Source: an uncultured bacterium
GTDB taxonomy: Bacteria; Acidobacteriota; HRBIN11; JAKEFK01
NCBI GenBank assembly: GCA_963771165.1
Contig: CAVYSN010000020.1
Coordinates: 357 to 64,356 of the forward strand
DNA length: 64,000 bases
Reading direction: 5' to 3'
A model generated the notes under the pieces. It was not told where the DNA came from. It was given only the letters and a program-made list of their open reading frames with translations, and searched no databases. Positions 1 to 64,000 of this stretch are shown here, piece after piece. A program made the position numbers and the translations under genes. Positions within the stretch are counted from its first letter, which is position 1. Every line of letters starts with the position of its first letter.

Positions 1-898
1 CTTCTGTCGCTCCATACATGATGAATATTTTAACGTGCCCGGGTAATATCGCTTGTAATTCACGAAGAACAGGCACGGCCAGATTTCCACCGGCTTGCTG
101 AATATGATGCAAAGTCTTTAGCTGTCTGCGAGCGATATCCGACCGGCGGAGTAGAATTTGATAGGTGGATGGAACGCCGGCAAAACCTGTGCATCCCCTT
201 TGCTCCATCTCATCCAATACTTTATTCGGAAACAGGAATTGATGATTCAAAACCACACTTCCGCCGGAACGCAAATGAGTATGGAGCAGAGATAGTCCGT
301 AGCAATAGTGAAAAGGGAGGACCACCATCATGCAGTCGTTCGATGTGAGTTTTAAGTAGGCAAGAATCGACTGCGTGTTGACGATAATGTTGGAGTGCGA
401 AACAGCGACGCCCTTCGGATCTCCTGTGGATCCACTGGTCATCATGATTGCCGCTAATGAATTCTGTGATGGCGGTAACCAGGGTGACCACTCGACATTC
501 TGTGAGCTAAGATTGTCCTGTGGCTCTTCGGAATGGATTTGAACCGAAGGATGCAGGTCGGTTAGGAAAGACAAGTACTTTTTTTCGCAAAGCACATGGG
601 TCACATTCCTTAAGCGAAGGACTGTGCTTTTTGCGCGCCCGGTCTCATTCGGGGCAAGTGGTACAGCCACGGCTCCGCTGGAAATAACCGCCAGGTACCA
701 GATAACCCACTGGATGCTGTTTTCTGCAACAAGAACGACCAGATTTCCCGGTTTCATTCCGGTTCTTCGGAAAACCGCACAGGTGCTGCTGACTTTGTTC
801 CGTAGCTCACGATGTGTCATTTGCTGATCACGAAAGAAAATAGCCGGAGAATCGGAGTTGTGAACCAGCAGATAGTCAACGACGTTTTGCAAACTCAA
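1..898 (-). CDS. AMP-dependent synthetase/ligase (adenylate-forming), partial; 3' end runs off the window
   Basis: Hand translation of the minus strand gives one open frame from TTG at 898..896 down to nt 1. It contains ...AAIMMTSGSTGDPKGVAVSH... (AMP-binding signature, about nt 450-400) and ...KIFIMYGATE (YGxTE motif, nt 30-2). The ORF track omits it because there is no stop inside the window. It lies 25 nt downstream of the SDR-ACP gene on the same strand. Confidence 0.8.
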   Translation of the reverse strand, partial: MSLQNVVDYLLVHNSDSPAIFFRDQQMTHRELRNKVSSTCAVFRRTGMKPGNLVVLVAENSIQWVIWYLAVISSGAVAVPLAPNETGRAKSTVLRLRNVTHVLCEKKYLSFLTDLHPSVQIHSEEPQDNLSSQNVEWSPWLPPSQNSLAAIMMTSGSTGDPKGVAVSHSNIIVNTQSILAYLKLTSNDCMMVVLPFHYCYGLSLLHTHLRSGGSVVLNHQFLFPNKVLDEMEQRGCTGFAGVPSTYQILLRRSDIARRQLKTLHHIQQAGGNLAVPVLRELQAILPGHVKIFIMYGATE

Positions 899-923
899 GT
901 CTGTGAACCTTTCGGCGTTCTAA

Positions 924-1964
924 TTACTTTTTTAGAATTCTTAGAATAGCGCTGAAGTCTGTCATTTGCATAACTTCGTCGATGCTGAACTGGCGTCCAA
1001 AGGTTCCCTCGAGATCGCTGATCAAGCGAAGATGGCCTACCGAATCCCACCGGATGATGTCATCAGGTCCTGAATGAGCATGAATCTGATTTGAGTTGAT
1101 GCCGAAAACTCGTGAAAAAACAACAGACAGCGTTTGCGTCGTTTCGTCCTGTGCAATGGGTTCTGAGATTTTTTCATCTGGTATTGAAGCGGGTGGCGGG
1201 GATTCCGTTTTGCCGGTCTGAACAGCAGCTCCACTAAACAATCCGACGCCGTCATCCAGATCGATCACAGATCCTGTCATGGATGGGAAACGAAGTATTT
1301 GAAAAATGAATTCGGCGATTTCTTCGGGCTTTTGAATGCGATTTCTTGGGCTAACGGACTTGAGCCATAACAGCTCCGCGGCAGACTGAAGGGGAGTATC
1401 CACAATGCCCGGACATATACAGTTGACGCGAATCCCTCGTGCCAGAAGTTCTCTCGCGGAAGTGCGCGTGAAATGGATGATTCCCGCTTTTACGGCGCCG
1501 TAGACCGCGAGACCGGGATACGAGTGACGGCCTGCAACCGAAGATATGTTGATCACGTTGCCGTTACCTGCGGCGGATAATAAGGGGACCATTGCTGATG
1601 TTGCCAGCATCGTACCAAGCAGCATCGTGTTGATCTGATCGGATGCAGTTTTCGAATCGGTTTTCTCGACAGGAATGCGGCGAAGGATTCCAGCTCCGTT
1701 CACCAGCAAATTTACTTGATCCTCCTTTTGAGATAGTCCCCGAACCGCTTCTCCTATCGAGGCCTCCGAGCGGACATCGCAATTCTGATAAATGGCCTTG
1801 CCCGGCAGGTTCAGCTGATTTAGGGCGTCAACAACTCGAGTGCCTCGTTCCGGATCGCGCGACCAAATATAGACCCGGTATGATTCCGAAATAAGACATT
1901 TACAGAGGGCATTTCCGATTCCTCCGGAACCTCCTGTTACTACAGCAACGTTACGATCCGACAT
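924..1964 (-). CDS. Short-chain dehydrogenase/reductase fused to a C-terminal acyl-carrier-protein-like domain
   Basis: N-terminus has VAVVTGGSGGIGNAL (Rossmann TGxxxGIG) and NISSVAG...YGAVKAG (Ser...YxxxK catalytic set). After a Pro/Glu-rich linker, the last ~80 aa resemble a carrier domain with ...IIRWDSVGHLRLISDLE... (DS-type phosphopantetheine attachment site). Confidence 0.75.
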   Translation of the reverse strand: MSDRNVAVVTGGSGGIGNALCKCLISESYRVYIWSRDPERGTRVVDALNQLNLPGKAIYQNCDVRSEASIGEAVRGLSQKEDQVNLLVNGAGILRRIPVEKTDSKTASDQINTMLLGTMLATSAMVPLLSAAGNGNVINISSVAGRHSYPGLAVYGAVKAGIIHFTRTSARELLARGIRVNCICPGIVDTPLQSAAELLWLKSVSPRNRIQKPEEIAEFIFQILRFPSMTGSVIDLDDGVGLFSGAAVQTGKTESPPPASIPDEKISEPIAQDETTQTLSVVFSRVFGINSNQIHAHSGPDDIIRWDSVGHLRLISDLEGTFGRQFSIDEVMQMTDFSAILRILKK

Positions 1965-2046
1965 GATTTTTTGCTGATGAGAACGATTATCTTACCATTT
2001 TTCTGCTGCCATCCCGGGGCTTGGCATCTTTCATACATGCTAAAAT

Positions 2047-3081
2047 GTGTGCGCCATGCGGAAGCACAGTGGGATCACCTTAGGCGTCATTGGTTGCGGC
2101 CAGTGGGGCCCAAACCACATCCGAATTTTCTCTTCTCTTCCCGGTTCCTGTGTGATTGCTGCTGCAGATCCGTCCCAGTCTCGGTTGGATGCTCTAAAGA
2201 TTCAGCATCCTTCCGTTCGTTTTACCCGCCGAAATAGCGATATTCTGGAAGATGAATTGATTGATGTAGTCGTGATTGCTACACCCACACAAACGCATGC
2301 GAAAATTGCTCAAGAGGCATTGGAAGCCGGAAAGCACGTCCTGATAGAAAAGCCGATGTGTACGGAAATAGGTGAAGGGCAGGAACTGATTGCCCTTGCA
2401 CGGAAGAAAAAGAAAATCCTGATGGTCGGTCATGTCTTTCTTTTCAACAATGGAATTCTGAAACTGAAGGAACTACTGAATTTTGGTGATCTCGGGAAAA
2501 TTTACTACGTTAATTCCACTCGCACCAATTTAGGACCGATTCGCGGAGACGTGAACGCGGTTTACGATTTGGCATCCCATGACGTTTCGATCCTGAATTT
2601 TTTGCTTGGGGCGATTCCGGACGAAGTGTCTGCGATAGGTCAGGATTTTCTGCAAAAAGGTGTGGAAGACCTTGCGTTTATAACGATGCGCTATCCCGAT
2701 GGCGTGCTGTGCAGGATTCATGTTTCATGGCTTGATCCACGCAAGGTGCGCGAGATTACGATCGTTGGCGATAAGAAGATGGTGACCTTTGATGATCTCG
2801 CGCTTCAAGGTACGGTTCATATTTATGATAAGTGTGTTGTAAGGGAGCCGTTTTATGAAGATTACGGTCAATTTCAACTTTACACGCGAGAAGGGGACAT
2901 CACGATTCCGCGCGTGATGTTGGAAGAACCTCTGAAGAATCAAGCCCGGTATTTTTTGAGCTGCATTCAGAAAGGTAAGATTGAAGTATCCGATGGCCGT
3001 CAGGGGCTTGACGTAGTTCGTGTCCTGGAAGCGATCCAAAAGTCACTGAGGTCCGGCGGTGTACCGGTGCGTGTCGAGTAA
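2047..3081 (+). CDS. Gfo/Idh/MocA-family NAD(P)-dependent sugar oxidoreductase (WbpB/GnnA-like candidate)
   Basis: ITLGVIGCGQWGPNH Rossmann start and the LIEKPM motif (EKP). Immediately upstream of a DegT-type aminotransferase, which is the usual nucleotide-sugar 3-oxidation/transamination pair. Confidence 0.8.
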   Translation: MCAMRKHSGITLGVIGCGQWGPNHIRIFSSLPGSCVIAAADPSQSRLDALKIQHPSVRFTRRNSDILEDELIDVVVIATPTQTHAKIAQEALEAGKHVLIEKPMCTEIGEGQELIALARKKKKILMVGHVFLFNNGILKLKELLNFGDLGKIYYVNSTRTNLGPIRGDVNAVYDLASHDVSILNFLLGAIPDEVSAIGQDFLQKGVEDLAFITMRYPDGVLCRIHVSWLDPRKVREITIVGDKKMVTFDDLALQGTVHIYDKCVVREPFYEDYGQFQLYTREGDITIPRVMLEEPLKNQARYFLSCIQKGKIEVSDGRQGLDVVRVLEAIQKSLRSGGVPVRVE

Positions 3082-3086
3082 GAGTC

Positions 3087-4193
3087 ATGCAAGTTCCTTT
3101 CGTTGATCTGAAAGCTCAGCATGCGAACATCCGCGAAGAAATTCGTCAGGCAATCGAAGATGTAATCAACGCCGGCGATTTTATTTTAGGCGGTCAGGTA
3201 CTGCGTTTTGAAGCCGATTTCGCCTCTTATCTGGGCATTGCGCGTGTGATCGGCACCGGGAACGGGCTCGATGCTCTAAGACTGGCAATGGTTGCCCTGG
3301 ATATCGGCAGCGGCGACGAAGTCATCCTTCCAGCGAACACCTACATCGCTACGGCTCTCGCCGTCTCAGCAGTTGGCGCGCGTCCAGTTCTTGTCGAGGC
3401 GAACGAAGACACGTTTAATCTGGATGTCTCGCTGATTGAGCGTTCCATCACATCCCGCACAAAAGCGATCCTGGTTGTGCATCTTTATGGACAGGCGGCT
3501 CAGATGGATGCTTTGCTCGAACTCGCATCAAAGCGGAAGCTGCGCGTGATTGAGGATGCGTGCCAATCCCATGGCGCAAAATATGCCGGTAAGCGGACCG
3601 GTACATTCGGCGATATTGGATGTTTTAGCTTTTATCCTTCCAAGAATCTTGGGGCTATGGGTGATGCCGGTGCTGTTGTGACGGCGAATTACGATCTGGC
3701 GGAGAAATTAGAAAGGCTGCGCAATTATGGGCAACAAAAAAAATATTATCATGCTACCAAAGGGATCAATTCCCGTTTGGATAATATACAGGCAGCGGTG
3801 CTAAACGTTAAACTCAAATATCTAGATGCATGGAACGAGCTTAGGAGACAGCATGCCGCCGAGTACCAGGAACTTCTTGCACAGCTTCCTCAGGTAAGAA
3901 CTCCGCAGATCGGTGTGAATCGCGACCATGTTTTCCATCTGTATGTCGTCCGTTGTGAAGAACGGGATCGTCTTCAATCGTTTCTTTCTGAGCGAGGAAT
4001 TGCAACACAAATTCACTACCCGATACCCATTCATCTTCAAGAAGCTTATGCTGACCTCCGACTCAAAGCGGGAGCTTATCCGCTAACCGAAAAGCTATCC
4101 CAGGAAATCCTTTCACTGCCAATGTATCCCGAATTGAAGATGGAGCAGATTCACTATGTTGCGGATTCTATTTCTGCTTTTTATGCGCGCTAA
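3087..4193 (+). CDS. DegT/DnrJ/EryC1/StrS-family PLP-dependent sugar aminotransferase
   Basis: 368 aa. Family-typical FVDLKAQH start, ...CFSFYPSKNLGAMGDAGAV... (PLP-lysine region) and LRNYGQ. Confidence 0.9.
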   Translation: MQVPFVDLKAQHANIREEIRQAIEDVINAGDFILGGQVLRFEADFASYLGIARVIGTGNGLDALRLAMVALDIGSGDEVILPANTYIATALAVSAVGARPVLVEANEDTFNLDVSLIERSITSRTKAILVVHLYGQAAQMDALLELASKRKLRVIEDACQSHGAKYAGKRTGTFGDIGCFSFYPSKNLGAMGDAGAVVTANYDLAEKLERLRNYGQQKKYYHATKGINSRLDNIQAAVLNVKLKYLDAWNELRRQHAAEYQELLAQLPQVRTPQIGVNRDHVFHLYVVRCEERDRLQSFLSERGIATQIHYPIPIHLQEAYADLRLKAGAYPLTEKLSQEILSLPMYPELKMEQIHYVADSISAFYAR

Positions 4194-5426
4194 ATGCGAG
4201 GAGTGACAACCTTGCACCGGAAAGCGCTGTACGTTTTTCCGATTCTATTCCTCTTGTGGGGCAGTATCATTGCCTGGCTAACGCCGTTTGCACATTTTCC
4301 CGATGAATCCAGTCATTTGCAGTATATCCGCCACGTACGAATCCATCAAAAACTTCCAGAGCCAGGTGATAGACTCTCCGAAATCGCAGGCCCTGTTGTG
4401 TTTCATCCTCCACTGTATTACCTGTGTGCTGCTGTATTATTTCAGCCTTCCTGGTCTCAGGACAGTCAGGTTTTGATCCTCAGATTCTTTTCTTTACTCC
4501 AGGGTGTCCTGGCGGTCTTCATTCTCTGGAGGTGCGCTGAGATGATCTTTCCATCGAATCCCGCCGCTGTAATTCTCACAATGGGGTTAACCGTATTCAA
4601 TCCTCAATTTGTTTTTGTTCATTCAGGTATCGGGAATATTCCAACGACCACCCTTGTCTGCTCGCTGGCGTCCTTTTATCTGATTAAGATGATGATTGAT
4701 CCGGCAATCACGATACGTCAGAGCATGCTTCTGGGAAGTGTCCTGGGATTTGCCATTTTATCTCGCAGTGTGGCCGTCTTTCTTGCTCCGCCGTCGATCG
4801 CTGTCCTTTTTTTGAAGACAAGGAATAGAAATCAGTTTTTGATCCACGCCTCAGCATTGGCTTTGTGCGCGATAGCGACCGGAGGTTGGTGGTACATTCG
4901 AAACTGGATTCAGTATGGCGATCCACTCCTATGGAAAGTAACCGCTGCTACTGGATTCGTTCGAAGTGGACTGTTTCAGTGGTCCTATGTGTTGGAGACG
5001 ATTGCATTTCTTCATGCTTCTTTCTGGGCTTACTTCGGAAGAAATGAATTTCACGCCGGAATCTGGGAATATGCCGCGTATCTTTTTTTTGAAGTCATAG
5101 CGGTGACTGGAATTGTCAAAATCTGGCGGGACGGGAAAAACGATATTGATTTTGCTCATCCGCGTGTTGAGAGGCCCGCATTTTTTCTGATGGTCATGGC
5201 GGGATTTCTCGCAATTTTGGAAATCGTGATTGTTCTGATGAAGATCCCATCTCCTCAGGGCCGTTATTTGTATATGGCAATCGTTCCTCTGGCTCTTAGT
5301 CTTGGCGCAGGCCTCGCCAGAAGCATTGCCGCTGCGTTCCGTCTTCTTGGTGCGACTTTGTTCACCGTCTTTCTGTTCCTGTTCGAAAGTTATTTGCTGA
5401 TCCGATACTGGCTTCCGCACGTGTGA
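4194..5426 (+). CDS. Polytopic membrane protein, GT-C-type glycosyltransferase-like (ArnT/PMT/DUF2142-like)
   Basis: Starts at the DegT stop. About 10+ hydrophobic segments. First extracytoplasmic loop carries FPDESSHLQYIRH (Asp-Glu motif typical of GT-C enzymes). Family assignment is from motif memory only. Confidence 0.5.
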   Translation: MRGVTTLHRKALYVFPILFLLWGSIIAWLTPFAHFPDESSHLQYIRHVRIHQKLPEPGDRLSEIAGPVVFHPPLYYLCAAVLFQPSWSQDSQVLILRFFSLLQGVLAVFILWRCAEMIFPSNPAAVILTMGLTVFNPQFVFVHSGIGNIPTTTLVCSLASFYLIKMMIDPAITIRQSMLLGSVLGFAILSRSVAVFLAPPSIAVLFLKTRNRNQFLIHASALALCAIATGGWWYIRNWIQYGDPLLWKVTAATGFVRSGLFQWSYVLETIAFLHASFWAYFGRNEFHAGIWEYAAYLFFEVIAVTGIVKIWRDGKNDIDFAHPRVERPAFFLMVMAGFLAILEIVIVLMKIPSPQGRYLYMAIVPLALSLGAGLARSIAAAFRLLGATLFTVFLFLFESYLLIRYWLPHV

Positions 5427-5450
5427 GTGGTCTGGTAAACTAAGCAGTTT

Positions 5451-6242
5451 ATGTTCACGAAATTCGATCTACGCGCAAAAATTGTGGAGAATATTTGTCT
5501 CGGCGACAAGTACTACAGAATTAGAGTTGAGGCTCCCGAAATCGCCCGGCAGGCTCAGCCCGGTCAGTTTTGCATGATCCGCCCGGAATACAGCGGTGAG
5601 AGCTTGCTGCGCCGGCCTTTCTCGATTGCAGCCGTTCGTGAAGGAGGACTGCTGGAGTTCGCTTATACCGCGATCGGCATTGGAACGCGTTTGATTTCAC
5701 AGTCAGGGCCCGGGCAGCATCTCCTCTGTCTCGGTCCGCTCGGAAATTCGTTTCCGGTTGTTGCCGGCGCCCGTGCCCTGGTTGTAGGTGGAGGAATCGG
5801 AATTGCTCCTTTTCCCTTTTTTAATCGCGTGCTGAATGAACATCGCACATTCCCAATCACTTATTACGGCGCCCGCAGTGTCGAAGAACTCATTTATGTC
5901 GAAGAGTTGAACCAGCTGAGTCACAGTCTGAAAATCGCCACAGATGATGGAAGCGCCGGGCATCATGGTTTTGTCCCACAGCTTCTGGAAAAGGACCTGG
6001 AAGAATCACCCGGCGACAGCGTGATTTACGCTTGTGGTCCTCATCCGATGTTGCGCGTTGTCAAAAGCATTGCAGAGAGGTACGGAGTCCCTGCCTATCT
6101 TTCCATGGAAGAAACGATGGGATGTGGAGTGGGTATTTGCATCGGCTGTCCAATACCGGGTGTAACGCGTGAGGGACAAAGCACATACTACCTGTGTTGT
6201 AAGGATGGCCCAATTTTCCCTTCTACGGTTGTGATGATATGA
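5451..6242 (+). CDS. pyrK: Dihydroorotate dehydrogenase (class 1B) electron-transfer subunit
   Basis: RRPFSI FAD-binding motif and GGGIGIAP NAD motif. C-terminal Cys cluster MGCGVGICIGC...CCKDGP (2Fe-2S). Overlaps pyrD by 4 nt. Confidence 0.85.
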   Translation: MFTKFDLRAKIVENICLGDKYYRIRVEAPEIARQAQPGQFCMIRPEYSGESLLRRPFSIAAVREGGLLEFAYTAIGIGTRLISQSGPGQHLLCLGPLGNSFPVVAGARALVVGGGIGIAPFPFFNRVLNEHRTFPITYYGARSVEELIYVEELNQLSHSLKIATDDGSAGHHGFVPQLLEKDLEESPGDSVIYACGPHPMLRVVKSIAERYGVPAYLSMEETMGCGVGICIGCPIPGVTREGQSTYYLCCKDGPIFPSTVVMI

Positions 6243-7156
6243 CACCCGATCTTTCCGTTCGTCTTGGCAACCTCGAGCTGAAGAATCCAATCATGACTGC
6301 GAGCGGATGCTTCGGGTATGGTCTGGAGCTCACGGATTTGCTCGATCTCAATGAACTCGGAGGAATTGTCTCAAAGAGCCTTACGCCACAAAAACGAATG
6401 GGGACTCCACCGCACAGAATCTTTGAAACCGCATCCGGGATGCTGAATGCAATTGGGATTGAGAATATCGGAGTCGATTCGTATTTAACAGAAAAACTTC
6501 CTTCGCTGTCACGATACGATACGGCGATCGTGGCGAATGTGATGGGAAACACAATTGAGGAATACGCGGCGGCGGCAGCGCGATTTCGCGGTGTCTCAAG
6601 AGTTGCCGCAATTGAAGTAAATATTTCATCTCCCAATACAAAAATGGGCGGCATGCACTTTGGCGTGGACCCTGAGATGACTTATCAGGTAATCCGTGCA
6701 GTCAAGGACGCTACAGACCGGCCTGTGATTGCGAAGTTGAGTCCGAACGTAACGGACATTACACTCATTGCCCGTCGCGCGGTGGATGGCGGCGCGGACA
6801 TGCTTTCATTGATCAACACTCTCTGGTCTCTTGCTATCGATCACTGGAATGGTAAAGCAATTCTTGGAAACGTGACCGGAGGATTATCCGGTCCGGCGAT
6901 TAAGCCTGTGGCGTTGAGAATGGTGCATCAGGTTTCGCGAGCGCTGCCGGTTCCGTTGATTGGCATCGGCGGAATTGCAAATCTCTTCGACGTGATTGAA
7001 TTTCTGATGGCAGGCGCTTCGGCTGTTCAAATCGGCACAGCAAATTTCTACGATCCTACGGTTTCTGTGAGACTTGTGCGTGAACTTCGGGATTATTGTT
7101 CGATGAGAAAAATTGAAAAGGTCAGTAGCTTAATAGGATCGCTGCAGATATCATGA
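6239..7156 (+). CDS. pyrD: Dihydroorotate dehydrogenase catalytic subunit (class 1B)
   Basis: LKNPIMTASGCFGYG, IEVNISSPN and GIGGI motifs. 305 aa, positioned between pyrK and pyrF. Confidence 0.9.
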   Translation: MTPDLSVRLGNLELKNPIMTASGCFGYGLELTDLLDLNELGGIVSKSLTPQKRMGTPPHRIFETASGMLNAIGIENIGVDSYLTEKLPSLSRYDTAIVANVMGNTIEEYAAAAARFRGVSRVAAIEVNISSPNTKMGGMHFGVDPEMTYQVIRAVKDATDRPVIAKLSPNVTDITLIARRAVDGGADMLSLINTLWSLAIDHWNGKAILGNVTGGLSGPAIKPVALRMVHQVSRALPVPLIGIGGIANLFDVIEFLMAGASAVQIGTANFYDPTVSVRLVRELRDYCSMRKIEKVSSLIGSLQIS

Positions 7157-7839
7157 AAAATCGCGATCGTGTCATCGTTGCGTTGGATCTCGATGACCCT
7201 GTTCATGCTGTTCAGCTTGCTGCATCTCTTCAGTCCGTCTTTCCGTTTTTCAAAATCGGGATGAAGCTATTCACAAAAGGGGGACCGGACTTTGTAAAAA
7301 CCATATTAAAACATGGCCAGGTGTTTCTTGATTTGAAGTTCTACGATATACCCTCGGTTGTGGCTGAGGCTGTGGATAACGCAGCACAGATGGGAGTTTC
7401 GTTGATCACTGTGCATGCTTCCGGAGGATCTGAAATGTTGAAACTTTGCAAGGAAAAACTGCGATTGCGAGAATCATCCTGCAAGCTACTTGCTGTTACG
7501 GTGCTGACGAGTTTTGATTCACTCACAGAGTTTGGAATCGACCGTTCTGTTTCCGATCAGGTCCAATTGCTGGCGGAATTGGCCTTCGCTTGCAAAGTAG
7601 ATGGGATCGTCTGCTCACCTCAGGAGTTGTCCTTGCTTCGAGCACGCTTTCCAGCCCCTTTCCTTCTAGTCACTCCCGGGATCCGCGGAACATCCGATTC
7701 AGCAGGCGATCAAAAACGTACTGCTTCTCCAGCAGCTGCTCTAAACTCCGGAGCTGATTATCTTGTTATCGGGCGGCCGATCATTGCAGCTTCTGATCCT
7801 GTGAAAGCTGCCGAACGGATTGCACAGGAAATCAGCTAA
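7153..7839 (+). CDS. pyrF: Orotidine 5'-phosphate decarboxylase
   Basis: VIVALDL...FLDLKFYDIP (DxKxxDIP) ...TVHASGG...LVIGRPI. Overlaps pyrD by 4 nt. Confidence 0.9.
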   Translation: MKNRDRVIVALDLDDPVHAVQLAASLQSVFPFFKIGMKLFTKGGPDFVKTILKHGQVFLDLKFYDIPSVVAEAVDNAAQMGVSLITVHASGGSEMLKLCKEKLRLRESSCKLLAVTVLTSFDSLTEFGIDRSVSDQVQLLAELAFACKVDGIVCSPQELSLLRARFPAPFLLVTPGIRGTSDSAGDQKRTASPAAALNSGADYLVIGRPIIAASDPVKAAERIAQEIS

Positions 7840-7850
7840 AATCAAGATTC

Positions 7851-7994
7851 AACGCAAAGGCGCAAATAGGTAGTGGAGAGCATTTCCAGTATCATTCGAA
7901 AGGCCATGGCCATGTAACGTTGATAATGCTGTCCCAGAATGTGCGCTATTTGTGAGGAAATGCCCTGCCACTACCGGCTTCGCGCCTCTGCGTT
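7851..7994. repeat. Hairpin element, CGCAAAG family; arms 7851-7866 and 7979-7994, split by a nested insertion
   Basis: Left arm aacgcaaaggcgcaaa versus the reverse complement of the right arm aacgcagaggcgcgaa (14/16 match). Right end reads ...ctgcgttaaag. The loop is occupied by the 107 bp element at 7869-7975. Confidence 0.75.
7869..7975. mobile_element. MITE-like element with ~19 bp terminal inverted repeats GGTAGTGG(C)AGRGCATTTCC, copy 1
   Basis: Left end is ggtagtggagagcatttcc. The reverse complement of the right end is ggtagtggcagggcatttcc. A second, shorter copy in the opposite orientation lies at 21767-21835. No ORF inside. Confidence 0.65.
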
Positions 7995-8007
7995 AAAGAG
8001 CTAAATC

Positions 8008-8721
8008 ATGCGATGTGCTTTATTTCTTCCGTTGTTCGGCGTGGCAACTGTACTTCTAGGGCTCGCGTCGAGCGTCTGTTCGCTTTTCGATCATTCGGGA
8101 CGAACAGCCCATCATTTCGCGCGTAACTGGTCCAGATTCATCTTCTGGGGTGTCGGAATCCGTGTTCACGTAAGTGGCGTTGAAAATATACCGAAAAACA
8201 GAGCGGTGATCTTCGCCGGAAATCATCAGAGCACAATTGATATTCCTGCTATGTTTGGGTATCTGCCCGCTCAATTTCGAATCATGGCCAAGCAAATTCT
8301 GTTTACGATTCCTTTTTTGGGCTGGCATTTGTATTTGGGAGGCAATATTCCAATTGATCGAAAAAACGCGAAGAAAGCCCAGCGTGGATTACTAAAAGCC
8401 GCCGCGCGCGTGAGAAAGAACATTTCGTTGTTTGTTTTTGTCGAAGGGACTCGAACACGCGATGGAAGCTTGCGAAAATTCAAACGGGGTAGTTTTACTC
8501 TCGCTAAAAAGCTGAACGTGCCGATTGTTCCTGTTGCAATCATAGGGACCTTTGAACTAATGCCGGCGGGGAGCGTCCTCGCAAAGCCAGGACATATCTA
8601 CCTGAAAATCATGCCCCTCATTGAAGTAGCGCCAGAATCAAAAACGGAAGATCTTTCCGCCGCAGTTCGGAATCGTTTGATCGACGCAGGCCTGACAGAG
8701 CCGGAACTCAAATCATCATGA
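8008..8721 (+). CDS. plsC: 1-acyl-sn-glycerol-3-phosphate acyltransferase
   Basis: FAGNHQSTIDIP (HX4D) and FVEGTRTRDG (EGTR) acyltransferase motifs, with an N-terminal TM segment. Confidence 0.8.
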   Translation: MRCALFLPLFGVATVLLGLASSVCSLFDHSGRTAHHFARNWSRFIFWGVGIRVHVSGVENIPKNRAVIFAGNHQSTIDIPAMFGYLPAQFRIMAKQILFTIPFLGWHLYLGGNIPIDRKNAKKAQRGLLKAAARVRKNISLFVFVEGTRTRDGSLRKFKRGSFTLAKKLNVPIVPVAIIGTFELMPAGSVLAKPGHIYLKIMPLIEVAPESKTEDLSAAVRNRLIDAGLTEPELKSS

Positions 8722-9602
8722 GCCTATTTGAAGCCTATTGGCGTGACAAGCAGAAAACAATCGAGAGACGGTTGCAGGAATTGATACCGGTTGAAGATAT
8801 CGAACCTAAAAAACTACACCAAAGTGTGCGATATTCCTTGTTTGCAGACGCAAAACGGATCCGCCCTGTGTTTGCAATGGCTGTCGCTTCTATCTTTCGA
8901 GTGGACGAGGATGGACTGTCGGAGGCTGCTTGCACGCTTGAGATGGTGCACACCTGTTCATTGATTCTGGATGATTTGCCTAGCATGGACGGCGCAACAT
9001 TAAGAAGGGGGAAGCCGGCCAATCATCTTGTTTTTGGAGAAGATACTGCGATTTTAGCTGCATTTTATCTTTTGAACCGTGCATACGGAATTCTTGCAAG
9101 TTACAGGCAATCACTGTTCAGTCCAACGCTGTCGGCACAGTTTGTTTCCATTCTTTCCCGAGCACTGAGCTCTGAAGGCGTGATCGGAGGGCAGCTTGTG
9201 GATCTCGCCTCCAAGAATATCGCAATCGATCTTGAGACCCTTGAATTCATTCATAGCAGGAAAACCGGAGCGTTGTTCTTGGCATGCGCTGAAATGGGAA
9301 CCACGTTCGCGAAAGCGCGAGAGGGAGAACGTCAGGCGATCCTGAACTTTGCAAAGAACCTGGGACTTGCCTTTCAGATTACAGACGACATTTTGGATGC
9401 GACAGCCAGCCCCTCGGTGATCGGCAAAGACACGGGTAAAGATACCGGCAAGACCACTTTCATCACCTTCTGTGGATTGGAAGGGGCGCGACAGCTTGCA
9501 AATGAGTTAATCGATACGGCGGAACAGACGTTGCGTCCATTGAAATCCCGGGGTGAATTGTTGCTGAGTTTTGCCGAATTTGTGCGACATCGAACCAAGT
9601 AG
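8718..9602 (+). CDS. Short-chain polyprenyl diphosphate synthase (FPP/GGPP synthase type)
   Basis: First Asp-rich motif LILDDLPSMDGATLRRGKP and second motif FQITDDILD. 4 nt overlap with plsC. Confidence 0.8.
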   Translation: MSLFEAYWRDKQKTIERRLQELIPVEDIEPKKLHQSVRYSLFADAKRIRPVFAMAVASIFRVDEDGLSEAACTLEMVHTCSLILDDLPSMDGATLRRGKPANHLVFGEDTAILAAFYLLNRAYGILASYRQSLFSPTLSAQFVSILSRALSSEGVIGGQLVDLASKNIAIDLETLEFIHSRKTGALFLACAEMGTTFAKAREGERQAILNFAKNLGLAFQITDDILDATASPSVIGKDTGKDTGKTTFITFCGLEGARQLANELIDTAEQTLRPLKSRGELLLSFAEFVRHRTK

Positions 9603-9632
9603 GATTTGATGATGATATACTCAGCACGCTGA

Positions 9633-11978
9633 ATGCGTTCCATTCAAACAAAAAGCTTTCCACTCGCCGGTTTTTTTCGTCATGCTACAGCACTTGCGCT
9701 CTTCTGGGCCGCTTGGCGTTATTTGTCGGAGTGGTACATCTATCGCGGCCGGACGGACTACATTGTTTTTTCGAGTCTTTTTTTCGCAGCTCTTATCATT
9801 GCAGCATGGTCGCTGGCTCCTCATCTCAAGCAAGCCGTAAACCGGCGCATGGTGATTGTGCTTCTTTTATTCCTGATCATCCTTCCATGGGGCGAGTGGC
9901 TACAGAGAAGTTTCCCGAACGCCAGAGAGGATTGGTCCCGCCAGTTATTTAAACAAGCCGTTCTGCTGTATATCCTCATTCTCCTTTTGTCTCTGAAGCC
10001 CCGTTTGTTACAGGTGGCCGCCGAAAGGGTCAGAGCCACTATAGGGGTACTGGCTGAGAACAGGATTCTTTTGTGGATGCCTTGCTTATTGTTTCTTTTG
10101 GTCTCCTCTTGGATTGCGATATTTGTTTTTCAAAAGTGTCCGATCGTTCCTGATTCAGCTTCCTATCTTTTTCAGGCAAAGACATTCGCTGAATCAAAAT
10201 TAGCGGCGGATGCTCCGCCTGTGCCCGATTTTTTCAACCATGTTGCCAGCCTGGTCGTAATGAAAGATGGCTATTGGTTTAGTATCTATTCGCCGGGGTT
10301 CCCGTTTCTGCTTTCCACGGTTGTATCATTCGGTTTGGAATGGTTTGTTTGCCCGCTTCTGGGCGCTCTCACATGTGGAATATGGATTGCTTATGTGAAA
10401 CGTTGGCACAGCCGGCCGGCCGCACTCTTGATGGGCTGGATGATTCTTTTTTCCCCTTTTCTTTTGTTGCTTTCTGCTACCACAATGGTTCATCCAGCGG
10501 AATTGTTCCTTGTTTCCGCCGCGATTTATGTTTGCAGACGCGAAATAGAGACTCCTCGCATCCGATTTGCCATCCTGTTGTTCGTTGTGCTTGGGTGCGG
10601 AGTTCTGACAAGAAGTTTTTCGTTTCTTGCTTTTCTAGGCCCTGTCTTGGCGTATACCTTTTGGACCCGCCTGCGCGCGCGATCGCTTTCGTTCCCCGCA
10701 ATCGCTTCGTTTGGAATCGTTTTAGGAATATTGATGCTCTTTTTCTACAACTGGAAAACTGTGGGGGATCCTTTCATACCTCCGAACGCATACGCCGGCG
10801 CACAATTTGGGTTCGGTGAGGTATCTGTCGGCCAGATCCATTCCCCTGCTAGGGGTTTGGAGAACACTTCGAATCATCTTCTGTCTTTGAGTTCCTGGTT
10901 ATCAGGTTGGGGCACCGGTTCGTTGTTTTTTGTCTTGCTTTTTCTGATCTGCATCTCGCAACTGCAGGTCTGGGATCGCGTTCTTCTTCTTGCCTGCGGA
11001 ACGCTTGTCTCTTTCTACTTCTTCTACTATTACCAGGATCTCATTCTTGGCCCGCGTTTTTATTTTGTGTGTTCTCCTGTTCTGTTATTGATGATCGCCA
11101 ACCTACCTTTCATAAAAACAAACATGCGTTTTGCCCGCGATGCTGCGAGCATTCTTATCGTTGTCCTTTCTCTTTATTCTCTTCTTTTCAGTTATTCCCG
11201 TTTTGTTTCACGACTCAATCCCAATCATGATCAAGCCGGTTTGCTGAAAAAAAAGCTGGAAGGACTGGGAGATCGAAAAATTCTTGTCTTTTTGGACAAG
11301 ACAATGCGAGGGGAATTTGTCGGCTGGAACGATCCTTTTTTGAAAGGACCGGTGATTCTTTGCCTGGATCTTGGACATCGGAACCGCGAGGCTATCCAGG
11401 CCTTTCCCGATCATGACCCACTTTATTTCGGAGTAAAAATCAATGTAGAGGGCATGCAGACACAGGGAACGTATGATTTTTACAAGAAGCGCTCCGATGA
11501 AACTCCGGGGAGCATGAGCCTGTTTGGCCTTGCTATGGCGCTTCAGGCAGCCGGAAAAAATTCTGATGCCGATGCTTTCGATGTCTGTTACGGCAATTTT
11601 TTGCCTTTGGAACCGGCAAAGGACTACCTGAGTTTCCTGGACTCTAAAATCGCTTCTCAATCGGGAGGCAGCTACAAGATGCAATTTCAGCAAGGGATCG
11701 TCCATGCCGGCAAATTGATCCTTTTACCAAAGAAGGCTTGGGATCAATCGCATCGCGACTGGGTTACTAATCTGGATCCGGTGGAGTTTTCAAGAGAGTA
11801 CGATTTGTCGATGCATTTGTTTCGGGAATCCGGTGATAGCGGGCAACCGCTGGCAGAGGCGCTTGAAAAAATTGGACGAAGAATTGATCAAGATGGCGAC
11901 GGCACATTCTCGTTGCAGGAGTTGAAAAAATTCTTGAGTCCGAAAATAAAACTGCTGGAATTCCGCACTTATTTCTAA
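9633..11978 (+). CDS. Large polytopic membrane protein (GT-C-like) with soluble C-terminal domain ending in a single EF-hand
   Basis: About 520 aa of repeated hydrophobic segments, with an early loop PIVPDSASYLFQAKTF. The C-terminal ~250 aa are hydrophilic. Canonical 12-residue Ca-binding loop DQDGDGTFSLQE at nt 11886-11921, flanked by helices. Confidence 0.5.
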   Translation: MRSIQTKSFPLAGFFRHATALALFWAAWRYLSEWYIYRGRTDYIVFSSLFFAALIIAAWSLAPHLKQAVNRRMVIVLLLFLIILPWGEWLQRSFPNAREDWSRQLFKQAVLLYILILLLSLKPRLLQVAAERVRATIGVLAENRILLWMPCLLFLLVSSWIAIFVFQKCPIVPDSASYLFQAKTFAESKLAADAPPVPDFFNHVASLVVMKDGYWFSIYSPGFPFLLSTVVSFGLEWFVCPLLGALTCGIWIAYVKRWHSRPAALLMGWMILFSPFLLLLSATTMVHPAELFLVSAAIYVCRREIETPRIRFAILLFVVLGCGVLTRSFSFLAFLGPVLAYTFWTRLRARSLSFPAIASFGIVLGILMLFFYNWKTVGDPFIPPNAYAGAQFGFGEVSVGQIHSPARGLENTSNHLLSLSSWLSGWGTGSLFFVLLFLICISQLQVWDRVLLLACGTLVSFYFFYYYQDLILGPRFYFVCSPVLLLMIANLPFIKTNMRFARDAASILIVVLSLYSLLFSYSRFVSRLNPNHDQAGLLKKKLEGLGDRKILVFLDKTMRGEFVGWNDPFLKGPVILCLDLGHRNREAIQAFPDHDPLYFGVKINVEGMQTQGTYDFYKKRSDETPGSMSLFGLAMALQAAGKNSDADAFDVCYGNFLPLEPAKDYLSFLDSKIASQSGGSYKMQFQQGIVHAGKLILLPKKAWDQSHRDWVTNLDPVEFSREYDLSMHLFRESGDSGQPLAEALEKIGRRIDQDGDGTFSLQELKKFLSPKIKLLEFRTYF

Positions 11979-11988
11979 GCGTGAATTT

Positions 11989-13209
11989 ATGGATAATCGA
12001 ATCCAAAAATTTCTGCCTTTTCAGGGCCAGCCTGTTTCTCCTCTCACGCGCACGATCCTTCAAGTCCTGTTCATCTGCGCGATCGCCCTCCGCTGTTTCT
12101 TTGTTTTCCAAACTCCTCTCTTTATGGACCAGGCTTCGGAAGTCATTCGTCCGTTCAATGATGAATATCCGCACCTGAAGTATAGCCTCTACTTGAAGCA
12201 AAACCGCGACTTTCCAGTGAACACCCGGATTCTGGACTTAAGAAATCCCGTTGTCTGGATATTCAATGAATTTGAATACGCTCAACCCCCTCTTTATTAC
12301 GTCCTGAATCTGCCTTTCGTAACTTTTTCGAATCCGATCATTGCCACCCGCTTGTTTTCAGTTGTCCTAAGCGGTGTAACTCTCTGGCTGGCCGTGCTTA
12401 CTGTCATCCGGGTTTTTCGAAAGAAAGATGTAATTGCTTTGACCGCCATGGCTCTCCTCGGCTTTCATCCTGTTCTGGTGCGGATCGGGAGTTCGGTGGC
12501 GAACGATAATCTCGCCTGGCTCCTGTCGACGATTCTTTTTCTTTTATTGCATTCTGATCGTGATGTGAAGCGGATCTGGATGTGGGGATTGCTGATCGGG
12601 CTCGGCATTCTGACTAAAATTTCGTTTCTGATCTGGATTGTATTCCTTTCTGTTCGATGGATTGTTATGAGAAGGGGAAGTGAAGCTTTGAAAAGATTGC
12701 TGTTGATTACATTGGTAGCTCTATCGATCAGCGGTTTGTGGTTGATACGCAATGAATTGGTTTATGGTGACTGGAGCGGGATCGTAGGCGGTTCCGGACC
12801 ACGGGGGAAATATCTTTCCAGCGGATCACTGTATGTTTTGAAAGATTTTGTTACCTCAGCAATTCGATTTTCTTTCTTTCCGATTGCGGAAGAAAGAGCG
12901 GATCCTCTCTGGTTTGTCGAAGGTTTTGCGCTATTTCTTTTACTGAGTATTCTCTTTCAATACAAACGAATTGCCGCGGCATTTGAGAGCGCGCCAATGT
13001 TTAGCGAATTGATGCTATTTAATGTCGTGAATCTCCTGCTTTTCATTTACGCGAACCTGCACTGGAATTTCTCCGAAACGCGCCTTTTGTTCATCGGACT
13101 TTTGCCTCTAACCGGGATTGTGCTTGCCTCTTTTGTTGAGAATTTCGGGAGAAGGGCTCCTTTCGTTGCCATCATTTCGAATGGGATCTGTCTGGTATCT
13201 TTATGGTGA
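11989..13209 (+). CDS. Polytopic membrane protein, GT-C-type glycosyltransferase-like (paralogous in style to 4194..5426)
   Basis: First loop RPFNDEYPHLKYSLY parallels FPDESSHLQYIRH of the 4194 gene. Ten or more hydrophobic segments. Confidence 0.5.
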   Translation: MDNRIQKFLPFQGQPVSPLTRTILQVLFICAIALRCFFVFQTPLFMDQASEVIRPFNDEYPHLKYSLYLKQNRDFPVNTRILDLRNPVVWIFNEFEYAQPPLYYVLNLPFVTFSNPIIATRLFSVVLSGVTLWLAVLTVIRVFRKKDVIALTAMALLGFHPVLVRIGSSVANDNLAWLLSTILFLLLHSDRDVKRIWMWGLLIGLGILTKISFLIWIVFLSVRWIVMRRGSEALKRLLLITLVALSISGLWLIRNELVYGDWSGIVGGSGPRGKYLSSGSLYVLKDFVTSAIRFSFFPIAEERADPLWFVEGFALFLLLSILFQYKRIAAAFESAPMFSELMLFNVVNLLLFIYANLHWNFSETRLLFIGLLPLTGIVLASFVENFGRRAPFVAIISNGICLVSLW

Positions 13210-14483
13210 TCATTTTTGTTGTGGTGTTTCTATTCAGTCTTCTGCTGATCGCCCGACCCGTCTTGAATCGAACCCGCGTTCTGGTTTTCTTGCTACTGTT
13301 CTATTTCATGGCTGTAAGAGAACCTGTCAATCAGTTTTTTGAGATTCATTATCAAACCGTTGTATTGAAATTCATGATCTACGTTTTCCTCATTGCCGTT
13401 CCCGTTCTTATTTTGATTGTATTGGGAATGCGTCACGGATGGAGAATTGGAATTGCCGTCATCGTGTCGTTTGTTTTGATGTTGCCGTTCACAAGGCCGA
13501 CTCTGCCATGTTTAAGGATGATGGCGGATTGGAAAATACGTTTTCTGCAGGATCGATTTTTCGAGAACTTGTGGCGGGTGAATCCAACCGCTCAAGACAT
13601 TTCGATTCTGGAGTCTTCCTGCCATTCCTTATCGCCCCATGCCAGGAACCGATTCGTCGCATATTTACGCAACTTTGCGATTCCTGAATCTTCGAATGAG
13701 TGTTTGACTCTTGCTCGAAACTGGCGCGGTCCAAAACCAGGACCGGAATTGATCGTACGGCATACGGAGGAGGAGTGGGGCGCACTATTTCAATCCGGGA
13801 ACAACCGGCAACGCGCAGGGATACTGGATCAGCTTCGCCGGCAAAGAAATCCTGCTTTGAAAAGCCAGGCTGTTGCCAATGTTAGTAGCCTGGATGAAAC
13901 GCTCGTCATCTCAGCCGTCCAGTACTTGCGTCAAATTTCCGGAATACAAATTGGGAACGATCCGGACCGTTGGAAGGAATGGCTTTCACAAACCACGGGA
14001 CAGGCCGTTTCCAGCATGTTTTCCGGAAAGGGAAGTTCGCCGCTGGCTCAGCAAGGATTTTCCGCCATTCAAGTACAGGATGATTTGCTTCTGGCAAGAA
14101 ACAGTCGAGAGGATTTTTTGAAAGTCTATCTCAGGAACCATTTTCCTGAATCGGTTTCAGAAGAACAAATTGCGTTGCTGAAGCAATTTTGTGATGAAGC
14201 GAGCAGGAGGCCGGATTCGCTGGCCGTTTTTTATCGTAGAGGAATGTTGTATTTTTTTCTTGCGCTATCTGGAACAAGCAGAATCAGAGAGGGGAAATCG
14301 GAAGACATCACAGGGGTAAGTGAAAATTGGAAAATTGCTCTCCAGAGTCTGCAGTATGCGGGGATGCCCGGACAGGAACTCGCACAGGAGGTCAATCAGA
14401 TTTTCCGGAAAGCGGATCAAGACCGCGATGGGGACCTCAGCAAGCAGGAAGTCCTATCGATACTGCAAAAGCACGGCCATTGA
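13203..14483 (+). CDS. Membrane-anchored protein with helical-repeat soluble domain and C-terminal single EF-hand
   Basis: Overlaps the upstream gene by 7 nt. About four N-terminal TM segments. Canonical loop DQDRDGDLSKQE at nt 14415-14450, near the C-terminus. Confidence 0.55.
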   Translation: MVIIFVVVFLFSLLLIARPVLNRTRVLVFLLLFYFMAVREPVNQFFEIHYQTVVLKFMIYVFLIAVPVLILIVLGMRHGWRIGIAVIVSFVLMLPFTRPTLPCLRMMADWKIRFLQDRFFENLWRVNPTAQDISILESSCHSLSPHARNRFVAYLRNFAIPESSNECLTLARNWRGPKPGPELIVRHTEEEWGALFQSGNNRQRAGILDQLRRQRNPALKSQAVANVSSLDETLVISAVQYLRQISGIQIGNDPDRWKEWLSQTTGQAVSSMFSGKGSSPLAQQGFSAIQVQDDLLLARNSREDFLKVYLRNHFPESVSEEQIALLKQFCDEASRRPDSLAVFYRRGMLYFFLALSGTSRIREGKSEDITGVSENWKIALQSLQYAGMPGQELAQEVNQIFRKADQDRDGDLSKQEVLSILQKHGH

Positions 14484-14496
14484 CGGTGGCACAATG

Positions 14497-15324
14497 TCAT
14501 GTCCCGTTCGCGCCGTGAACCAGTTCGCGTGCGCGCTCGGCAGCCTTCACAACGGCCTTGACTAAAGTCACACGCAGTTTACCTTCTTCCAGTTCCAGAA
14601 GTCCGTCAATGGTGCAACCCGCAGGAGTCGTTACCATGTCCTTCAACAGAGCCGGATGCGCTTTCGATTCCAGCACCATTTTTGCCGCCCCGTACATTGT
14701 TTGGGCGGCCAGCAGTGTGGAAATTTCACGCGGAATGCCGAGTTTTACTCCGGCTTCAGCCAGAGATTCGATCACCACATAAATGTAAGCCGGTCCGCTT
14801 CCGGACAAGCCGGTCACACCATCCATAAGGGATTCATCCAGAAAAACGGTTTCTCCCACGCATTTGAAAATATGCTGAGCGATCTGGAGATGTTCTTGAT
14901 TCGCGTAAAGCCCACCGCAGAGCACGGTCATTCCCGCATTCATTACACAGGGAGTGTTTGGCATAGCCCGCACAACGGGGATATTTCCGGAGAGTCGATC
15001 TTGAATGTAAGCCGTCGTAATTGATGCGGCGACTGTAATGACCAGTTGATCGGGATGCAGCGACCCGGCGAGTTCCCGAATAACCTGATTCATGTTTTGT
15101 GGTTTGACAGCGAGCAGTATGATGTCCTTTTCTTGAACGATTTGATGATTATTGATTTGGACCTCGATTCCCAATCGGTCCTGAACACGTTGCGCGGATT
15201 CCGGATGTCCTACGCTTCCAGCAATGTTTCCGCGGTCCACCGCTCCTTGTTTCAATAACCCGGTGACCAGCGCTTCTCCGATCTTTCCAACACCGATAAC
15301 GGCGATTTTCTTGCGATTCAACAT
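14497..15324 (-). CDS. proC: Pyrroline-5-carboxylate reductase
   Basis: KIAVIGVGKIGEAL Rossmann start and a conserved C-terminal ...SPAGCTIDGL... region. I prefer the ATG at 15324 (AGGA 5 nt upstream) over the track's GTG at 15345. Confidence 0.9.
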   Translation of the reverse strand: MLNRKKIAVIGVGKIGEALVTGLLKQGAVDRGNIAGSVGHPESAQRVQDRLGIEVQINNHQIVQEKDIILLAVKPQNMNQVIRELAGSLHPDQLVITVAASITTAYIQDRLSGNIPVVRAMPNTPCVMNAGMTVLCGGLYANQEHLQIAQHIFKCVGETVFLDESLMDGVTGLSGSGPAYIYVVIESLAEAGVKLGIPREISTLLAAQTMYGAAKMVLESKAHPALLKDMVTTPAGCTIDGLLELEEGKLRVTLVKAVVKAAERARELVHGANGT

Positions 15325-15358
15325 AAATTCCTCTACTCTTTGCACACCGATTTAGCTC

Positions 15359-15430
15359 TTAATGCAGAGACGCCGAGCACGCAGAGAAAAAGAAATTTTA
15401 AACTCTGCAGTCTCCGCGTCCCTGCGTTAA
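15359..15430. repeat. Hairpin element, GCAGAG/CGCAAAG-like family
   Basis: Arms are ttaatgcagagacgccgagcacgcagag (15359-15386) and ctctgcagtctccgcgtccctgcgttaa (15403-15430), with an AT-rich 16 nt loop. Lies between divergent proC and the DUF488 gene. Confidence 0.8.
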
Positions 15431-15454
15431 AATGTCCAGGGTACGAACCTAATC

Positions 15455-15991
15455 ATGCAGAAAATATACACAATCGGCCACTCGACGAGGTCCGAAAAGG
15501 ATTTCATTGAACTGTTGACTCGTCATAGAATCGACCTTCTTGCCGACATTCGCGCGCTGCCTCGTTCAAGATGGAATCCGCAATTCAACAAGGCAGCTTT
15601 GGAAAAGTCGATTGCAAAGGCCGGAATGGAGTACCGTCCTATCCCGGAACTTGGCGGTCTTCGGGAACCGTCATCAAACGGCATCAACCTTGCGCTGGAA
15701 AACGCCGGCCTTCGAGGTTATGCAGACTATATGCAGACCTCGCCATTTGAAAACGCATTACTGGATGTGATCAAGCTCGCGGGTAGCCGGAATATTACTT
15801 TGATGTGCGCGGAAGCTTCTTATACAAAATGCCATCGCCAGCTGACTTCGGATGCATTGATAGTGCGCAAAGTGCGAGTCCTGCACATCCTGGATTCTGT
15901 AAAGGTCGAACCTCATGTGCTGACCCCTTTTGCGCGTGTGGAAGGGAATCAAGTGACATACCCTTTGAACCAGTCTCAACTTGAATTCTAA
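15455..15991 (+). CDS. DUF488-family protein
   Basis: Starts IYTIGHSTRS..F..LL....I..L.DIR, the pattern I recall for DUF488. 178 aa. Confidence 0.65.
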   Translation: MQKIYTIGHSTRSEKDFIELLTRHRIDLLADIRALPRSRWNPQFNKAALEKSIAKAGMEYRPIPELGGLREPSSNGINLALENAGLRGYADYMQTSPFENALLDVIKLAGSRNITLMCAEASYTKCHRQLTSDALIVRKVRVLHILDSVKVEPHVLTPFARVEGNQVTYPLNQSQLEF

Positions 15992-16034
15992 ACAGGTCGG
16001 AATTACAATCACTCTTCCTTGAAGGGGGTGGAGC

Positions 16035-16605
16035 ATGCTACCTGAAGATCAACACGTCTTTGAATACCGGAAACAGTTTTTTAAACTGGCGGGCGGAGCA
16101 TTTCGCGTTTACGACACCAGCGAGCGCCTTCTTCTTTTAGCGAACAAAAAGCGTTCAAGATCAGGGAGGATATTCGGGTTTACTCGGACGAATCGAAACC
16201 AATCAGGTACTTGCGATTCGGACCCCCAGATTCTGGATATCTCGCCACGTTCGAAATTTTGGAGACTGCCTTCCGGGGAAAAGGCGGGTTCGCTGAAGCG
16301 CAAAGGTTGAAATCCATATTCAAGGATGAATGGGAGATATACGATCCAACGGGTTTTGATCGGCGAAGATATGAAGAGGATTCCACATTATTTGCTCTTT
16401 CACGGCGGTTCCTGACCAATTTGATTCCACAAAAGTATCATTTCACGGTGGCGGCCAGACGGTAGGTACGTTCCAGCAACATTTCAATCCTTTTCTGTAT
16501 CGCGCAACAATGGATCTTACGCAGGACACAGGAAAACGGCTGGATCGCCGGATGGCTTTGGCGGCGGGAATTCTGCTTCTTGCGATCGAAGGAAGACAGG
16601 ATTGA
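16035..16605 (+). pseudogene. Phospholipid-scramblase / tubby-C-terminal-like family gene, broken over three reading frames
   Basis: Family-like pieces lie in different frames: EYRKQFFKLAGGAFRVYD..LLLLANKK; KAFKIREDIRVYSDESKP; SGEKAGSLKRKG; LKSIFKDEWEIYDPTG...EDSTLFALSRRFLTNLIPQKYHF. The tail GGQTVGTFQQHFNPFLYRATMDLTQD..RRMALAAGILLLAIEGRQD ends at TGA 16603-16605. At least 3-4 frame switches are needed. Confidence 0.5.
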
Positions 16606-16611
16606 TTATTT

Positions 16612-16655
16612 ATTGCAGATTGTAGATTGCAAATTGCAAATTGCAAAAATTGCAG
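16612..16655. repeat. AT-rich tandem/palindromic TTGCAAA-unit element
   Basis: attgcagattgtagattgcaaattgcaaattgcaaaaattgcag, made of 7 nt units whose TTGCAA core is self-complementary. The tgtagattg motif is shared with 26764-26788. Confidence 0.7.
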
Positions 16656-16723
16656 AGTTATGCTTTTGACGGCTTAGAATGCACGAACCACGTGGACAGT
16701 CTGCGGCGGAAATTGCCGAGTAC

Positions 16724-17479
16724 ATGCATGCGATTCAGGTTGAAAACCTCAGCAAGGACTATCTGGATAAGGCCCGCGGTGTAGTCCGGGCTGTCGATGG
16801 CTTGACTTTGAACTGCAATTACGGGGAAATCGTCGGGCTACTCGGACCCAATGGAGCGGGGAAGACCACCACTTTGCGAATGCTGGCGACAGTACTGGCC
16901 CCATCCTCCGGTTGCGCATCCGTTGCAGGATTCGACGTCCAGAAGGAATCCTTGCAAGTCCGCAAGAACCTGGGATTCCTTACAGGCGGAACCGGTTTAT
17001 ACGCAAGATTAACTCCGCGTGAAATCCTTCGGTTTTTCGGCAGACTTCATGAGATGCCCGAACAACTGATTCAGAGCAGAACCGAAACCCTCGTTGAAGC
17101 CTTCGACATGAAATCATTTCAAAACAGTCATTGCGACAAACTTTCGACCGGTCAAAAGCAACGAATCAATCTCGCCCGAACTCTGTTGCATGATCCGCCT
17201 GTGATCATTCTTGATGAGCCAACAGCAGGTCTCGACATTATTAGTAGTAAATCGATTCTCAATTTTATCCGCTCCGCAAAACAGGAAGGAAAATGCATTC
17301 TTTTTTCGACCCACTACATGACAGAAGCCGAGATTCTCTGTGACCGTGTCGCAATCATTCATAATGGCAAAATTCTGGAGTGCGATACGCTCAACGGCTT
17401 AAAGGTAAAAACGGGTAAGCAGTCTCTCGTTGACGTTTTCTTTTCCCTGGTTGACCGGTATGAGACTCAACAAAATTAA
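16724..17479 (+). CDS. ABC transporter ATP-binding protein
   Basis: Walker A GPNGAGKTT, signature LSTGQKQR and Walker B VIILDEPT. The ATG at 16724 is preferred over the track start at 16679. Confidence 0.9.
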   Translation: MHAIQVENLSKDYLDKARGVVRAVDGLTLNCNYGEIVGLLGPNGAGKTTTLRMLATVLAPSSGCASVAGFDVQKESLQVRKNLGFLTGGTGLYARLTPREILRFFGRLHEMPEQLIQSRTETLVEAFDMKSFQNSHCDKLSTGQKQRINLARTLLHDPPVIILDEPTAGLDIISSKSILNFIRSAKQEGKCILFSTHYMTEAEILCDRVAIIHNGKILECDTLNGLKVKTGKQSLVDVFFSLVDRYETQQN

Positions 17480-19475
17480 TACAATTTTCCGAAAGGAAGT
17501 CCTCGATACGTTGAGAGACAGACGTACTCTGTTCACAATGATCATTGTTCCTCTTTTGCTCTATCCCGGCCTGATGCTGCTTGTCAACTCGCTCGCCTCG
17601 AGTCAGCAAGTGAAGATGGAGCAGAAGACTGTAAAGATTGCTCTGATCAACATTTCGGAGAGAACGCATTTCATGCGTTTGATCCGTTCAAAACCTCGTA
17701 TTGAGATAGTACAAAGCCGGAATCCACGGGAAGATTTGAGACTGGGAGAGATCGATTTTGTCTTGAGGGCTCCGGAGAATCTTTCCGCTTTGCTCGATCA
17801 ACACAAAACCGCAAAGATACAACTTCTGTATGATCGATCCAACGACGATGCTGCTACCAACCTGGATCGGGTTCGCGAAATTGTGGAGACGTATTCGAAG
17901 GAATTATTATCGCTCCGTCTGGAAGAAAAGCATCTATCAGGTGAGTTCGTTCAGCCGGTGAATATTGAGGAAGTCAACGTAGCGACGAAAAGACGGATGG
18001 GCGGGTTTGTGATCAGCAGGTTTTTGCCGATGCTGATGGTCTTTATGATACTGGTGGGCGCCCTTTATCCTTCGATTGATATGACTGCAGGAGAAAAAGA
18101 AAGAGGGACACTCGAAACGATCCTGACAAGTCCTGCGACGAAGAGCGAAATTGTTTTGGGAAAATTCTTGACCGTGAGCCTGATCGCCTTGATTACAGGT
18201 CTACTGAATTTGGGGAGTATGATGGCCACGTTTTCTTTTGGAATCTTCAGCGGCCTCAGCGATGCGATTCAAATCAAGATTCCTGCCAGTTATATGCTGA
18301 TCATGCTGGTTTGCATGATTCCGCTGGCAATCTTTTTTAGCGGCGTTATGATGGCCATCTCTTCTTTTGCTCGTTCTTTTAAGGAAGCGCAGAATCTGGT
18401 TACGCCGTTTTATCTTGTTGCGACCATGCCGGCCATGATTTCCTCCATTCCGGGAATCCGTCTTGAAGGATTCTGGCTGACCTTCCCGATTGCGAATGTT
18501 GTCTTGCTGTTTAAGGAGCTGATGCTCGGAATCTTAAGCTGGCCTCACATTTTCGCCGTCTTTTTCTCGATCACTTTCCTGGCTTCTATCGCCATTTTTG
18601 CTGCCATCAAATTGTTCGGACGCGAGGAGGTTCTGTTCGGTGAAGTTTCATCGTTCGGACTCTCTTTTAAAAGGTCGAATATCGTGCCAAAACCAATTCC
18701 GGATTCATCCGAAGCTCTGTTTTTCACGATGATCTCTCTGGCGCTTCTGATTTATGTGGGTCTTCCACTGCAGATGCGGGATCTTGTTTCAGGGCTGATC
18801 TTTACCGAAATCGCCCTCTTCTTTGCATTGCCTGTAGCCTTTGCAATTTATTTGAAGGTGGATTTGCGGGAAACCTTCCGCTTAAGGCTGCCGTCCGCCC
18901 GATCCTTGATTGTCACTGTTCTATTGTTCGCCGGTATTGCTCTAACGATGAGCACAATCCTCTACATTCAGAATCGTCTGTTTCCGTTTCCGAAAGAACT
19001 GATGGATTTTCTTGAAAAGATGATGCAGGAAGTTTATGATCGCCCCTTCTGGCAGGTTTTATGCCTGATCGCCCTGCTTCCCGCGATTTGCGAGGAGACG
19101 ACATTCCGGGGAATTGTATTCTCCGGTCTCTTAAGCCGTAAAAAGCCATGGGTTGCCATGTTCATTACGGCGCTTTTTTTTGGCATATTTCATTTAAGTC
19201 TGCACCGTTTTCCCGGTGTATTCCTGATCGGTTTCGCTGCCTGTTTCGTTGTCTATATCTCAGGTTCCCTGTTTACAGGGATCCTTCTGCACGCTATGAG
19301 CAATGCCTTTGTGAGTTTCATCGGACTTTATCCACAATATGATTGGCTTGGAATCAATAATATGCAGGCATCCCCTTACGCATTGCTGGGAGTGACGCTG
19401 ATCGGCTTTGCGATTTATCTGGGAATGGGTAAATTCGGTATGAAGGCCGGGACTTTTTTGCGGTATTCCAGATAA
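17460..19475 (+). CDS. ABC-2-type permease fused to a C-terminal CPBP (CAAX/Abi) intramembrane protease domain
   Basis: The N-terminal ~400 aa look like a NatB-type ABC-2 permease (one TM, a large loop, then a TM bundle). The C-terminal domain has CEETTFRGIVFSGL, FFGIFHL and LHAMSNAF, the three CPBP motifs. Start at ATG 17460 overlaps the ATPase stop. Confidence 0.75.
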   Translation: MRLNKINTIFRKEVLDTLRDRRTLFTMIIVPLLLYPGLMLLVNSLASSQQVKMEQKTVKIALINISERTHFMRLIRSKPRIEIVQSRNPREDLRLGEIDFVLRAPENLSALLDQHKTAKIQLLYDRSNDDAATNLDRVREIVETYSKELLSLRLEEKHLSGEFVQPVNIEEVNVATKRRMGGFVISRFLPMLMVFMILVGALYPSIDMTAGEKERGTLETILTSPATKSEIVLGKFLTVSLIALITGLLNLGSMMATFSFGIFSGLSDAIQIKIPASYMLIMLVCMIPLAIFFSGVMMAISSFARSFKEAQNLVTPFYLVATMPAMISSIPGIRLEGFWLTFPIANVVLLFKELMLGILSWPHIFAVFFSITFLASIAIFAAIKLFGREEVLFGEVSSFGLSFKRSNIVPKPIPDSSEALFFTMISLALLIYVGLPLQMRDLVSGLIFTEIALFFALPVAFAIYLKVDLRETFRLRLPSARSLIVTVLLFAGIALTMSTILYIQNRLFPFPKELMDFLEKMMQEVYDRPFWQVLCLIALLPAICEETTFRGIVFSGLLSRKKPWVAMFITALFFGIFHLSLHRFPGVFLIGFAACFVVYISGSLFTGILLHAMSNAFVSFIGLYPQYDWLGINNMQASPYALLGVTLIGFAIYLGMGKFGMKAGTFLRYSR

Positions 19476-20101
19476 TCTTTTCCCAATTCCCGAATCAAAC
19501 TTCTTTCTTCCAACGCGGTGCCTATTAGCGCATACGCTGTAAACAAAGCGTTGAAAAGGAATCTCCCGGAGGTCAGGGATTCATGAGACCAGAGCGCCAG
19601 GATGAACAAGGCCGTAATCGGATGTCGAACAATGCCGTAAATCCCATCCGTCCGAAGCCCAGGCGAGGGAAGAGGAAGTCCTTTCCATCCTGCGTATCCT
19701 TGATACAGACCGAACATCTGAGTGTGATTCAATGCCACTGTGGAAATGATGATCAATACGAGAGATGCATAGAACAATGTATTGAATAACAAGGAGATCG
19801 TCGTTTGATACAGAAATGGACCAAACGGCTTCCACACGAGCAGCACAATCCACAACGCAATTCCCGATGTCAAAACATACAAAGGACGATGAAGATAGGG
19901 ATGGATTCGTTTTTTGATGAATTGCCGGGGCAGAAGAGAGTGCTGAAGTGGAAAAACCAGGAAAATCATCACGTTTACCCACAGCGAGGCTTGAGCGAAG
20001 ACGGGCGCGACAGTGTCTCCGAATTCGATAAACCAGAAGAAGAAAAATAGGGAGCTCATGCCAACGAGATAAGCGAGTAAAGAAAAAAGAAAGTAGGCCA
20101 A
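19415..20101 (-). CDS. Membrane methyltransferase of the ICMT/PEMT/NnrU-like family
   Basis: Polytopic. C-terminal GIYGIVRHPI...ALEERSLIRELGKDYLEYRKKVPAFIP is the family-typical region. Its 3' end overlaps the convergent 17460..19475 gene by 61 nt. Confidence 0.65.
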   Translation of the reverse strand: MAYFLFSLLAYLVGMSSLFFFFWFIEFGDTVAPVFAQASLWVNVMIFLVFPLQHSLLPRQFIKKRIHPYLHRPLYVLTSGIALWIVLLVWKPFGPFLYQTTISLLFNTLFYASLVLIIISTVALNHTQMFGLYQGYAGWKGLPLPSPGLRTDGIYGIVRHPITALFILALWSHESLTSGRFLFNALFTAYALIGTALEERSLIRELGKDYLEYRKKVPAFIPNLPIPR

Positions 20102-20224
20102 ACTTCATTCCAAGCAGGCAGCATTGCCTGCGATCCTTAATGTCAGGCTGGAAGCCTGCGCTCCTACAAAAGCTTATTCTTGAATGATTGTCAATTTTAG
20201 CCAATATGCTAAGATGAATGACCC

Positions 20225-20737
20225 GTGTCCAAACAGCAAAATTCTTTTGACGTTGTGTCCAATATTGATGTGCAGGAAGTGTCGAATGCCGTGCACCAGG
20301 CGATGAAGGAAATTCAAACGAGATTTGACTTCAAAGGGAGCAAAAGCAACATAACTTTTGACGGAAAAGAAGAGATTGTCCTGATATCGGACGACGAGAA
20401 GAAATTAAAGAGCGTCGTTGAGATTTTGAAGGAGAAGCTGATCAAGAGAAAGGTTCCCTTGAACGGCTTTGTTTATGGAAAGATCGAAGAGGCCGCCGGC
20501 AGTACGGTTCGACAGGTTGCCAAGTTGCAACAGGGAATCGCTTCGGAGAAAGCAAAGGAAATCGTGAAAATTATAAAGAACTCAAAGCTAAAGAAGGTTC
20601 AAGCTTCGATTCAGGCAGATCAGGTTCGCGTCACCAGTCCGAACAAGGATGAGCTTCAGGAAGTGATTAAAATGCTTCGAGAGCAGGAAGCGACTCTTGG
20701 AATTCCTTTGCAATTTACAAATTACAGGTCAAATTAG
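20225..20737 (+). CDS. yajQ: YajQ-family nucleotide-binding protein (UPF0234)
   Basis: SFDVVSNIDVQEVSNAVHQAMKEIQTRFDFKGS... matches the YajQ N-terminus. About 170 aa, GTG start. Confidence 0.85.
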   Translation: MSKQQNSFDVVSNIDVQEVSNAVHQAMKEIQTRFDFKGSKSNITFDGKEEIVLISDDEKKLKSVVEILKEKLIKRKVPLNGFVYGKIEEAAGSTVRQVAKLQQGIASEKAKEIVKIIKNSKLKKVQASIQADQVRVTSPNKDELQEVIKMLREQEATLGIPLQFTNYRSN

Positions 20738-20742
20738 CACAC

Positions 20743-21750
20743 ATGATTAAGCAGTTGCCCCGGGAACTGGCAGTTTTTCCACCGGATTTGACGAATCATC
20801 TGGAAGAAAAACTCCAGTCGCTGGAACAGGAAATCGAAAAATACCTTTCGTCGGAAATCGACATCATTGGTCGGATGGGCCGTTACATTTTCCAAAGCGG
20901 CGGAAAACGGATCCGCCCGCTCCTGGTTATTTTGAGCTCAAAGATTGTGGGTTACAGAGGCGATCAGGATGTGATTTTCGCGGCCATCATGGAGTTTGTT
21001 CATACAGCGACCCTGATTCATGACGATATCATCGATGAAGCGACGCAACGACGCGGCCGTGCCTCACTGAACTTGAAATGGGGCAACAACTTGACAGTGC
21101 TCATGGGTGACTACCTTTACACAAAAGCCATGTCACTTGCGTTGACCCGCGAGCACATGCGGATCCTGCGACTCATCTCAGACATCACGCTTCGCATGCT
21201 GGAAGGGGAGATGATCAGCCTTGAAAGGAATGGAGATATCGGGATCTCCGAGCAGGACCACTTAAACTTGATCCGCCGAAAAACAGCCTATTTGTTCTCT
21301 GCCTGCACACAAATTGGCGGAATTCTGGGAAAGGTATCACCTCAGAAGGAGGCAGCGCTTCAGAATTTCGGATTGAACCTCGGAATGGCCTTTCAATTGA
21401 TCGATGACCTTCTCGATTACACCTCCACCGAAAATGTTCTTGGAAAAGACGTCGGCCATGATTTGCGAGAAGGAAAAATTACCCTTCCTTTGATCTACCT
21501 TCTGGAAAGATCAAACGGTGATCATGAAATCAACGATATTCGTAATGCTCTGGTGGAAAAGAATTACGATGCGATTCCGCGTGAGCGGCTGCTTCATCAC
21601 CTGAATGAAAGCAATGCATTCACAGATGCGGAAAAAAAGGCGAAGTTCTATGCATCTTTAGCGAAGAATGATCTGGCGGTTTTCGATGATTCAGAAGCCA
21701 AGACTGCCATGCTGAATCTCTTAGATTTCGTTATTCAGCGGAACTGGTAA
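20743..21750 (+). CDS. ispB: Long-chain polyprenyl diphosphate synthase (octa/hepta/solanesyl type)
   Basis: LIHDDIIDEATQRRG and FQLIDDLLDY Asp-rich motifs. The 335 aa length is typical of IspB-like enzymes. Confidence 0.8.
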   Translation: MIKQLPRELAVFPPDLTNHLEEKLQSLEQEIEKYLSSEIDIIGRMGRYIFQSGGKRIRPLLVILSSKIVGYRGDQDVIFAAIMEFVHTATLIHDDIIDEATQRRGRASLNLKWGNNLTVLMGDYLYTKAMSLALTREHMRILRLISDITLRMLEGEMISLERNGDIGISEQDHLNLIRRKTAYLFSACTQIGGILGKVSPQKEAALQNFGLNLGMAFQLIDDLLDYTSTENVLGKDVGHDLREGKITLPLIYLLERSNGDHEINDIRNALVEKNYDAIPRERLLHHLNESNAFTDAEKKAKFYASLAKNDLAVFDDSEAKTAMLNLLDFVIQRNW

Positions 21751-21766
21751 ACGCGGTAGAACCCGC

Positions 21767-21835
21767 GTAGTGGCAAACAATTCCTGTGCAATCCTGATTT
21801 TGGCGTGATTACCCGGCAAATGCTCTGCCACTACC
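21767..21835. mobile_element. MITE-like element with GTAGTGGCA...TGCCACTAC ends, copy 2 (shorter, inverted relative to copy 1)
   Basis: Left end gtagtggcaaacaattcct; right end caaatgctctgccactacc. Aligns with the reverse complement of 7869-7975 at both ends, with an internal deletion. Confidence 0.6.
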
Positions 21836-21851
21836 ATTTTCAGGGAAGGTC

Positions 21852-22550
21852 TTGAAAAAACTCTTACGTCGCTTCCTTTGGATTTGTTCAGCTGTCCTGC
21901 TGTTTTTCATTCTTTATACTCTTTACTGCTTCATTTCAGCGCCTGACCTCTGCTCACTCGCAAAAAATAATCCGAAAACAACCGCATTTATTGAGCAACG
22001 GAAGGATGAATGGGTAGAGAAGGGTTCCAAAAGGAAGATCTATCAAATCTGGGTTCCGCTATCCCGGATTTCACCGAATCTCCAAAAGGCGGCGATTGTT
22101 GCCGAAGATCCGAATTTTTATTATCACCACGGGCTCGATTTCTTCGCGATCAAACTCGCATTCAAACGGAACTGGGAAGAACGTGAACTGGCGGTGGGAG
22201 CGAGCACAATCACCCAGCAACTCGTAAAAAATCTTTATCTCTCTTCGTCGAGAAATCCTCTCAGAAAGTATAGAGAAGCGATTCTGGCGCTTCGACTCGA
22301 GCGATGTGTAAAAAAGGGCCGGATTCTCGAAACCTATTTGAACGTGATCGAGTGGGGCGAATCGACGTATGGCGCCGAAGCCGCCGCTCGTCGCTATTTT
22401 GGCAAACCTGCTTCAGCCATAACACAAAGTGAAGCGGCCTTACTGGCTGCGATGATTCCCAATCCAAAGATCTACAATCCTTTGAAGAAGAACCCGGCCG
22501 TCTATAAACGGCAGCAGCGAATCCTTCGAAGGATGGCAAAAAGCAGGTAA
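21852..22550 (+). CDS. mtgA: Monofunctional biosynthetic peptidoglycan transglycosylase
   Basis: N-terminal TM segment, AEDPNFYYHHGLDF (EDxxFxxHxG) and GASTITQQLVKN. TTG start. Confidence 0.85.
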   Translation: MKKLLRRFLWICSAVLLFFILYTLYCFISAPDLCSLAKNNPKTTAFIEQRKDEWVEKGSKRKIYQIWVPLSRISPNLQKAAIVAEDPNFYYHHGLDFFAIKLAFKRNWEERELAVGASTITQQLVKNLYLSSSRNPLRKYREAILALRLERCVKKGRILETYLNVIEWGESTYGAEAAARRYFGKPASAITQSEAALLAAMIPNPKIYNPLKKNPAVYKRQQRILRRMAKSR

Positions 22551-22607
22551 ACTGTACGTACCGGCAACTTCAAATGCTGGGTTCCGGCCGGCTGGTTCCT
22601 TCAAACA

Positions 22608-24092
22608 ATGAAAATCAGCTTTCTGTGGATTTGTTTGCTGCTCGTTGCCTGCGGGATGCCCGAAAAGCGAGAACTACGGGTGATGACTTCGACACCGATC
22701 ACCTCCCTGGATCCGCATACAACCGAAGATTCAACCACCTTATCTTTTCTTTCCAATGTTTACGAACCTCTTGTGAGTTCAACAACGAGCAATCAGGCTG
22801 TTCCGGTTCTTGCGGTTGCGTGGTCGAATCCTGATGAGCATACCTGGCGGTTCGATTTACGACAGAACGTGCGTTTTCATGATGGGTCAATCTTTTCAGC
22901 GGAAGATGTGAAATACAGCATTGATCGAGGCACCAAACATCCGCAGTCCTGGATCAAACCGGAACTCCCTTTATTGCGCGAAGTTCGCGTCGTTGATAAT
23001 GACACCGTCGAAATTGTTTCAGTAAAGCCTTCTCCACTTTTACTGAATAACATGACAAGGGTTCTAATCGTACCGAAGAACTCAGAAAACTATTTATCGA
23101 GACGTTGTAACGGAACAGGGCCCTACAGACTGGAGAAAATCGAGAAGGAGGAAGCGGTGATCGCGGGTTATGCGAAATACTGGAAAGGCAAACCATACTG
23201 GCGCCGTGCTGTATTTGTTTCGGAAAGGGATGTGGATCGAAGATTAAATGCGATACTGGAGAATAATGCCGATGTGATTGATCATCCCCCGGAGGGAAGT
23301 TTGACCAGATTGGAAGGCGAAAAGAAAGCTCACGTAATTCAAAGTCCCGGTTTGAAGATCACTGTTCTCGGTTTTGTTGTGAAGGATCCGTCCAATCCTT
23401 TTTCCGATGCTTCCGTACGTCGAGCAGTTGCGCTTGCCATCGATCAGCAGCAACTAATTAATGAGTCATTTTTCGGGCTAGCAGAGAAAACCAGTCAGCT
23501 GGCTCCTCCCGAAGTGTTCGGATACTCCACAGATCTGCAGGTTCCTTTGAGGGATTTGCAAAAAGCAAAGGCCACCCTCTCCCGCTCGAAATTTCCCAAC
23601 GGCTTTCGGCAGACCTTATATTTCGGGATCGGAAGCAAGAGGATTGCGGATTCTCTTGCATTGCAATTGCGGCCGCTTGGAATTGAACTGGAAAAGCATG
23701 AGATTGAGTGGAAAGAATTAGATGCTTCTTTGCAGGCGCAAAAGGCTCCTGCCTACCTCGTGCAATGGACCTTCCCTGTTCAGGACAGCGGTGACATTCT
23801 CTATTTCGGTTTTCATACGAAGACACCGGGCAGAGAATTCGGATCGCTGAACTTTTCCGGTTTCTCTGATGCGGGCCTGGACAAAATCCTTGAGGAAAGC
23901 GCAAGCGAAATGAAAGTAGAACGCAGGCGGGCTTTACTGAATGAAGGAATGAAATTAGCGATGCATTCAGATGTATTCATACCGCTTTGTATCCGCCGCA
24001 ATTTCTTCGCTGTGAATAACAAACTCAAATGGAACGGCAACATTTCCGGGAAAATTATTCTGGAGGAAATTCGGTTCGCTTCCGCTCTGTAA
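22608..24092 (+). CDS. ABC transporter substrate-binding lipoprotein, family 5 (peptide/nickel type)
   Basis: Lipobox LLVACG. Length and overall pattern fit SBP family 5. No permease or ATPase gene is adjacent. Confidence 0.75.
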   Translation: MKISFLWICLLLVACGMPEKRELRVMTSTPITSLDPHTTEDSTTLSFLSNVYEPLVSSTTSNQAVPVLAVAWSNPDEHTWRFDLRQNVRFHDGSIFSAEDVKYSIDRGTKHPQSWIKPELPLLREVRVVDNDTVEIVSVKPSPLLLNNMTRVLIVPKNSENYLSRRCNGTGPYRLEKIEKEEAVIAGYAKYWKGKPYWRRAVFVSERDVDRRLNAILENNADVIDHPPEGSLTRLEGEKKAHVIQSPGLKITVLGFVVKDPSNPFSDASVRRAVALAIDQQQLINESFFGLAEKTSQLAPPEVFGYSTDLQVPLRDLQKAKATLSRSKFPNGFRQTLYFGIGSKRIADSLALQLRPLGIELEKHEIEWKELDASLQAQKAPAYLVQWTFPVQDSGDILYFGFHTKTPGREFGSLNFSGFSDAGLDKILEESASEMKVERRRALLNEGMKLAMHSDVFIPLCIRRNFFAVNNKLKWNGNISGKIILEEIRFASAL

Positions 24093-24123
24093 CAATATTG
24101 AATCCATCCGGGCTCGTTAAGGT

Positions 24124-24191
24124 TTTGAACAGAAGACAGCGAAGCAAGCGAAGGAGTTTTGTATTTTGCTGTCTTTGTTATCTTCTGTAAA
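24124..24191. repeat. Hairpin element, AGAAGA-GCGAAG family
   Basis: Arms are tttgaacagaagacagcgaagcaagcgaagg (24124-24154) and ttgctgtctttgttatcttctgtaaa (24166-24191). Same family as 60507-60575. Lies between convergent genes. Confidence 0.8.
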
Positions 24192-24260
24192 GGATAGAGT
24201 AGTGTTTCGATTTACGTAGTTGCTTTAATTTTGCGTGTATGCGCTTCCACCGTAGGTCGC

Positions 24261-25439
24261 TTATTCGGTGTAGCCTTTCCGGTGTCTGAGATCGATTCCT
24301 GATTCTTTCGAAATGACCCTGATCTTGTGATATTCGCCCTGTTTTGTATGAACAGGCGGCGAGTAACAGAGTAGATACTGGTGATTCAGATCGGTGATGA
24401 CTTGCTTAAATCCGATTTTGAAGTTTTGCGAGTTGTAAAAAGCTGTTCCGCCTGTTTCATTCGCAATTTCCACCAGTGAATCCTGATATTCCGATTTTGC
24501 TCCAAGTCCGCCGGTATCGATCGTATAAAAGGTGACATTCAGCTTATTCAATTTTCCCAGGGTTTTCCTGATTTCACGACGCATGTCCATGTTGGCTTCC
24601 TGCACCTGTGATAGCGCTGCAAACTCTTCCGGATTTGTTGCGGCGGAGGCAAGATTGAATACGATATCGTAATACTGGCGTCCAGGGTCGACAGAAAAGC
24701 CTCCCGACACATAGACCACAACGGGGTCCTCACCCAGACTCAACGAGGAAATATGTTCAGCGAATTTCTCTACAGCTTTCAGCGTGTATTCACTGATTTG
24801 CTGGTCCTGTCTCGCGTAAGTTCTTGCAAGCCTGTGGGCGTCTCGAGCTTTATCTACAAGTTCCGTTGCTCCTTTGTCCAAAGCACTCTCATCAGTTGAG
24901 ATCACGCGATTGAGTTCATCCAAATTCCGCCGGACTGTGATCTCGCGATCCGCTCCTGCCTGCGCCTTCCCGATTAAGATTCGGATTCTGCTCAGATCCT
25001 TTGTGAGGGGCGAAACAATGCCCATTCTGCCGTTGGGCATGAGGGCCGCGAGCATAACCTCGTGTCCACCATTCGACAGGGAATTGATGAATTCATTCAA
25101 GTGAATTCGGATGGAGTTCCATTCTCTAGACGACGTGTTGTAGAGATCCAAAAATAGCACAAACTTCTTCGAAACGGCCTCCACTGGTTTTGATGTCTGT
25201 ACCGGTGCCTCGCTGCCGGCTATCACCTGCTCTTCAAAACAGGTGATGTTCACTCTCTTATCGTCCTCATAGACTTCAAAATCTTCCATCGTCAGGCCGG
25301 TCACGGGCTGTCCATTGCTATCAACGGCCTTTAACCACACATGGACCGAGGAAACAGTGACCCTGTAATCTTGCGAAGAGAGGGAGAGACTCATCAGGCT
25401 GAAGGTCAATACGTAAAACAAGAATCTGGATTTCAGCAT
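24261..25439 (-). CDS. Secreted VWA-like protein, acidobacterial VWFA-related type, tandem paralog 1
   Basis: Signal peptide, then the family start YRVTVSSVHVWLKAVDSNGQPVTGLTMEDFEVYEDDKRV. VWA-like beta strands follow (KKFVLFLDL, VVVYVSGGFSVDPG, VTFYTIDTGG), and the protein ends DLRHRKGYTE. Confidence 0.75.
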   Translation of the reverse strand: MLKSRFLFYVLTFSLMSLSLSSQDYRVTVSSVHVWLKAVDSNGQPVTGLTMEDFEVYEDDKRVNITCFEEQVIAGSEAPVQTSKPVEAVSKKFVLFLDLYNTSSREWNSIRIHLNEFINSLSNGGHEVMLAALMPNGRMGIVSPLTKDLSRIRILIGKAQAGADREITVRRNLDELNRVISTDESALDKGATELVDKARDAHRLARTYARQDQQISEYTLKAVEKFAEHISSLSLGEDPVVVYVSGGFSVDPGRQYYDIVFNLASAATNPEEFAALSQVQEANMDMRREIRKTLGKLNKLNVTFYTIDTGGLGAKSEYQDSLVEIANETGGTAFYNSQNFKIGFKQVITDLNHQYLLCYSPPVHTKQGEYHKIRVISKESGIDLRHRKGYTE

Positions 25440-25529
25440 AGAACTATGGCACCTGGTGGTTAGAGGGCTTCTGCAACGCGAATCATTCGGTCACTAGGAT
25501 TTTGTTTACACTTTGCAATATGCAGTATC

Positions 25530-26693
25530 TCAGTCGGTATATCCTTTGCGGTGTCTCAGGGTGACGCCCGAACGTTTTGTGGATACTTTAATTTTGTGGT
25601 ACTGACCCCTCTTGGTATGAGCCGGTGGATTAAAGCAGAGAAGGTACTGATGATTCAAATCCGTCAGGACTTCTTGTAAGCCAATTTTAAAATTTTGTGA
25701 ATTGTAAAAGGCGGTTCCACCTGTCTCGTTTGCCATCTCAACAAGGGAATCTTGGTATTCAGCAGCTCCACCCAATCCGACCGTGTCGATTGTATAGAAA
25801 GTAACGTTCATTTTATTCAATTTGCCGAGAGTCCTTTTGATTTGATCAACCATTTCGAGATTACCTTCCTGAAATTGCTGGAACACCGTAAACTCCTCTG
25901 TGGTTCCTGCAGTGGCGGCCATATTGGAGATCACATCGTAATACTGTCTTCCCGGATCGACAGAGAAACCGCCCGATACGTAAACCACAATGGAGTTATC
26001 ACCTAAGTTTTCAATGGCCATGTGCTGGGCAAATTTTTCGATCGCTTGCAATGTGTATTCGCTGAGAAGTTGTTCCTGGCGAGCGTAAGCGCGCGCAAGC
26101 CGGTGGGCATCCCGAACTTTGTCAATAAATTCGATTCTTGGGCTCTCGTCTGAGATAAGTCTATTAATTTCATCCAGATTCTTTCTGATGTTGATGTTGC
26201 GGTCGGTACCAGCCTGGGCTTTATGCAACAGGATTCGAATTCTATTCAAGTCCTTTGTGAATGGTGAAACGATTCCCATTTTTCCGTTTGGCAGGAATGC
26301 CCCAAGCATCACTTCATGTCCCCCTCCGGAAAGTGAATTAATAAATCCGAGCAGATGAGGTTTGATGGACCAGTACTCTCTTGCGGAAGTATTGAAAAGA
26401 TCCAGGAACAGCACAAATTTCTTAGAAACGACGTGCAAGGGCTTTCTTGTTTGTACCGGCGCCGGAGATCCTGCAATCGATTGTTCTTCAAAACAGGTGA
26501 TCTGGACTTTTGAATTATCTTCTTTTATATCGAAATCTTGTGCGGTCAGCCCGATCACGGGTTGTCCTTTCCAGTCAACTGCCTTTACCCACACTTCGAC
26601 AGTCGAAACGGTGACCTGATATTCTTGCGAATATAGCGAAGAACCGGCAAGGCCAATGATGATGACCTTTAACAAAAATCTGATTTTCAACAT
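25530..26693 (-). CDS. Secreted VWA-like protein, tandem paralog 2
   Basis: Colinear with paralogs 1 and 3 over the full length. 387 aa, with a 5-residue gap in the variable mid region. Confidence 0.75.
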   Translation of the reverse strand: MLKIRFLLKVIIIGLAGSSLYSQEYQVTVSTVEVWVKAVDWKGQPVIGLTAQDFDIKEDNSKVQITCFEEQSIAGSPAPVQTRKPLHVVSKKFVLFLDLFNTSAREYWSIKPHLLGFINSLSGGGHEVMLGAFLPNGKMGIVSPFTKDLNRIRILLHKAQAGTDRNINIRKNLDEINRLISDESPRIEFIDKVRDAHRLARAYARQEQLLSEYTLQAIEKFAQHMAIENLGDNSIVVYVSGGFSVDPGRQYYDVISNMAATAGTTEEFTVFQQFQEGNLEMVDQIKRTLGKLNKMNVTFYTIDTVGLGGAAEYQDSLVEMANETGGTAFYNSQNFKIGLQEVLTDLNHQYLLCFNPPAHTKRGQYHKIKVSTKRSGVTLRHRKGYTD

Positions 26694-26763
26694 AAAACTG
26701 GAATCCCTGTTGTCTTTCGTAGGCAGCGAAATTCTAACAAAATGAAGTGGGAACTGAGATTAG

Positions 26764-26788
26764 TGTAGATTGTAGATTCAATATTGCA
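26764..26788. repeat. AT-rich tgtagattg-unit repeat between VWA paralogs 3 and 2
   Basis: tgtagattgtagattcaatattgca. Shares the tgtagattg unit with 16612-16655. Confidence 0.5.
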
Positions 26789-26821
26789 TATTTCATAGTG
26801 ATTCGTCTGATTGCTTGACAC

Positions 26822-28000
26822 TCAGTCTGTGTAGCCTCTGCGGTGCCGTAAATCGACACCGGATCTCTTCGCATTGACCTGGATTGTGTGATAAACGCCT
26901 TTCTTGGGATGTGCTGGAGGTTGAAAACAGAGAAGGTACTGATGATTTAGATCTTCCATGACCTTGTTCAATCCGACGTTGAAATTTTGCGAATTGTAAA
27001 AAGCTGTTCCGCCTGTTTCAGAGGCCATTTCTACCAGGGAATCCTGGTATTCCGATTTGCCCCCAAGTCCGACTGTGTCGATTGTATAAAAAGTCACGTT
27101 CATTTTGTTTAACTTTCCGAGTGTAGTCTTGATTTCGCTGCGCAAATCCAGGTTATGTTCTATCAATTGCGAAAGGACCATAAATTCTTCCGTTGTGCTG
27201 GCGGTGCTGCCGAGGTTGGAGACGATGTCGTAGTATTGCCGACCGGGATCGACTGAAAAGCCGCCCGAGACATAAACGACGACCGAGTTATCGCCCAGAT
27301 TTTGGATCGCCATATGCTGCGCGAATTTTTCTAAAGCTTCCAATGTGAATTCGCTGAGTCGCTGTTCCTGCTGCGCGTAACTTTTAGCAAGCCTATACGC
27401 ATCTCTCACTCTATCGACCAGTTCTCCCCCCGCTCTATCAGTGCCCCCGTCGTCGGTGCTGATGACGCGATTGATTTCATCCATATTCTTCCGGACTGTG
27501 ATTTCTCGGTCGGCTCCCGCTTGAGCTTTCCCAATTAAAATCCGGATTCTGTTCAGATCTTTTGTGAAGGGTGAAACGACGCCCATTTTCCCGTTAGGGA
27601 GCAGGGCCGCCAGCATCACTTCGTGGCCTCCACCGGAGAGTGAGTTAATGAATTCTGACAGATGAGGTCTGATCGACCAGTATTCTCTTGCCGAGGTATT
27701 GAAAAGATCGAGAAAGATCACAAATTTTTTCGACACAGCCTGGACCGGCTTTTCGGATGGAACCGGCGCCAGACTTCCGGCGACCATTTGTTCTTCGAAA
27801 CAAGTAATGGGAACGATGGTTTTATCTTCACGCACTTCAAAGTCGGCCATTGTTAGACCGACGACCGGTTTACCATCCTTGTCCAATGCTTTTACCCATA
27901 CCTCAACTGTCGACACCGTGACCTGATAATCCTGTGAAGGGACTGGAAAACTGAACAGAATGATTGCAACAACACAGAAGGACTGTTTCAAATTGATCAT
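26822..28000 (-). CDS. Secreted VWA-like protein, tandem paralog 3
   Basis: 392 aa, colinear with paralogs 1 and 2. Starts 11 nt after the stop of the 679 aa gene. Confidence 0.75.
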   Translation of the reverse strand: MINLKQSFCVVAIILFSFPVPSQDYQVTVSTVEVWVKALDKDGKPVVGLTMADFEVREDKTIVPITCFEEQMVAGSLAPVPSEKPVQAVSKKFVIFLDLFNTSAREYWSIRPHLSEFINSLSGGGHEVMLAALLPNGKMGVVSPFTKDLNRIRILIGKAQAGADREITVRKNMDEINRVISTDDGGTDRAGGELVDRVRDAYRLAKSYAQQEQRLSEFTLEALEKFAQHMAIQNLGDNSVVVYVSGGFSVDPGRQYYDIVSNLGSTASTTEEFMVLSQLIEHNLDLRSEIKTTLGKLNKMNVTFYTIDTVGLGGKSEYQDSLVEMASETGGTAFYNSQNFNVGLNKVMEDLNHQYLLCFQPPAHPKKGVYHTIQVNAKRSGVDLRHRRGYTD

Positions 28001-28011
28001 GCTAATCTACT

Positions 28012-30051
28012 CTACTGAACTTGGGTTTTCATTTCCCTTGTTATCTCCTGGTTCTTTGCAGGATCGAGAGTACTGATCTTCAACTGGTATTGTCCTGGCG
28101 GAACGTCAGGTAGAGTCGCAAGGCGCCAGAACAAGCCCATGCCCTTTGGCTCAACCCGAGTCGGATTTTGCAAGAGTCCAAGAGTTTTTACTTCATTTGA
28201 TTTGCCGCCGGAATCGACAAGCATCACGCGAACTACGGGGATTTTACCAGTATTCGGAAGATTGTAAATCCGCAAATAAAAAACCTGCCCATCTACGGAT
28301 TTTTTTAACACAGGTGACATGTCGGGAAAAAACATCATGTCCTTCCCTTCTCGATAAGGATAGTTGATTTCTTTTCCGCGCTTGGTGAGACTAGCCGTGG
28401 GAGCGGGCCAAACCATCCAGTTCAGGTTCAATGCCGGGAAGAAAGGATAAGTCATTGTCATTGTCGGCTCGATCCCTTCGATCTGTACCGACTGATCCAG
28501 AATTTCATTCGTCTGAAGATTCACGATAGTCCAATGGACCGTTGCAGGTTCAAGGTTCCCCAGTAATACGTTCCAGATTTTTACTCCGGATGATTTCAGT
28601 TTGTCCTGCAAACCTTTGTTGGTCAAATCGAGCGAAAAGACAAAGTACGTCGAATCCAAAACTGTGCCGAATTTATCGGTCGCGAAAGCGTAAAACTCCA
28701 GGTCCACCAGCTCGGCTTTGTTCTGCAATAGAAACGGGCCATCGATCTGCACAAAGGATGGTATTCGCGAACTGTTCTGGTCCAGAACAAAGTCGGACCA
28801 GAAGCGGAAACCGGATTGCGGCTTTTCGTAGCTTTTGTAAATGAGTTCAGCAATCCTTGCTTTCTTTTCAAGTGAAGTGTAGTTTGCCGGATTTTTTGGT
28901 ATCAGCCATTTCGAAGAAACCGTGACATCCTTTGCCTGGACGTCCAGCCTGACGCTATTCAAGTCTTTCATTTTGTCTGTAGGCGCGTCAGCCTTCACAA
29001 CATAAAAAGTTTTGTCCGACGAAAGAATCTGATCGATGGTGCTGTTTACATCTGTTTGCGTTGTAATGAAATTTCCGTTCGTTCGAGAAGCCAGGTTTTT
29101 GAACAGGCCATGTTCCTGTGTGCCATTATGAAAAATGTGAATGTGCGCGTCGGTTCCTGCGATCAGGTCCGGCAAAGTGTCTCCGCTTTGTTTTGGTCCT
29201 TTTCTCCTGATTCCGCCCGACGATGCTTTCTTTTCCAATCTTTCCGGAGTTAGAGAAGTGTCCGTAATGCTATCAATGTCCTCGTGAGGAATTTCAACAG
29301 GTTGATCGCCCGTTTGTCTCTTTTTGGGAGCTTTATCTCTTAACGGCAGATTGATACTAAGACCACCCGTGTCGGCGCCGGGGCTGAAAAGAATTATATG
29401 CTTTCTTCCGTCAAGAGCAGAGAGGAGGAAACCGAGATCGGCGATGCTTTGCAGAAGAATCGGACTGGCATCTTTTTTGTCTTTTTCAGATACCGCATAG
29501 GTTCGGATATTTTGCAGGAAATCGGCATCCGGAAGCAGCGTCAACTGTTTTTCTTGAGCGTCGAAATCTTCCGAATAGAGATTCCCTTCAGGGCCTTCAA
29601 ACATACCTGCCATCTTTTTCTGACCCATCCAATTGAGACCCGCGATCACTTTATTTCTGTCCGCCGTTGGCATGCAAAACATCTTCAATCCTTCCTGCAT
29701 CGTGATTCCCGCAATTGCGATCAAGTCCGCCTTATCGATTTTGGAAAGAAATGTTTCAGTTGTTTTTCTGGCCTGAATCATATTTTCGGGTGAGGAAAAA
29801 AGAAAATCATAAACAAAAACATAAAGCCGTCTTCCGCCCGGATGAGCCAAAACTTGAGGAGAACGGTTCGAAGTATCCACATACACGACTTCGGAAACCG
29901 CAGCGTTGAACTCCTCCAATCGCAAACTGATCTGTCCTTTGTCAATCGGACCTGCTCCGGGTGCGACAAAAGTTAAATAAACAGGCGCAGCTGCGAGAGG
30001 TATTGCAGCGATCGTCAAAACACAAAATAGAAAAACAAATCTTCTGTTCAC
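28012..30051 (-). CDS. Large secreted protein with N-terminal VWA-like region, first gene of the VWA operon
   Basis: Signal peptide (LTIAAIPLAAAP). The VWA-like strands are RRLYVFVYDFLFSS, DLIAIAGI and HIILFSPGADTGG. The C-terminal ~300 aa have no motif I recognise. Confidence 0.6.
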   Translation of the reverse strand: MNRRFVFLFCVLTIAAIPLAAAPVYLTFVAPGAGPIDKGQISLRLEEFNAAVSEVVYVDTSNRSPQVLAHPGGRRLYVFVYDFLFSSPENMIQARKTTETFLSKIDKADLIAIAGITMQEGLKMFCMPTADRNKVIAGLNWMGQKKMAGMFEGPEGNLYSEDFDAQEKQLTLLPDADFLQNIRTYAVSEKDKKDASPILLQSIADLGFLLSALDGRKHIILFSPGADTGGLSINLPLRDKAPKKRQTGDQPVEIPHEDIDSITDTSLTPERLEKKASSGGIRRKGPKQSGDTLPDLIAGTDAHIHIFHNGTQEHGLFKNLASRTNGNFITTQTDVNSTIDQILSSDKTFYVVKADAPTDKMKDLNSVRLDVQAKDVTVSSKWLIPKNPANYTSLEKKARIAELIYKSYEKPQSGFRFWSDFVLDQNSSRIPSFVQIDGPFLLQNKAELVDLEFYAFATDKFGTVLDSTYFVFSLDLTNKGLQDKLKSSGVKIWNVLLGNLEPATVHWTIVNLQTNEILDQSVQIEGIEPTMTMTYPFFPALNLNWMVWPAPTASLTKRGKEINYPYREGKDMMFFPDMSPVLKKSVDGQVFYLRIYNLPNTGKIPVVRVMLVDSGGKSNEVKTLGLLQNPTRVEPKGMGLFWRLATLPDVPPGQYQLKISTLDPAKNQEITREMKTQVQ

Positions 30052-30420
30052 GGATCACTCCTGGCTCTCAACACAGAGACGGTCAAAGAGCTTACTTTGG
30101 AACCTACAATATAATGTATCGCGTCAAATGAGAAAAGTATTTCCTGTTCTTGCGATCTGTTTATTTCCCGGTGCATGGACGGGATCCGACGATGACCAGG
30201 TTCATCCGCCCTTCAACTTGCGACAACGATCCGCACCCACCTCAGCGGAGTTTCAGAGACGATTTCGTGAATCCCGGCCTGCAATAGTACCGGCGCGCTG
30301 TAGCGCTGCCGTCTACGGAAAAGCGCTCACCGTTGCTTACAGAAATCTCGTACGACATCGGAAAGGGAAGGAACCCCGCGTAAATCATCCATGCAGCATG
30401 CAGATGTTCAAATTCAAGCG

Positions 30421-31698
30421 CTACAACGGTAGTTTCAAGATTACGGCTGGTTTTAATTCGGCCTTCGGATTTTCAAGGAAAGGTCCGATCATGCTATTCC
30501 CAACGTAATAAAAATCGTCCCCCACCACCACTCCCAAGGTCGGTTCAGGGAATATTTCATGGTTCGATTCAAGAATCTCCACACGTTCGATCCGGCTTGC
30601 ATCTGGACTGACGGAAATCCGTAGCACACGGTGCGGTTGTACGCCGTTCTGGATTGCAATCAGATCTGTTCCATGTCTGTAAAGACCATCAATTCCTGCT
30701 ACGGTTGTTGTTCCCGGCGCGCGGCTTAATTTCCAGTGTTTTCGCGTGGAAAGATCAACTCCGAAAATGCCTCTGCTGTAATCCGCGACAAACAGAACCT
30801 TTTCATCCTGCGACAGGCAGGCTCCCTGCGGTGAGCGGAATGGATCGGGGCCAATAAATAACTCCAGTTTTCCCTGTTTCAAAAAATAGATTGCTGGCGC
30901 GAGATTGTCGGTAGCATAAACGTTTCCTTTTGAATCGACAACGACTTCACCTAAAACATGATCTCCCTCGCTCAGGACGTATCTGTTCAATAATTTACCC
31001 TGCTTTAAGTCATACTCGAAAATTCCTGACTTTCCTTTCTCATCTCCGGCCAGTGCACTGCTCGCAACCCATAATTTGTGGCTTCGATGATCCAGACTCA
31101 TGCCCAGCACACTCCAGAGTCCATCAGCGGGCTTTGAAAATTCCTGAAACCGACCATCTTTGTATCGGATGATCTGCCTCTTCGCCACGCCCCCAAAATA
31201 AAATGTTTGTTCGGCCGGATCATACGCAATTCCTTCAGGTATGAATGAACTATCGGCGATCGTAATGGCCGGCTTGCTGATCTGGACAGGCTTCAGATTT
31301 CCCTGAAACCTTTCGACTACTAGATTAAAAGTTGACGATTTATGTACGGAAGCGAATTGAGAGTCTTCCTGGGGTTTGTACGAAAGCCCCAAATCGGCGA
31401 GTTTGTTCAATGTGCTGATTGCCGATTCCTGGTTTCCGGTTAATGCATAGCCGCGGGCTAAAAAATACAGAATCGTTGGATGATCCGCGCCGGCTTGAAT
31501 CGATTTCTCCAAGAATTCAACGTTGGCAACGTAGTCCTTTTTCTCGTATGCTTCGTTAGCCTGTTGAAAATATTCGGACGCTGTTTGGGCCTCCGACAAC
31601 GCAATGAAAAGGATAAACACATTGAATACGTGAATCACTTTTAACACTTTCAAACTCCTCGAGAATTGGAAGTATCGCACCAAAAGAACTGGATTCAA
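30421..31698 (-). CDS. Secreted protein with N-terminal TPR-like region and SMP-30/gluconolactonase/LRE-like beta-propeller
   Basis: Signal-anchor, then YFQQANEAYEKKDYVANVEFLEKSI (TPR-like). Repeated propeller-like blades follow: PEGIAYDP, LWVASS, GNVYATDN, LFVADY. Confidence 0.55.
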   Translation of the reverse strand: MNPVLLVRYFQFSRSLKVLKVIHVFNVFILFIALSEAQTASEYFQQANEAYEKKDYVANVEFLEKSIQAGADHPTILYFLARGYALTGNQESAISTLNKLADLGLSYKPQEDSQFASVHKSSTFNLVVERFQGNLKPVQISKPAITIADSSFIPEGIAYDPAEQTFYFGGVAKRQIIRYKDGRFQEFSKPADGLWSVLGMSLDHRSHKLWVASSALAGDEKGKSGIFEYDLKQGKLLNRYVLSEGDHVLGEVVVDSKGNVYATDNLAPAIYFLKQGKLELFIGPDPFRSPQGACLSQDEKVLFVADYSRGIFGVDLSTRKHWKLSRAPGTTTVAGIDGLYRHGTDLIAIQNGVQPHRVLRISVSPDASRIERVEILESNHEIFPEPTLGVVVGDDFYYVGNSMIGPFLENPKAELKPAVILKLPL

Positions 31699-31766
31699 AG
31701 TTATCGCGTCTGCTTGAATTCGATTGATCGCTGTGATAGTATCCGATCAATTCATTCAATTCTCTC

Positions 31767-32147
31767 TTGCCGACTCAAACAAGAAAGTTCATTGATAGGG
31801 AAGGTCGCGCTAAGGAGGTTAAAGAAATCTTGAACAGAAAGCTAATTCGTCCAAATCTGACTGAAATAAAAGAACAGTATTCTTCAAAACCAAAAGGTAA
31901 AAAACCGGCTCCTCCGGATCAAACAAATGCGGAGAATTACTATTTCATCCGGCAAATGAATAATAAGACCCAGATGGTAATTCTCTTAAGAGATGGGGAA
32001 GAGATACACGGGATCATCGAATGGTATGACAAGAATTGTATTAAGGTTCACCGTGCGGGTGCTCCCAATCTTTTGATCTATAAAGAAAGCATTAAATACA
32101 TCTTCAAAGATCCCATGTTTGATACCGAGGATAACGAGGATAAGTAA
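31767..32147 (+). CDS. Hfq/Sm-like protein with a Lys-rich N-terminal extension and acidic tail
   Basis: The core TQMVILLRDGEEIHGIIEWYDKNCIKVHRAGAPNLLIYKESIKYI aligns by eye with Hfq Sm1/Sm2 (V.I.L.NG..L.G.IE.FD...I.L....VYKHAIS). TTG start; 6 nt upstream of pdxA. Confidence 0.5.
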   Translation: MPTQTRKFIDREGRAKEVKEILNRKLIRPNLTEIKEQYSSKPKGKKPAPPDQTNAENYYFIRQMNNKTQMVILLRDGEEIHGIIEWYDKNCIKVHRAGAPNLLIYKESIKYIFKDPMFDTEDNEDK

Positions 32148-32152
32148 GTCTT

Positions 32153-33148
32153 TTGCAATTGCGTCCCAAGTTAGGGATTACACTGGGTGATCCGGGTGGC
32201 ATTGGCCCCGAAGTCCTGCTGAAAGCGCTGCAAAAAACATCAGGCCGGTATATTGTTTTTGGTTCGATGAAGGTCCTGCGTCATCATTCCTCACGACTGA
32301 AGATTCCATTAGATTCCTCGCGTTTAGAAGTTGTCGATATCGACAACGTTCCGAGACCTTATTTTGGCCCTGCTCCTGAAACAGCCGGACGCGCTTCTAT
32401 TGACTATTTGGAGACCGCCTTTGAATATTTTCGCCGTGGAAGGGTGAATGCAATCGTTACAGGTCCGATCCATAAAGAAAGCTGGCACGCATCCGGATTT
32501 CACTACCCCGGGCAAACTGAATACTGCGCAAAGAAAACCGGAACATCCGACTTCTGTATGCTCATGGCGGGAAAAAAATTCAAGATTGCCTTGCTTTCAA
32601 CTCATCTTTCGCTGCGAGATGCGATGCGGCAGGTCAAACGAAAAAAAATAGCTGATAAGATCAGGTTGATTCACCGGGAGTTTGTGAAATTGGGATGCAG
32701 CCATCCGCGCATTGGATGCGCTGCATTGAACCCGCATGCCGGCGAGAAAGGTGCTTTCGGCGCCGAGGAAATCAATGATATAGAACCTGCTCTGAAAGAG
32801 TTGCGGGAGGAAGGCATCGAAGTGGAAGGACCCATTGCCCCTGAAGTCATATTTCGTGTTGCGGCAACCAGAGCATCCTGGGATGTAATTCTCGCGATGT
32901 ATCACGACCAAGCGATGATTCCGTTGAAGTTGCTGGAATTTGAGAGCAGCGCAAATGTCACGCTCGGTCTACCATTGATCCGGACATCTCCCGATCATGG
33001 CACCGCCTTTGATATAGCCGGGAAAGGTGTAGCGGATCCGGGGAGCATGATTTACGCGATGCGACTCGCCTCGGATTGGACCAACCGAAGACTTTTAACC
33101 GCCAAGACGCCAAATTCGCCAAGTATCTTCAAGAGAACTAAATTCTAA
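32153..33148 (+). CDS. pdxA: 4-hydroxythreonine-4-phosphate dehydrogenase
   Basis: GITLGDPGGIGPE, ALNPHAGE and TSPDHGTAFD motifs. The last 18 codons (LLTAKTPNSPSIFKRTKF) are read from the hairpin element at 33095-33188. Confidence 0.9.
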   Translation: MQLRPKLGITLGDPGGIGPEVLLKALQKTSGRYIVFGSMKVLRHHSSRLKIPLDSSRLEVVDIDNVPRPYFGPAPETAGRASIDYLETAFEYFRRGRVNAIVTGPIHKESWHASGFHYPGQTEYCAKKTGTSDFCMLMAGKKFKIALLSTHLSLRDAMRQVKRKKIADKIRLIHREFVKLGCSHPRIGCAALNPHAGEKGAFGAEEINDIEPALKELREEGIEVEGPIAPEVIFRVAATRASWDVILAMYHDQAMIPLKLLEFESSANVTLGLPLIRTSPDHGTAFDIAGKGVADPGSMIYAMRLASDWTNRRLLTAKTPNSPSIFKRTKF

Positions 33149-33188
33149 ACCTTGGCGTCCTTGGCACTCTTGGTGTCTTGGCGGTTAA
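33095..33188. repeat. Hairpin element, GCCAAG family
   Basis: Arms are ttaaccgccaagacgccaaattcgccaag (33095-33123) and cttggcgtccttggcactcttggtgtcttggcggttaa (33151-33188). Overlaps the pdxA 3' end and the spurious upstream start of the ruvX ORF call. Confidence 0.85.
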
Positions 33189-33202
33189 TTCATCGAGGAA
33201 AA

Positions 33203-33604
33203 ATGCGAATCCTGGGATTGGACGTGGGCAAAAGACGGATCGGAGTTGCAATCACCGATCCTCTTGCGATCACGGCCCGGCCGCATTCCACGATGGATCG
33301 AAACAGGGAAGCGACGGAAAAAATCCGTAAACTGGTTGATGAATTGCAGATCGGAAGAATCGTGGTCGGCCTTCCTCTTCATTTGAGCGGTGCAGAGGGG
33401 GAACAAGCACAGGATGTGCGGACATTTGTTGCAAAGCTGCAGTCAGTCGTGACAATTCCAATCGAGTTTCAGGATGAAAGGTTGACAACCGTCGAAGCCG
33501 AATACAGATTATCGGATCGCAGGGGTGATTGGCGGAAGAGGAAAAACAAAATTGATGCGGTTGCCGCATCCATTCTGCTGGAGGAATATTTACGGGAACG
33601 ATGA
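33203..33604 (+). CDS. ruvX: Holliday-junction resolvase-like nuclease RuvX/YqgF
   Basis: MRILGLDVGKRRIGVAITD start with GAGG 6 nt upstream. The track start at 33152 lies inside the hairpin repeat. Confidence 0.85.
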   Translation: MRILGLDVGKRRIGVAITDPLAITARPHSTMDRNREATEKIRKLVDELQIGRIVVGLPLHLSGAEGEQAQDVRTFVAKLQSVVTIPIEFQDERLTTVEAEYRLSDRRGDWRKRKNKIDAVAASILLEEYLRER

Positions 33605-34629
33605 AAAAGGTTTTCGCGATATTTTTATTGATCTGCCTGATATCGGGAGTTGCGGGATTCCTACATATTCGTAAGCAAATTGTTACTCCGTACAAAGGAT
33701 ATTCGGCCACCAGGATCGCAGTCACGATCCTGCCGGGCAGCTCGGTCAATTCGATTGCACATACTCTTCATAAAAAAGGGATCATTCCACATCCCTGGTA
33801 TTTGAAGGGAATTTTCATCTGGAACAAAACAGCCGGACAGAGCAAGGCAGGAGACTACGCCTTTGATAAACCAATGTCTCCCTGGGACGTCTATGAAAAG
33901 TTGATGAAAGGTGAGATGCAATACACCGTGGTCACGATCCCGGAAGGTTCCAATATTTTCGATGTGGAAAACATCTTTGAAGCGAAGAATGTTGGCCGCA
34001 AAGAAGATTTTAGAATGGCCCTGGATTCAAAAGAAGTTCAAAACGGTTTAAAAATGATCGATCCTGCGATTGAAAAGCCTGAAGGGTTTCTGTTTCCCAA
34101 TACATATTTTTTTACGAAGAGAGAACTGGATGCCCGAACGGGAATCTTATTCATGATCAGGCAATTTCAGAAAGAATATGGTCCGGCAGAACGCGCGCGA
34201 GCCGCCGAACTGAAATTGACTACATTGCAGGTAATTGCGCTTGCCAGTTTGATTGAGAAAGAAACGGCAAGAACCGAAGAACGTTCTCTAATTTCAGGGG
34301 TATTTCACAACCGGTTGAAAAAATCGATGTTATTGCAATGCGACCCGACTGTGATTTATGCCATCATGCTTGAGGGAAATCATGACGGGCATATTTCGCG
34401 TGCTGACTTGCAGTTTGAATCCCCTTACAACACCTACGTGAGTGCGGGTTTGCCGCCCGGTCCGATTTGTAATCCAGGCCGGGATTCAATTCAGGCGGCC
34501 CTTCATCCGCAGGAAACGGATAAGATCTACTTCGTTTCAAAGAATGACGGGAGTCATCACTTCTCAGCTACGCTACAGGAGCATAACCGCGCTGTGCAGC
34601 AATACCAACGTGGCAAACGATCCTCGTAG
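33601..34629 (+). CDS. mltG: Endolytic murein transglycosylase MltG (YceG family)
   Basis: N-terminal TM segment and conserved ...LASLIEKET...ISGVFHNRLK...LQCDPTVIY...YNTY...GLPPGPICNPG. Confidence 0.9.
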   Translation: MKKVFAIFLLICLISGVAGFLHIRKQIVTPYKGYSATRIAVTILPGSSVNSIAHTLHKKGIIPHPWYLKGIFIWNKTAGQSKAGDYAFDKPMSPWDVYEKLMKGEMQYTVVTIPEGSNIFDVENIFEAKNVGRKEDFRMALDSKEVQNGLKMIDPAIEKPEGFLFPNTYFFTKRELDARTGILFMIRQFQKEYGPAERARAAELKLTTLQVIALASLIEKETARTEERSLISGVFHNRLKKSMLLQCDPTVIYAIMLEGNHDGHISRADLQFESPYNTYVSAGLPPGPICNPGRDSIQAALHPQETDKIYFVSKNDGSHHFSATLQEHNRAVQQYQRGKRSS

Positions 34630-34714
34630 GCATGCGGTGCGGATGTCCCGTCCGCTGGCACGGCCTGTTGTATTCGAGCGATTTGCGGGCGAGCCTCCCG
34701 CGCCACATCGATAA

Positions 34715-35092
34715 TTAACGCTTACAAAATGCGAAGATCATCAAGGTATGGCCAGCGAGGAAGCACAGGCCTCCGAGAGGTGTAATGGCTCCAAGCCATT
34801 TGATGCCGGACCAGGCAAGCAGATACAAACTGAACGAAAAAAGCACAATACCCGCTGCATGCAGGTAACCGGCGGTTTGAAACAGACTATTCCGCTCACT
34901 GAAGAGAGCTGCCAGCAGGATCGCCAGCGAATGGTACATCTGGTATCGAACACCCGTTTCAAACGTATTCATCGCAGATTCAGTCATTTGCGACTTTAAA
35001 CCATGCGCGGCAAAAGCTCCCAGAGCAACACCCAGAAAAAGACCTAGAGATCCAAGGATACCAAGCGTTCGCACGACGCTATCATACACCAC
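34715..35092 (-). CDS. DUF423-family small membrane protein
   Basis: 125 aa with four TM segments. GAFAAHGLK and YQMYHSLA motifs, as I recall them for DUF423/YgdD. Confidence 0.7.
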   Translation of the reverse strand: MVYDSVVRTLGILGSLGLFLGVALGAFAAHGLKSQMTESAMNTFETGVRYQMYHSLAILLAALFSERNSLFQTAGYLHAAGIVLFSFSLYLLAWSGIKWLGAITPLGGLCFLAGHTLMIFAFCKR

Positions 35093-35134
35093 AGTGTTAA
35101 AATCGATTCAAACACATGAAGTTTTTATCGAGAG

Positions 35135-35701
35135 TTGGCAACTATAATGAAGACAGAGGAGGAACCGGTGAAAACGAGGATTCTTTTGGCGGCCATCGCG
35201 GTCGTTGTGGTTTACGGCTTAACAGCTATTTCAGCTCCCGAACCACGATCGGCCGGCGAAGGCCAAATTAAGGTTTATTCTGTGGATCAAAAGAGGTTCA
35301 TTATGACAAATAAGGTAAATAAATCGGAAGAAGAGTGGAAAAAACAACTGACACCTGAGCAGTTTCACGTTACGCGCGAGCAAGGGACGGAACGCGCATT
35401 TACGGGAAAGTACTGGGATAATCACGAGAAAGGCGTGTACCGATGCGTTGCCTGCGAAAATGATCTGTTTCATTCGAAAACAAAATTTGAATCAGGAACC
35501 GGTTGGCCGAGCTTTTATGAACCAGTTGCAAAGGAGAACGTTGAAACAGAAACGGACAACAGTCTGTTGATGAAGCGAGTGGAAGTGCATTGTAGCCGTT
35601 GCGGTTCTCACCTGGGTCACGTGTTTGAAGATGGTCCACGCCCAACGGGTCTGCGATATTGCATCAATTCTACCTCTCTAAAATTCGATAAGGAAAAATA
35701 A
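35135..35701 (+). CDS. msrB: Peptide-methionine (R)-S-oxide reductase with N-terminal membrane anchor/signal
   Basis: [56 protein letters not shown] and RYCINS. Confidence 0.9.
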
Positions 35702-35703
35702 TC

Positions 35704-35780
35704 TTTACCACGGAGTCACGAAGAACACAGAGCTAAAACCCATTTCATTTGCTCCGTGTGCTCTGTGGCTCCGTGGTTAA
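35704..35780. repeat. Hairpin element, CACGGAG/CACAGAG family
   Basis: Arms are tttaccacggagtcacgaagaacacagagc (35704-35733) and gctccgtgtgctctgtggctccgtggttaa (35751-35780). Lies between convergent genes. Confidence 0.85.
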
Positions 35781-35789
35781 ACGTACGGG

Positions 35790-38700
35790 TCAGTTGGAGG
35801 CGTTCGCTTTACCTTGCCAGAAGAATTTTGGCGGGCCGGCTTGTCGCGGCCATTCCTGTTTCATCGTTTCGCCATCGTAAACTTCGCCGTTCTTGATAAC
35901 CCATTTGATTTTGGATGTGTTGTGGATGTTTTCCAAAGGATTTGCATCGAGCACAACCAGATCCGCGACTTTGCCTGTTTCGATGGACCCCAGGTCTGAT
36001 GCGAAGCCGATTTTGTCAGCGCCTGCGATGGTTGCGGCTCGCAAGGCTTGGATAGGAGTCAACGCAGACATACCTTGCGGTTGTCCTTCTCCTGCCATGG
36101 CCCACAATTCCCACTGTGCATCGATGCCTTGGATCAGCAATGAAGAACCGCCATGAGCGCCAAGCGAAATGTTGCCGCCTGCTGCTGCGACTTTTGCAAC
36201 CCCTCGTGCAACATTTGGAAATTGATATTCGTCCAAAGGAATCAAGGTTCTTCTGCGAGCCAGCACATCAATTCCAAAATGTGGATGGAAACGCAGCACT
36301 TTTGGATCTTCATGCAATTCTCTTGTCTGAAGGAAGAACGGCTCCCCCCAGGGACCGCCGTAAGAAACGAGAAGCGTGGGAGTGTAATAGGTTCCTGATT
36401 TTGCCAGCAATTGCGCAACATCGTTATAGATGGGCACTGGGAGCGAATGTTCAAATGCTGTGTAACCATCCATCGCCATAGTCAGGTCCGTTTCCAGTTC
36501 ACCGCCCCCTTCAGCAGTCAGGAGCATGTGCAATTCGCGACAGGCTTCTGCAAACCAGATTCGCTGATCGCGCCGGGCCTGCTGGTATACTTTGATCATT
36601 CTGGCCCCATACGCTTTCATTCTTCTCACCTGGTTGCGCGCATCGTCGAGACTTGTGACTTCAGCAAAGATATCTGTGTTCTGGCCGCCATACAAAACAT
36701 CTCCCGAAGAAAAGCTGCGGGGTCCGATCATCAAACCTGCTTCGATCATTTCAGCCTGAGCGAAAACGTCCAGCGAAGGCGCGGAGGGATCGTACGTTGT
36801 AGTTACTCCGTAAGCAAGCTTTGCGACGTATTCCCACTTGTTTTCCGGGAAGATTTCAAATGCGGAATAGTTCAGATGTGCATGTGTATCGATCAGTCCC
36901 GGAATGATTGTTTTGCCTGAAGCATCCATGATCTTGGCGCCATCCGGGATGACGGCTTTTCCGGACGGTCCGATGGCTGTAATTCGATTCCCTTGAATAA
37001 CAATGTCGACGTTCTCCAGGACTTCATCACCTTTCATTGTAATGACTCGGGCTCCTTTCAGAACAACAGCGCCGGGCGGAACAGGACGCGGCATTTTCAA
37101 ATCAACTGTAATCATTTCGGATTTCGGAACTTTGCTTTTTTTCTCTTCTTCCTTCTCTCCTTCCTTCTGGTCCTCCGGTTTTTGCTTCAGGGCTTCCGCA
37201 AATTGGAACGCGGCATCCAGCGAGAGCATGTGAAAGTTATTTCCCAGGCCCCAGGTGATCGTTTTGCCTCGGTCTGCCCATCCGACGTAGCCGCCGGCAG
37301 CTTCTGATAGTCGCCACACCGGGACAGAGCCTTCTTTTAGTCCGATTTCCGGTGGTTCCTTCATTTTGATATTCGGAATCGCAGCGATATAGACGTTATC
37401 GTGAGAGGTGAAAGCAACCCACTTTTCATCCGGAGAAGGCACGATATCGCTTAACGTAGGAAAACGCAGATGAACTTGTCGATCGGTGGCATCCAACCGG
37501 ATCGAGACAAGGTCATTTTTGGGTTCATCGGTTGGTTTCTGCCGTTCCACCGGATCGCGGTAAAAGATGCGAGATCCATCCTGATTCCAGAATGCTTGTG
37601 GATGAAACCGCAAGGAGTCGCCGAGCTCGACAGTCGTGACAAACTGCGTATCCCCGCCTTCAGCGGATAGCCATCGAATGTCAAAAAAGGATTCCTGCTC
37701 CGGTTGCCGTCCCCGAAATTCAAGTCCAGAACCCTGAATGACCAGCAGTCGATCCCCTTTAGGGGACCATGAGGGGTTCACGTAGTGTCCTGCCTGCCGT
37801 GTTAACTTTTGCGGTTTATCGGCGCCGGACTCCACAGGCGCTTTCCAAACATGACCTCCTTCCTGATCGGACCATGTCACGTAGGCAACCCATTTCCCGT
37901 CCGCTGAAAAGGCAGGGGCGTATTCACGGACTGGTAAGGACGGATCCTCGGGCGTCAGTCGCCGCGGAGAACCAACCGCTTTGCCTCCTGCAACCTCCTG
38001 GAGCCAGATTCGACCAAACGCATCAAACACAATTCGGCGATTGTCTGGAGACTCACTGGGCCAGCGCAAAATTCTGGCCTTTACAGGACCTGTTTCGAGT
38101 TTATCCTGCCAGGCTACGCGCGGTGCAATAGACTGTTCGACCTTTACAGTGAACGGAATGCCATTTGTTTTCTTTGTTGCCAGATCAAGTCTTTCGATTT
38201 TCCCATGGTTGTAGTAAATCAGAGATTTTCCATCCGGAGTAAAGGCATAATTGGGCCACACATCGGATGAGGTAAATCCCTCTTGTTCGTCGCGCGTAAC
38301 ATCGCCGACAAGAATTTCTTCGGCCCCAGAATTAAGATTTCGCGCGACGAGCACGGTCTTGCTGTCGCGTCTACTGACAAACGTAAGAGTTTTCCCATCT
38401 GGCGAAATAGCAGGTCTCGCGGCACCGCCAAAGCCTTGGGTCAACGGCAGCACGTCTCCTGTCACACGATCGTACCTGAAGATATGCCACAGACCGCTGC
38501 TCATGTCGGGGGTGTAACTGAATCTTCCTGTGCGACGCGCAAAGTAGACATATCGTCCATCTCGTGAAACGACTGGTCCCGACGGATTGTTGATTTCATC
38601 CGAATTGGTTAACTTGATTCCGCTGCCGCCACGTATGTGAAACATCCAGAGTTCCGTTGGGAGGTTTGCGCCCGCTTTTCGCGTATCAACTTTTCTGCCG

Positions 38701-39165
38701 ATCAAGTATTGTCCATCAGGAGTCCATGCAGCATTTTTGTGCTGATAATCTTTTTGATCTGTAATCGCCCGCGGATTTTTTCCATCCGCATTCATGATCC
38801 AGAAATTTTCCATTCCACTGCGATCGCTTGAAAATGCAATTTTACTTCCGTCCGGAGAATAGCGCGGATGGCTGTCATAGGCAGGGCCGCTGCTTAGAAC
38901 CGTGGCGGTTCCGCCGTTCCCAGGCAGGCTGTAGATGTCGCCGAGCAGATCGAAGATGAGCGTTTTCCCATCGGGAGAAACATCCACAGACATCCACGTT
39001 CCTTCATTCGTATCAAACGTGATTTTTCTGGCGTCCGACCTCGGTTTGTTGATTTCCGCGGCAACATCCTTCTTTCTTTTCTTCCGCAGGCTTCTTCTTC
39101 TCGACTGCGTCTCCAACGGTTACCGATATGCAAAGACAGAACAATAACAGGCCTAATTTTTTCAT
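35790..39165 (-). CDS. Secreted TolB-like (PD40 beta-propeller repeats) protein fused to a C-terminal amidohydrolase domain; apparent frameshift after the signal peptide
   Basis: Many PD40-type repeats (SPDGKTLIF, YSPDGSKIAFSS, ISPDGKTLTFVS, FSADGKWVAYV). C-terminal GLIDTHAHL metal-binding motif. A clean signal peptide MKKLGLLLFCLCISVTVGDAV starts at 39165 in the +1 frame. It joins the main frame (track start 39116) only if one indel is assumed in the A-rich run at about 39066-39090. Confidence 0.75.
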
Positions 39166-39306
39166 TGATTTCCCTCTCTGGTATCGCCGCCTGCCCGGCG
39201 GCAGATTAAGGAGAGCCGGCGAGCAGCAAAGTCGCCAATGTAACAACAGACGGGATGAATGTCAAAAAGGTTGTTTTCAGAAGGCCAAAGGAGAGGACCA
39301 ACTGGC

Positions 39307-40053
39307 TTAAGATATTGTTGAGTTCAGTTCCGGCTTTTGCTCGTCTGGCGAAGGGATATAAAAGAGGATCCGGCTGCAGTTCTCGCAGGTAATCATGGTG
39401 TCATTGCGACGGATTTCCTGGAAAAGCTGTGGGCGAATTCGCATCTGGCATTCCATGCAGATTGCATCCCGTGCTTCGGCCAGAGCGATCCCTTTTCTAT
39501 GACTGGCAAGTTGTTCGTATTCCTCGAAAATGGGCGGAGGAATTTGAGAGACCCAGTGCTGACGTTTGCTTTTAAGCTCGTCCATTTCTTTTCCAAGCTT
39601 GTCCGCTTCCCTCTCGATCACCCCTTTTTCTTCCAGTAATACTTTTTCTTCACGTGCTTTTACTTTCTGCGCATCTTCGATCTGAACTTTGAGAGATTCC
39701 GCTTCTTCCATTTGTGCAAGAATCTTATCTTCCATTTCACGGATGGCCTGGCTGACTAAATCGATTTCGTGCTGGAGTCCGGTGTACTCTTTATTTGTTT
39801 TGACTCCGTCCAGCTGCTCTTTATATCTTTTGCGCTTGGTTTCGATCAGCGCCAGATCTCCTTCCAACTCGCGTCGCTTTTTTTGATTTTCCGCAATGAG
39901 GTTCTGTTTTTCCTGCAAATGACGCAAAGCGCGCTCGAGTTTGCGATCCACTTCTTTCATTTGAACCGGCATTTGGGAAAGTCGACCGTTCAATGCGGCA
40001 ATCTCTCGATCCAGAAAATGCAGCTGTATCAGCGGTTGTAAATTCAATCCCAT
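39307..40053 (-). CDS. Coiled-coil protein with C-terminal C4 zinc ribbon (COG1579-like)
   Basis: Long heptad-rich region, then CMECQMRIRPQ...ITCENCSRILF (two CxxC pairs). Confidence 0.7.
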   Translation of the reverse strand: MGLNLQPLIQLHFLDREIAALNGRLSQMPVQMKEVDRKLERALRHLQEKQNLIAENQKKRRELEGDLALIETKRKRYKEQLDGVKTNKEYTGLQHEIDLVSQAIREMEDKILAQMEEAESLKVQIEDAQKVKAREEKVLLEEKGVIEREADKLGKEMDELKSKRQHWVSQIPPPIFEEYEQLASHRKGIALAEARDAICMECQMRIRPQLFQEIRRNDTMITCENCSRILFYIPSPDEQKPELNSTIS

Positions 40054-40087
40054 ACTTTGAACATTTGAACCTTGAACTACTTTAAGG

Positions 40088-40161
40088 TGGGCCCACCTGG
40101 ACTCGAACCAGGGACCAACCGGTTATGAGCCGGTAGCTCTGACCAACTGAGCTATGGGCCC
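40088..40161 (-). tRNA. tRNA with CAU anticodon (elongator Met, or Ile2 if lysidine-modified)
   Basis: The minus strand folds by hand as GGGCCCA TA GCTC AGTTGGTC AGAGC T ACCGG CTCATAA CCGGT TGGTC CCTGG TTCGAGT CCAGG TGGGCCC A. It is 74 nt with no encoded CCA. The anticodon stem lacks the three G-C pairs of an initiator. Confidence 0.85.
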
Positions 40162-40167
40162 CAGTGC

Positions 40168-40238
40168 GTCTGCGGGTCTGGCGTCTTCGCGTCCTCGCGT
40201 CTGACCCGCAGACACGTAGACGCGAGACGCATGGACGC
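40168..40238. repeat. Interleaved double inverted repeat (GCGTC-unit variant) between rpoD and tRNA-Met
   Basis: A gtctgcgggtc (40168-78) pairs with A' gacccgcagac (40203-13). B gcgtcttcgcgtcctcgcgtc (40181-40201) pairs with B' gacgcgagacgcatggacgc (40219-38). The order is A-B-A'-B'. Confidence 0.7.
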
Positions 40239-40239
40239 A

Positions 40240-41928
40240 TTATATTCTGCCGTTCAAAAAATTCTTAATGACTTTGCTTCGGGAAGGATGCCGTAATTTA
40301 CGTAATGCCTTTGCTTCTATCTGGCGAATGCGCTCACGCGTTACTGAAAAAATCTGACCAACTTCTTCCAGCGTACGTTCGCTGCCGTCGCCGATTCCGA
40401 AGCGCAGCTTGATCACCATTTCCTCGCGCGGAGTCAACGTCTTCAGGATGTCTTCTATTTCCTTTTTCAAGCTGACGTTGATCACTGCATCCGAAGGAGA
40501 AATTGCCTTCTGATCTTCTATAAAATCTCCCAGATGGCTGTCTTCTTCTTCTCCAATCGGAGTTTCCAATGAAATGGGTTCCTGCGCAATTTTGAGAATC
40601 TTGCGGACCTTCGAAACAGGCATTCCCATCCGTTCTGCGATTTCTTCCGAGGTGGGCTCTCTTCCTTTTGCCTGAACAAGTGCCCGGGATGTCCGCACCA
40701 ATTTATTAATTGTTTCGATCATATGCACCGGAATTCGGATCGTTCGTGCCTGATCGGCGATCGCTCTTGTAATGGATTGCCGGATCCACCAGGTTGCATA
40801 GGTAGAAAACTTGTAACCGCGTTTGTATTCGAACTTCTCAACTGCTTTCATCAAGCCGTTGTTCCCTTCCTGAATCAAATCCAGGAACTGCAATCCGCGA
40901 TTTGTATATTTCTTTGCAATCGAAACAACCAATCGTAAATTCGCTTCAATCAGCTCTTTCTTCGCCTGATCTACTTGCGATTCTTCTTCTTCAATCACCC
41001 GGAAGTTGTCTTTCATCTCTCTTACATCCGAGTGATATTCGAATTCCATCTTCCGGACTCTGTCATGAAGCTCGCGAACCTGGTGCCGGATCTCTTTCTT
41101 TCGATCTTCGCTCTTTCTTCCTTGTTCGAGACTTGCGCGAAGATGCTTGGTCTCCATTTCCCATTCATCCAGTTTCGTGAGCATCTCTTTGATCTTGCGG
41201 ATGATTCGGCCTCTCTGGCCATCGTTTAACTGAAGATGCTGGATGTATTTGGAAACTTTTCCACGATTCTGATCGACTTTCTCTTTATAGCGATGGATTG
41301 CCGCTTTGCTGACGATCTTTTTCAGCTTTTCTTTCAGCTTGATGTACTCATCGTCCAGACGTGCAATTCTTTCCATGATGTGTTGGATCTGACGATACTT
41401 TGTATCAATATTTTTTTCGTTGTATTCGTCTTCCACCAAATGGAAAAAATTGGGGATGAGATTCTTGTTCTTTTTGATGCGCTGGCCGAGAGCCAGCACT
41501 TCTTTGATTGCGATGGGGGCTTGGGAGATTGCGCGAATGAGATTTTCTTTATGGAGTTCAATGCGTTTCGCAATTTGGATCTCACCTTCGCGCGTTAGCA
41601 GGGGAACAACGCCCATTTCGCGAAGATACATTCGAACCGGATCGTATGTCTTGGCATAATTTTCCGGTTCCTGCGCCTCCGCTTCCTGCTCTTCAAAATC
41701 TTTTTGAAAGCCGGGACCAGGAGCATCCGATTGATATTTTTGTTCTTCGGCATCTACAACTTCAATTCCAGCGGAATCGAACATCGTAAAAAGTTCGTCG
41801 ATATCATCAGAAGAGTTGATGATCTCTGACGGCAGCACGTCGTTGACTTCATCGTAGAGCAGATAGCCTTTTTGCTTGCCGTCAAAGACAAGCTGTTTAA
41901 TTTCGTCGTATTTATCGTCGATGGACAA
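40240..41928 (-). CDS. rpoD: RNA polymerase primary sigma factor (sigma-70)
   Basis: Region 2 ([16 protein letters not shown]), region 3 and region 4.2 ([30 protein letters not shown]). TTG start with AGGAGG upstream. Confidence 0.95.
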
Positions 41929-42094
41929 ACGAATTACCTCCTAACAAGGAATTGATCATACGTTGCCCGTCCTTTGAAGGTGAACTCGGATAAATTTTGA
42001 CCCCTGGTTGAAGAAAATATTTTTCTTGCAAGTTGTTGTTTTTGTGGGATTTAGTCCTAAGAGTCCGGGACCCACACCAGAACGGCATGATCAT

Positions 42095-42122
42095 AGTATA
42101 GGAATCCGCCTTAGAAATGCAA
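42095..42122 (-). promoter_or_regulatory. Candidate sigma-70 promoter for rpoD in the dnaG-rpoD spacer
   Basis: The minus strand reads TTGCAT (42122-42117), a 16 nt spacer, then TATACT (42100-42095). This is about 165 nt upstream of the rpoD start. Sequence match only. Confidence 0.35.
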
Positions 42123-42166
42123 GATATAAGTGCAATAGCAAAAGGTAGTTGCCAGCCACGGAGCGG

Positions 42167-43888
42167 CTAAATATTACGCATGCCCTTCTGACGTTTGGAT
42201 TCCCTGGCCAACTCCAGACGTCTGGTGAGAGCCTCTTCGTCGTCGAGACTCAGGTCTTGAGACTGCCTTTGCCGTCGATGCGGTCGAATGAACGAATGAA
42301 GCCAATCCAGGGCATTTTCTTTGCTGGGTTGTGGGGCATTTTCTTCCATGATTATGGCGGTTAGAAATTTCTGCATTTCTGCCGGGAACTGGTGGATGAC
42401 TTCATCTGTTTTCAGCTCTTCGCCGGAGCAGACAATTTCTTTCAGCTTCCGAAAGAGATCCGCCTGAGGCAATTCCTGTATATCTTCATCCTCAAATTCA
42501 AGAAGAACCTCTTTTGCAACCATCGGATCCATGCAGAAGATTTGCAGAAGACTTTTTTCGATGTCGACAGGAGTTTTGGAGGGGGCCGGCGCTTTCAGGT
42601 GTGATATTTTTCGAATCTTACGGAATTGCTCATGTATGAGATTCGGAGACACGCCGATGGTGACGGCAAAGTTTTTTGCAATTTCGAGCCTTTCGAATGG
42701 ATTTGCGATCGCGTCCACAAACGTCATGAGCTCTTCCGTAGCAGCGAGTTTTCCTGTGGAGCTTTTCAGGTCAAACTTTTGTTCGAGATTTCGAAGCAAC
42801 ATCTGGTCATAACGGATCGACCGGTCTATCTCCAGTTGAAACTCATCCGCACCGCGCTGGCGAATGTAAGTATCGGGATCAAGACCTTCCGGCAGGATGG
42901 CGATGCTGACCGAAAAGTTTTCGCGTAACAGAATCGGTAAAGCACGCATAACGGCAGCCTTGCCTGCTGTGTCCGGATCGTAAAAAAGAACAATTCGATC
43001 GGTGTATCGCCGCAACAACCTCGCTTGATTTTCGGTTAAGCTTGTTCCACAGGAAGCAGCGACATTTTGATGACCGGCTTGGAAAGGTGCGATCATGTCG
43101 AAATATCCTTCCACCAGAATGACAAATTCTTTCTGCTGGATGTGCTCCTTGCTGAAATAGAGTCCGTAGAGTTGATTTGATTTGGAGTAAACCGGCGATT
43201 CAGGGCTGTTCAGATATTTTGCCTCTTCACCGGTTCCCTGAAAAATCCTGCCGCCAAGCGCTACGATGTTGCCGTGAATGTCATGGATCGGAATCATGAT
43301 CCTGCTCCGGTAACGGTCGTAATGTCCCTCTTGCTGGCGTGCCACTACTAGGCCGCACTTCTCCAGCAACGCCGCACTCACACTTCGTTTCTGAAAATGT
43401 TCGAGCAGAGAGTTCCATCCGGCGGGCGCCCAGCCCAGCTGAAAACGTTTGACTGTTTCGCGGGTCATCCCTCTTTGCTCCAGATATTCCATGGCTGCTG
43501 ATCCGGATTCGTGATTCGTCAAAAGATTGTGATAGAAGTCTGTTGCCTGGCGCATCAAATCCAGAAGATCATCTTTTTCCTTACGCTCTCCGCTCGTTGC
43601 GAACTTCAATGGAATGCCGTACCGGGAACTGAGCAACTGGATGCATTCTTTAAAATCAAGCTTTTCCATTTGCATCACAAACGTGATCACATCGCCTCCG
43701 CTTCCGCATCCAAAACAATGAAACATTCCATTCGATGCAGCATAAAATGAGGGTGTCTTTTCGGAATGAAACGGACAAAGCGCCTTAAATCGGGTTCCCG
43801 ATTTTTTCAGGGAAAGATAATGAGCGAAAATTGTAAGCGGATCGACAACTCCTTTCAGTTGCGTCAGGAAATTTTCAGAAGTTGCCAT
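42167..43888 (-). CDS. dnaG: DNA primase
   Basis: Zinc finger CPFHSEKTPSF...CFGCGSGGD and a TOPRIM region (ILVEGYFD, VLFYDPDTAG). Upstream of rpoD, as in the classical operon. Confidence 0.95.
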   Translation of the reverse strand: MATSENFLTQLKGVVDPLTIFAHYLSLKKSGTRFKALCPFHSEKTPSFYAASNGMFHCFGCGSGGDVITFVMQMEKLDFKECIQLLSSRYGIPLKFATSGERKEKDDLLDLMRQATDFYHNLLTNHESGSAAMEYLEQRGMTRETVKRFQLGWAPAGWNSLLEHFQKRSVSAALLEKCGLVVARQQEGHYDRYRSRIMIPIHDIHGNIVALGGRIFQGTGEEAKYLNSPESPVYSKSNQLYGLYFSKEHIQQKEFVILVEGYFDMIAPFQAGHQNVAASCGTSLTENQARLLRRYTDRIVLFYDPDTAGKAAVMRALPILLRENFSVSIAILPEGLDPDTYIRQRGADEFQLEIDRSIRYDQMLLRNLEQKFDLKSSTGKLAATEELMTFVDAIANPFERLEIAKNFAVTIGVSPNLIHEQFRKIRKISHLKAPAPSKTPVDIEKSLLQIFCMDPMVAKEVLLEFEDEDIQELPQADLFRKLKEIVCSGEELKTDEVIHQFPAEMQKFLTAIIMEENAPQPSKENALDWLHSFIRPHRRQRQSQDLSLDDEEALTRRLELARESKRQKGMRNI

Positions 43889-43899
43889 GTGATGAGATT

Positions 43900-43993
43900 A
43901 TAACCGCCAAGACGCCAAAAGCGCCAAGTAAGGCAGGAATTATTAATTCAGTCGTTTGGCGATCTTGGCTACCTTTGGCGTCTTGGCGGTTGA
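43900..43993. repeat. Hairpin element, GCCAAG family
   Basis: Arms are ataaccgccaagacgccaaaagcgccaag (43900-43928) and tttggcgatcttggctacctttggcgtcttggcggttga (43955-43993). Confidence 0.85.
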
Positions 43994-44002
43994 GCTCTAG
44001 AT

Positions 44003-45988
44003 CTATTCGGTGAGTTTGAATTTCACCGTTTTGGTTTCGGTCAGCGTGGAAGTGCCGCCCAGTCGGGAACGGAGAGTGACCGTGTATTCGCCTCGAGCGG
44101 AAAAGTCATATGTGCCGAGTTCGGCGACCCAGGCTCCTTTCTTGCCGAGGTGCAGACCGTTTGATACTTCATCAATGAAAGGGAAGGCATCCACGTTCAT
44201 GTTCGGCGGGCCGGTGATTTGGAGATCGGAAATGAGGTTGTAACCGGGAGTAAGGCCGGTCCCTGAATAACTTGCCAAAACAATGATGTAGTCCCCACGT
44301 TTGAACGTGGATTTCAGAGTCAGTTTGAAATTCGAGAAATTTAAGCGGGCCGTTTTCAACGATCGGGTCTGGATCGTTCCTTTCTGACCGGGATCCTCAC
44401 CGTCAATCCCATGTTTCGCGAAGGCGCTTTGAATCGCTGTTCCGTTCGCGCCGCCATTCTTGCGTAGATCGGCAGTCAGCATGGAGTTCCGCAAATCGAA
44501 GAAATTCATATCGTTCGGAAGGATTGCAAGGCTGTGGTACAGAATGTTTTGAGCGGTGTCGATTCCAATTTGCTTTTGCAAATCCCACCAGGCTCCTCCG
44601 ACAATCAGACCTGTGTGATGTGATTCTGATTTGCCCAGACCCTTCAGGATTACATCCTGCGGGTACCTGTTATTATTTTCCAGATTCCGTCCCTGGAATC
44701 TTCCAGTGCTTTTCAATCGCAATCCGAATTCAGCAAGTTTTGAATTTCCCGTGATGGCGGAAGCTGAAATGTCGCTAAAACCTTCGTGAAACGCAAAAGC
44801 ATAATTAGACTCGAATGTTTCCAGAAAGCCTGGTTTTGCGAAGTCCAGCACCGCATGCCCGTACTCATGGTAATAAACGTCGGCATCGTGTCCAAGATTT
44901 TCCAAACGGTCTCCGGCCCCCATGACGATTGCTCCATTCTTAAAGGGTGTGGATCTGCCGCCGCGTGTGTAAAAGGCGTTATCAAAGCCTTTGCCTATGC
45001 CTGTAACAATGTTTACAAATACGGGGATCTGGCGGTTGAGTTTTTGGAATCCGAAAGAGCGCCACCGATCATGAACGACGTTGATATGGAAATAGCCCAT
45101 TGCTTCTGCGAACCTGGCATCCGAAGTTGGATAGCTGTAATCCTCATCCGATTCCGCCGCGGTCGTATACCCGTTGAGATCTCCATTTCTTGGAAATGGC
45201 AGTTGAAAATTTGCGTTATAGATTTTTGTGTATTTGCCGTTCAGTCTATTGGAATCTTTCAAGTGAAGAAACCGTTCATTGGAAACATCTGGAGTGACGA
45301 CAGGGTTCTCTGGAAATACTGTCCCTGTAGCCTGCACTTCGAAAAATTCGCGCTGGACTCGCAGGACTTTGTCGGGCAAGAGCGCATCAACGTAGATCGC
45401 CCACTGGCCCGGAAATCTGTTCGAAATGGCTTCGAACTTCCAAACAATTCTTGTTTGAGTGAACCCCGGCAGAATCATCAATGTTCCGTTCGAAACAACT
45501 CCATCTGCGAACCGGATTCGCGACGCGGTTACGCGTGCTTCATCACGTCGGTCGATGGTTATGGCATCCAGGCGCTTCATCGAATGATACTGACCTCCTG
45601 CTGCCAGAACGTGACCTTCCACGTCTGTATGTAAAGCGAGTTCTCCGCCTACTACGGGAAGTCCGAAAAAATATTGGCGAAATATGTAGCTGGTACCTGA
45701 ATCCTTTTCGATACTTTCAAGCCGCAGATGAGACTGATCTTGAATGCCGAACAGTTCCGCATAATCTGCAAAAAAAAGTTTTGCATCGATTTCATTGGAG
45801 ACACGCCGGCCGCCGCCAAAACCGTACATAGAACGGACTCTCCCATCATCAAATAGATGAAAAATCCAACCGGTTCCCTCTTGCGCTCGAAATTCTTCGA
45901 TCGCGCTTTGGCTGTTGTGTGCCCCCCCTTGCAGGGAAGTCATCAGGATAAACAGAATCAGTACAAAGATGAATCGAAAATGCTTCAC
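44003..45988 (-). CDS. Secreted zinc metalloprotease, thermolysin/fungalysin-like gluzincin (M4/M36-like)
   Basis: Signal peptide. HEYGHAV followed about 20 residues later by HEGFSD (HExxH plus ExxSD third ligand). The C-terminal ~100 aa look like a beta-sandwich domain. Confidence 0.7.
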   Translation of the reverse strand: MKHFRFIFVLILFILMTSLQGGAHNSQSAIEEFRAQEGTGWIFHLFDDGRVRSMYGFGGGRRVSNEIDAKLFFADYAELFGIQDQSHLRLESIEKDSGTSYIFRQYFFGLPVVGGELALHTDVEGHVLAAGGQYHSMKRLDAITIDRRDEARVTASRIRFADGVVSNGTLMILPGFTQTRIVWKFEAISNRFPGQWAIYVDALLPDKVLRVQREFFEVQATGTVFPENPVVTPDVSNERFLHLKDSNRLNGKYTKIYNANFQLPFPRNGDLNGYTTAAESDEDYSYPTSDARFAEAMGYFHINVVHDRWRSFGFQKLNRQIPVFVNIVTGIGKGFDNAFYTRGGRSTPFKNGAIVMGAGDRLENLGHDADVYYHEYGHAVLDFAKPGFLETFESNYAFAFHEGFSDISASAITGNSKLAEFGLRLKSTGRFQGRNLENNNRYPQDVILKGLGKSESHHTGLIVGGAWWDLQKQIGIDTAQNILYHSLAILPNDMNFFDLRNSMLTADLRKNGGANGTAIQSAFAKHGIDGEDPGQKGTIQTRSLKTARLNFSNFKLTLKSTFKRGDYIIVLASYSGTGLTPGYNLISDLQITGPPNMNVDAFPFIDEVSNGLHLGKKGAWVAELGTYDFSARGEYTVTLRSRLGGTSTLTETKTVKFKLTE

Positions 45989-46047
45989 ATCAAAACTCCT
46001 TGACTCATAAGAGCGTGAATGAAGGCAGAATCCTTTGCGGAAAGATC

Positions 46048-46140
46048 TAATCGCCAGGCGCCAAATCGCGAAGTACGCCAGGATTTTCTTCTAATTTATT
46101 CTTTTGACGTCCTTGGCTGACTTGGCGTCTTGGCGGTTAG
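46048..46140. repeat. Hairpin element, GCCAAG family (more degenerate left arm)
   Basis: Arms are taatcgccaggcgccaaatcgcgaagtacgccagg (46048-46082) and ttgacgtccttggctgacttggcgtcttggcggttag (46104-46140). Confidence 0.8.
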
Positions 46141-46142
46141 AG

Positions 46143-48490
46143 TTAGAGCGATTTCAGTACCGCGACGGTTACGGCAGTTCCTCCCTTTTCTTGCGTTTCA
46201 GAATGAAAACGCGCAACGTGTGGGTGGCCGGTCAGCATCTCCGCGATGGCCTTTCTGAGTTTTCCGGTGCCGTAGCCATGAATGATCCGGACCTCCGGAA
46301 GCTGGCTCAATATTGCATCATCAAGATATTTATCAACACTCGCCAGTGCTTCCTCGGCATTTTGCCCGATGACGTTTAATTCGCGTGGAACATCCTTCTT
46401 TTCTGTGTGCAGTTGAATGCCTTTTGGCAGGCTGTTCGCCACCGATTCACGCTTCTCCAGTTGATGAACCGGAACAACGAATCGCTTGTTCCGGATCAGA
46501 ACCTCAGCTTGTTCCTTTTTGGCCGAAATGAATTCGCCGAAATCTTTGTAAAGTTCCACCCAAACACGATCACCGGGTTTTAGATCGGATGCTGCAATCT
46601 CCGGTGCCGATGTTGTGGTCGTTTCCTGGAGTTGCTGAATGACCGGCGCAATCTCTGCCTCGTACTGCTTGCGAATTTGCTGGCGCGTTTGTGCATTCCT
46701 GATTTGACTAAGCAGATTTTCGACCCGCGCGTTTAAAGTCCGGACGAGATCAGTATTCTGAGTTCGAAGCTTCTTTCGTTGTTCTTCGAGCTCAATTTCG
46801 AGTCCTTCCAACCGTTGTTTTTGTGCGAATGCTGTATGCGTCCATTCGGCTTTTTCTTTTTCGAGCTGGTCCTGATTCTTTTCCAGAACCCGGATTTTTT
46901 CCTGCAGATTTTTCTGAAAATCCTGCACCTGCCTGAGATTTTCATCCGTCATCCCCCGAGCGCGTTCCAGGATTTGTTGCGGAATTCCCAGGCGGCCGGC
47001 AATTTCAAGCGCGTGGCTGGCCCCGATCTGATCCAACAGAACGCGATACGTGGGTTGCAGATTTTCACCGTCGAATTCCATCGCTGCTGTGACGCTCCCC
47101 GCGTGATTCACGGCAAACATTTTCATCGCACTGTGATGAGAAGTAACCAGCACTTTGACGTCGTGTTTTAAAAGCTCTTCCAGAACCGCAACGGCCAGAT
47201 GCGAGCCTTCTTCAGGGTCCGTTCCGGTTCCGAGCTCATCCAGCAGAATCAAGCTTCTACTTCGTATATTCGAAAGTATTCCTACTAATGATCGGATATG
47301 ACTGGAGAAAGTGCTGAGGCTTTCTGAGATGCTCTGCTGGTCTCCTATGTCGGCCTGGATCGTGCTCAACCGGGGGAGCTTCGATCCTTCCGCAACCGGG
47401 ATCGGGAGCGCGCAATGTGCCATCAGAGAAATCAACCCGGCGGTCTTCAGAAAAACCGTTTTCCCCCCGGTGTTTGGACCCGTGACAACCAGTGCTTTCT
47501 TTTCAGGCGGCAGTTCCAGGTCCAGTGGAATGATTGGCTTGTTTTGTTTCTGAAGCGTGGCAAGAAGGAGCGGATGCCTTGCCTCCTTCAGGATCAGACT
47601 GAATTCTTCCGTGAACTCCGGAACTATGCAATCGAAGGCCTTTCCGAAACGGCCCCGCGCGAAAATCAAATCCAAACCGATCAGCTGCTGAAGCGAAAAA
47701 AGCAGAGGGTCAGCATTTCTTGCAACCAGTAATGTCAGATCTCTCAGAATTTTTCTGACCTCTTCCGTTTGCCGGTCGGCAAGCTGAGCGAGTTCATTAT
47801 TGAGTTCGAGAACCGACAGGGGTTCTACAAACAAGGACGCGCCGCTTCCCGATTCACCATGGACCACGCCACGGATTGCATTCTTTTCTTCGGTGCGGAC
47901 CAGCAAAACGGCACGACCGTGACGGTACGTCACATAATCTTCCTGCAAGGCATTCTTGTACCGGCTGTCGCGAAAGAAACGCTCCAACGCGCGTTCCACA
48001 CGTGATTGAAGCTGCAAGCACGTGTTTGATGACGCGAGCCAGCTCCGGCGTTGCATCCTCTTTTACTTCACCGGTTGCTTCGATTTTTGCAACGATTTCG
48101 GCTTCGACAACTTTTAAATCGGGCAGGCGGGAAGCCACGCAAGTGAAGATGCGGGAGTTCCTTGATCCATCCGGCTGGCTGCGTGGCGAATTTCATTGTT
48201 GATGGATGCCAATTTTCCAATCCGGTAAAGATCGATTCCCTCCGCAATATGATTTTCAATCGCTGATTTGCGGATGATTGTTTCAATGTTTTCCAGGCCG
48301 GAAAGGGAAGGAAGCGTTCCTTTTTGGGCACTGATCAACGCGTCGCGCGTCAAGGCCGAGTTCTTCGTCCAGATTCTCCACCGGCGAAATCTTCAGAGCG
48401 CGATCCTGAGCTGCAGGAGAGGTCGTGTAGCCGGAGAAGAGTTGCAGGAATTGCGGCCATTCCAGGACTGCAGCAGCTTTGCTCAGAGAT
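46143..48490 (-). pseudogene. mutS2: Endonuclease MutS2 (Smr domain), N-terminal ~150 codons split over several frames
   Basis: The intact part (46143..48056) has Walker A GPNTGGKT, DELGTGTDP and C-terminal Smr IIHGYGTGKLR. Upstream MutS2-like pieces sit in other frames: SKAAAVLEWPQFLQLFSGYTTSPAAQDRALKISPVENLDEELGL; TRDALISAQKGTLPSLSGLENIETIIRKS...; LPDLKVVEAEIVAKIEATGEVKEDATPELARVIKH. At least 3 frame switches. The start position is approximate. Confidence 0.8.
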
Positions 48491-48503
48491 CAACGTAATT
48501 AGT

Positions 48504-48574
48504 GCAGAGCAATGAGCAATGAGTCATGAAGACTTACGGAAAGTTCTCATTGCTCATGACTCATCACTCATGAC
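48504..48574. repeat. Hairpin element, CAATGAG family (7 nt units)
   Basis: Arms are gcagagcaatgagcaatgagtcatgaag (48504-48531) and ctcattgctcatgactcatcactcatgac (48546-48574). Confidence 0.8.
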
Positions 48575-48579
48575 TTATA

Positions 48580-49276
48580 TTACAGGTGGTTGATGATGCT
48601 GGCGATTTGACCGGCGCCGAAGCCGTTGTCAATGTTTACGACGGCCAGTGCTGCGCAGCTATTGAGCATGGATAGAAGCGGTGCAACTCCACCAAAATGA
48701 GCTCCGTAGCCGATGCTGGTGGGAACGGCAATCACAGGAGCCGAAACAAGATCCGGCGACGACGCTCGGGCAGAGCTCCTTCCATGCCGGCAACAACAAT
48801 GATGACGCGCGCGTTCATCAACCGCTCTTTTTCAGAAAGCAAGCGGTGCAAACCGGCCACTCCTGCGTCGTACAGGCAGTCCGTTTGATTGCCAAAGAGG
48901 TCTGCGGTGACGTGCGCTTCTTCTGCCACAGGAATGTCCGCCGTTCCGGCGGAAACGATGAGGATCGTGCCTTTGCCCGTGTACTCCTTCTTGCGCCGAA
49001 TGGAAATCGCTTTGCTGTTTGGATGAAACTCGACTTCCGGGAAATCCTTTCTGCAACGACTCGAAAAACGGACTCGTCAGACCGGGTGACCAGAACGTTC
49101 GTATTGTTCTTGTACAGGCTCCGCACGATACCCTGAATTTGATCCGGTGTCTTTCCGGTGCCGAAAATGACTTCCGGAAAGCCTTTTCGCATTTCGCGAT
49201 GATGGTCAACACGCGCGTATCCAAGATCTTCAAAGGGAAGATTCTTCAGTACATCCAGAGCTTCTTCGGCGCTCAA
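48580..49276 (-). pseudogene. larB: LarB-like (PurE-related) nickel-pincer cofactor carboxylase/hydrolase, split over at least three frames
   Basis: The N-terminal part reads ...GFPEVIFGTGKTPDQIQGIV...VLVTR. The middle part, in a second frame, reads KDFPEVEFHPNSKAISIRRKKEYTGKGTILIVSAGTADIPVAEEAHVTADLFG...[13 protein letters not shown]. The end, in further frames, reads SVVAG / [55 protein letters not shown], with the stop at 48580-48582. Confidence 0.7.
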
Positions 49277-49330
49277 GCGGGAATTCTTGTAATCTTCCAG
49301 CAGATGAATGAAGTCGTTTCGGATCCATGG

Positions 49331-50582
49331 CTAGGAAGCGGCCTCTATCTCTTCATCGGGGATTTCTTTTGTTCCACGTACTATACCTATCGCACTATGC
49401 TCACGCTGAAACGTATTTTGAGCGACATCCAGAAGTTCGCGTGCCGAGACTCTTTGAACCATATCGCGATAAATCGGTGCGTAGGGAAGAGCTCTGCCCA
49501 GAATACTGCTGCTTGTATAGTCCATGACTCGCGAGCTTGCTGTTTGTGTATTCAACGTGTAGTTGCCAATCAACGCGTGGCGCGCGTTTTCCAATTCTTC
49601 TGCTGTCACAGTTGTTCTTTTCAATTCCTCCAGCTCGTGCCACATTCCATCGAGCGCCTGTTCTTCCTTGGAAGCTTCCCCTGCGATGTAAGTTATGAAA
49701 GCGCCACCATGCAAAGCGGAGATTGGAGATGCATGCACCGTGTAGGCAAGCGCCTTCTTACTACGAAGATTTAAAAAGAGCCTGCCCCCCATACCGGACA
49801 AGATCTGTTGCAGGGCATCATATTTCGGAATTTCCAGACTCGATGCCGGTGGAGCAGGAAAGCCCAGAACGAATGCGGTCTGCTTTTTGGGTCTATTCTC
49901 CATTTCCAACGGATGAACCGGAGTCTTCACGTGGGGAGGATTCTGCAGATCCTCAGCAGAATCACTTAGACCGGAAATGGTCTTTTCCAAATGGTCGAAG
50001 AGCTGATCCGGATCGAAGCTTCCGACGACTGTAACAATCGCCCTTTTGCTGTTCCATAAACGTCTTTTCCATATTGCGAGTTGTTCTCGATCCATCGTAG
50101 TGATTGTGTGTTCAAAGCCGTTTTCCGGTAAACCGTAAGGATGACGGGTTCCATAAAATGCGCGTTGGAAGAGCTGCATGGGGCCGTACAAAATTATCAT
50201 CCATATTCCGGCGGATTGCTGATAAGACCTTTCCCTTTTCCGTATCGATTTCTGTTACTGGAAACTGGGCGTCCAGAATGCACTCGATGAGAAGATCACA
50301 CATATCGGGAAAATATTCAGGCAGCGCTTCCATTGTAAAACCGCTGAAGTCTCGATAACAATTGAATCGCGGTGGGTTGCCCAGTCCATCGAAACGATCT
50401 GCGAGCTGCTCTGCAGAAAACTTCGAGGTTCCTTTTAGCGCGCCACGATGCATGAGGTGTGTGATTCCGGCATTCGCTTCCGTTTCTTCGCTGCGGCCTC
50501 CAAGAAAAAAGATCCCTGCTGCGATGAATGGATAATGATTGTCCGGATGCAAAATGTACGTCGCATGTCCTTTGCGAACCAC
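49331..50582 (-). pseudogene. M16-family peptidase, second (non-HxxEH) subunit/half, frameshifted
   Basis: 50112..50582 (VVRKGHATYILHPDNH...GITHLMHRGALKGT...AIRRNMDDN) continues in another frame as YGPMQLFQRAFYGTRHPYGLPENG... (49331..50200). The join fits a one-base change in a T run near 50190. The N-terminal boundary with the upstream M16 gene is unclear. Confidence 0.65.
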
Positions 50583-52038
50583 CGGCTCGCTGAGGGTCTG
50601 AATCCGCGACTGATTGCTTCGTGGAGCGATCCCAATCGGGGAAGAGCGGTCGATCGACAGGAGCCACGTATCCTTTTAATAGGACTTCCTTGTATTCCTC
50701 AGATGAAATATCCGGAACATTCCCGTTTACGTACTCCATCACGGAGAGATTTTCGGTGCGTAAATACTTAGCCGATGTTTGAACAATTTCCTCTGCAGTG
50801 ATCTGTTGCATACGGTTCAAGTGTTCTTCAATTCGTTCATACGAACCGTAGGCCTCGTAATAGCTCAACAGCTCCGCAAGACTCAAAGCATCTTCTGTTT
50901 GCATGGCTTGATAAAGACGTAGTTTATTTCGTATTTTTTGAAGCTCATCGCCGTCTATTCCATTATCCTGCAAATCGCGAAGCACACTCCAGCTGTCGCT
51001 GGCGGCTTCACGGATTTTTTCGGGATCGGTGATTGCCGTGAGCATCAGCAATCCCACATTTTCGTACGCAAGGTAATAGCAGGATGCAGAGCTCGCGGAT
51101 CTTTTCCGCTCTACAACGTGACGATGAAGCCGGGCACTTCTTCCGGCTGACATAAGGAAAGCAAGGAATTCAATAACAGGTCCATCCGGATGCAAAACGC
51201 CCGGCGCATGAAAACCGAAATGCAGATAGCTCTGGGTGGCCGTCGCGTTTCTCTTCGCATAACGGATGCCGTGCTGGGGCGGTTCCTCTGGGCCAAAATC
51301 CTTGAGAAGCTCGCGATTCTTCATCGGAGTAAATGATTCTTCAACAGCTTTTCGCACAGCCTTTGAATCGAATTTGCCTGTGACGGTGACCACCATGTTT
51401 TGGGGCTGATAGTAGCGGTAAAAGTAATCGAACAGATGCTCGCGGTTATAGGATCTTAATTGTTCTGGTGTGCCGATTCGCCAGCGTTTCATCCTGTGTT
51501 TTGTGTAGGCGAGTTGGATCAACATTTCCTGCGAATAGGCGGACGGATTGTCCAGCTTGCGATTGAATTCCTCGATGACAACTTCGCATTCTTTTTTCAG
51601 CTCATCATCCGGAAACAACGGCGCAGCAAATGCATCAGCCATGATCTCGAGAGCCGGCATCAAATTCCCGGCCGGGACTTCACAATAATAGTTGGTCTGA
51701 TCATAACTGGTGCTCGCATTGATCATTCCTCCCAGAGCCTTCATGCGCACGCCCAGGGTTCCCGGTTCCGGAAAATTCGTGGAACCTTTGAAATACATAT
51801 GCTCCAGCAGATGGGCGAGTCCGACTTCGGAATCGGTTTCACAAAAATAACCCGCTTTTACGCAAAAATGCAGCGCCGCCGCCTCGGAATTTTGCAACGG
51901 ATGCAGAAGCAAAGTCAGACCGTTCGGAAAATAAATTCTTTCAGTATTCTTTAGCCAGTCCATGTAAGTAGATGAAGGAGTTAAGGTGATTAAAGTGTTC
52001 AAAATGTTTTCATTAGACACTTTGAACCCTTTTAACAT
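50317..52038 (-). CDS. M16-family zinc peptidase (HxxEH); last ~100 codons of this ORF call are probably out-of-frame read-through
   Basis: GLAHLLEHMYFKGS (inverted HxxEH zinc motif). M16-like sequence continues to about ...LLKGYVAPVDRPLFPDWDR (about nt 50620). After that the frame becomes Arg/Ser/Cys-rich, while the M16-like sequence continues in another frame. Confidence 0.7.
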   Translation of the reverse strand: MLKGFKVSNENILNTLITLTPSSTYMDWLKNTERIYFPNGLTLLLHPLQNSEAAALHFCVKAGYFCETDSEVGLAHLLEHMYFKGSTNFPEPGTLGVRMKALGGMINASTSYDQTNYYCEVPAGNLMPALEIMADAFAAPLFPDDELKKECEVVIEEFNRKLDNPSAYSQEMLIQLAYTKHRMKRWRIGTPEQLRSYNREHLFDYFYRYYQPQNMVVTVTGKFDSKAVRKAVEESFTPMKNRELLKDFGPEEPPQHGIRYAKRNATATQSYLHFGFHAPGVLHPDGPVIEFLAFLMSAGRSARLHRHVVERKRSASSASCYYLAYENVGLLMLTAITDPEKIREAASDSWSVLRDLQDNGIDGDELQKIRNKLRLYQAMQTEDALSLAELLSYYEAYGSYERIEEHLNRMQQITAEEIVQTSAKYLRTENLSVMEYVNGNVPDISSEEYKEVLLKGYVAPVDRPLFPDWDRSTKQSVADSDPQRAGGSQRTCDVHFASGQSLSIHRSRDLFSWRPQRRNGSECRNHTPHASWRAKRNLEVFCRAARRSFRWTGQPTAIQLLSRLQRFYNGSAA

Positions 52039-52063
52039 TTTTGACTCTTTTGATCTTCAGGGG

Positions 52064-53723
52064 CTATTGAACTCTTCGGACTAAAATCAACGTGCTGTCA
52101 TCTAACGGTGGAGCTCCGCGAGTAAATTCGCTGATTTGACGTTCCAGACGTCAGTGCAAGATCTTCCACACCTGCTGACCGGTTCGCCGTCAGTACTTTG
52201 AGAACGCCTTCTTCACCGAATTCTTTTTCCTCGGGATCCACTGCTTCCGTGATTCCGTCCGTGTAGAGGAACAGAGAGGTCACGCGTATTGAGGCTGATT
52301 TGCTGGGCCTTGTATTGCGCGCTGGCGATAATACCGACCACCGGGCCACCCGCCTCGAGCAATTGATGGCCGTCCGGCCTGACAAAAATCGCAGGGTTGT
52401 GACCGGCATTTACGTACACAAATGTGTGAAGCGTGGGTGTCCAGTTCTCCATAAAACACTGTGATGTATTTGTTGGGCGGCGAATTTTCAAACATCACAT
52501 TGTTGAGCTGGGCCATCAACGCGGCCGGATTCTCCTCGCTTTTCACAAGTGTTCGAATCGATGCCTGAAATGCGGCCATCAAAAGGGCGGCGCCCACACC
52601 TTTCCCTGAAACATCTGCAATCACAACGGCCAGTTTTCCGTTCCCTTTATCGATGAAGTCGTAATAATCTCCACCGATCTGGTAGCAGGAATGATTCACT
52701 CCGTAGATTTCATAGCTCGGATGTTACCGGATTCACCTGAGGCAGCAAACGCCGTTGGATTTGTGCTGCAACAGCGAGCTGTTCTTCCATCACCTTTTTT
52801 TCAAGCTGTTCTTCCAGCAGCAATGAATTTTCAATCTTTACAGCCGCCATATTCGCTATCAATGCAATCAACCGCAAATCGGATTGTGTGAACGTGCGGC
52901 GTGAAATCAAGTTATCAATGTAAATCAATCCGATCACGTTTTTCTCATTCCACAGAGGCACACAGATGATCGAACGGATTCCCTGCATCTGGATGCTTTG
53001 AGCGGAACCGAAACGCGCATCCGCCTGTGCGTCCAATGTCAGCACGGCTTTCTGGTTTCGCATGACTTCATCAATGATGGTTCGGCTGATTTGCAGGTTC
53101 TGATCCGCGTGCGAATTACGCACGACCTTGAGCTCCAGCTCTCGCGGATTCTTCGGATCCAGCATGATCAACGCTCCCCGTTCCGCAGGGACGGCTTCAA
53201 AAACAATGTCCATGATGACTTCGACCAGTTTTTCGATCGGAAAATGCGTAATCAAAGTGGCAGCTGCTTGCTGCAGAGCAGGCCAGAGATTTTCGCCGGC
53301 TCCGACCGGAGTAATTCCGGAGATGGCCTCTTCGGTGTAGCGTCGGATATTTAGCTCGTCTGTATCGATCATGAAGGTGGCTTCCATGCCGAGTGCCGGA
53401 GCCGTATCGCGAACTTCGAGGCGGTCAGAAATTGGGGAAAGATAACGGATTGTAATTTCACCTAGCTGAATGACATCTTCATTCTTCAGAGGAGAGGCCT
53501 GACGGATCCTGATGCCATTTAAAAATGTGCCGTTTCGACTTCCTGTATCCTCTACGAAATATTTGGTGTCCTTTCGGACGATTCTGGCGTGATGTCGCGA
53601 AAGCGATAAGTTATTGAAAGTCAAATCATTTGCGGAGGATCGACCGATGGTGAATGCCTCTTTATTGAGGTCAACCTCAAACGGCTTCTCGTGCTTCTGT
53701 TCTACGCGCAATAAAGGCATCAA
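52064..53723 (-). pseudogene. FHA-GAF-PP2C(SpoIIE) phosphatase; the phosphatase domain is split over many frames
   Basis: Intact N-terminus 52710..53723 has FHA (FTIGRSSANDLTFNNLSLSRHHARI...GSRNGTFLNG) and a GAF-like region. PP2C pieces in different frames:
- SYEIYGVNHSCYQIGGDYYDFIDKGNGKLAVVIADVSGKGVGAALLMA
- FVYVNAGHNPAIFVRPDG...EAGGPVVGI
- LFLYTDGITEAVDPEEKEFGEEG
- EFTRGAPPLDDSTLILVRRVQ, stop at 52064-52066
At least 5 frame switches. Confidence 0.7.
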
Positions 53724-53770
53724 TTCCCCGCCATCAAATCCACTGTGAATGCAAACATTATAACTTTATT

Positions 53771-53859
53771 TTCAACGCAAAGACGCAAAATCGCAAAGAA
53801 AATCCTTTCTTTATCGAGGAGCAGCATCATAACTTAGCGTCCCGGCGTCTTGCGTTAAA
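53771..53859. repeat. Hairpin element, CGCAAAG family
   Basis: Arms are ttcaacgcaaagacgcaaaatcgcaaag (53771-53798) and cttagcgtcccggcgtcttgcgttaaa (53833-53859). The corrected trpS stop codon (53855-53857) lies in the terminal TTAA. Confidence 0.85.
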
Positions 53860-54842
53860 CGAGTTTCATGGCCTGTTTGGCCAGACGAAGAGTTTCACGC
53901 GCTTCTTGTTGCGCGCGCTGACTGCCGGTGCGCAATATTTCCTTCAATTTTCCCCGGTTGCTCTTCTGCGGTTTTACGCCGCTCGCGAATCGGATCTAAA
54001 AAACGGTTTATGGCCGATGCCAGAAGTTTTTTCACTTCTACATCTCCTACCTTGCCCTGTTGATACCGTTCTTTCAGATACTCAACCTCTGTACTGTTTT
54101 CATTGAAAGCATCATGATATTGAAAAACAGGGTTTCCTTCCACATGACCTGGATCCGTGGCACGCAATCGAGTTGGATCGGTGTACATGCGCATCACTTT
54201 TTTCGTAACCGTGTCGGCATCGTCCGAAAGATAGATTGCGTTGTCGAGGCTCTTGCTCATTTTTGCTTTACCATCGGTTCCCATTAAAGTCGGCACTTCG
54301 CCGATCATCGTTTGTGGGATCGGAAAAACATCTCCATAAAGGGAATTAAAGCGTGTCGCGATTTCTCGAGTGACCTCCAGATGGGACGCTTGATCTTTAC
54401 CGACAGGAACGAGATGTGATCGCACCATCAAGATGTCCGCCGCTTGTAAAACCGGGTAGGAGAGCAATCCCAACGTAGCGGTATCGAAATTCGAGGCTAT
54501 CATTTGCTCTTTCAACGTAGGAACTCGTTGCAAACGGGGCACAGTTACAAGCATGGAGAAAAGCAGCATCAGCTCAGCCACTTCCGGCACAAGCGATTGC
54601 AAATAAATCGTCGTTTTCTCAGGATCGATCCCAACGCTCACGTAGTCAAACACAAGCTCGCGCACATTCTCGGCAATATTTGGAATCCGGTCGTAATGTG
54701 TTGTCAGCATGTGCAGATCGGCAATGATAAAGAAACATTCGTATTCGTGTTGCAGCTTTACGCGGTTCGCAAGCGTACCAACATAATGTCCGAGGTGCAG
54801 TTTACCAGTCGGACGATCCCCGGTCAGAATTCGCTTCTTCAT
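53855..54842 (-). CDS. trpS: Tryptophan--tRNA ligase, with one apparent frameshift near the 3' end
   Basis: [10 protein letters not shown] (HIGH) and KMSKS motifs. The track ORF ends at 53895 as ...[22 protein letters not shown]. Shifting one base in the run gggaaaattg (about 53945) gives the family-like tail [32 protein letters not shown], with the stop at 53855. Start preferred at [13 protein letters not shown] (54842); the upstream ATGs lie in repeat-derived sequence. Confidence 0.85.
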
Positions 54843-54859
54843 GTCAGAGTCCGTCTGAG

Positions 54860-54882
54860 ATGACTCATTGCTCATTGCTCTG
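54860..54882. repeat. Solo half-copy of the CAATGAG-family arm
   Basis: atgactcattgctcattgctctg is the reverse complement of cagagcaatgagcaatgagtcat. That matches the left arm at 48504-48527. I could find no partner arm nearby. Confidence 0.7.
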
Positions 54883-54954
54883 GCACTTTTTACGTAAAGA
54901 TTGTAACAGGGATAAATGTGAGGATAAAAACGATTGCCGCAACAATTCCCCAGA

Positions 54955-55854
54955 TTATCGCGCGGTTCCAAGCGGCTCGTCATCATTCATCGTTGGAGGA
55001 TGCCGAAAGCCCGCAATCTTCTTTAAAACGAGGAGCATAAGGCTGAAGAAAACCCATTGGAATCCTGCCATCGGTGAACGAGTAAATCCATAAGCCGCCA
55101 GCGCCAGCAATCCCGCGAAAAAGATCCAGGTAATTTTATGGGCTTGTTTTCGGAACAGAGCGTAAGATATGTGACCACCATCCAGTTGTGCAATCGGGAT
55201 CAAGTTAAGACTTGTTGCAAGACAGGCAAACCAGGCCGCGAACCCTACAGGATGAAGTAAATAATCCTGAGTCGAGTCAGGCGAAAAGAGTTTGAAAATC
55301 AAAGGATCTCCGAGATAGACCTGCCCTGCAGCGGCAGCAGTTTTGGGCACAAGGGGAGACCAGTGTATTCCAAGGTAAATGAAGGGAAGGGCCACAACGA
55401 ATCCGGCGAGAGGGCCGGCGATTCCGACATCAAAAAGAGATCGTCGATTTGGAAAGGGGGCCCGAATGCGAATGAACGCGCCAAAGGTGCCAGTGCCGAC
55501 GATCGGTGCTGGAAGAAAGAATGGAAGGGTCGCGTTGATTCCATAGTAACAGCAGGCAAGATAGTGTCCCATTTCATGGCAGAGCAGGATCACCATAATC
55601 GCGAACGAATATCCGATGCCTTTGTATAGCAGTGTCGGATTCGAAAGAATCTGATTAAAAAATGCGATTGGATCGGGCGATGGGCCACTTGTTTCATGCA
55701 GCAGCATCCAGTATGCACCCCAGAAAAGCGTCGTCAGAACGGTTAGTAAGAAAAGGGAAGCATGAAGGAAATAGCGTTGCGTGGTTGGCGCAACCGAATA
55801 ACCAATCGCTTCTGCCACTCCGGAGTCTTGGGGAAAAGTATATCGTTCCGACAT
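54955..55854 (-). CDS. M50-family (site-2 protease type) membrane metalloprotease
   Basis: [10 protein letters not shown] (HExxH in a TM segment), polytopic. Start taken at MSERYTF (55854), because the track's first 44 codons are read from the hairpin repeat at 55898-55977. Confidence 0.8.
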
Positions 55855-55897
55855 GTAACTTAGTTTAAGCTCTTTACCATAAATCGGCCAAGCATTT

Positions 55898-55977
55898 TTA
55901 ACACAGAGCCACGGAGGCACAGAGTTCCAGTGTCTTATTTTTTGTTCGCTCTGTGTTCCCTGTGTCTTCTGTGTTAA
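55898..55977. repeat. Hairpin element, CACAGAG/CACGGAG family
   Basis: Arms are ttaacacagagccacggaggcacagag (55898-55924) and gctctgtgttccctgtgtcttctgtgttaa (55948-55977). Confidence 0.85.
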
Positions 55978-55986
55978 GACAGACAC

Positions 55987-56256
55987 TTATGGAATATTTT
56001 GCAGATTCTTCCCCGGTTTAAAACGGATGGTTTTGCCCGGCGGAATTTCCACTTCTTCCTTTGTCCGTGGATTGCGTCCGATGCCGCGCTTGCGGGGCTT
56101 CACCTGAAACACACCAAAACCTCTTAACTCAATTCTGCGGCCGTCCGTCAGAGCGTCCCGAAGCGATTCAATTGCTGCATTGACCGCTCGTTCCGCCTGT
56201 GTTTTGGTGATTTTGGTTTCCTTGGCGACAATGTCTACCAGATCTGCTTTAATCAT
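55987..56256 (-). CDS. HU/IHF-family DNA-binding protein
   Basis: MIKADLVDIVAKETKITKTQAERAVNA...LRGFGVFQVKPRKRGIGRNPRTKEEVEIPPGKTIRFKPGK. Start at the internal ATG 56256. Confidence 0.85.
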   Translation of the reverse strand: MIKADLVDIVAKETKITKTQAERAVNAAIESLRDALTDGRRIELRGFGVFQVKPRKRGIGRNPRTKEEVEIPPGKTIRFKPGKNLQNIP

Positions 56257-56327
56257 AAGGAGCCCTATTATGTCAGTCGCATTTTCAAAAGTCAACTTAT
56301 TGTGCGATAAGACTTTACGCGCTTTAA

Positions 56328-56405
56328 TTTACCTCGGAGTCACGGAGCTCACGGAGGATAGATGAAGATTTTTTCTCTCTGTGCTCTTCGTGACTCTGTG
56401 GTGAG
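56328..56405. repeat. Hairpin element, CACGGAG family
   Basis: Arms are tttacctcggagtcacggagctcacggagg (56328-56357) and ctctctgtgctcttcgtgactctgtggtgag (56375-56405). Confidence 0.85.
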
Positions 56406-56407
56406 AT

Positions 56408-56767
56408 TTAATTCTGGAAGCCAAAGGTGGGGGGTGAGGACTTCCCTTCATCGATCGTTCCGTATTTTGATTCGTACTTGGAAATGTTATCCATGATGGC
56501 ATGAGCTAGCCTTTTAGCGTGTTGTGGTGACAGGATGATTCTCGCCAATAGTCTTGCCATCTGCGTGTTTGGCAAAAGAGCAAAAAAATCAATCCAGAAC
56601 TCTTCCGGCGTATGGATGACCTGGGCCATCGTTGAATACTTTCCCTGTAAAGTCTGCTCGTCAGCTTGAACCTGAATATCAATGCGTTTTTCTTCCACAG
56701 TTCCTCCTGTCTGAATAGGGGCGCGATTCATCGCCCGCAAGTCTACGCTCCTTATGTTACACTTCAT
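56408..56767 (-). CDS. DUF3467-family protein
   Basis: ...GKYSTMAQVIHTPEEFWIDFFALLPN...ARIILSPQHAKRL... matches my recollection of DUF3467. The true start may be the internal MNRAPI (56731). Confidence 0.6.
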   Translation of the reverse strand: MKCNIRSVDLRAMNRAPIQTGGTVEEKRIDIQVQADEQTLQGKYSTMAQVIHTPEEFWIDFFALLPNTQMARLLARIILSPQHAKRLAHAIMDNISKYESKYGTIDEGKSSPPTFGFQN

Positions 56768-56796
56768 TTTCGACCCACGAAATTCACGAACAGAAA

Positions 56797-58053
56797 ATGC
56801 GTTTTCTCTATTCTCTCCTTTATACTTGCGCCTTTATTATTGCACTTCCTTACTTTTTCGTTGCAGGTTTGTTTAGAGGAAAGTACCTGTCAACAGTCTG
56901 GCAGAGGTTCGGCAATATAGCTCAACGGAACGAGCGTCCATCGATCTGGATTCATGCAGTCAGTGTCGGCGAATTTCTTGCCTGTAAAGCGTTGATTCGC
57001 CAAATGCAGGAAATGTTTCCAGAATTTCCGCTGTTCGTTTCAACAACAACGATCACTGGGCAGAAACTCGCCAGGAAGCTTCTTCCTGATTCATCTTTTT
57101 ATTTTCCCTTTGATTGGAGTTGGTCTGTTCGCAAGGTAATACGAAGAATTTGTCCTAAATTGATAATCGTCCTTGAAACTGAAATCTGGCCCAACTTCCT
57201 GTGGAGCGCCAGGACCGCTGAAATTCCTACAATATTAATCAACGGCAGGATTTCGGACAGATCCCTGTCGCGATACTCCTGGGTGAAGCAATGGCTCCCG
57301 AAATTCACGGAGAACTGGATGCAAACAGAGAAGGATGCTGAAGGAATGCGATCTCTTGGCGCCGAATCCGTCTACGTGATGGGGAACTTGAAGTACGACG
57401 TCCACCCTGCTGTTGCTTCAGAGGAACTTTCGAAAATGTTGTCGGCGTGGAAAGGCGAGGATCCCTTATGGATTGCAGGTAGCACGATGGCAGGAGAAGA
57501 ACAAATTATTCTGGAAGTTTTCGGGATGTTGAAGACCGAACATCGCTTGAAACTGTTGATTGCCCCCAGACATCCAGAGCGTTTTACTGCGGTCGCAGAT
57601 CTGATTTCGGAGGAAGGACTGACTTATTTCAGACGCACTCAGAAGAACCCGGAGAAAGCGGATATCCTTGTGCTTGACACCATTGGAGAACTCGCTGGAG
57701 CCTATCAATACGCCGACATTGTGCTGATGGGCGGATCCTTGCTGGAAAATGGCGGCGGACACAATCCCATTGAACCTGCTTTCTTTGGGAAAGCCATTGT
57801 TAGTGGGCCGTATTGTCAGAATTTCCGATCGGTTTTTGAAGAGTTTCAGGGAAAGCATGCCGTATTAATTACCCGCGACTTACTGGATGATATGCGCAAT
57901 CTCTTGATGAATCCGGAGAAGCGACACGCTTTGGGCAAGGCTGCGCGTACGCTGGTGGAAGAAAACGCGGGAGCAACAAGTACTGTGCTGACCGCTGTTC
58001 GACGTATATTGGAACTCGGTTCGAAGCAGGCCGGCAACCGGGTGCTCAATTAG
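56797..58053 (+). CDS. waaA: 3-deoxy-D-manno-octulosonic acid (Kdo) transferase
   Basis: N-terminal anchor, IWIHAVSVGE and GGSLLENGGGHNPIEPA motifs. 418 aa. Confidence 0.9.
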   Translation: MRFLYSLLYTCAFIIALPYFFVAGLFRGKYLSTVWQRFGNIAQRNERPSIWIHAVSVGEFLACKALIRQMQEMFPEFPLFVSTTTITGQKLARKLLPDSSFYFPFDWSWSVRKVIRRICPKLIIVLETEIWPNFLWSARTAEIPTILINGRISDRSLSRYSWVKQWLPKFTENWMQTEKDAEGMRSLGAESVYVMGNLKYDVHPAVASEELSKMLSAWKGEDPLWIAGSTMAGEEQIILEVFGMLKTEHRLKLLIAPRHPERFTAVADLISEEGLTYFRRTQKNPEKADILVLDTIGELAGAYQYADIVLMGGSLLENGGGHNPIEPAFFGKAIVSGPYCQNFRSVFEEFQGKHAVLITRDLLDDMRNLLMNPEKRHALGKAARTLVEENAGATSTVLTAVRRILELGSKQAGNRVLN

Positions 58054-59034
58054 ATGTTTCTTCTAGTGTGGAGCAGGCTTCGGAATTACCTGTACGAAAG
58101 ACACTATCTGAATACTGTAAAATCTCGCAGCTATGTCATTAGCATTGGTAATCTGACATGGGGAGGAACAGGGAAAACCTCCATGGTGAAGGGCTTAGCC
58201 GAATTCCTGATTTCCCGGGGATTTAGGGTTGCGATCTTGAGCCGGGGGTATCATCGGCTCACAAAAGGTCCGCTTATCGTAAGCGATGGAATGCGGCTGA
58301 AAACTTCATGGCAGGAAAGTGGAGATGAGTCTTATCTGCTGGCAAGTACTTTACCCGAAGCAATTGTTGTTGTTGCCGCAAAACGCTCCGACGGGTTTGG
58401 TCTTGTGGAGCCGTTCAAGCCGGATGTCATTCTACTCGATGATGCATTTCAACATAGGAAAGTGGAACGTGATCTGGATGTTGTTCTGATCGACGCCACT
58501 GAGAATATTTTGAAACAAAAACTCATTCCGTTCGGTAAGTTGAGGGAGGAACTTGGTTCGCTCCAGAGGGCGGACGCGGTTGTCCTCACACATCAAAAGA
58601 ATGCGAGTATTGAGACCACGGAATGGGTCCGGAAGAATATTCACGTCCCGGTGTTTTCTGCGAACTATGTGATGGAGAATCCACATTCGATTCATGGAAT
58701 GCGGATTGCTGCCATTTCTGCCATCGGGGCACCGCATCATTTCTTCCGGCTTTTGCAAGAGGAAGGGGCTGAACTTGTCGCGACAAAATCATTTCGCGAC
58801 CATCATCCGTTCGCTGCACACGAAATCGAGGATTTTCGCCGTCAAGCCGCAGAAAAGGACGCCGCAATGATCGTGACTACGGCGAAAGATGCAGTCAAAA
58901 TGGATCCGGCATGGTTCGACTCATTTCTAAAACCGATCGGTGTGAAATTGCAGATCACAGAAGAAGCTTTATTCTTTGATTTCGTGATGAACGAACTAAG
59001 TAAGTCCGCAATTCGCGCCAGCAAGCTGCCATGA
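58054..59034 (+). CDS. lpxK: Tetraacyldisaccharide 4'-kinase
   Basis: VISIGNLTWGGTGKTSMV P-loop, ILSRGY and LDDAFQH motifs. Confidence 0.9.
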   Translation: MFLLVWSRLRNYLYERHYLNTVKSRSYVISIGNLTWGGTGKTSMVKGLAEFLISRGFRVAILSRGYHRLTKGPLIVSDGMRLKTSWQESGDESYLLASTLPEAIVVVAAKRSDGFGLVEPFKPDVILLDDAFQHRKVERDLDVVLIDATENILKQKLIPFGKLREELGSLQRADAVVLTHQKNASIETTEWVRKNIHVPVFSANYVMENPHSIHGMRIAAISAIGAPHHFFRLLQEEGAELVATKSFRDHHPFAAHEIEDFRRQAAEKDAAMIVTTAKDAVKMDPAWFDSFLKPIGVKLQITEEALFFDFVMNELSKSAIRASKLP

Positions 59035-59930
59035 ACATACGATATCAAGTAGAGAGATTTGCCTTCTGGCTTGCCTGTCTGGCAGCCCGTCTAGTTCCCC
59101 GCGATGTTTTTCTCCGTTTGGGACGGAGTTTTGGACGAGCAGCGTACCGGTTGGATAAACGCCATCGAGACATCGCTCTGGATAATTTCCGAACTGCTTT
59201 TCCCGAAGCGACGGAGAGAGATGCTCAGGAGACGATCCGTCGATGTTATGAGTCGTTCGCGGCGTATTTGTTTGATATGCTTACATGTTTTCCAACGCTT
59301 CCTGCGTCCAGGTTGCAGAAGTTTGAAGTGGAAGGGGCCGAACATTTGGAAGCTGCGTATAAAAAGGGAAAAGGAATTATTCTGTTCGGTGCTCATTTCG
59401 GAGTTTGGGAGTTGATGGCAATGGCGCATGGTGCGCGAGGCTGGCCCCTTGAACTTGTTGTCCGGCGGCTGGATAACCCCTATCTGGAATCCTTGTTGGA
59501 AAGGCTACGACTCAGCACAGGCAATGTGATCATCGATAAAAAGCAAGGATTTCGACCGATGCTGAAAGCACTCAGGGACGGGAAAGGAATTGCTGTATTG
59601 ATGGATCAGAACGTCAGCACTGAAGATCGCATTTTTGTCGAGTTTTTAGGAAGACCCGCTTCGACGACGCCATCTGTTGCGCTGCTGAAATTGAAGACGG
59701 ATGCAGCTTTAATCTGCGCCTACAGCTACCCTCTGGCCGGTAATCGTTATCGTTTTGTTTACGGTCCGCCAGTGGAAATACAGCTGACTGGGAGTCGGCA
59801 GGAAGATGTGCATCGAATCACACAGGAATGCAACAATACGATCGAGGCCTTTGTTCGAGCGCATCCCGAATGCTGGCTATGGATGCACAGGCGTTGGAAA
59901 ACGCAACCTACGGAGCCTGTGCTGGCGTGA
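59031..59930 (+). CDS. Lipid A biosynthesis late acyltransferase (LpxL/HtrB/LABLAT family)
   Basis: N-terminal anchor, GAHFGVWELMA (HxxxxE-type motif) and DQN motif region. Overlaps lpxK by 4 nt. Confidence 0.8.
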   Translation: MNIRYQVERFAFWLACLAARLVPRDVFLRLGRSFGRAAYRLDKRHRDIALDNFRTAFPEATERDAQETIRRCYESFAAYLFDMLTCFPTLPASRLQKFEVEGAEHLEAAYKKGKGIILFGAHFGVWELMAMAHGARGWPLELVVRRLDNPYLESLLERLRLSTGNVIIDKKQGFRPMLKALRDGKGIAVLMDQNVSTEDRIFVEFLGRPASTTPSVALLKLKTDAALICAYSYPLAGNRYRFVYGPPVEIQLTGSRQEDVHRITQECNNTIEAFVRAHPECWLWMHRRWKTQPTEPVLA

Positions 59931-60499
59931 AGAAGGCCATATTTATCGATCGCGATGGAACCCTCATCCAGGAGGTGAGCTATCTACGGATGCTTGAGGA
60001 CTTAAAATTCACACCTCGCGCGGCCGAAGCGCTACGAATATTTCAGAATCTTGGCTATCTCAACATAGTGATCACAAATCAATCTGCTGTCGCGCGGGGC
60101 CTGATTAGTCCGAAATCAGTAAACAAGATTCATCAAAAATTAAAAGCGATGGCAAAAGATGAAGATGCTGTGATCGATGATGTTTTCTACTGTCCACATT
60201 TTCCAGCGGGGCGGGTCGCTCCTTATAATATTGAATGTGAATGCAGGAAGCCGAAATCCGGTATGCTGGGACAGGCGGCCTCAAAACATCGCATTGATTT
60301 GCAGCAAAGTATTCTAATCGGAGATAAGACCGTGGATCTCGAACTGGGGAAGAATGCCGGGTTGAGGACTGTGCTGGTTCTGACAGGTTACGGTTCGCAA
60401 ACAAAGGAGGCATGGAAAGAACCGGTGGAATGCTTTCCGAATCTATTTGAGTTTGCAAAAACTCTGAGTAGCAGCAGTTCTGAGATCCGCCTGGATTGA
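59927..60499 (+). CDS. gmhB: D-glycero-D-manno-heptose 1,7-bisphosphate phosphatase (HAD-IIIA)
   Basis: AIFIDRDGTLI (DxDGT), ITNQS, CPHFP...CECRKPKSGM (zinc/cap loop) and IGDK. GTG start at 59927 overlaps the upstream stop (GTGA). Confidence 0.8.
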   Translation: MKKAIFIDRDGTLIQEVSYLRMLEDLKFTPRAAEALRIFQNLGYLNIVITNQSAVARGLISPKSVNKIHQKLKAMAKDEDAVIDDVFYCPHFPAGRVAPYNIECECRKPKSGMLGQAASKHRIDLQQSILIGDKTVDLELGKNAGLRTVLVLTGYGSQTKEAWKEPVECFPNLFEFAKTLSSSSSEIRLD

Positions 60500-60506
60500 A
60501 AAGATT

Positions 60507-60575
60507 TTTAAACAGAAGATAGCAAAGGGAGCGAAGAGAAACAAATTCTTCGCTTTCTTTGCTACCTTCTGTCAA
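60507..60575. repeat. Hairpin element, AGAAGA-GCGAAG family
   Basis: Arms are tttaaacagaagatagcaaagggagcgaag (60507-60536) and cttcgctttctttgctaccttctgtcaa (60548-60575). Same family as 24124-24191. Confidence 0.85.
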
Positions 60576-60581
60576 TAGTCA

Positions 60582-61319
60582 ATGAGTAAACCGGCGATCG
60601 TTCTAAGAGGCGTTTTCAAACGGTACGGGCAATTTCTGGCGGTCAAGAATCTGAATCTCTCCATTCAACAGGGCGAAATCTTTGGATTTGTGGGTCCAAA
60701 CGGCGCCGGAAAAACAACCACTATCCGTATGATTACGGGTCTTGCTTATCCTTCTGAAGGCTCTTTAGAAATTAAAGGGATGTCCTACGCGCATCAGGAT
60801 TTACAGATTAAGAGAATCATGGGATACATTCCTGACCGTCCGTATCTTTATGAAAAACTGACCGGACGTGAATATCTGGAATTTATTCGAGGCGTATTCC
60901 GCATGAATGGCCAGCCTGAAAAAATCGATCAATACCTTTCCCTTTTTGAACTGGAGGATTGGTCGGACGAGCTTGTCGAGAGTTATTCGCATGGCATGAA
61001 ACAACGGCTCGCTTTTGCCGGCGCTTTGCTTCACAAACCTGAAATTCTTGTTGTGGATGAGCCGATGGTGGGCCTTGATCCGAAAGGAATCCGGCTGATC
61101 AAGGATCTGTTTCGAGATCTTGCGAAACAGAATGTGGCCGTTTTTATTAGCACCCATAACCTGGAACTCGCAGAGCAGGCCTGTCACAACATAGGCATCA
61201 TCCATGAAGGCAATTTACTCGCTTGCGACAATATCGCGGGCCTTCGCGCGCAAGCGGCACTACCGGAATCGCGTCTGGAAGATATCTTTCTGAGGCTTAC
61301 AACCGAGGAAATTCATTGA
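60582..61319 (+). CDS. ABC transporter ATP-binding protein
   Basis: Walker A GPNGAGKTT, signature YSHGMKQR and Walker B ILVVDEPM. Confidence 0.9.
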   Translation: MSKPAIVLRGVFKRYGQFLAVKNLNLSIQQGEIFGFVGPNGAGKTTTIRMITGLAYPSEGSLEIKGMSYAHQDLQIKRIMGYIPDRPYLYEKLTGREYLEFIRGVFRMNGQPEKIDQYLSLFELEDWSDELVESYSHGMKQRLAFAGALLHKPEILVVDEPMVGLDPKGIRLIKDLFRDLAKQNVAVFISTHNLELAEQACHNIGIIHEGNLLACDNIAGLRAQAALPESRLEDIFLRLTTEEIH

Positions 61320-62965
61320 AGCATTCTTCCGGAATCCGGAATCTACTCGACCTTTACGGGAAAGCGGCCCACCATTATTTCGTTCCTCCTTCGTGGAAGA
61401 ATTACGTTCCATTTTTTTCTTTATTGCTTTTGGGAATTGCGCTGCTGGCTCTCGAATTCTATGGATTCGGGAAAGTTTTCCGGTATATGAGCTCTCTGGA
61501 AGATTTTTCACCTTTCTTCGTACAATTTCTTCTCGAGCGATTGTTCGGACTGATATTTCTCATCAGCTACTCCATGATTTTCATGAGTAGCATGATCAAT
61601 GGTCTATCCTGTTTCTTTCTATCGAAAAAATTACCATTCCTTTTTACTCTACCGATTCCAAGGAAGAAAATACTCGCCGTACAATTCCTTGAAAACTGGG
61701 GAACCAGCTGTTATCTCATCGTGATGTTTTTGTTCAGCTTTTTGCTGTCGTATGCGAGCTCTTTTGATTTAACGTGGCAACAGTATGCTTTGTTTGGTTT
61801 TCTGCTTTTGTTGTTTACGCTTTCACCCGTCGCTATGGGGAGCGCGGCGGTCGTTGTGTTGATCCGGTTCTTTCCTGTGCGCAGGATTCATCAGCTCGTA
61901 ACGCTCATTGCCTGCGTTTTTCTGGGGGCGCTTATGATTTCCGTACGCATGATGAAACCGGAGCGTTTGCTGAATCCTACGACAACGGATGATTTTGTAA
62001 GGCTTGTCAAGGATCTGACGATTCCATCGATGAACTATCTGCCCAGTGCATGGACCAGTCAAGCGGCGGTGTACGGGCACGTTTTGCCGGTGATTTATCT
62101 TCTCATTTTCAGCACCGTCACCCTGGCGATTCTGTCTTTGACGCTGACAGCTTTTTATAACAAAGCATTCATCTTTTCTCAGGAGAGCCGTTCTCTAAGG
62201 GGGAAACCTGCTTCAAAAAAAGTTTCACGAAGCTCTGCGGGCCATCCCGTGCTGGCTTTAATCCGGAAAGATCTCCGTCTTTTTTTGCGAGATGCCACGC
62301 AATGGTCACAGCTCTTTTTGCTCGCGGCTCTTGTCGTAGTTTATTTGCTGAATATTAAGAATCTGGCAATTCAGCTTCCGATGGTGCGGTGGATTGTATC
62401 GTTTATTAATCTGGGATTAGCCGGTTTCGTGCTTTCTGCGTTGAGCGTTCGTTTTCTCTTTCCATCTGTTTCTATGGAGGGACGATCTTTCTGGATCGTT
62501 CGAACGCTGCCCGTATCGTTTCGGAGCCTTTTGTGGTGTAAGTATCTGATCTTTTTTCCTCCCTTTTTGCTCTTTTCGCAGATGTTGGTTTATTTTTCAA
62601 ACCGAATTCTGCAGGTTCCGGATTTCTTTCTTTTTCTATCCATGGTCAACATATTTGCAATTTCTTTTGCTTTGACCGGACTTGCCATTGGTATCGGCGC
62701 TCTGATGCCGAGTTTCAAGAGTGACAATCCGTCCCAGATTGCGGTCGGGCCGGGTGGTGTCCTGTATATGTTATTGAGTTTTATCTATCTTGCTTTGATG
62801 TTCGGCCTGCAGGTGCGTCCGGTGTGGTACTACGTGATTAGACATTCCGATGAAATTCACAACAGCCTGTACTTTGTGGGCGCGGTTCTGCTGACATTGG
62901 TTGTCGGATTGGTGCCGCTGGAGTGGGGCGCTAAACGATTAGCGCGCAGTGAGTACAATTCATGA
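61316..62965 (+). CDS. Large polytopic membrane protein, putative ABC exporter permease
   Basis: Twelve or more hydrophobic segments. A TTG start at 61316 overlaps the ATPase stop (TTGA). The track start at 61223 would overlap the ATPase by 97 nt and encodes Arg/Ser/Gly-rich filler. Function is inferred from coupling only. Confidence 0.55.
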   Translation: MKHSSGIRNLLDLYGKAAHHYFVPPSWKNYVPFFSLLLLGIALLALEFYGFGKVFRYMSSLEDFSPFFVQFLLERLFGLIFLISYSMIFMSSMINGLSCFFLSKKLPFLFTLPIPRKKILAVQFLENWGTSCYLIVMFLFSFLLSYASSFDLTWQQYALFGFLLLLFTLSPVAMGSAAVVVLIRFFPVRRIHQLVTLIACVFLGALMISVRMMKPERLLNPTTTDDFVRLVKDLTIPSMNYLPSAWTSQAAVYGHVLPVIYLLIFSTVTLAILSLTLTAFYNKAFIFSQESRSLRGKPASKKVSRSSAGHPVLALIRKDLRLFLRDATQWSQLFLLAALVVVYLLNIKNLAIQLPMVRWIVSFINLGLAGFVLSALSVRFLFPSVSMEGRSFWIVRTLPVSFRSLLWCKYLIFFPPFLLFSQMLVYFSNRILQVPDFFLFLSMVNIFAISFALTGLAIGIGALMPSFKSDNPSQIAVGPGGVLYMLLSFIYLALMFGLQVRPVWYYVIRHSDEIHNSLYFVGAVLLTLVVGLVPLEWGAKRLARSEYNS

Positions 62966-63969
62966 GCCGCTATTCGCGCCAGGAACTGTTTGCCGGAATC
63001 GGGAAAGAAGGCCAAAGGAAGCTTGGCGAGTCGCGGGTTACAATTGTGGGATGCGGCGCGCTTGGTTCGTTGCAAGCAGAAATTTTGTGCAGAGCCGGTA
63101 TCGGGCGACTCACCATCATCGATCGTGATTTTGTTGAAAATTCGAACCTCCAGCGGCAGGTGCTGTTCACCGAAGAAGATGCAAAGAAACTCATGCCGAA
63201 AGCCATCGCTGCCTGCGCGCATCTTCAACGCATTAACCCTGAAGTGGAAGTAATTCCTGAGCTTTCAGACTTGAGTTCCGATAGCATGGGTTTGCTCTTC
63301 GAAGCAGATTTGATCATGGACGGCACAGATAACTTTCAAACCCGCTATCTCATCAATGATTACGCCTGGAAGAAAAAAGTCCCATGGATTTATGGAGCTT
63401 GCGTGGGGTCCACGGGTGTGGCGTGCGCTTTCATTCCGGAATCATTTCCCTGTTTGAGATGTCTGTTCGAAGATGAGCCGCCGCCCGGTACAGCGCCCAC
63501 CTGCGACACAGCAGGTATCATCTGGCCCGCTGTCGGTGTCGTGGTAAGCTATCAAATAACAGCGGCATTCAAGTTTCTCACGGGTCAGGAACAGATGCCG
63601 GAGCTTATGCAATTCGATGTCTGGGAGAATCATTATCGAACCGTATCGCTGGAAAAGGCCAAACGCGCAAATTGCCCCACATGTGGGCTTCACGAATTTA
63701 CGGCTCTGAAGCCGCGTTCCGGACTCGAAACTTCGCTCTGCGGTAGAGATGCTGTTCAGATTAAGCCTCACCAAAAAGCATTTCTAAGGTTGGAGGAGTT
63801 CTATCAACGTTGGAAAACGCTCGGTGAATGCAAGCAAAATGCTTTCCTCGTTAAATTGATTTTGTCCGATCATGAAATTGTTCTTTTTCCCGATGGACGT
63901 GCGATCATAAAAGGCACGACCGATGTTTCGCGTGCTCGCGACCTTTATGCCAAATATATTGGGTCCTAA
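62962..63969 (+). CDS. ThiF/MoeB/HesA-family E1-like adenylyltransferase with a C-terminal extra domain
   Basis: YSRQELF..IG.EGQ.KL...VTIVGCGALGS...LTIIDRDFVENSNLQRQVLF. Two CxxC pairs (CLRC, CPTC). C-terminal ...VLFPDGRAIIKGTTDVSRARDLYAKYIG, as in the long ThiF/MoeB-like proteins. The ATG overlaps the permease stop (ATGA). Confidence 0.85.
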   Translation: MSRYSRQELFAGIGKEGQRKLGESRVTIVGCGALGSLQAEILCRAGIGRLTIIDRDFVENSNLQRQVLFTEEDAKKLMPKAIAACAHLQRINPEVEVIPELSDLSSDSMGLLFEADLIMDGTDNFQTRYLINDYAWKKKVPWIYGACVGSTGVACAFIPESFPCLRCLFEDEPPPGTAPTCDTAGIIWPAVGVVVSYQITAAFKFLTGQEQMPELMQFDVWENHYRTVSLEKAKRANCPTCGLHEFTALKPRSGLETSLCGRDAVQIKPHQKAFLRLEEFYQRWKTLGECKQNAFLVKLILSDHEIVLFPDGRAIIKGTTDVSRARDLYAKYIGS

Positions 63970-64000
63970 AACAAGAATTTTTCTTTTGTTGATTGTGTTC

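Follow-up and report, generated by a model that had tools for sequence, protein, structure and literature searches.

The 64 kb window analysed here (64,000 nucleotides of contig CAVYSN010000020.1, from an uncultured acidobacterium) has 14 short palindromes with arms made up of successive 7-9-base units, and it raises the question of what these hairpins are and how they reached their positions. In our judgement there is about an even chance that they are gene-less, MITE- or REPIN-like relatives of a widespread, nuclease-bearing selfish element. This selfish element appears to be undescribed: we found no published name for it, and a literature search on the unit strings returned no paper.

Hairpin population of the window

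A preliminary description of the window had listed 13 loci with hairpins of one architecture but several sequence families. All 13 fold as single long imperfect hairpins, with minimum free energies of -24 to -57 kcal/mol, and a fourteenth element, absent from that list, was identified at 51970-52056 (Table 1). A strict gapped-stem scan of the window identified nine hairpins with a score of at least 30, while dinucleotide shuffles (n=40) gave 0.35 on average and 2 at most. Eight of the nine are listed loci or the additional element, and the ninth (44609-44664) lies within a gene. In the arms, Tandem Repeats Finder independently detected repeat periods of 7-9 nt, at 33150, 35751, 40166, 43905, 46112, 48507/48553, 52039, 53775 and 56335. 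The folds, the excess over shuffles and the tandem periodicity together confirm the population as first described.

Each arm is composed of three to four tandem units of 7-9 nt, and the stems, which are interrupted by mismatches, number 22-35 pairs, or 50 in the composite element at 7851. The loops comprise 4-18 unpaired nt and are A/T-rich (0.70-1.0) in 11 of the 14 elements, compared with a window average of 0.52, and the element ends are TTAA/TTTA/TTCA-like. The unit types vary around a single loose consensus, C-R-C-N-R-A-G, so that the "little similarity" originally attributed to the families was too strong a statement. The three CGCCAAG elements share derived variants, namely CGCCAAA in second place among the units and, in the 3' arm, CTTGGC-W. 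Copies of one family have common arms and differing loops, a combination that is unusual for copy-and-paste elements and tells against the selfish-element reading.

All copies are intergenic, except for the 5' arm at 33095, which extends the pdxA ORF, and most start 1-10 nt after a stop codon. According to our own count on a rough gene map (approximately 54 ORFs), of the roughly 29 intergenic gaps measuring at least 40 nt, some 14-15 contain an element; this is about half, and the earlier statement that almost every gap is filled was therefore an overstatement. The absence of a mobilising gene was borne out for the 51 ORFs scanned with Pfam, none of which matched a transposase, RAYT or IS200/IS605 gene.

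Table 1. Hairpins and one direct array in the 64 kb window, with the evidence for each and its surroundings
Feature	Coordinates	Evidence	Position and remarks
Composite hairpin	7851..7994	fold at -56 kcal/mol	outer hairpin with two CGCAAAG-type units per arm (~7851-7869 and 7975-7994), arms resembling 53771; loop holds a nested GTAG-tagged palindrome pair (7870-7974), a different repeat class, with inner arms GTAGTGG(C)AGAGCATTT matching those at 21767-21834
CGCAGAG/CGCCGAG-family hairpin	15359..15430	scan score 27	between divergent starts of proC (-) and a DUF488 gene (+); unit type also nested in viral contigs L164/L166
ACAGAAG/GCGAAG-family hairpin	24124..24191	score 26	convergent flanking genes; arms match 60507
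CGCCAAG-family hairpin	33095..33188	score 36, tandem periodicity	pdxA/ruvX gap; 5' arm and part of loop form the last 17 codons of the pdxA ORF
CACGGAG/CACAGAG-family hairpin	35704..35780	score 31, tandem periodicity	convergent genes; starts 2 nt past one stop codon, ends 9 nt short of the other
GCGTCTNC-unit hairpin	40166..40238	period 8, 4.8 copies	1 nt past rpoD stop codon; directly upstream of tRNA-Met (40086-40161, - strand)
CGCCAAG-family hairpin	43900..43993	score 37, tandem periodicity	M36 peptidase gene/dnaG gap
CGCCAAG-family hairpin, more decayed copy	46048..46140	score 32, tandem periodicity	begins 2 nt past mutS2 stop codon
CAATGAG-family hairpin	48495..48574	fold and tandem periodicity	upstream of mutS2
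A/T-rich hairpin, AAG-ending units (GAGTTAAG, GTGATTAAAG)	51970..52056	score 35; period 9 at 52039-52057	
CGCAAAG-family hairpin	53771..53859	period 8, 3.1 copies	
CACAGAG/CACGGAG-family hairpin	55898..55977	score 32	9 nt past stop codon of HU-family gene
CACGGAG-family hairpin	56328..56405	score 34, tandem periodicity	DUF3467 gene/HU gene gap
ACAGAAG/GCAAAG/GCGAAG-family hairpin, most perfect copy	60507..60575	score 44	starts 7 nt past a stop codon, ends 6 nt ahead of the next start codon
ATTGCAA x5.1 direct tandem array, possibly related	16612..16647	Tandem Repeats Finder	

Spread, turnover and pairing

The build described from the window also holds outside it, the opposite of a refuting outcome that the preliminary description had named, both at the orthologous loci of relatives and further afield. 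The CGCCAAG family is present in at least 120 metagenome contigs with G+C contents of 0.47-0.72 and in 25 viral contigs, near-identical 27-nt arms occur in several phyla, and a CGCCAAG half-arm is found on a Nostoc plasmid. The first 120 loci were selected by arm sequence, so counts taken from them are biased. Among 68 CGCCAAG hairpins the ends are conserved as T-K-A-A/T-T-M-A, looser than strict TTAA. Similarly, a 5' arm of RAG-ending units is the rule in the window but has exceptions elsewhere, among them units such as GTAACTC, ACAGGATT and GTCCAAA, as well as elements whose polarity is reversed (CTTCGTG...CACGAAG). Different unit families commonly nest concentrically. The elements occupy very short intergenic spacers without target-site duplication: in the 68 CGCCAAG copies, direct repeats of 2-5 nt occur at the element ends in 0-3% of cases and at other offsets in at most 12% (2-nt repeats). 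The presence of several related families supports the original view that these are not copies of one MITE.

Comparison of orthologous gaps in relatives, which the preliminary description had proposed, revealed whole elements present or absent, or replaced by a hairpin of another unit type. The HU gene of the window has hairpins on both sides. In the relative L125 (HU 93% identical) both flanking sites, 55898 and 56328, are empty, with plain spacers of 58 and 27 nt; in L126 (HU 94% identical) the HU-flanking hairpins are of a different unit, the one at the 55898 site being built of CACGGAAT units. In a further relative, L001 (DnaG 80% identical), the matching gaps contain hairpins of other unit types, including an AACAAAG-unit hairpin at the place corresponding to 48495-48574, and L002 has an ATTGCGG x4 array adjoining its tRNA, comparable with 40166-40238. 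The elements come and go at orthologous sites. Unit number also changes, since the same element has four units in one contig (L041) and six in another (L100), with different flanks.

Compensatory substitutions, also suggested at the outset as a check, were found in part. One pair of orthologous loci has a two-base compensatory change (CCAAG to CGGAG together with CTTGG to CTCCG), and covariation is seen at the variable position of the terminal tetranucleotide (21 complementary pairs versus 12.4 expected, p=0.001). The linker positions between units, in contrast, show no covariation beyond base composition, so that selection for pairing is weak there or the copies are simply decaying.

Intrinsic terminators, defined by a short G+C-rich stem, a loop of 3-8 nt and a U-tract behind it, were rejected, in line with the preliminary description, because the stems are long and mismatched, no window element is followed by a T-run on either strand and one copy lies between the divergent starts of proC and the DUF488 gene. 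No window element is among the terminator-like sites of 33000-52999. The hairpins could nevertheless be host RNA structures evolving in place, whether as terminators independent of a U-tract, as protectors of 3' ends or as RNase III sites, with units generated by slippage and arm-to-arm correction and with any association with selfish genes being secondary. Sites resembling canonical terminators show no enrichment in 33000-52999 (22, compared with 26 in shuffles), and this, the location just past stop codons, the compensatory change, the terminal covariation and the shifts in copy number in place all speak for such a role. However, it does not account for whole elements being present or absent between relatives with such similar HU proteins, for the same 27-nt arms at widely different G+C contents and in several phyla, or for the copy between divergent genes. 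Moreover, the transcribed strand is neither enriched in G-U pairs nor more stable, the antisense folding better in four of eight co-directional cases, and the linkers lack covariation. We consider an origin as host RNA structures distinctly unlikely.

A putative nuclease gene between the arms

In longer forms with the same arms, the space between them encodes a protein. The bracketed gene is GxxExxY (PF13366/TIGR04256), of approximately 130 aa, always in the loop position, and its arms have the same polarity as those of the gene-less hairpins. Tandem-unit inverted arms with an IR score of at least 18 flank 13 of 14 distinct bacterial GxxExxY loci, a score reached by only 4 of 600 random 400-nt intervals (0.7%), and loci fetched by protein alone have arms in seven of eight cases. 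Distant viral homologues (32-41% identical) are without arms, and a GxxExxY profile matched none of the window ORFs. The arm family follows the protein clade across phyla. CGCCAAG arms accompany the L005 clade in contigs labelled Acidiferrobacterales, Nitrospinae and Methylomirabilis, with a CACCAAG/CACGAAG variant in a Bacillota contig, and ACAGGATT arms accompany the L082 clade, represented among others in two complete genomes, Lacipirellula parvula (Planctomycetota) and Sulfuriroseicoccus oceanibius (Verrucomicrobiota). The shared arm pattern, T-K-A-A-CCGCCAAG-(N)CGCCAAG-(NN)CGCCAAG and its complement, fits the elements at 33095, 43900 and 46048, as exemplified by TTAACCGCCAAGACGCCAAATTCGCCAAG in the window and TTAAACCGCCAAGACGCCAAGGACGCCAAG in L128. 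The link between gene and arms covers these two families, CGCCAAG and ACAGGATT, and just three of the 14 hairpins in the window have arms of either. Gene-less hairpins adjoin a gene-bearing one of identical arm type in L132, and among arm-selected loci they are far more numerous, with about six GxxExxY loci in 158 arm matches.

The AlphaFold model of the GxxExxY protein (pLDDT 95) has its best PDB matches among PD-(D/E)XK enzymes, including lambda exonuclease and Cas4 SSO0001; a profile search against PDB sequences gave no match. The residues D70, E80 and K82 are invariant. On the basis of this predicted fold, the protein is a putative nuclease that may mobilise the elements, and the arms enclosing its gene elsewhere suggest it as the candidate autonomous partner. 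Because the same arms surround this small gene in several phyla, the window hairpins look like gene-less copies. Judging from fold and co-occurrence, each nuclease clade may recognise its own type of tandem-unit arm, possibly in the form of an extruded hairpin or cruciform, and would move gene-bearing and gene-less forms alike. Copies would then decay after insertion through transitions and unit slippage. When transcribed, the elements would form stable stem-loops lacking a U-tract just past stop codons, which might terminate or protect mRNAs or be excised from them.

The same association could be read differently, with the hairpins as landing sites and the GxxExxY genes as homing-like invaders, of which each clade cuts the gene-less copies of a single arm family and is repair-copied into the loop, the hairpins themselves spreading by other means. 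Cleavage specificity would also produce the match of arm type and protein clade, and the fixed loop position and the predominance of gene-less forms are compatible with it. Loops host other insertions too, such as the GTAG palindrome pair in 7851 and nested hairpins. Like free-standing homing endonuclease genes, of which I-Ssp6803I is a PD-(D/E)XK example, the small nuclease genes are patchy across phyla and sit in tiny spacers of conserved operons (cbbQ-cbbO and nuoD-nuoE). Nevertheless, this scheme gives no account of how the hairpins spread, near-identical arms across phyla included, and requires a second, unseen mobilising system, and arms of about 27 nt offer little length for copying by repair. 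To our knowledge, homing endonuclease genes neither have tandem-unit inverted arms nor leave abundant gene-less palindromes. We regard the landing-site scheme as rather unlikely.

Comparison with described repeats

Returning to gene-less relatives of a nuclease-bearing element, the hairpins resemble MITEs in being small and non-coding, with terminal inverted repeats common to a longer gene-bearing form, which here encodes the PD-(D/E)XK protein, and in their variable interior, nesting and presence or absence between relatives. They differ from MITEs in lacking target-site duplications, in a partner gene that is not a DDE transposase, and in consisting essentially of two arms and a short loop. 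With REP, BIME and REPIN sequences they share the form of short, imperfect, intergenic multi-copy palindromes, often paired or clustered, at gene 3' ends, where REPs of E. coli stabilise the upstream mRNA. A REP, however, is a single palindrome of 20-40 nt, whereas each arm here has three to four tandem units and its sequence is common to several phyla.

Mobilisation of REP/REPIN-type repeats by a RAYT, an HUH tyrosine transposase encoded elsewhere in the genome, would agree with intergenic palindromes lacking target-site duplications. In REPINs the arms are better conserved than the spacer, as they are here, and the window does contain a GTAG-tagged palindrome pair. In addition, Acidobacteria encode RAYT-like "TIRYT" transposases with flanking inverted repeats (PMC3733652). 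The heptamer hairpins, however, end in T-K-A-A and lack the GTAG or CGTC tag, which tells against assignment to REP/REPIN; GTAG stands only at the start of the separate palindromes at 21767-21834 and 7870-7974. The gene found between the arms encodes a predicted PD-(D/E)XK nuclease and not an HUH enzyme, and in an unsystematic look at about 1 Mb of fetched loci no RAYT was noticed adjoining the copies. We judge a RAYT origin highly improbable.

Other catalogued classes were compared as well. In Rfam, the tRNA was the sole match of the window at the gathering threshold, and the one further match at E<=1, below that threshold, also falls at the tRNA locus, on the other strand; no Rfam family matched the elements. 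Integron attC sites, which come after promoterless cassettes of uniform direction, were rejected: the genes beside the elements have housekeeping roles and lie in both orientations (rpoD, dnaG, mutS2, pdxA, ruvX, trpS-type), and the element ends, inspected by eye, do not fit the RYYYAAC...GTTRRRY core consensus. The intervening sequences of 23S rRNA contain a small selfish ORF (S23p/23S_rRNA_IVP) in the loop of a long stem (PMC4990558). Similarly, PF05635 (23S_rRNA_IVP) genes in L145 and L147 are bracketed by tandem-unit inverted arms, beside GxxExxY genes on the same contigs. Intervening sequences, however, are located within helices of rRNA, from which RNase III excises them, whereas the present elements lie between protein-coding genes, and the window has neither an rRNA gene nor an IVP gene.

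Tandem 7-nt units of several sequence types, intergenic and close to start or stop codons, are also known from the cyanobacterial STRR and the Beggiatoaceae TAACTGA repeats (PMC4679880; bioRxiv 10.1101/2022.06.06.494920). These have been reported as direct arrays, mostly upstream of genes and with no reported link to a nuclease gene, in contrast to the inverted pairs that form hairpins here; of the Beggiatoaceae TAACTGA sets, 169 are direct and one is inverted (bioRxiv 10.1101/2022.06.06.494920). The window itself has one direct array, at 16612-16647, within a 687-nt gap, and its ATTGCAA unit is nearly self-complementary. The unit sequences of the window presumably differ from the published STRR units.

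Hairpins in the window

The window comes from the genome of an uncultured member of the Acidobacteriota and covers a housekeeping region, with genes such as rpoD, dnaG, mutS2, pdxA, ruvX, pyrD/pyrF, proC, a class I (W/Y-type) tRNA synthetase, an HU-family gene and a tRNA-Met. Its DnaG shares 80% identity with the one in MAG swi_bin.31 and 64% with that of a second Acidobacteriota MAG, and relatives of its HU protein carry the label Acidobacteriota. A rough gene map has approximately 54 ORFs; among the 51 searched with Pfam or NCBIfam, none matched transposase, RAYT (REP-associated tyrosine transposase) or IS200/IS605 families, in agreement with the preliminary description, which had been made from the sequence alone.

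All 13 hairpin loci listed in that description fold as single long imperfect hairpins. A strict gapped-stem scan of the window identified 9 hairpins with a score of at least 30, compared with 0.35 on average and at most 2 in 40 dinucleotide shuffles, and it also revealed an extra element. Among the stem and MFE scans, only this stricter scoring set the elements apart from the background: sliding-window MFE and two permissive stem scans could not separate them, one of the latter giving as many matches in shuffles as in the real sequence, and an ungapped Watson-Crick scan recovered just one element. Regarding the proposed unit periodicity, Tandem Repeats Finder independently detects a period of 7-9 nt within the arms in nine elements, and a recurring-5-mer test found chains of at least three in 68 of 176 arms versus 0.75 in shuffled arms. 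Fixed-lag autocorrelation missed the periodicity because the unit length varies from 7 to 9 nt. The A/T-rich loops (in most elements) and the lack of a T-tract after the stems, on either strand, were likewise found as described.

Other parts of the description had to be revised. Elements had been reported in almost every intergenic gap; by our own count on the rough gene map, about half of the gaps of at least 40 nt are occupied. The families had been described as having little similarity to each other; the unit types, CGCCAAG, CGCAAAG, CGCAGAG, CACGGAG/CACAGAG, ACAGAAG/GCGAAG and CAATGAG, are variants of C-R-C-N-R-A-G and not unrelated sequences. The locus starting at 7851, presented as one hairpin, is a two-unit hairpin whose loop holds a nested GTAG-tagged palindrome pair.

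Between positions 33000 and 52999, canonical terminator-like sites are not more common than in shuffles and none coincides with an element. Element 15359 is flanked by the starts of two divergent genes, proC and one with DUF488, so the elements cannot all be 3'-end signals. Rfam gave no match to any element, either at gathering thresholds or at E<=1.

Distribution and dynamics of the elements

We read the hairpins as repeat elements rather than locally evolved stems. In the window, hairpins flank the HU gene on both sides; a contig with a 93% identical HU (L125) has plain spacers of 58 and 27 nt in their place, and in another (L126, 94% identical) the flanking hairpins are made of CACGGAAT units. 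In a third comparison contig, L001, the hairpins in the gaps beside mutS2, dnaG and rpoD are again of different unit types. The three CGCCAAG copies in the window have derived variants in common, which points to multiplication within the genome. The pattern of this family was found in at least 120 metagenome contigs, with GC from 0.47 to 0.72, and also in 25 IMG/VR viral contigs.

The ends of 68 complete CGCCAAG-family copies read T-K-A-A/CCGCCAAG...CTTGGCGG/T-T-M-A, with no direct repeat in the flanks. The variable end base covaries between both ends (21 complementary versus 12.4 expected, p=0.001); for the linker bases between units, covariation above the purine/pyrimidine bias was not significant. 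Copies of one family have their arms in common but not their loops, whose length varies between 8 nt and over 150 nt, and different unit families are often nested concentrically. The unit number shifts in place, with 4 versus 6 units in the contigs L041 and L100.

Purely host-functional structures arising in place would fit the location of hairpins behind stop codons and the one compensatory change, a two-base replacement of CGCCAAG by CGCGGAG in both arms of the orthologous pair L109/L122. However, such an origin is at odds with the presence or absence of whole elements, with identical arms in different phyla and with the absent strand bias, as neither G-U pairs nor stability favoured the transcribed strand in an RNA-level strand-asymmetry test; we regard it as unlikely. 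Mobilisation by a RAYT, the mobiliser of REP/REPIN repeats, is very improbable, as the heptamer hairpins failed the GTAG/CGTC test. Integron attC sites, CRISPR and chance palindromes were also weighed and rejected, as was an assembly artefact, because the same build recurs across independent assemblies and two complete isolate genomes.

L041 and L100 carry a larger element of approximately 330 bp, with CGCCAAG arms inside outer inverted repeats (TGTCCAAAATA...TATTTTGGACA), whose copies differ in flanking context and in unit number (the 4 versus 6 given above). On a cyanobacterial megaplasmid, Nostoc sp. UHCC 0926 pn1 (L150), a lone CGCCAAG-family 3' arm (CTTGGCGTCCTTGGCGTCTTGGCGGTT) lies within another inverted repeat (GGACTTACGCA...TGCGTAAGTCC), at four places in the record.

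Genes between the arms

In several contigs selected by their arms, an ORF matching TIGR04256 ("GxxExxY protein", approximately 130 aa) opens after the 5' arm. This first set of loci was chosen by arms, and further GxxExxY loci were then fetched by protein alone. Protein-fetched genes are bracketed by CGCCAAG arms in contigs labelled Acidiferrobacterales, Nitrospinae and Methylomirabilis, and by CACCAAG/CACGAAG variant arms in a Bacillota contig. A second clade was first met between ACAGGATT arms in contig L082; its relatives are all bracketed by ACAGGATT/ACATGATT arms, among them those from two complete genomes, Lacipirellula parvula (Planctomycetota, AP021861) and Sulfuriroseicoccus oceanibius (Verrucomicrobiota, CP066776). 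Arms with an IR score of at least 18 occur at 13 of 14 distinct bacterial GxxExxY loci (7 of 8 among those fetched by protein alone), compared with 4 of 600 random 400-nt intervals, a link that comprises just two arm families. No arms were found around distant viral GxxExxY homologues.

According to its AlphaFold model (pLDDT 95.4), the GxxExxY protein has a PD-(D/E)XK fold. The best PDB matches of the model are lambda exonuclease and Cas4 SSO0001 (TM about 0.5), and the alignment shows no variation at D70, E80 and K82; the sequence profile itself had no match in PDB. A survey of PD-(D/E)XK enzymes lists PF13366, the Pfam family of GxxExxY, as "Unknown", with multiple transfers between divisions (PMC3424549).

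Genes of PF05635 (23S_rRNA_IVP, a four-helix bundle) on contigs L145 and L147 likewise lie between tandem-unit inverted arms, though of other types, each gene having its own (GGTTCAA units; GCGATAAG/GCGAGTTAAG units). Both contigs also carry arm-enclosed GxxExxY genes. Pfam gave no match for the arm-enclosed ORFs of L028, L047, L073 and L085; judging by a D...EVK-like motif seen by eye, the one in L073 may be another nuclease cargo.

Arm sequence and GxxExxY clade travel together across phyla, so the arms are either part of the gene's mobile unit or its specific target. The main alternative to mobilisation by the nuclease, in which the GxxExxY gene homes into the hairpins and these spread by other means, appears rather improbable to us. 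GxxExxY genes occupy tiny operon spacers (cbbQ-cbbO, nuoD-nuoE), the same kind of site as the gene-less hairpins of the window, and in contig L132 gene-less hairpins with the same arms lie beside a gene-bearing one. Our best reading, to which we give even chances, is that the window hairpins are gene-less, MITE/REPIN-like members of the GxxExxY-bearing class; the nuclease would recognise and mobilise them.

A broader proposal is tentative. GxxExxY, and perhaps 23S_rRNA_IVP, proteins could serve as enzymes or cargo in a class of bacterial mobile elements that has so far gone unrecognised, with inverted arrays of 7-9 nt tandem units as its ends. Each nuclease clade would read its own unit sequence and would insert itself, along with abundant hairpins that lack a gene, into short operon spacers in at least seven phyla and phages, with no duplication of the target. 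Direct heptamer arrays are already known in cyanobacteria and Beggiatoaceae, their function being still open (PMC4679880; bioRxiv 10.1101/2022.06.06.494920); the heptamer repeats of cyanobacteria and giant sulfur bacteria could be footprints of the same system, a concrete hypothesis for these intergenic repeats. If true, a new nuclease type and end architecture would join the known routes by which small elements spread in bacteria. PF13366/TIGR04256 and PF05635 are large families without assigned function, and a constant pairing with a particular DNA structure offers a testable role for each of them. A putative use of the RNA stem-loops by the host would agree with every reading, whether nuclease, homing, host or RAYT. 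A literature search in a library with few subscription journals turned up no account of such hairpins or of repeats flanking GxxExxY genes, and an earlier one could still exist.

Annotation and other features of the window

Hairpins occupy many operon spacers, can lengthen ORFs and are a probable cause of breaks in metagenome assemblies. Gene calls and operon models for Acidobacteriota and other soil phyla would gain from taking them into account. In the window, the last 17 codons of the pdxA ORF lie in element 33095, with the stop codon in the loop. The PdxA domain match from Pfam extends to residue 306 of 331; it seems that the original stop codon was lost to the element, which provides a new C-terminal tail. 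The best promoter-like match of the scanned region, at the extreme end of rpoD, is directed into a hairpin and on to tRNA-Met. That hairpin may thus form the 5' leader of the tRNA-Met transcript.

Coordinates of features in the window and in comparison contigs
Sequence	Position	Feature
Window	7851-7994	Heptamer hairpin
Window	7870-7974; 21767-21834	GTAG-tagged inverted pairs
Window	16612-16647	Direct ATTGCAA x5.1 array, in a gap at 15992-16678
Window	24261-28000 (- strand)	Three tandem genes, 387-392 aa, without Pfam match
Window	26764-26778	Short TGTAGAT x2 array
Window	28012-30051	679-aa ORF without Pfam match
Window	31767-32147	126-aa ORF
Window	32153-33148	pdxA ORF; 33095-33148 within element 33095
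Window	34630-34714	G+C-rich non-periodic stem-loop, -33 kcal/mol
Window	40166-40238	Hairpin before tRNA-Met
Window	40239-40268 (- strand)	Promoter-like match, TTAAGA-18-TATAAT, 10 of 12
Window	51970-52056	Extra element of the strict scan
L041	about 2300-2700; about 14400-14600	~330 bp element
L100	about 2700-3050	~330 bp element
L073	29-1096	198-aa ORF between CGCCAAG-type arms
L145	3807-4175; 5719-6081	23S_rRNA_IVP genes, interspersed in glycosyltransferase operon
L147	4033-4287	23S_rRNA_IVP gene, interspersed in glycosyltransferase operon
L150	about 148006-148036	Lone CGCCAAG-family 3' arm

The GTAG-tagged pairs (GTAGTGGCAGAGCATTT...AAATGCTCTGCCACTAC) form a second repeat class resembling REP doublets (REPINs), with one copy alone between two genes and the other nested in the heptamer hairpin. 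The ATTGCAA unit is nearly self-complementary, and its gap of 687 nt is otherwise unexplained. The G+C-rich stem-loop lies between convergent genes and is another structure type than the heptamer hairpins. The outer two genes of the tandem trio are 68% identical to one another, and the 679-aa ORF adjoins the trio. The 126-aa ORF has weak, sub-threshold Hfq matches over residues 60-112, with an N-terminal extension.
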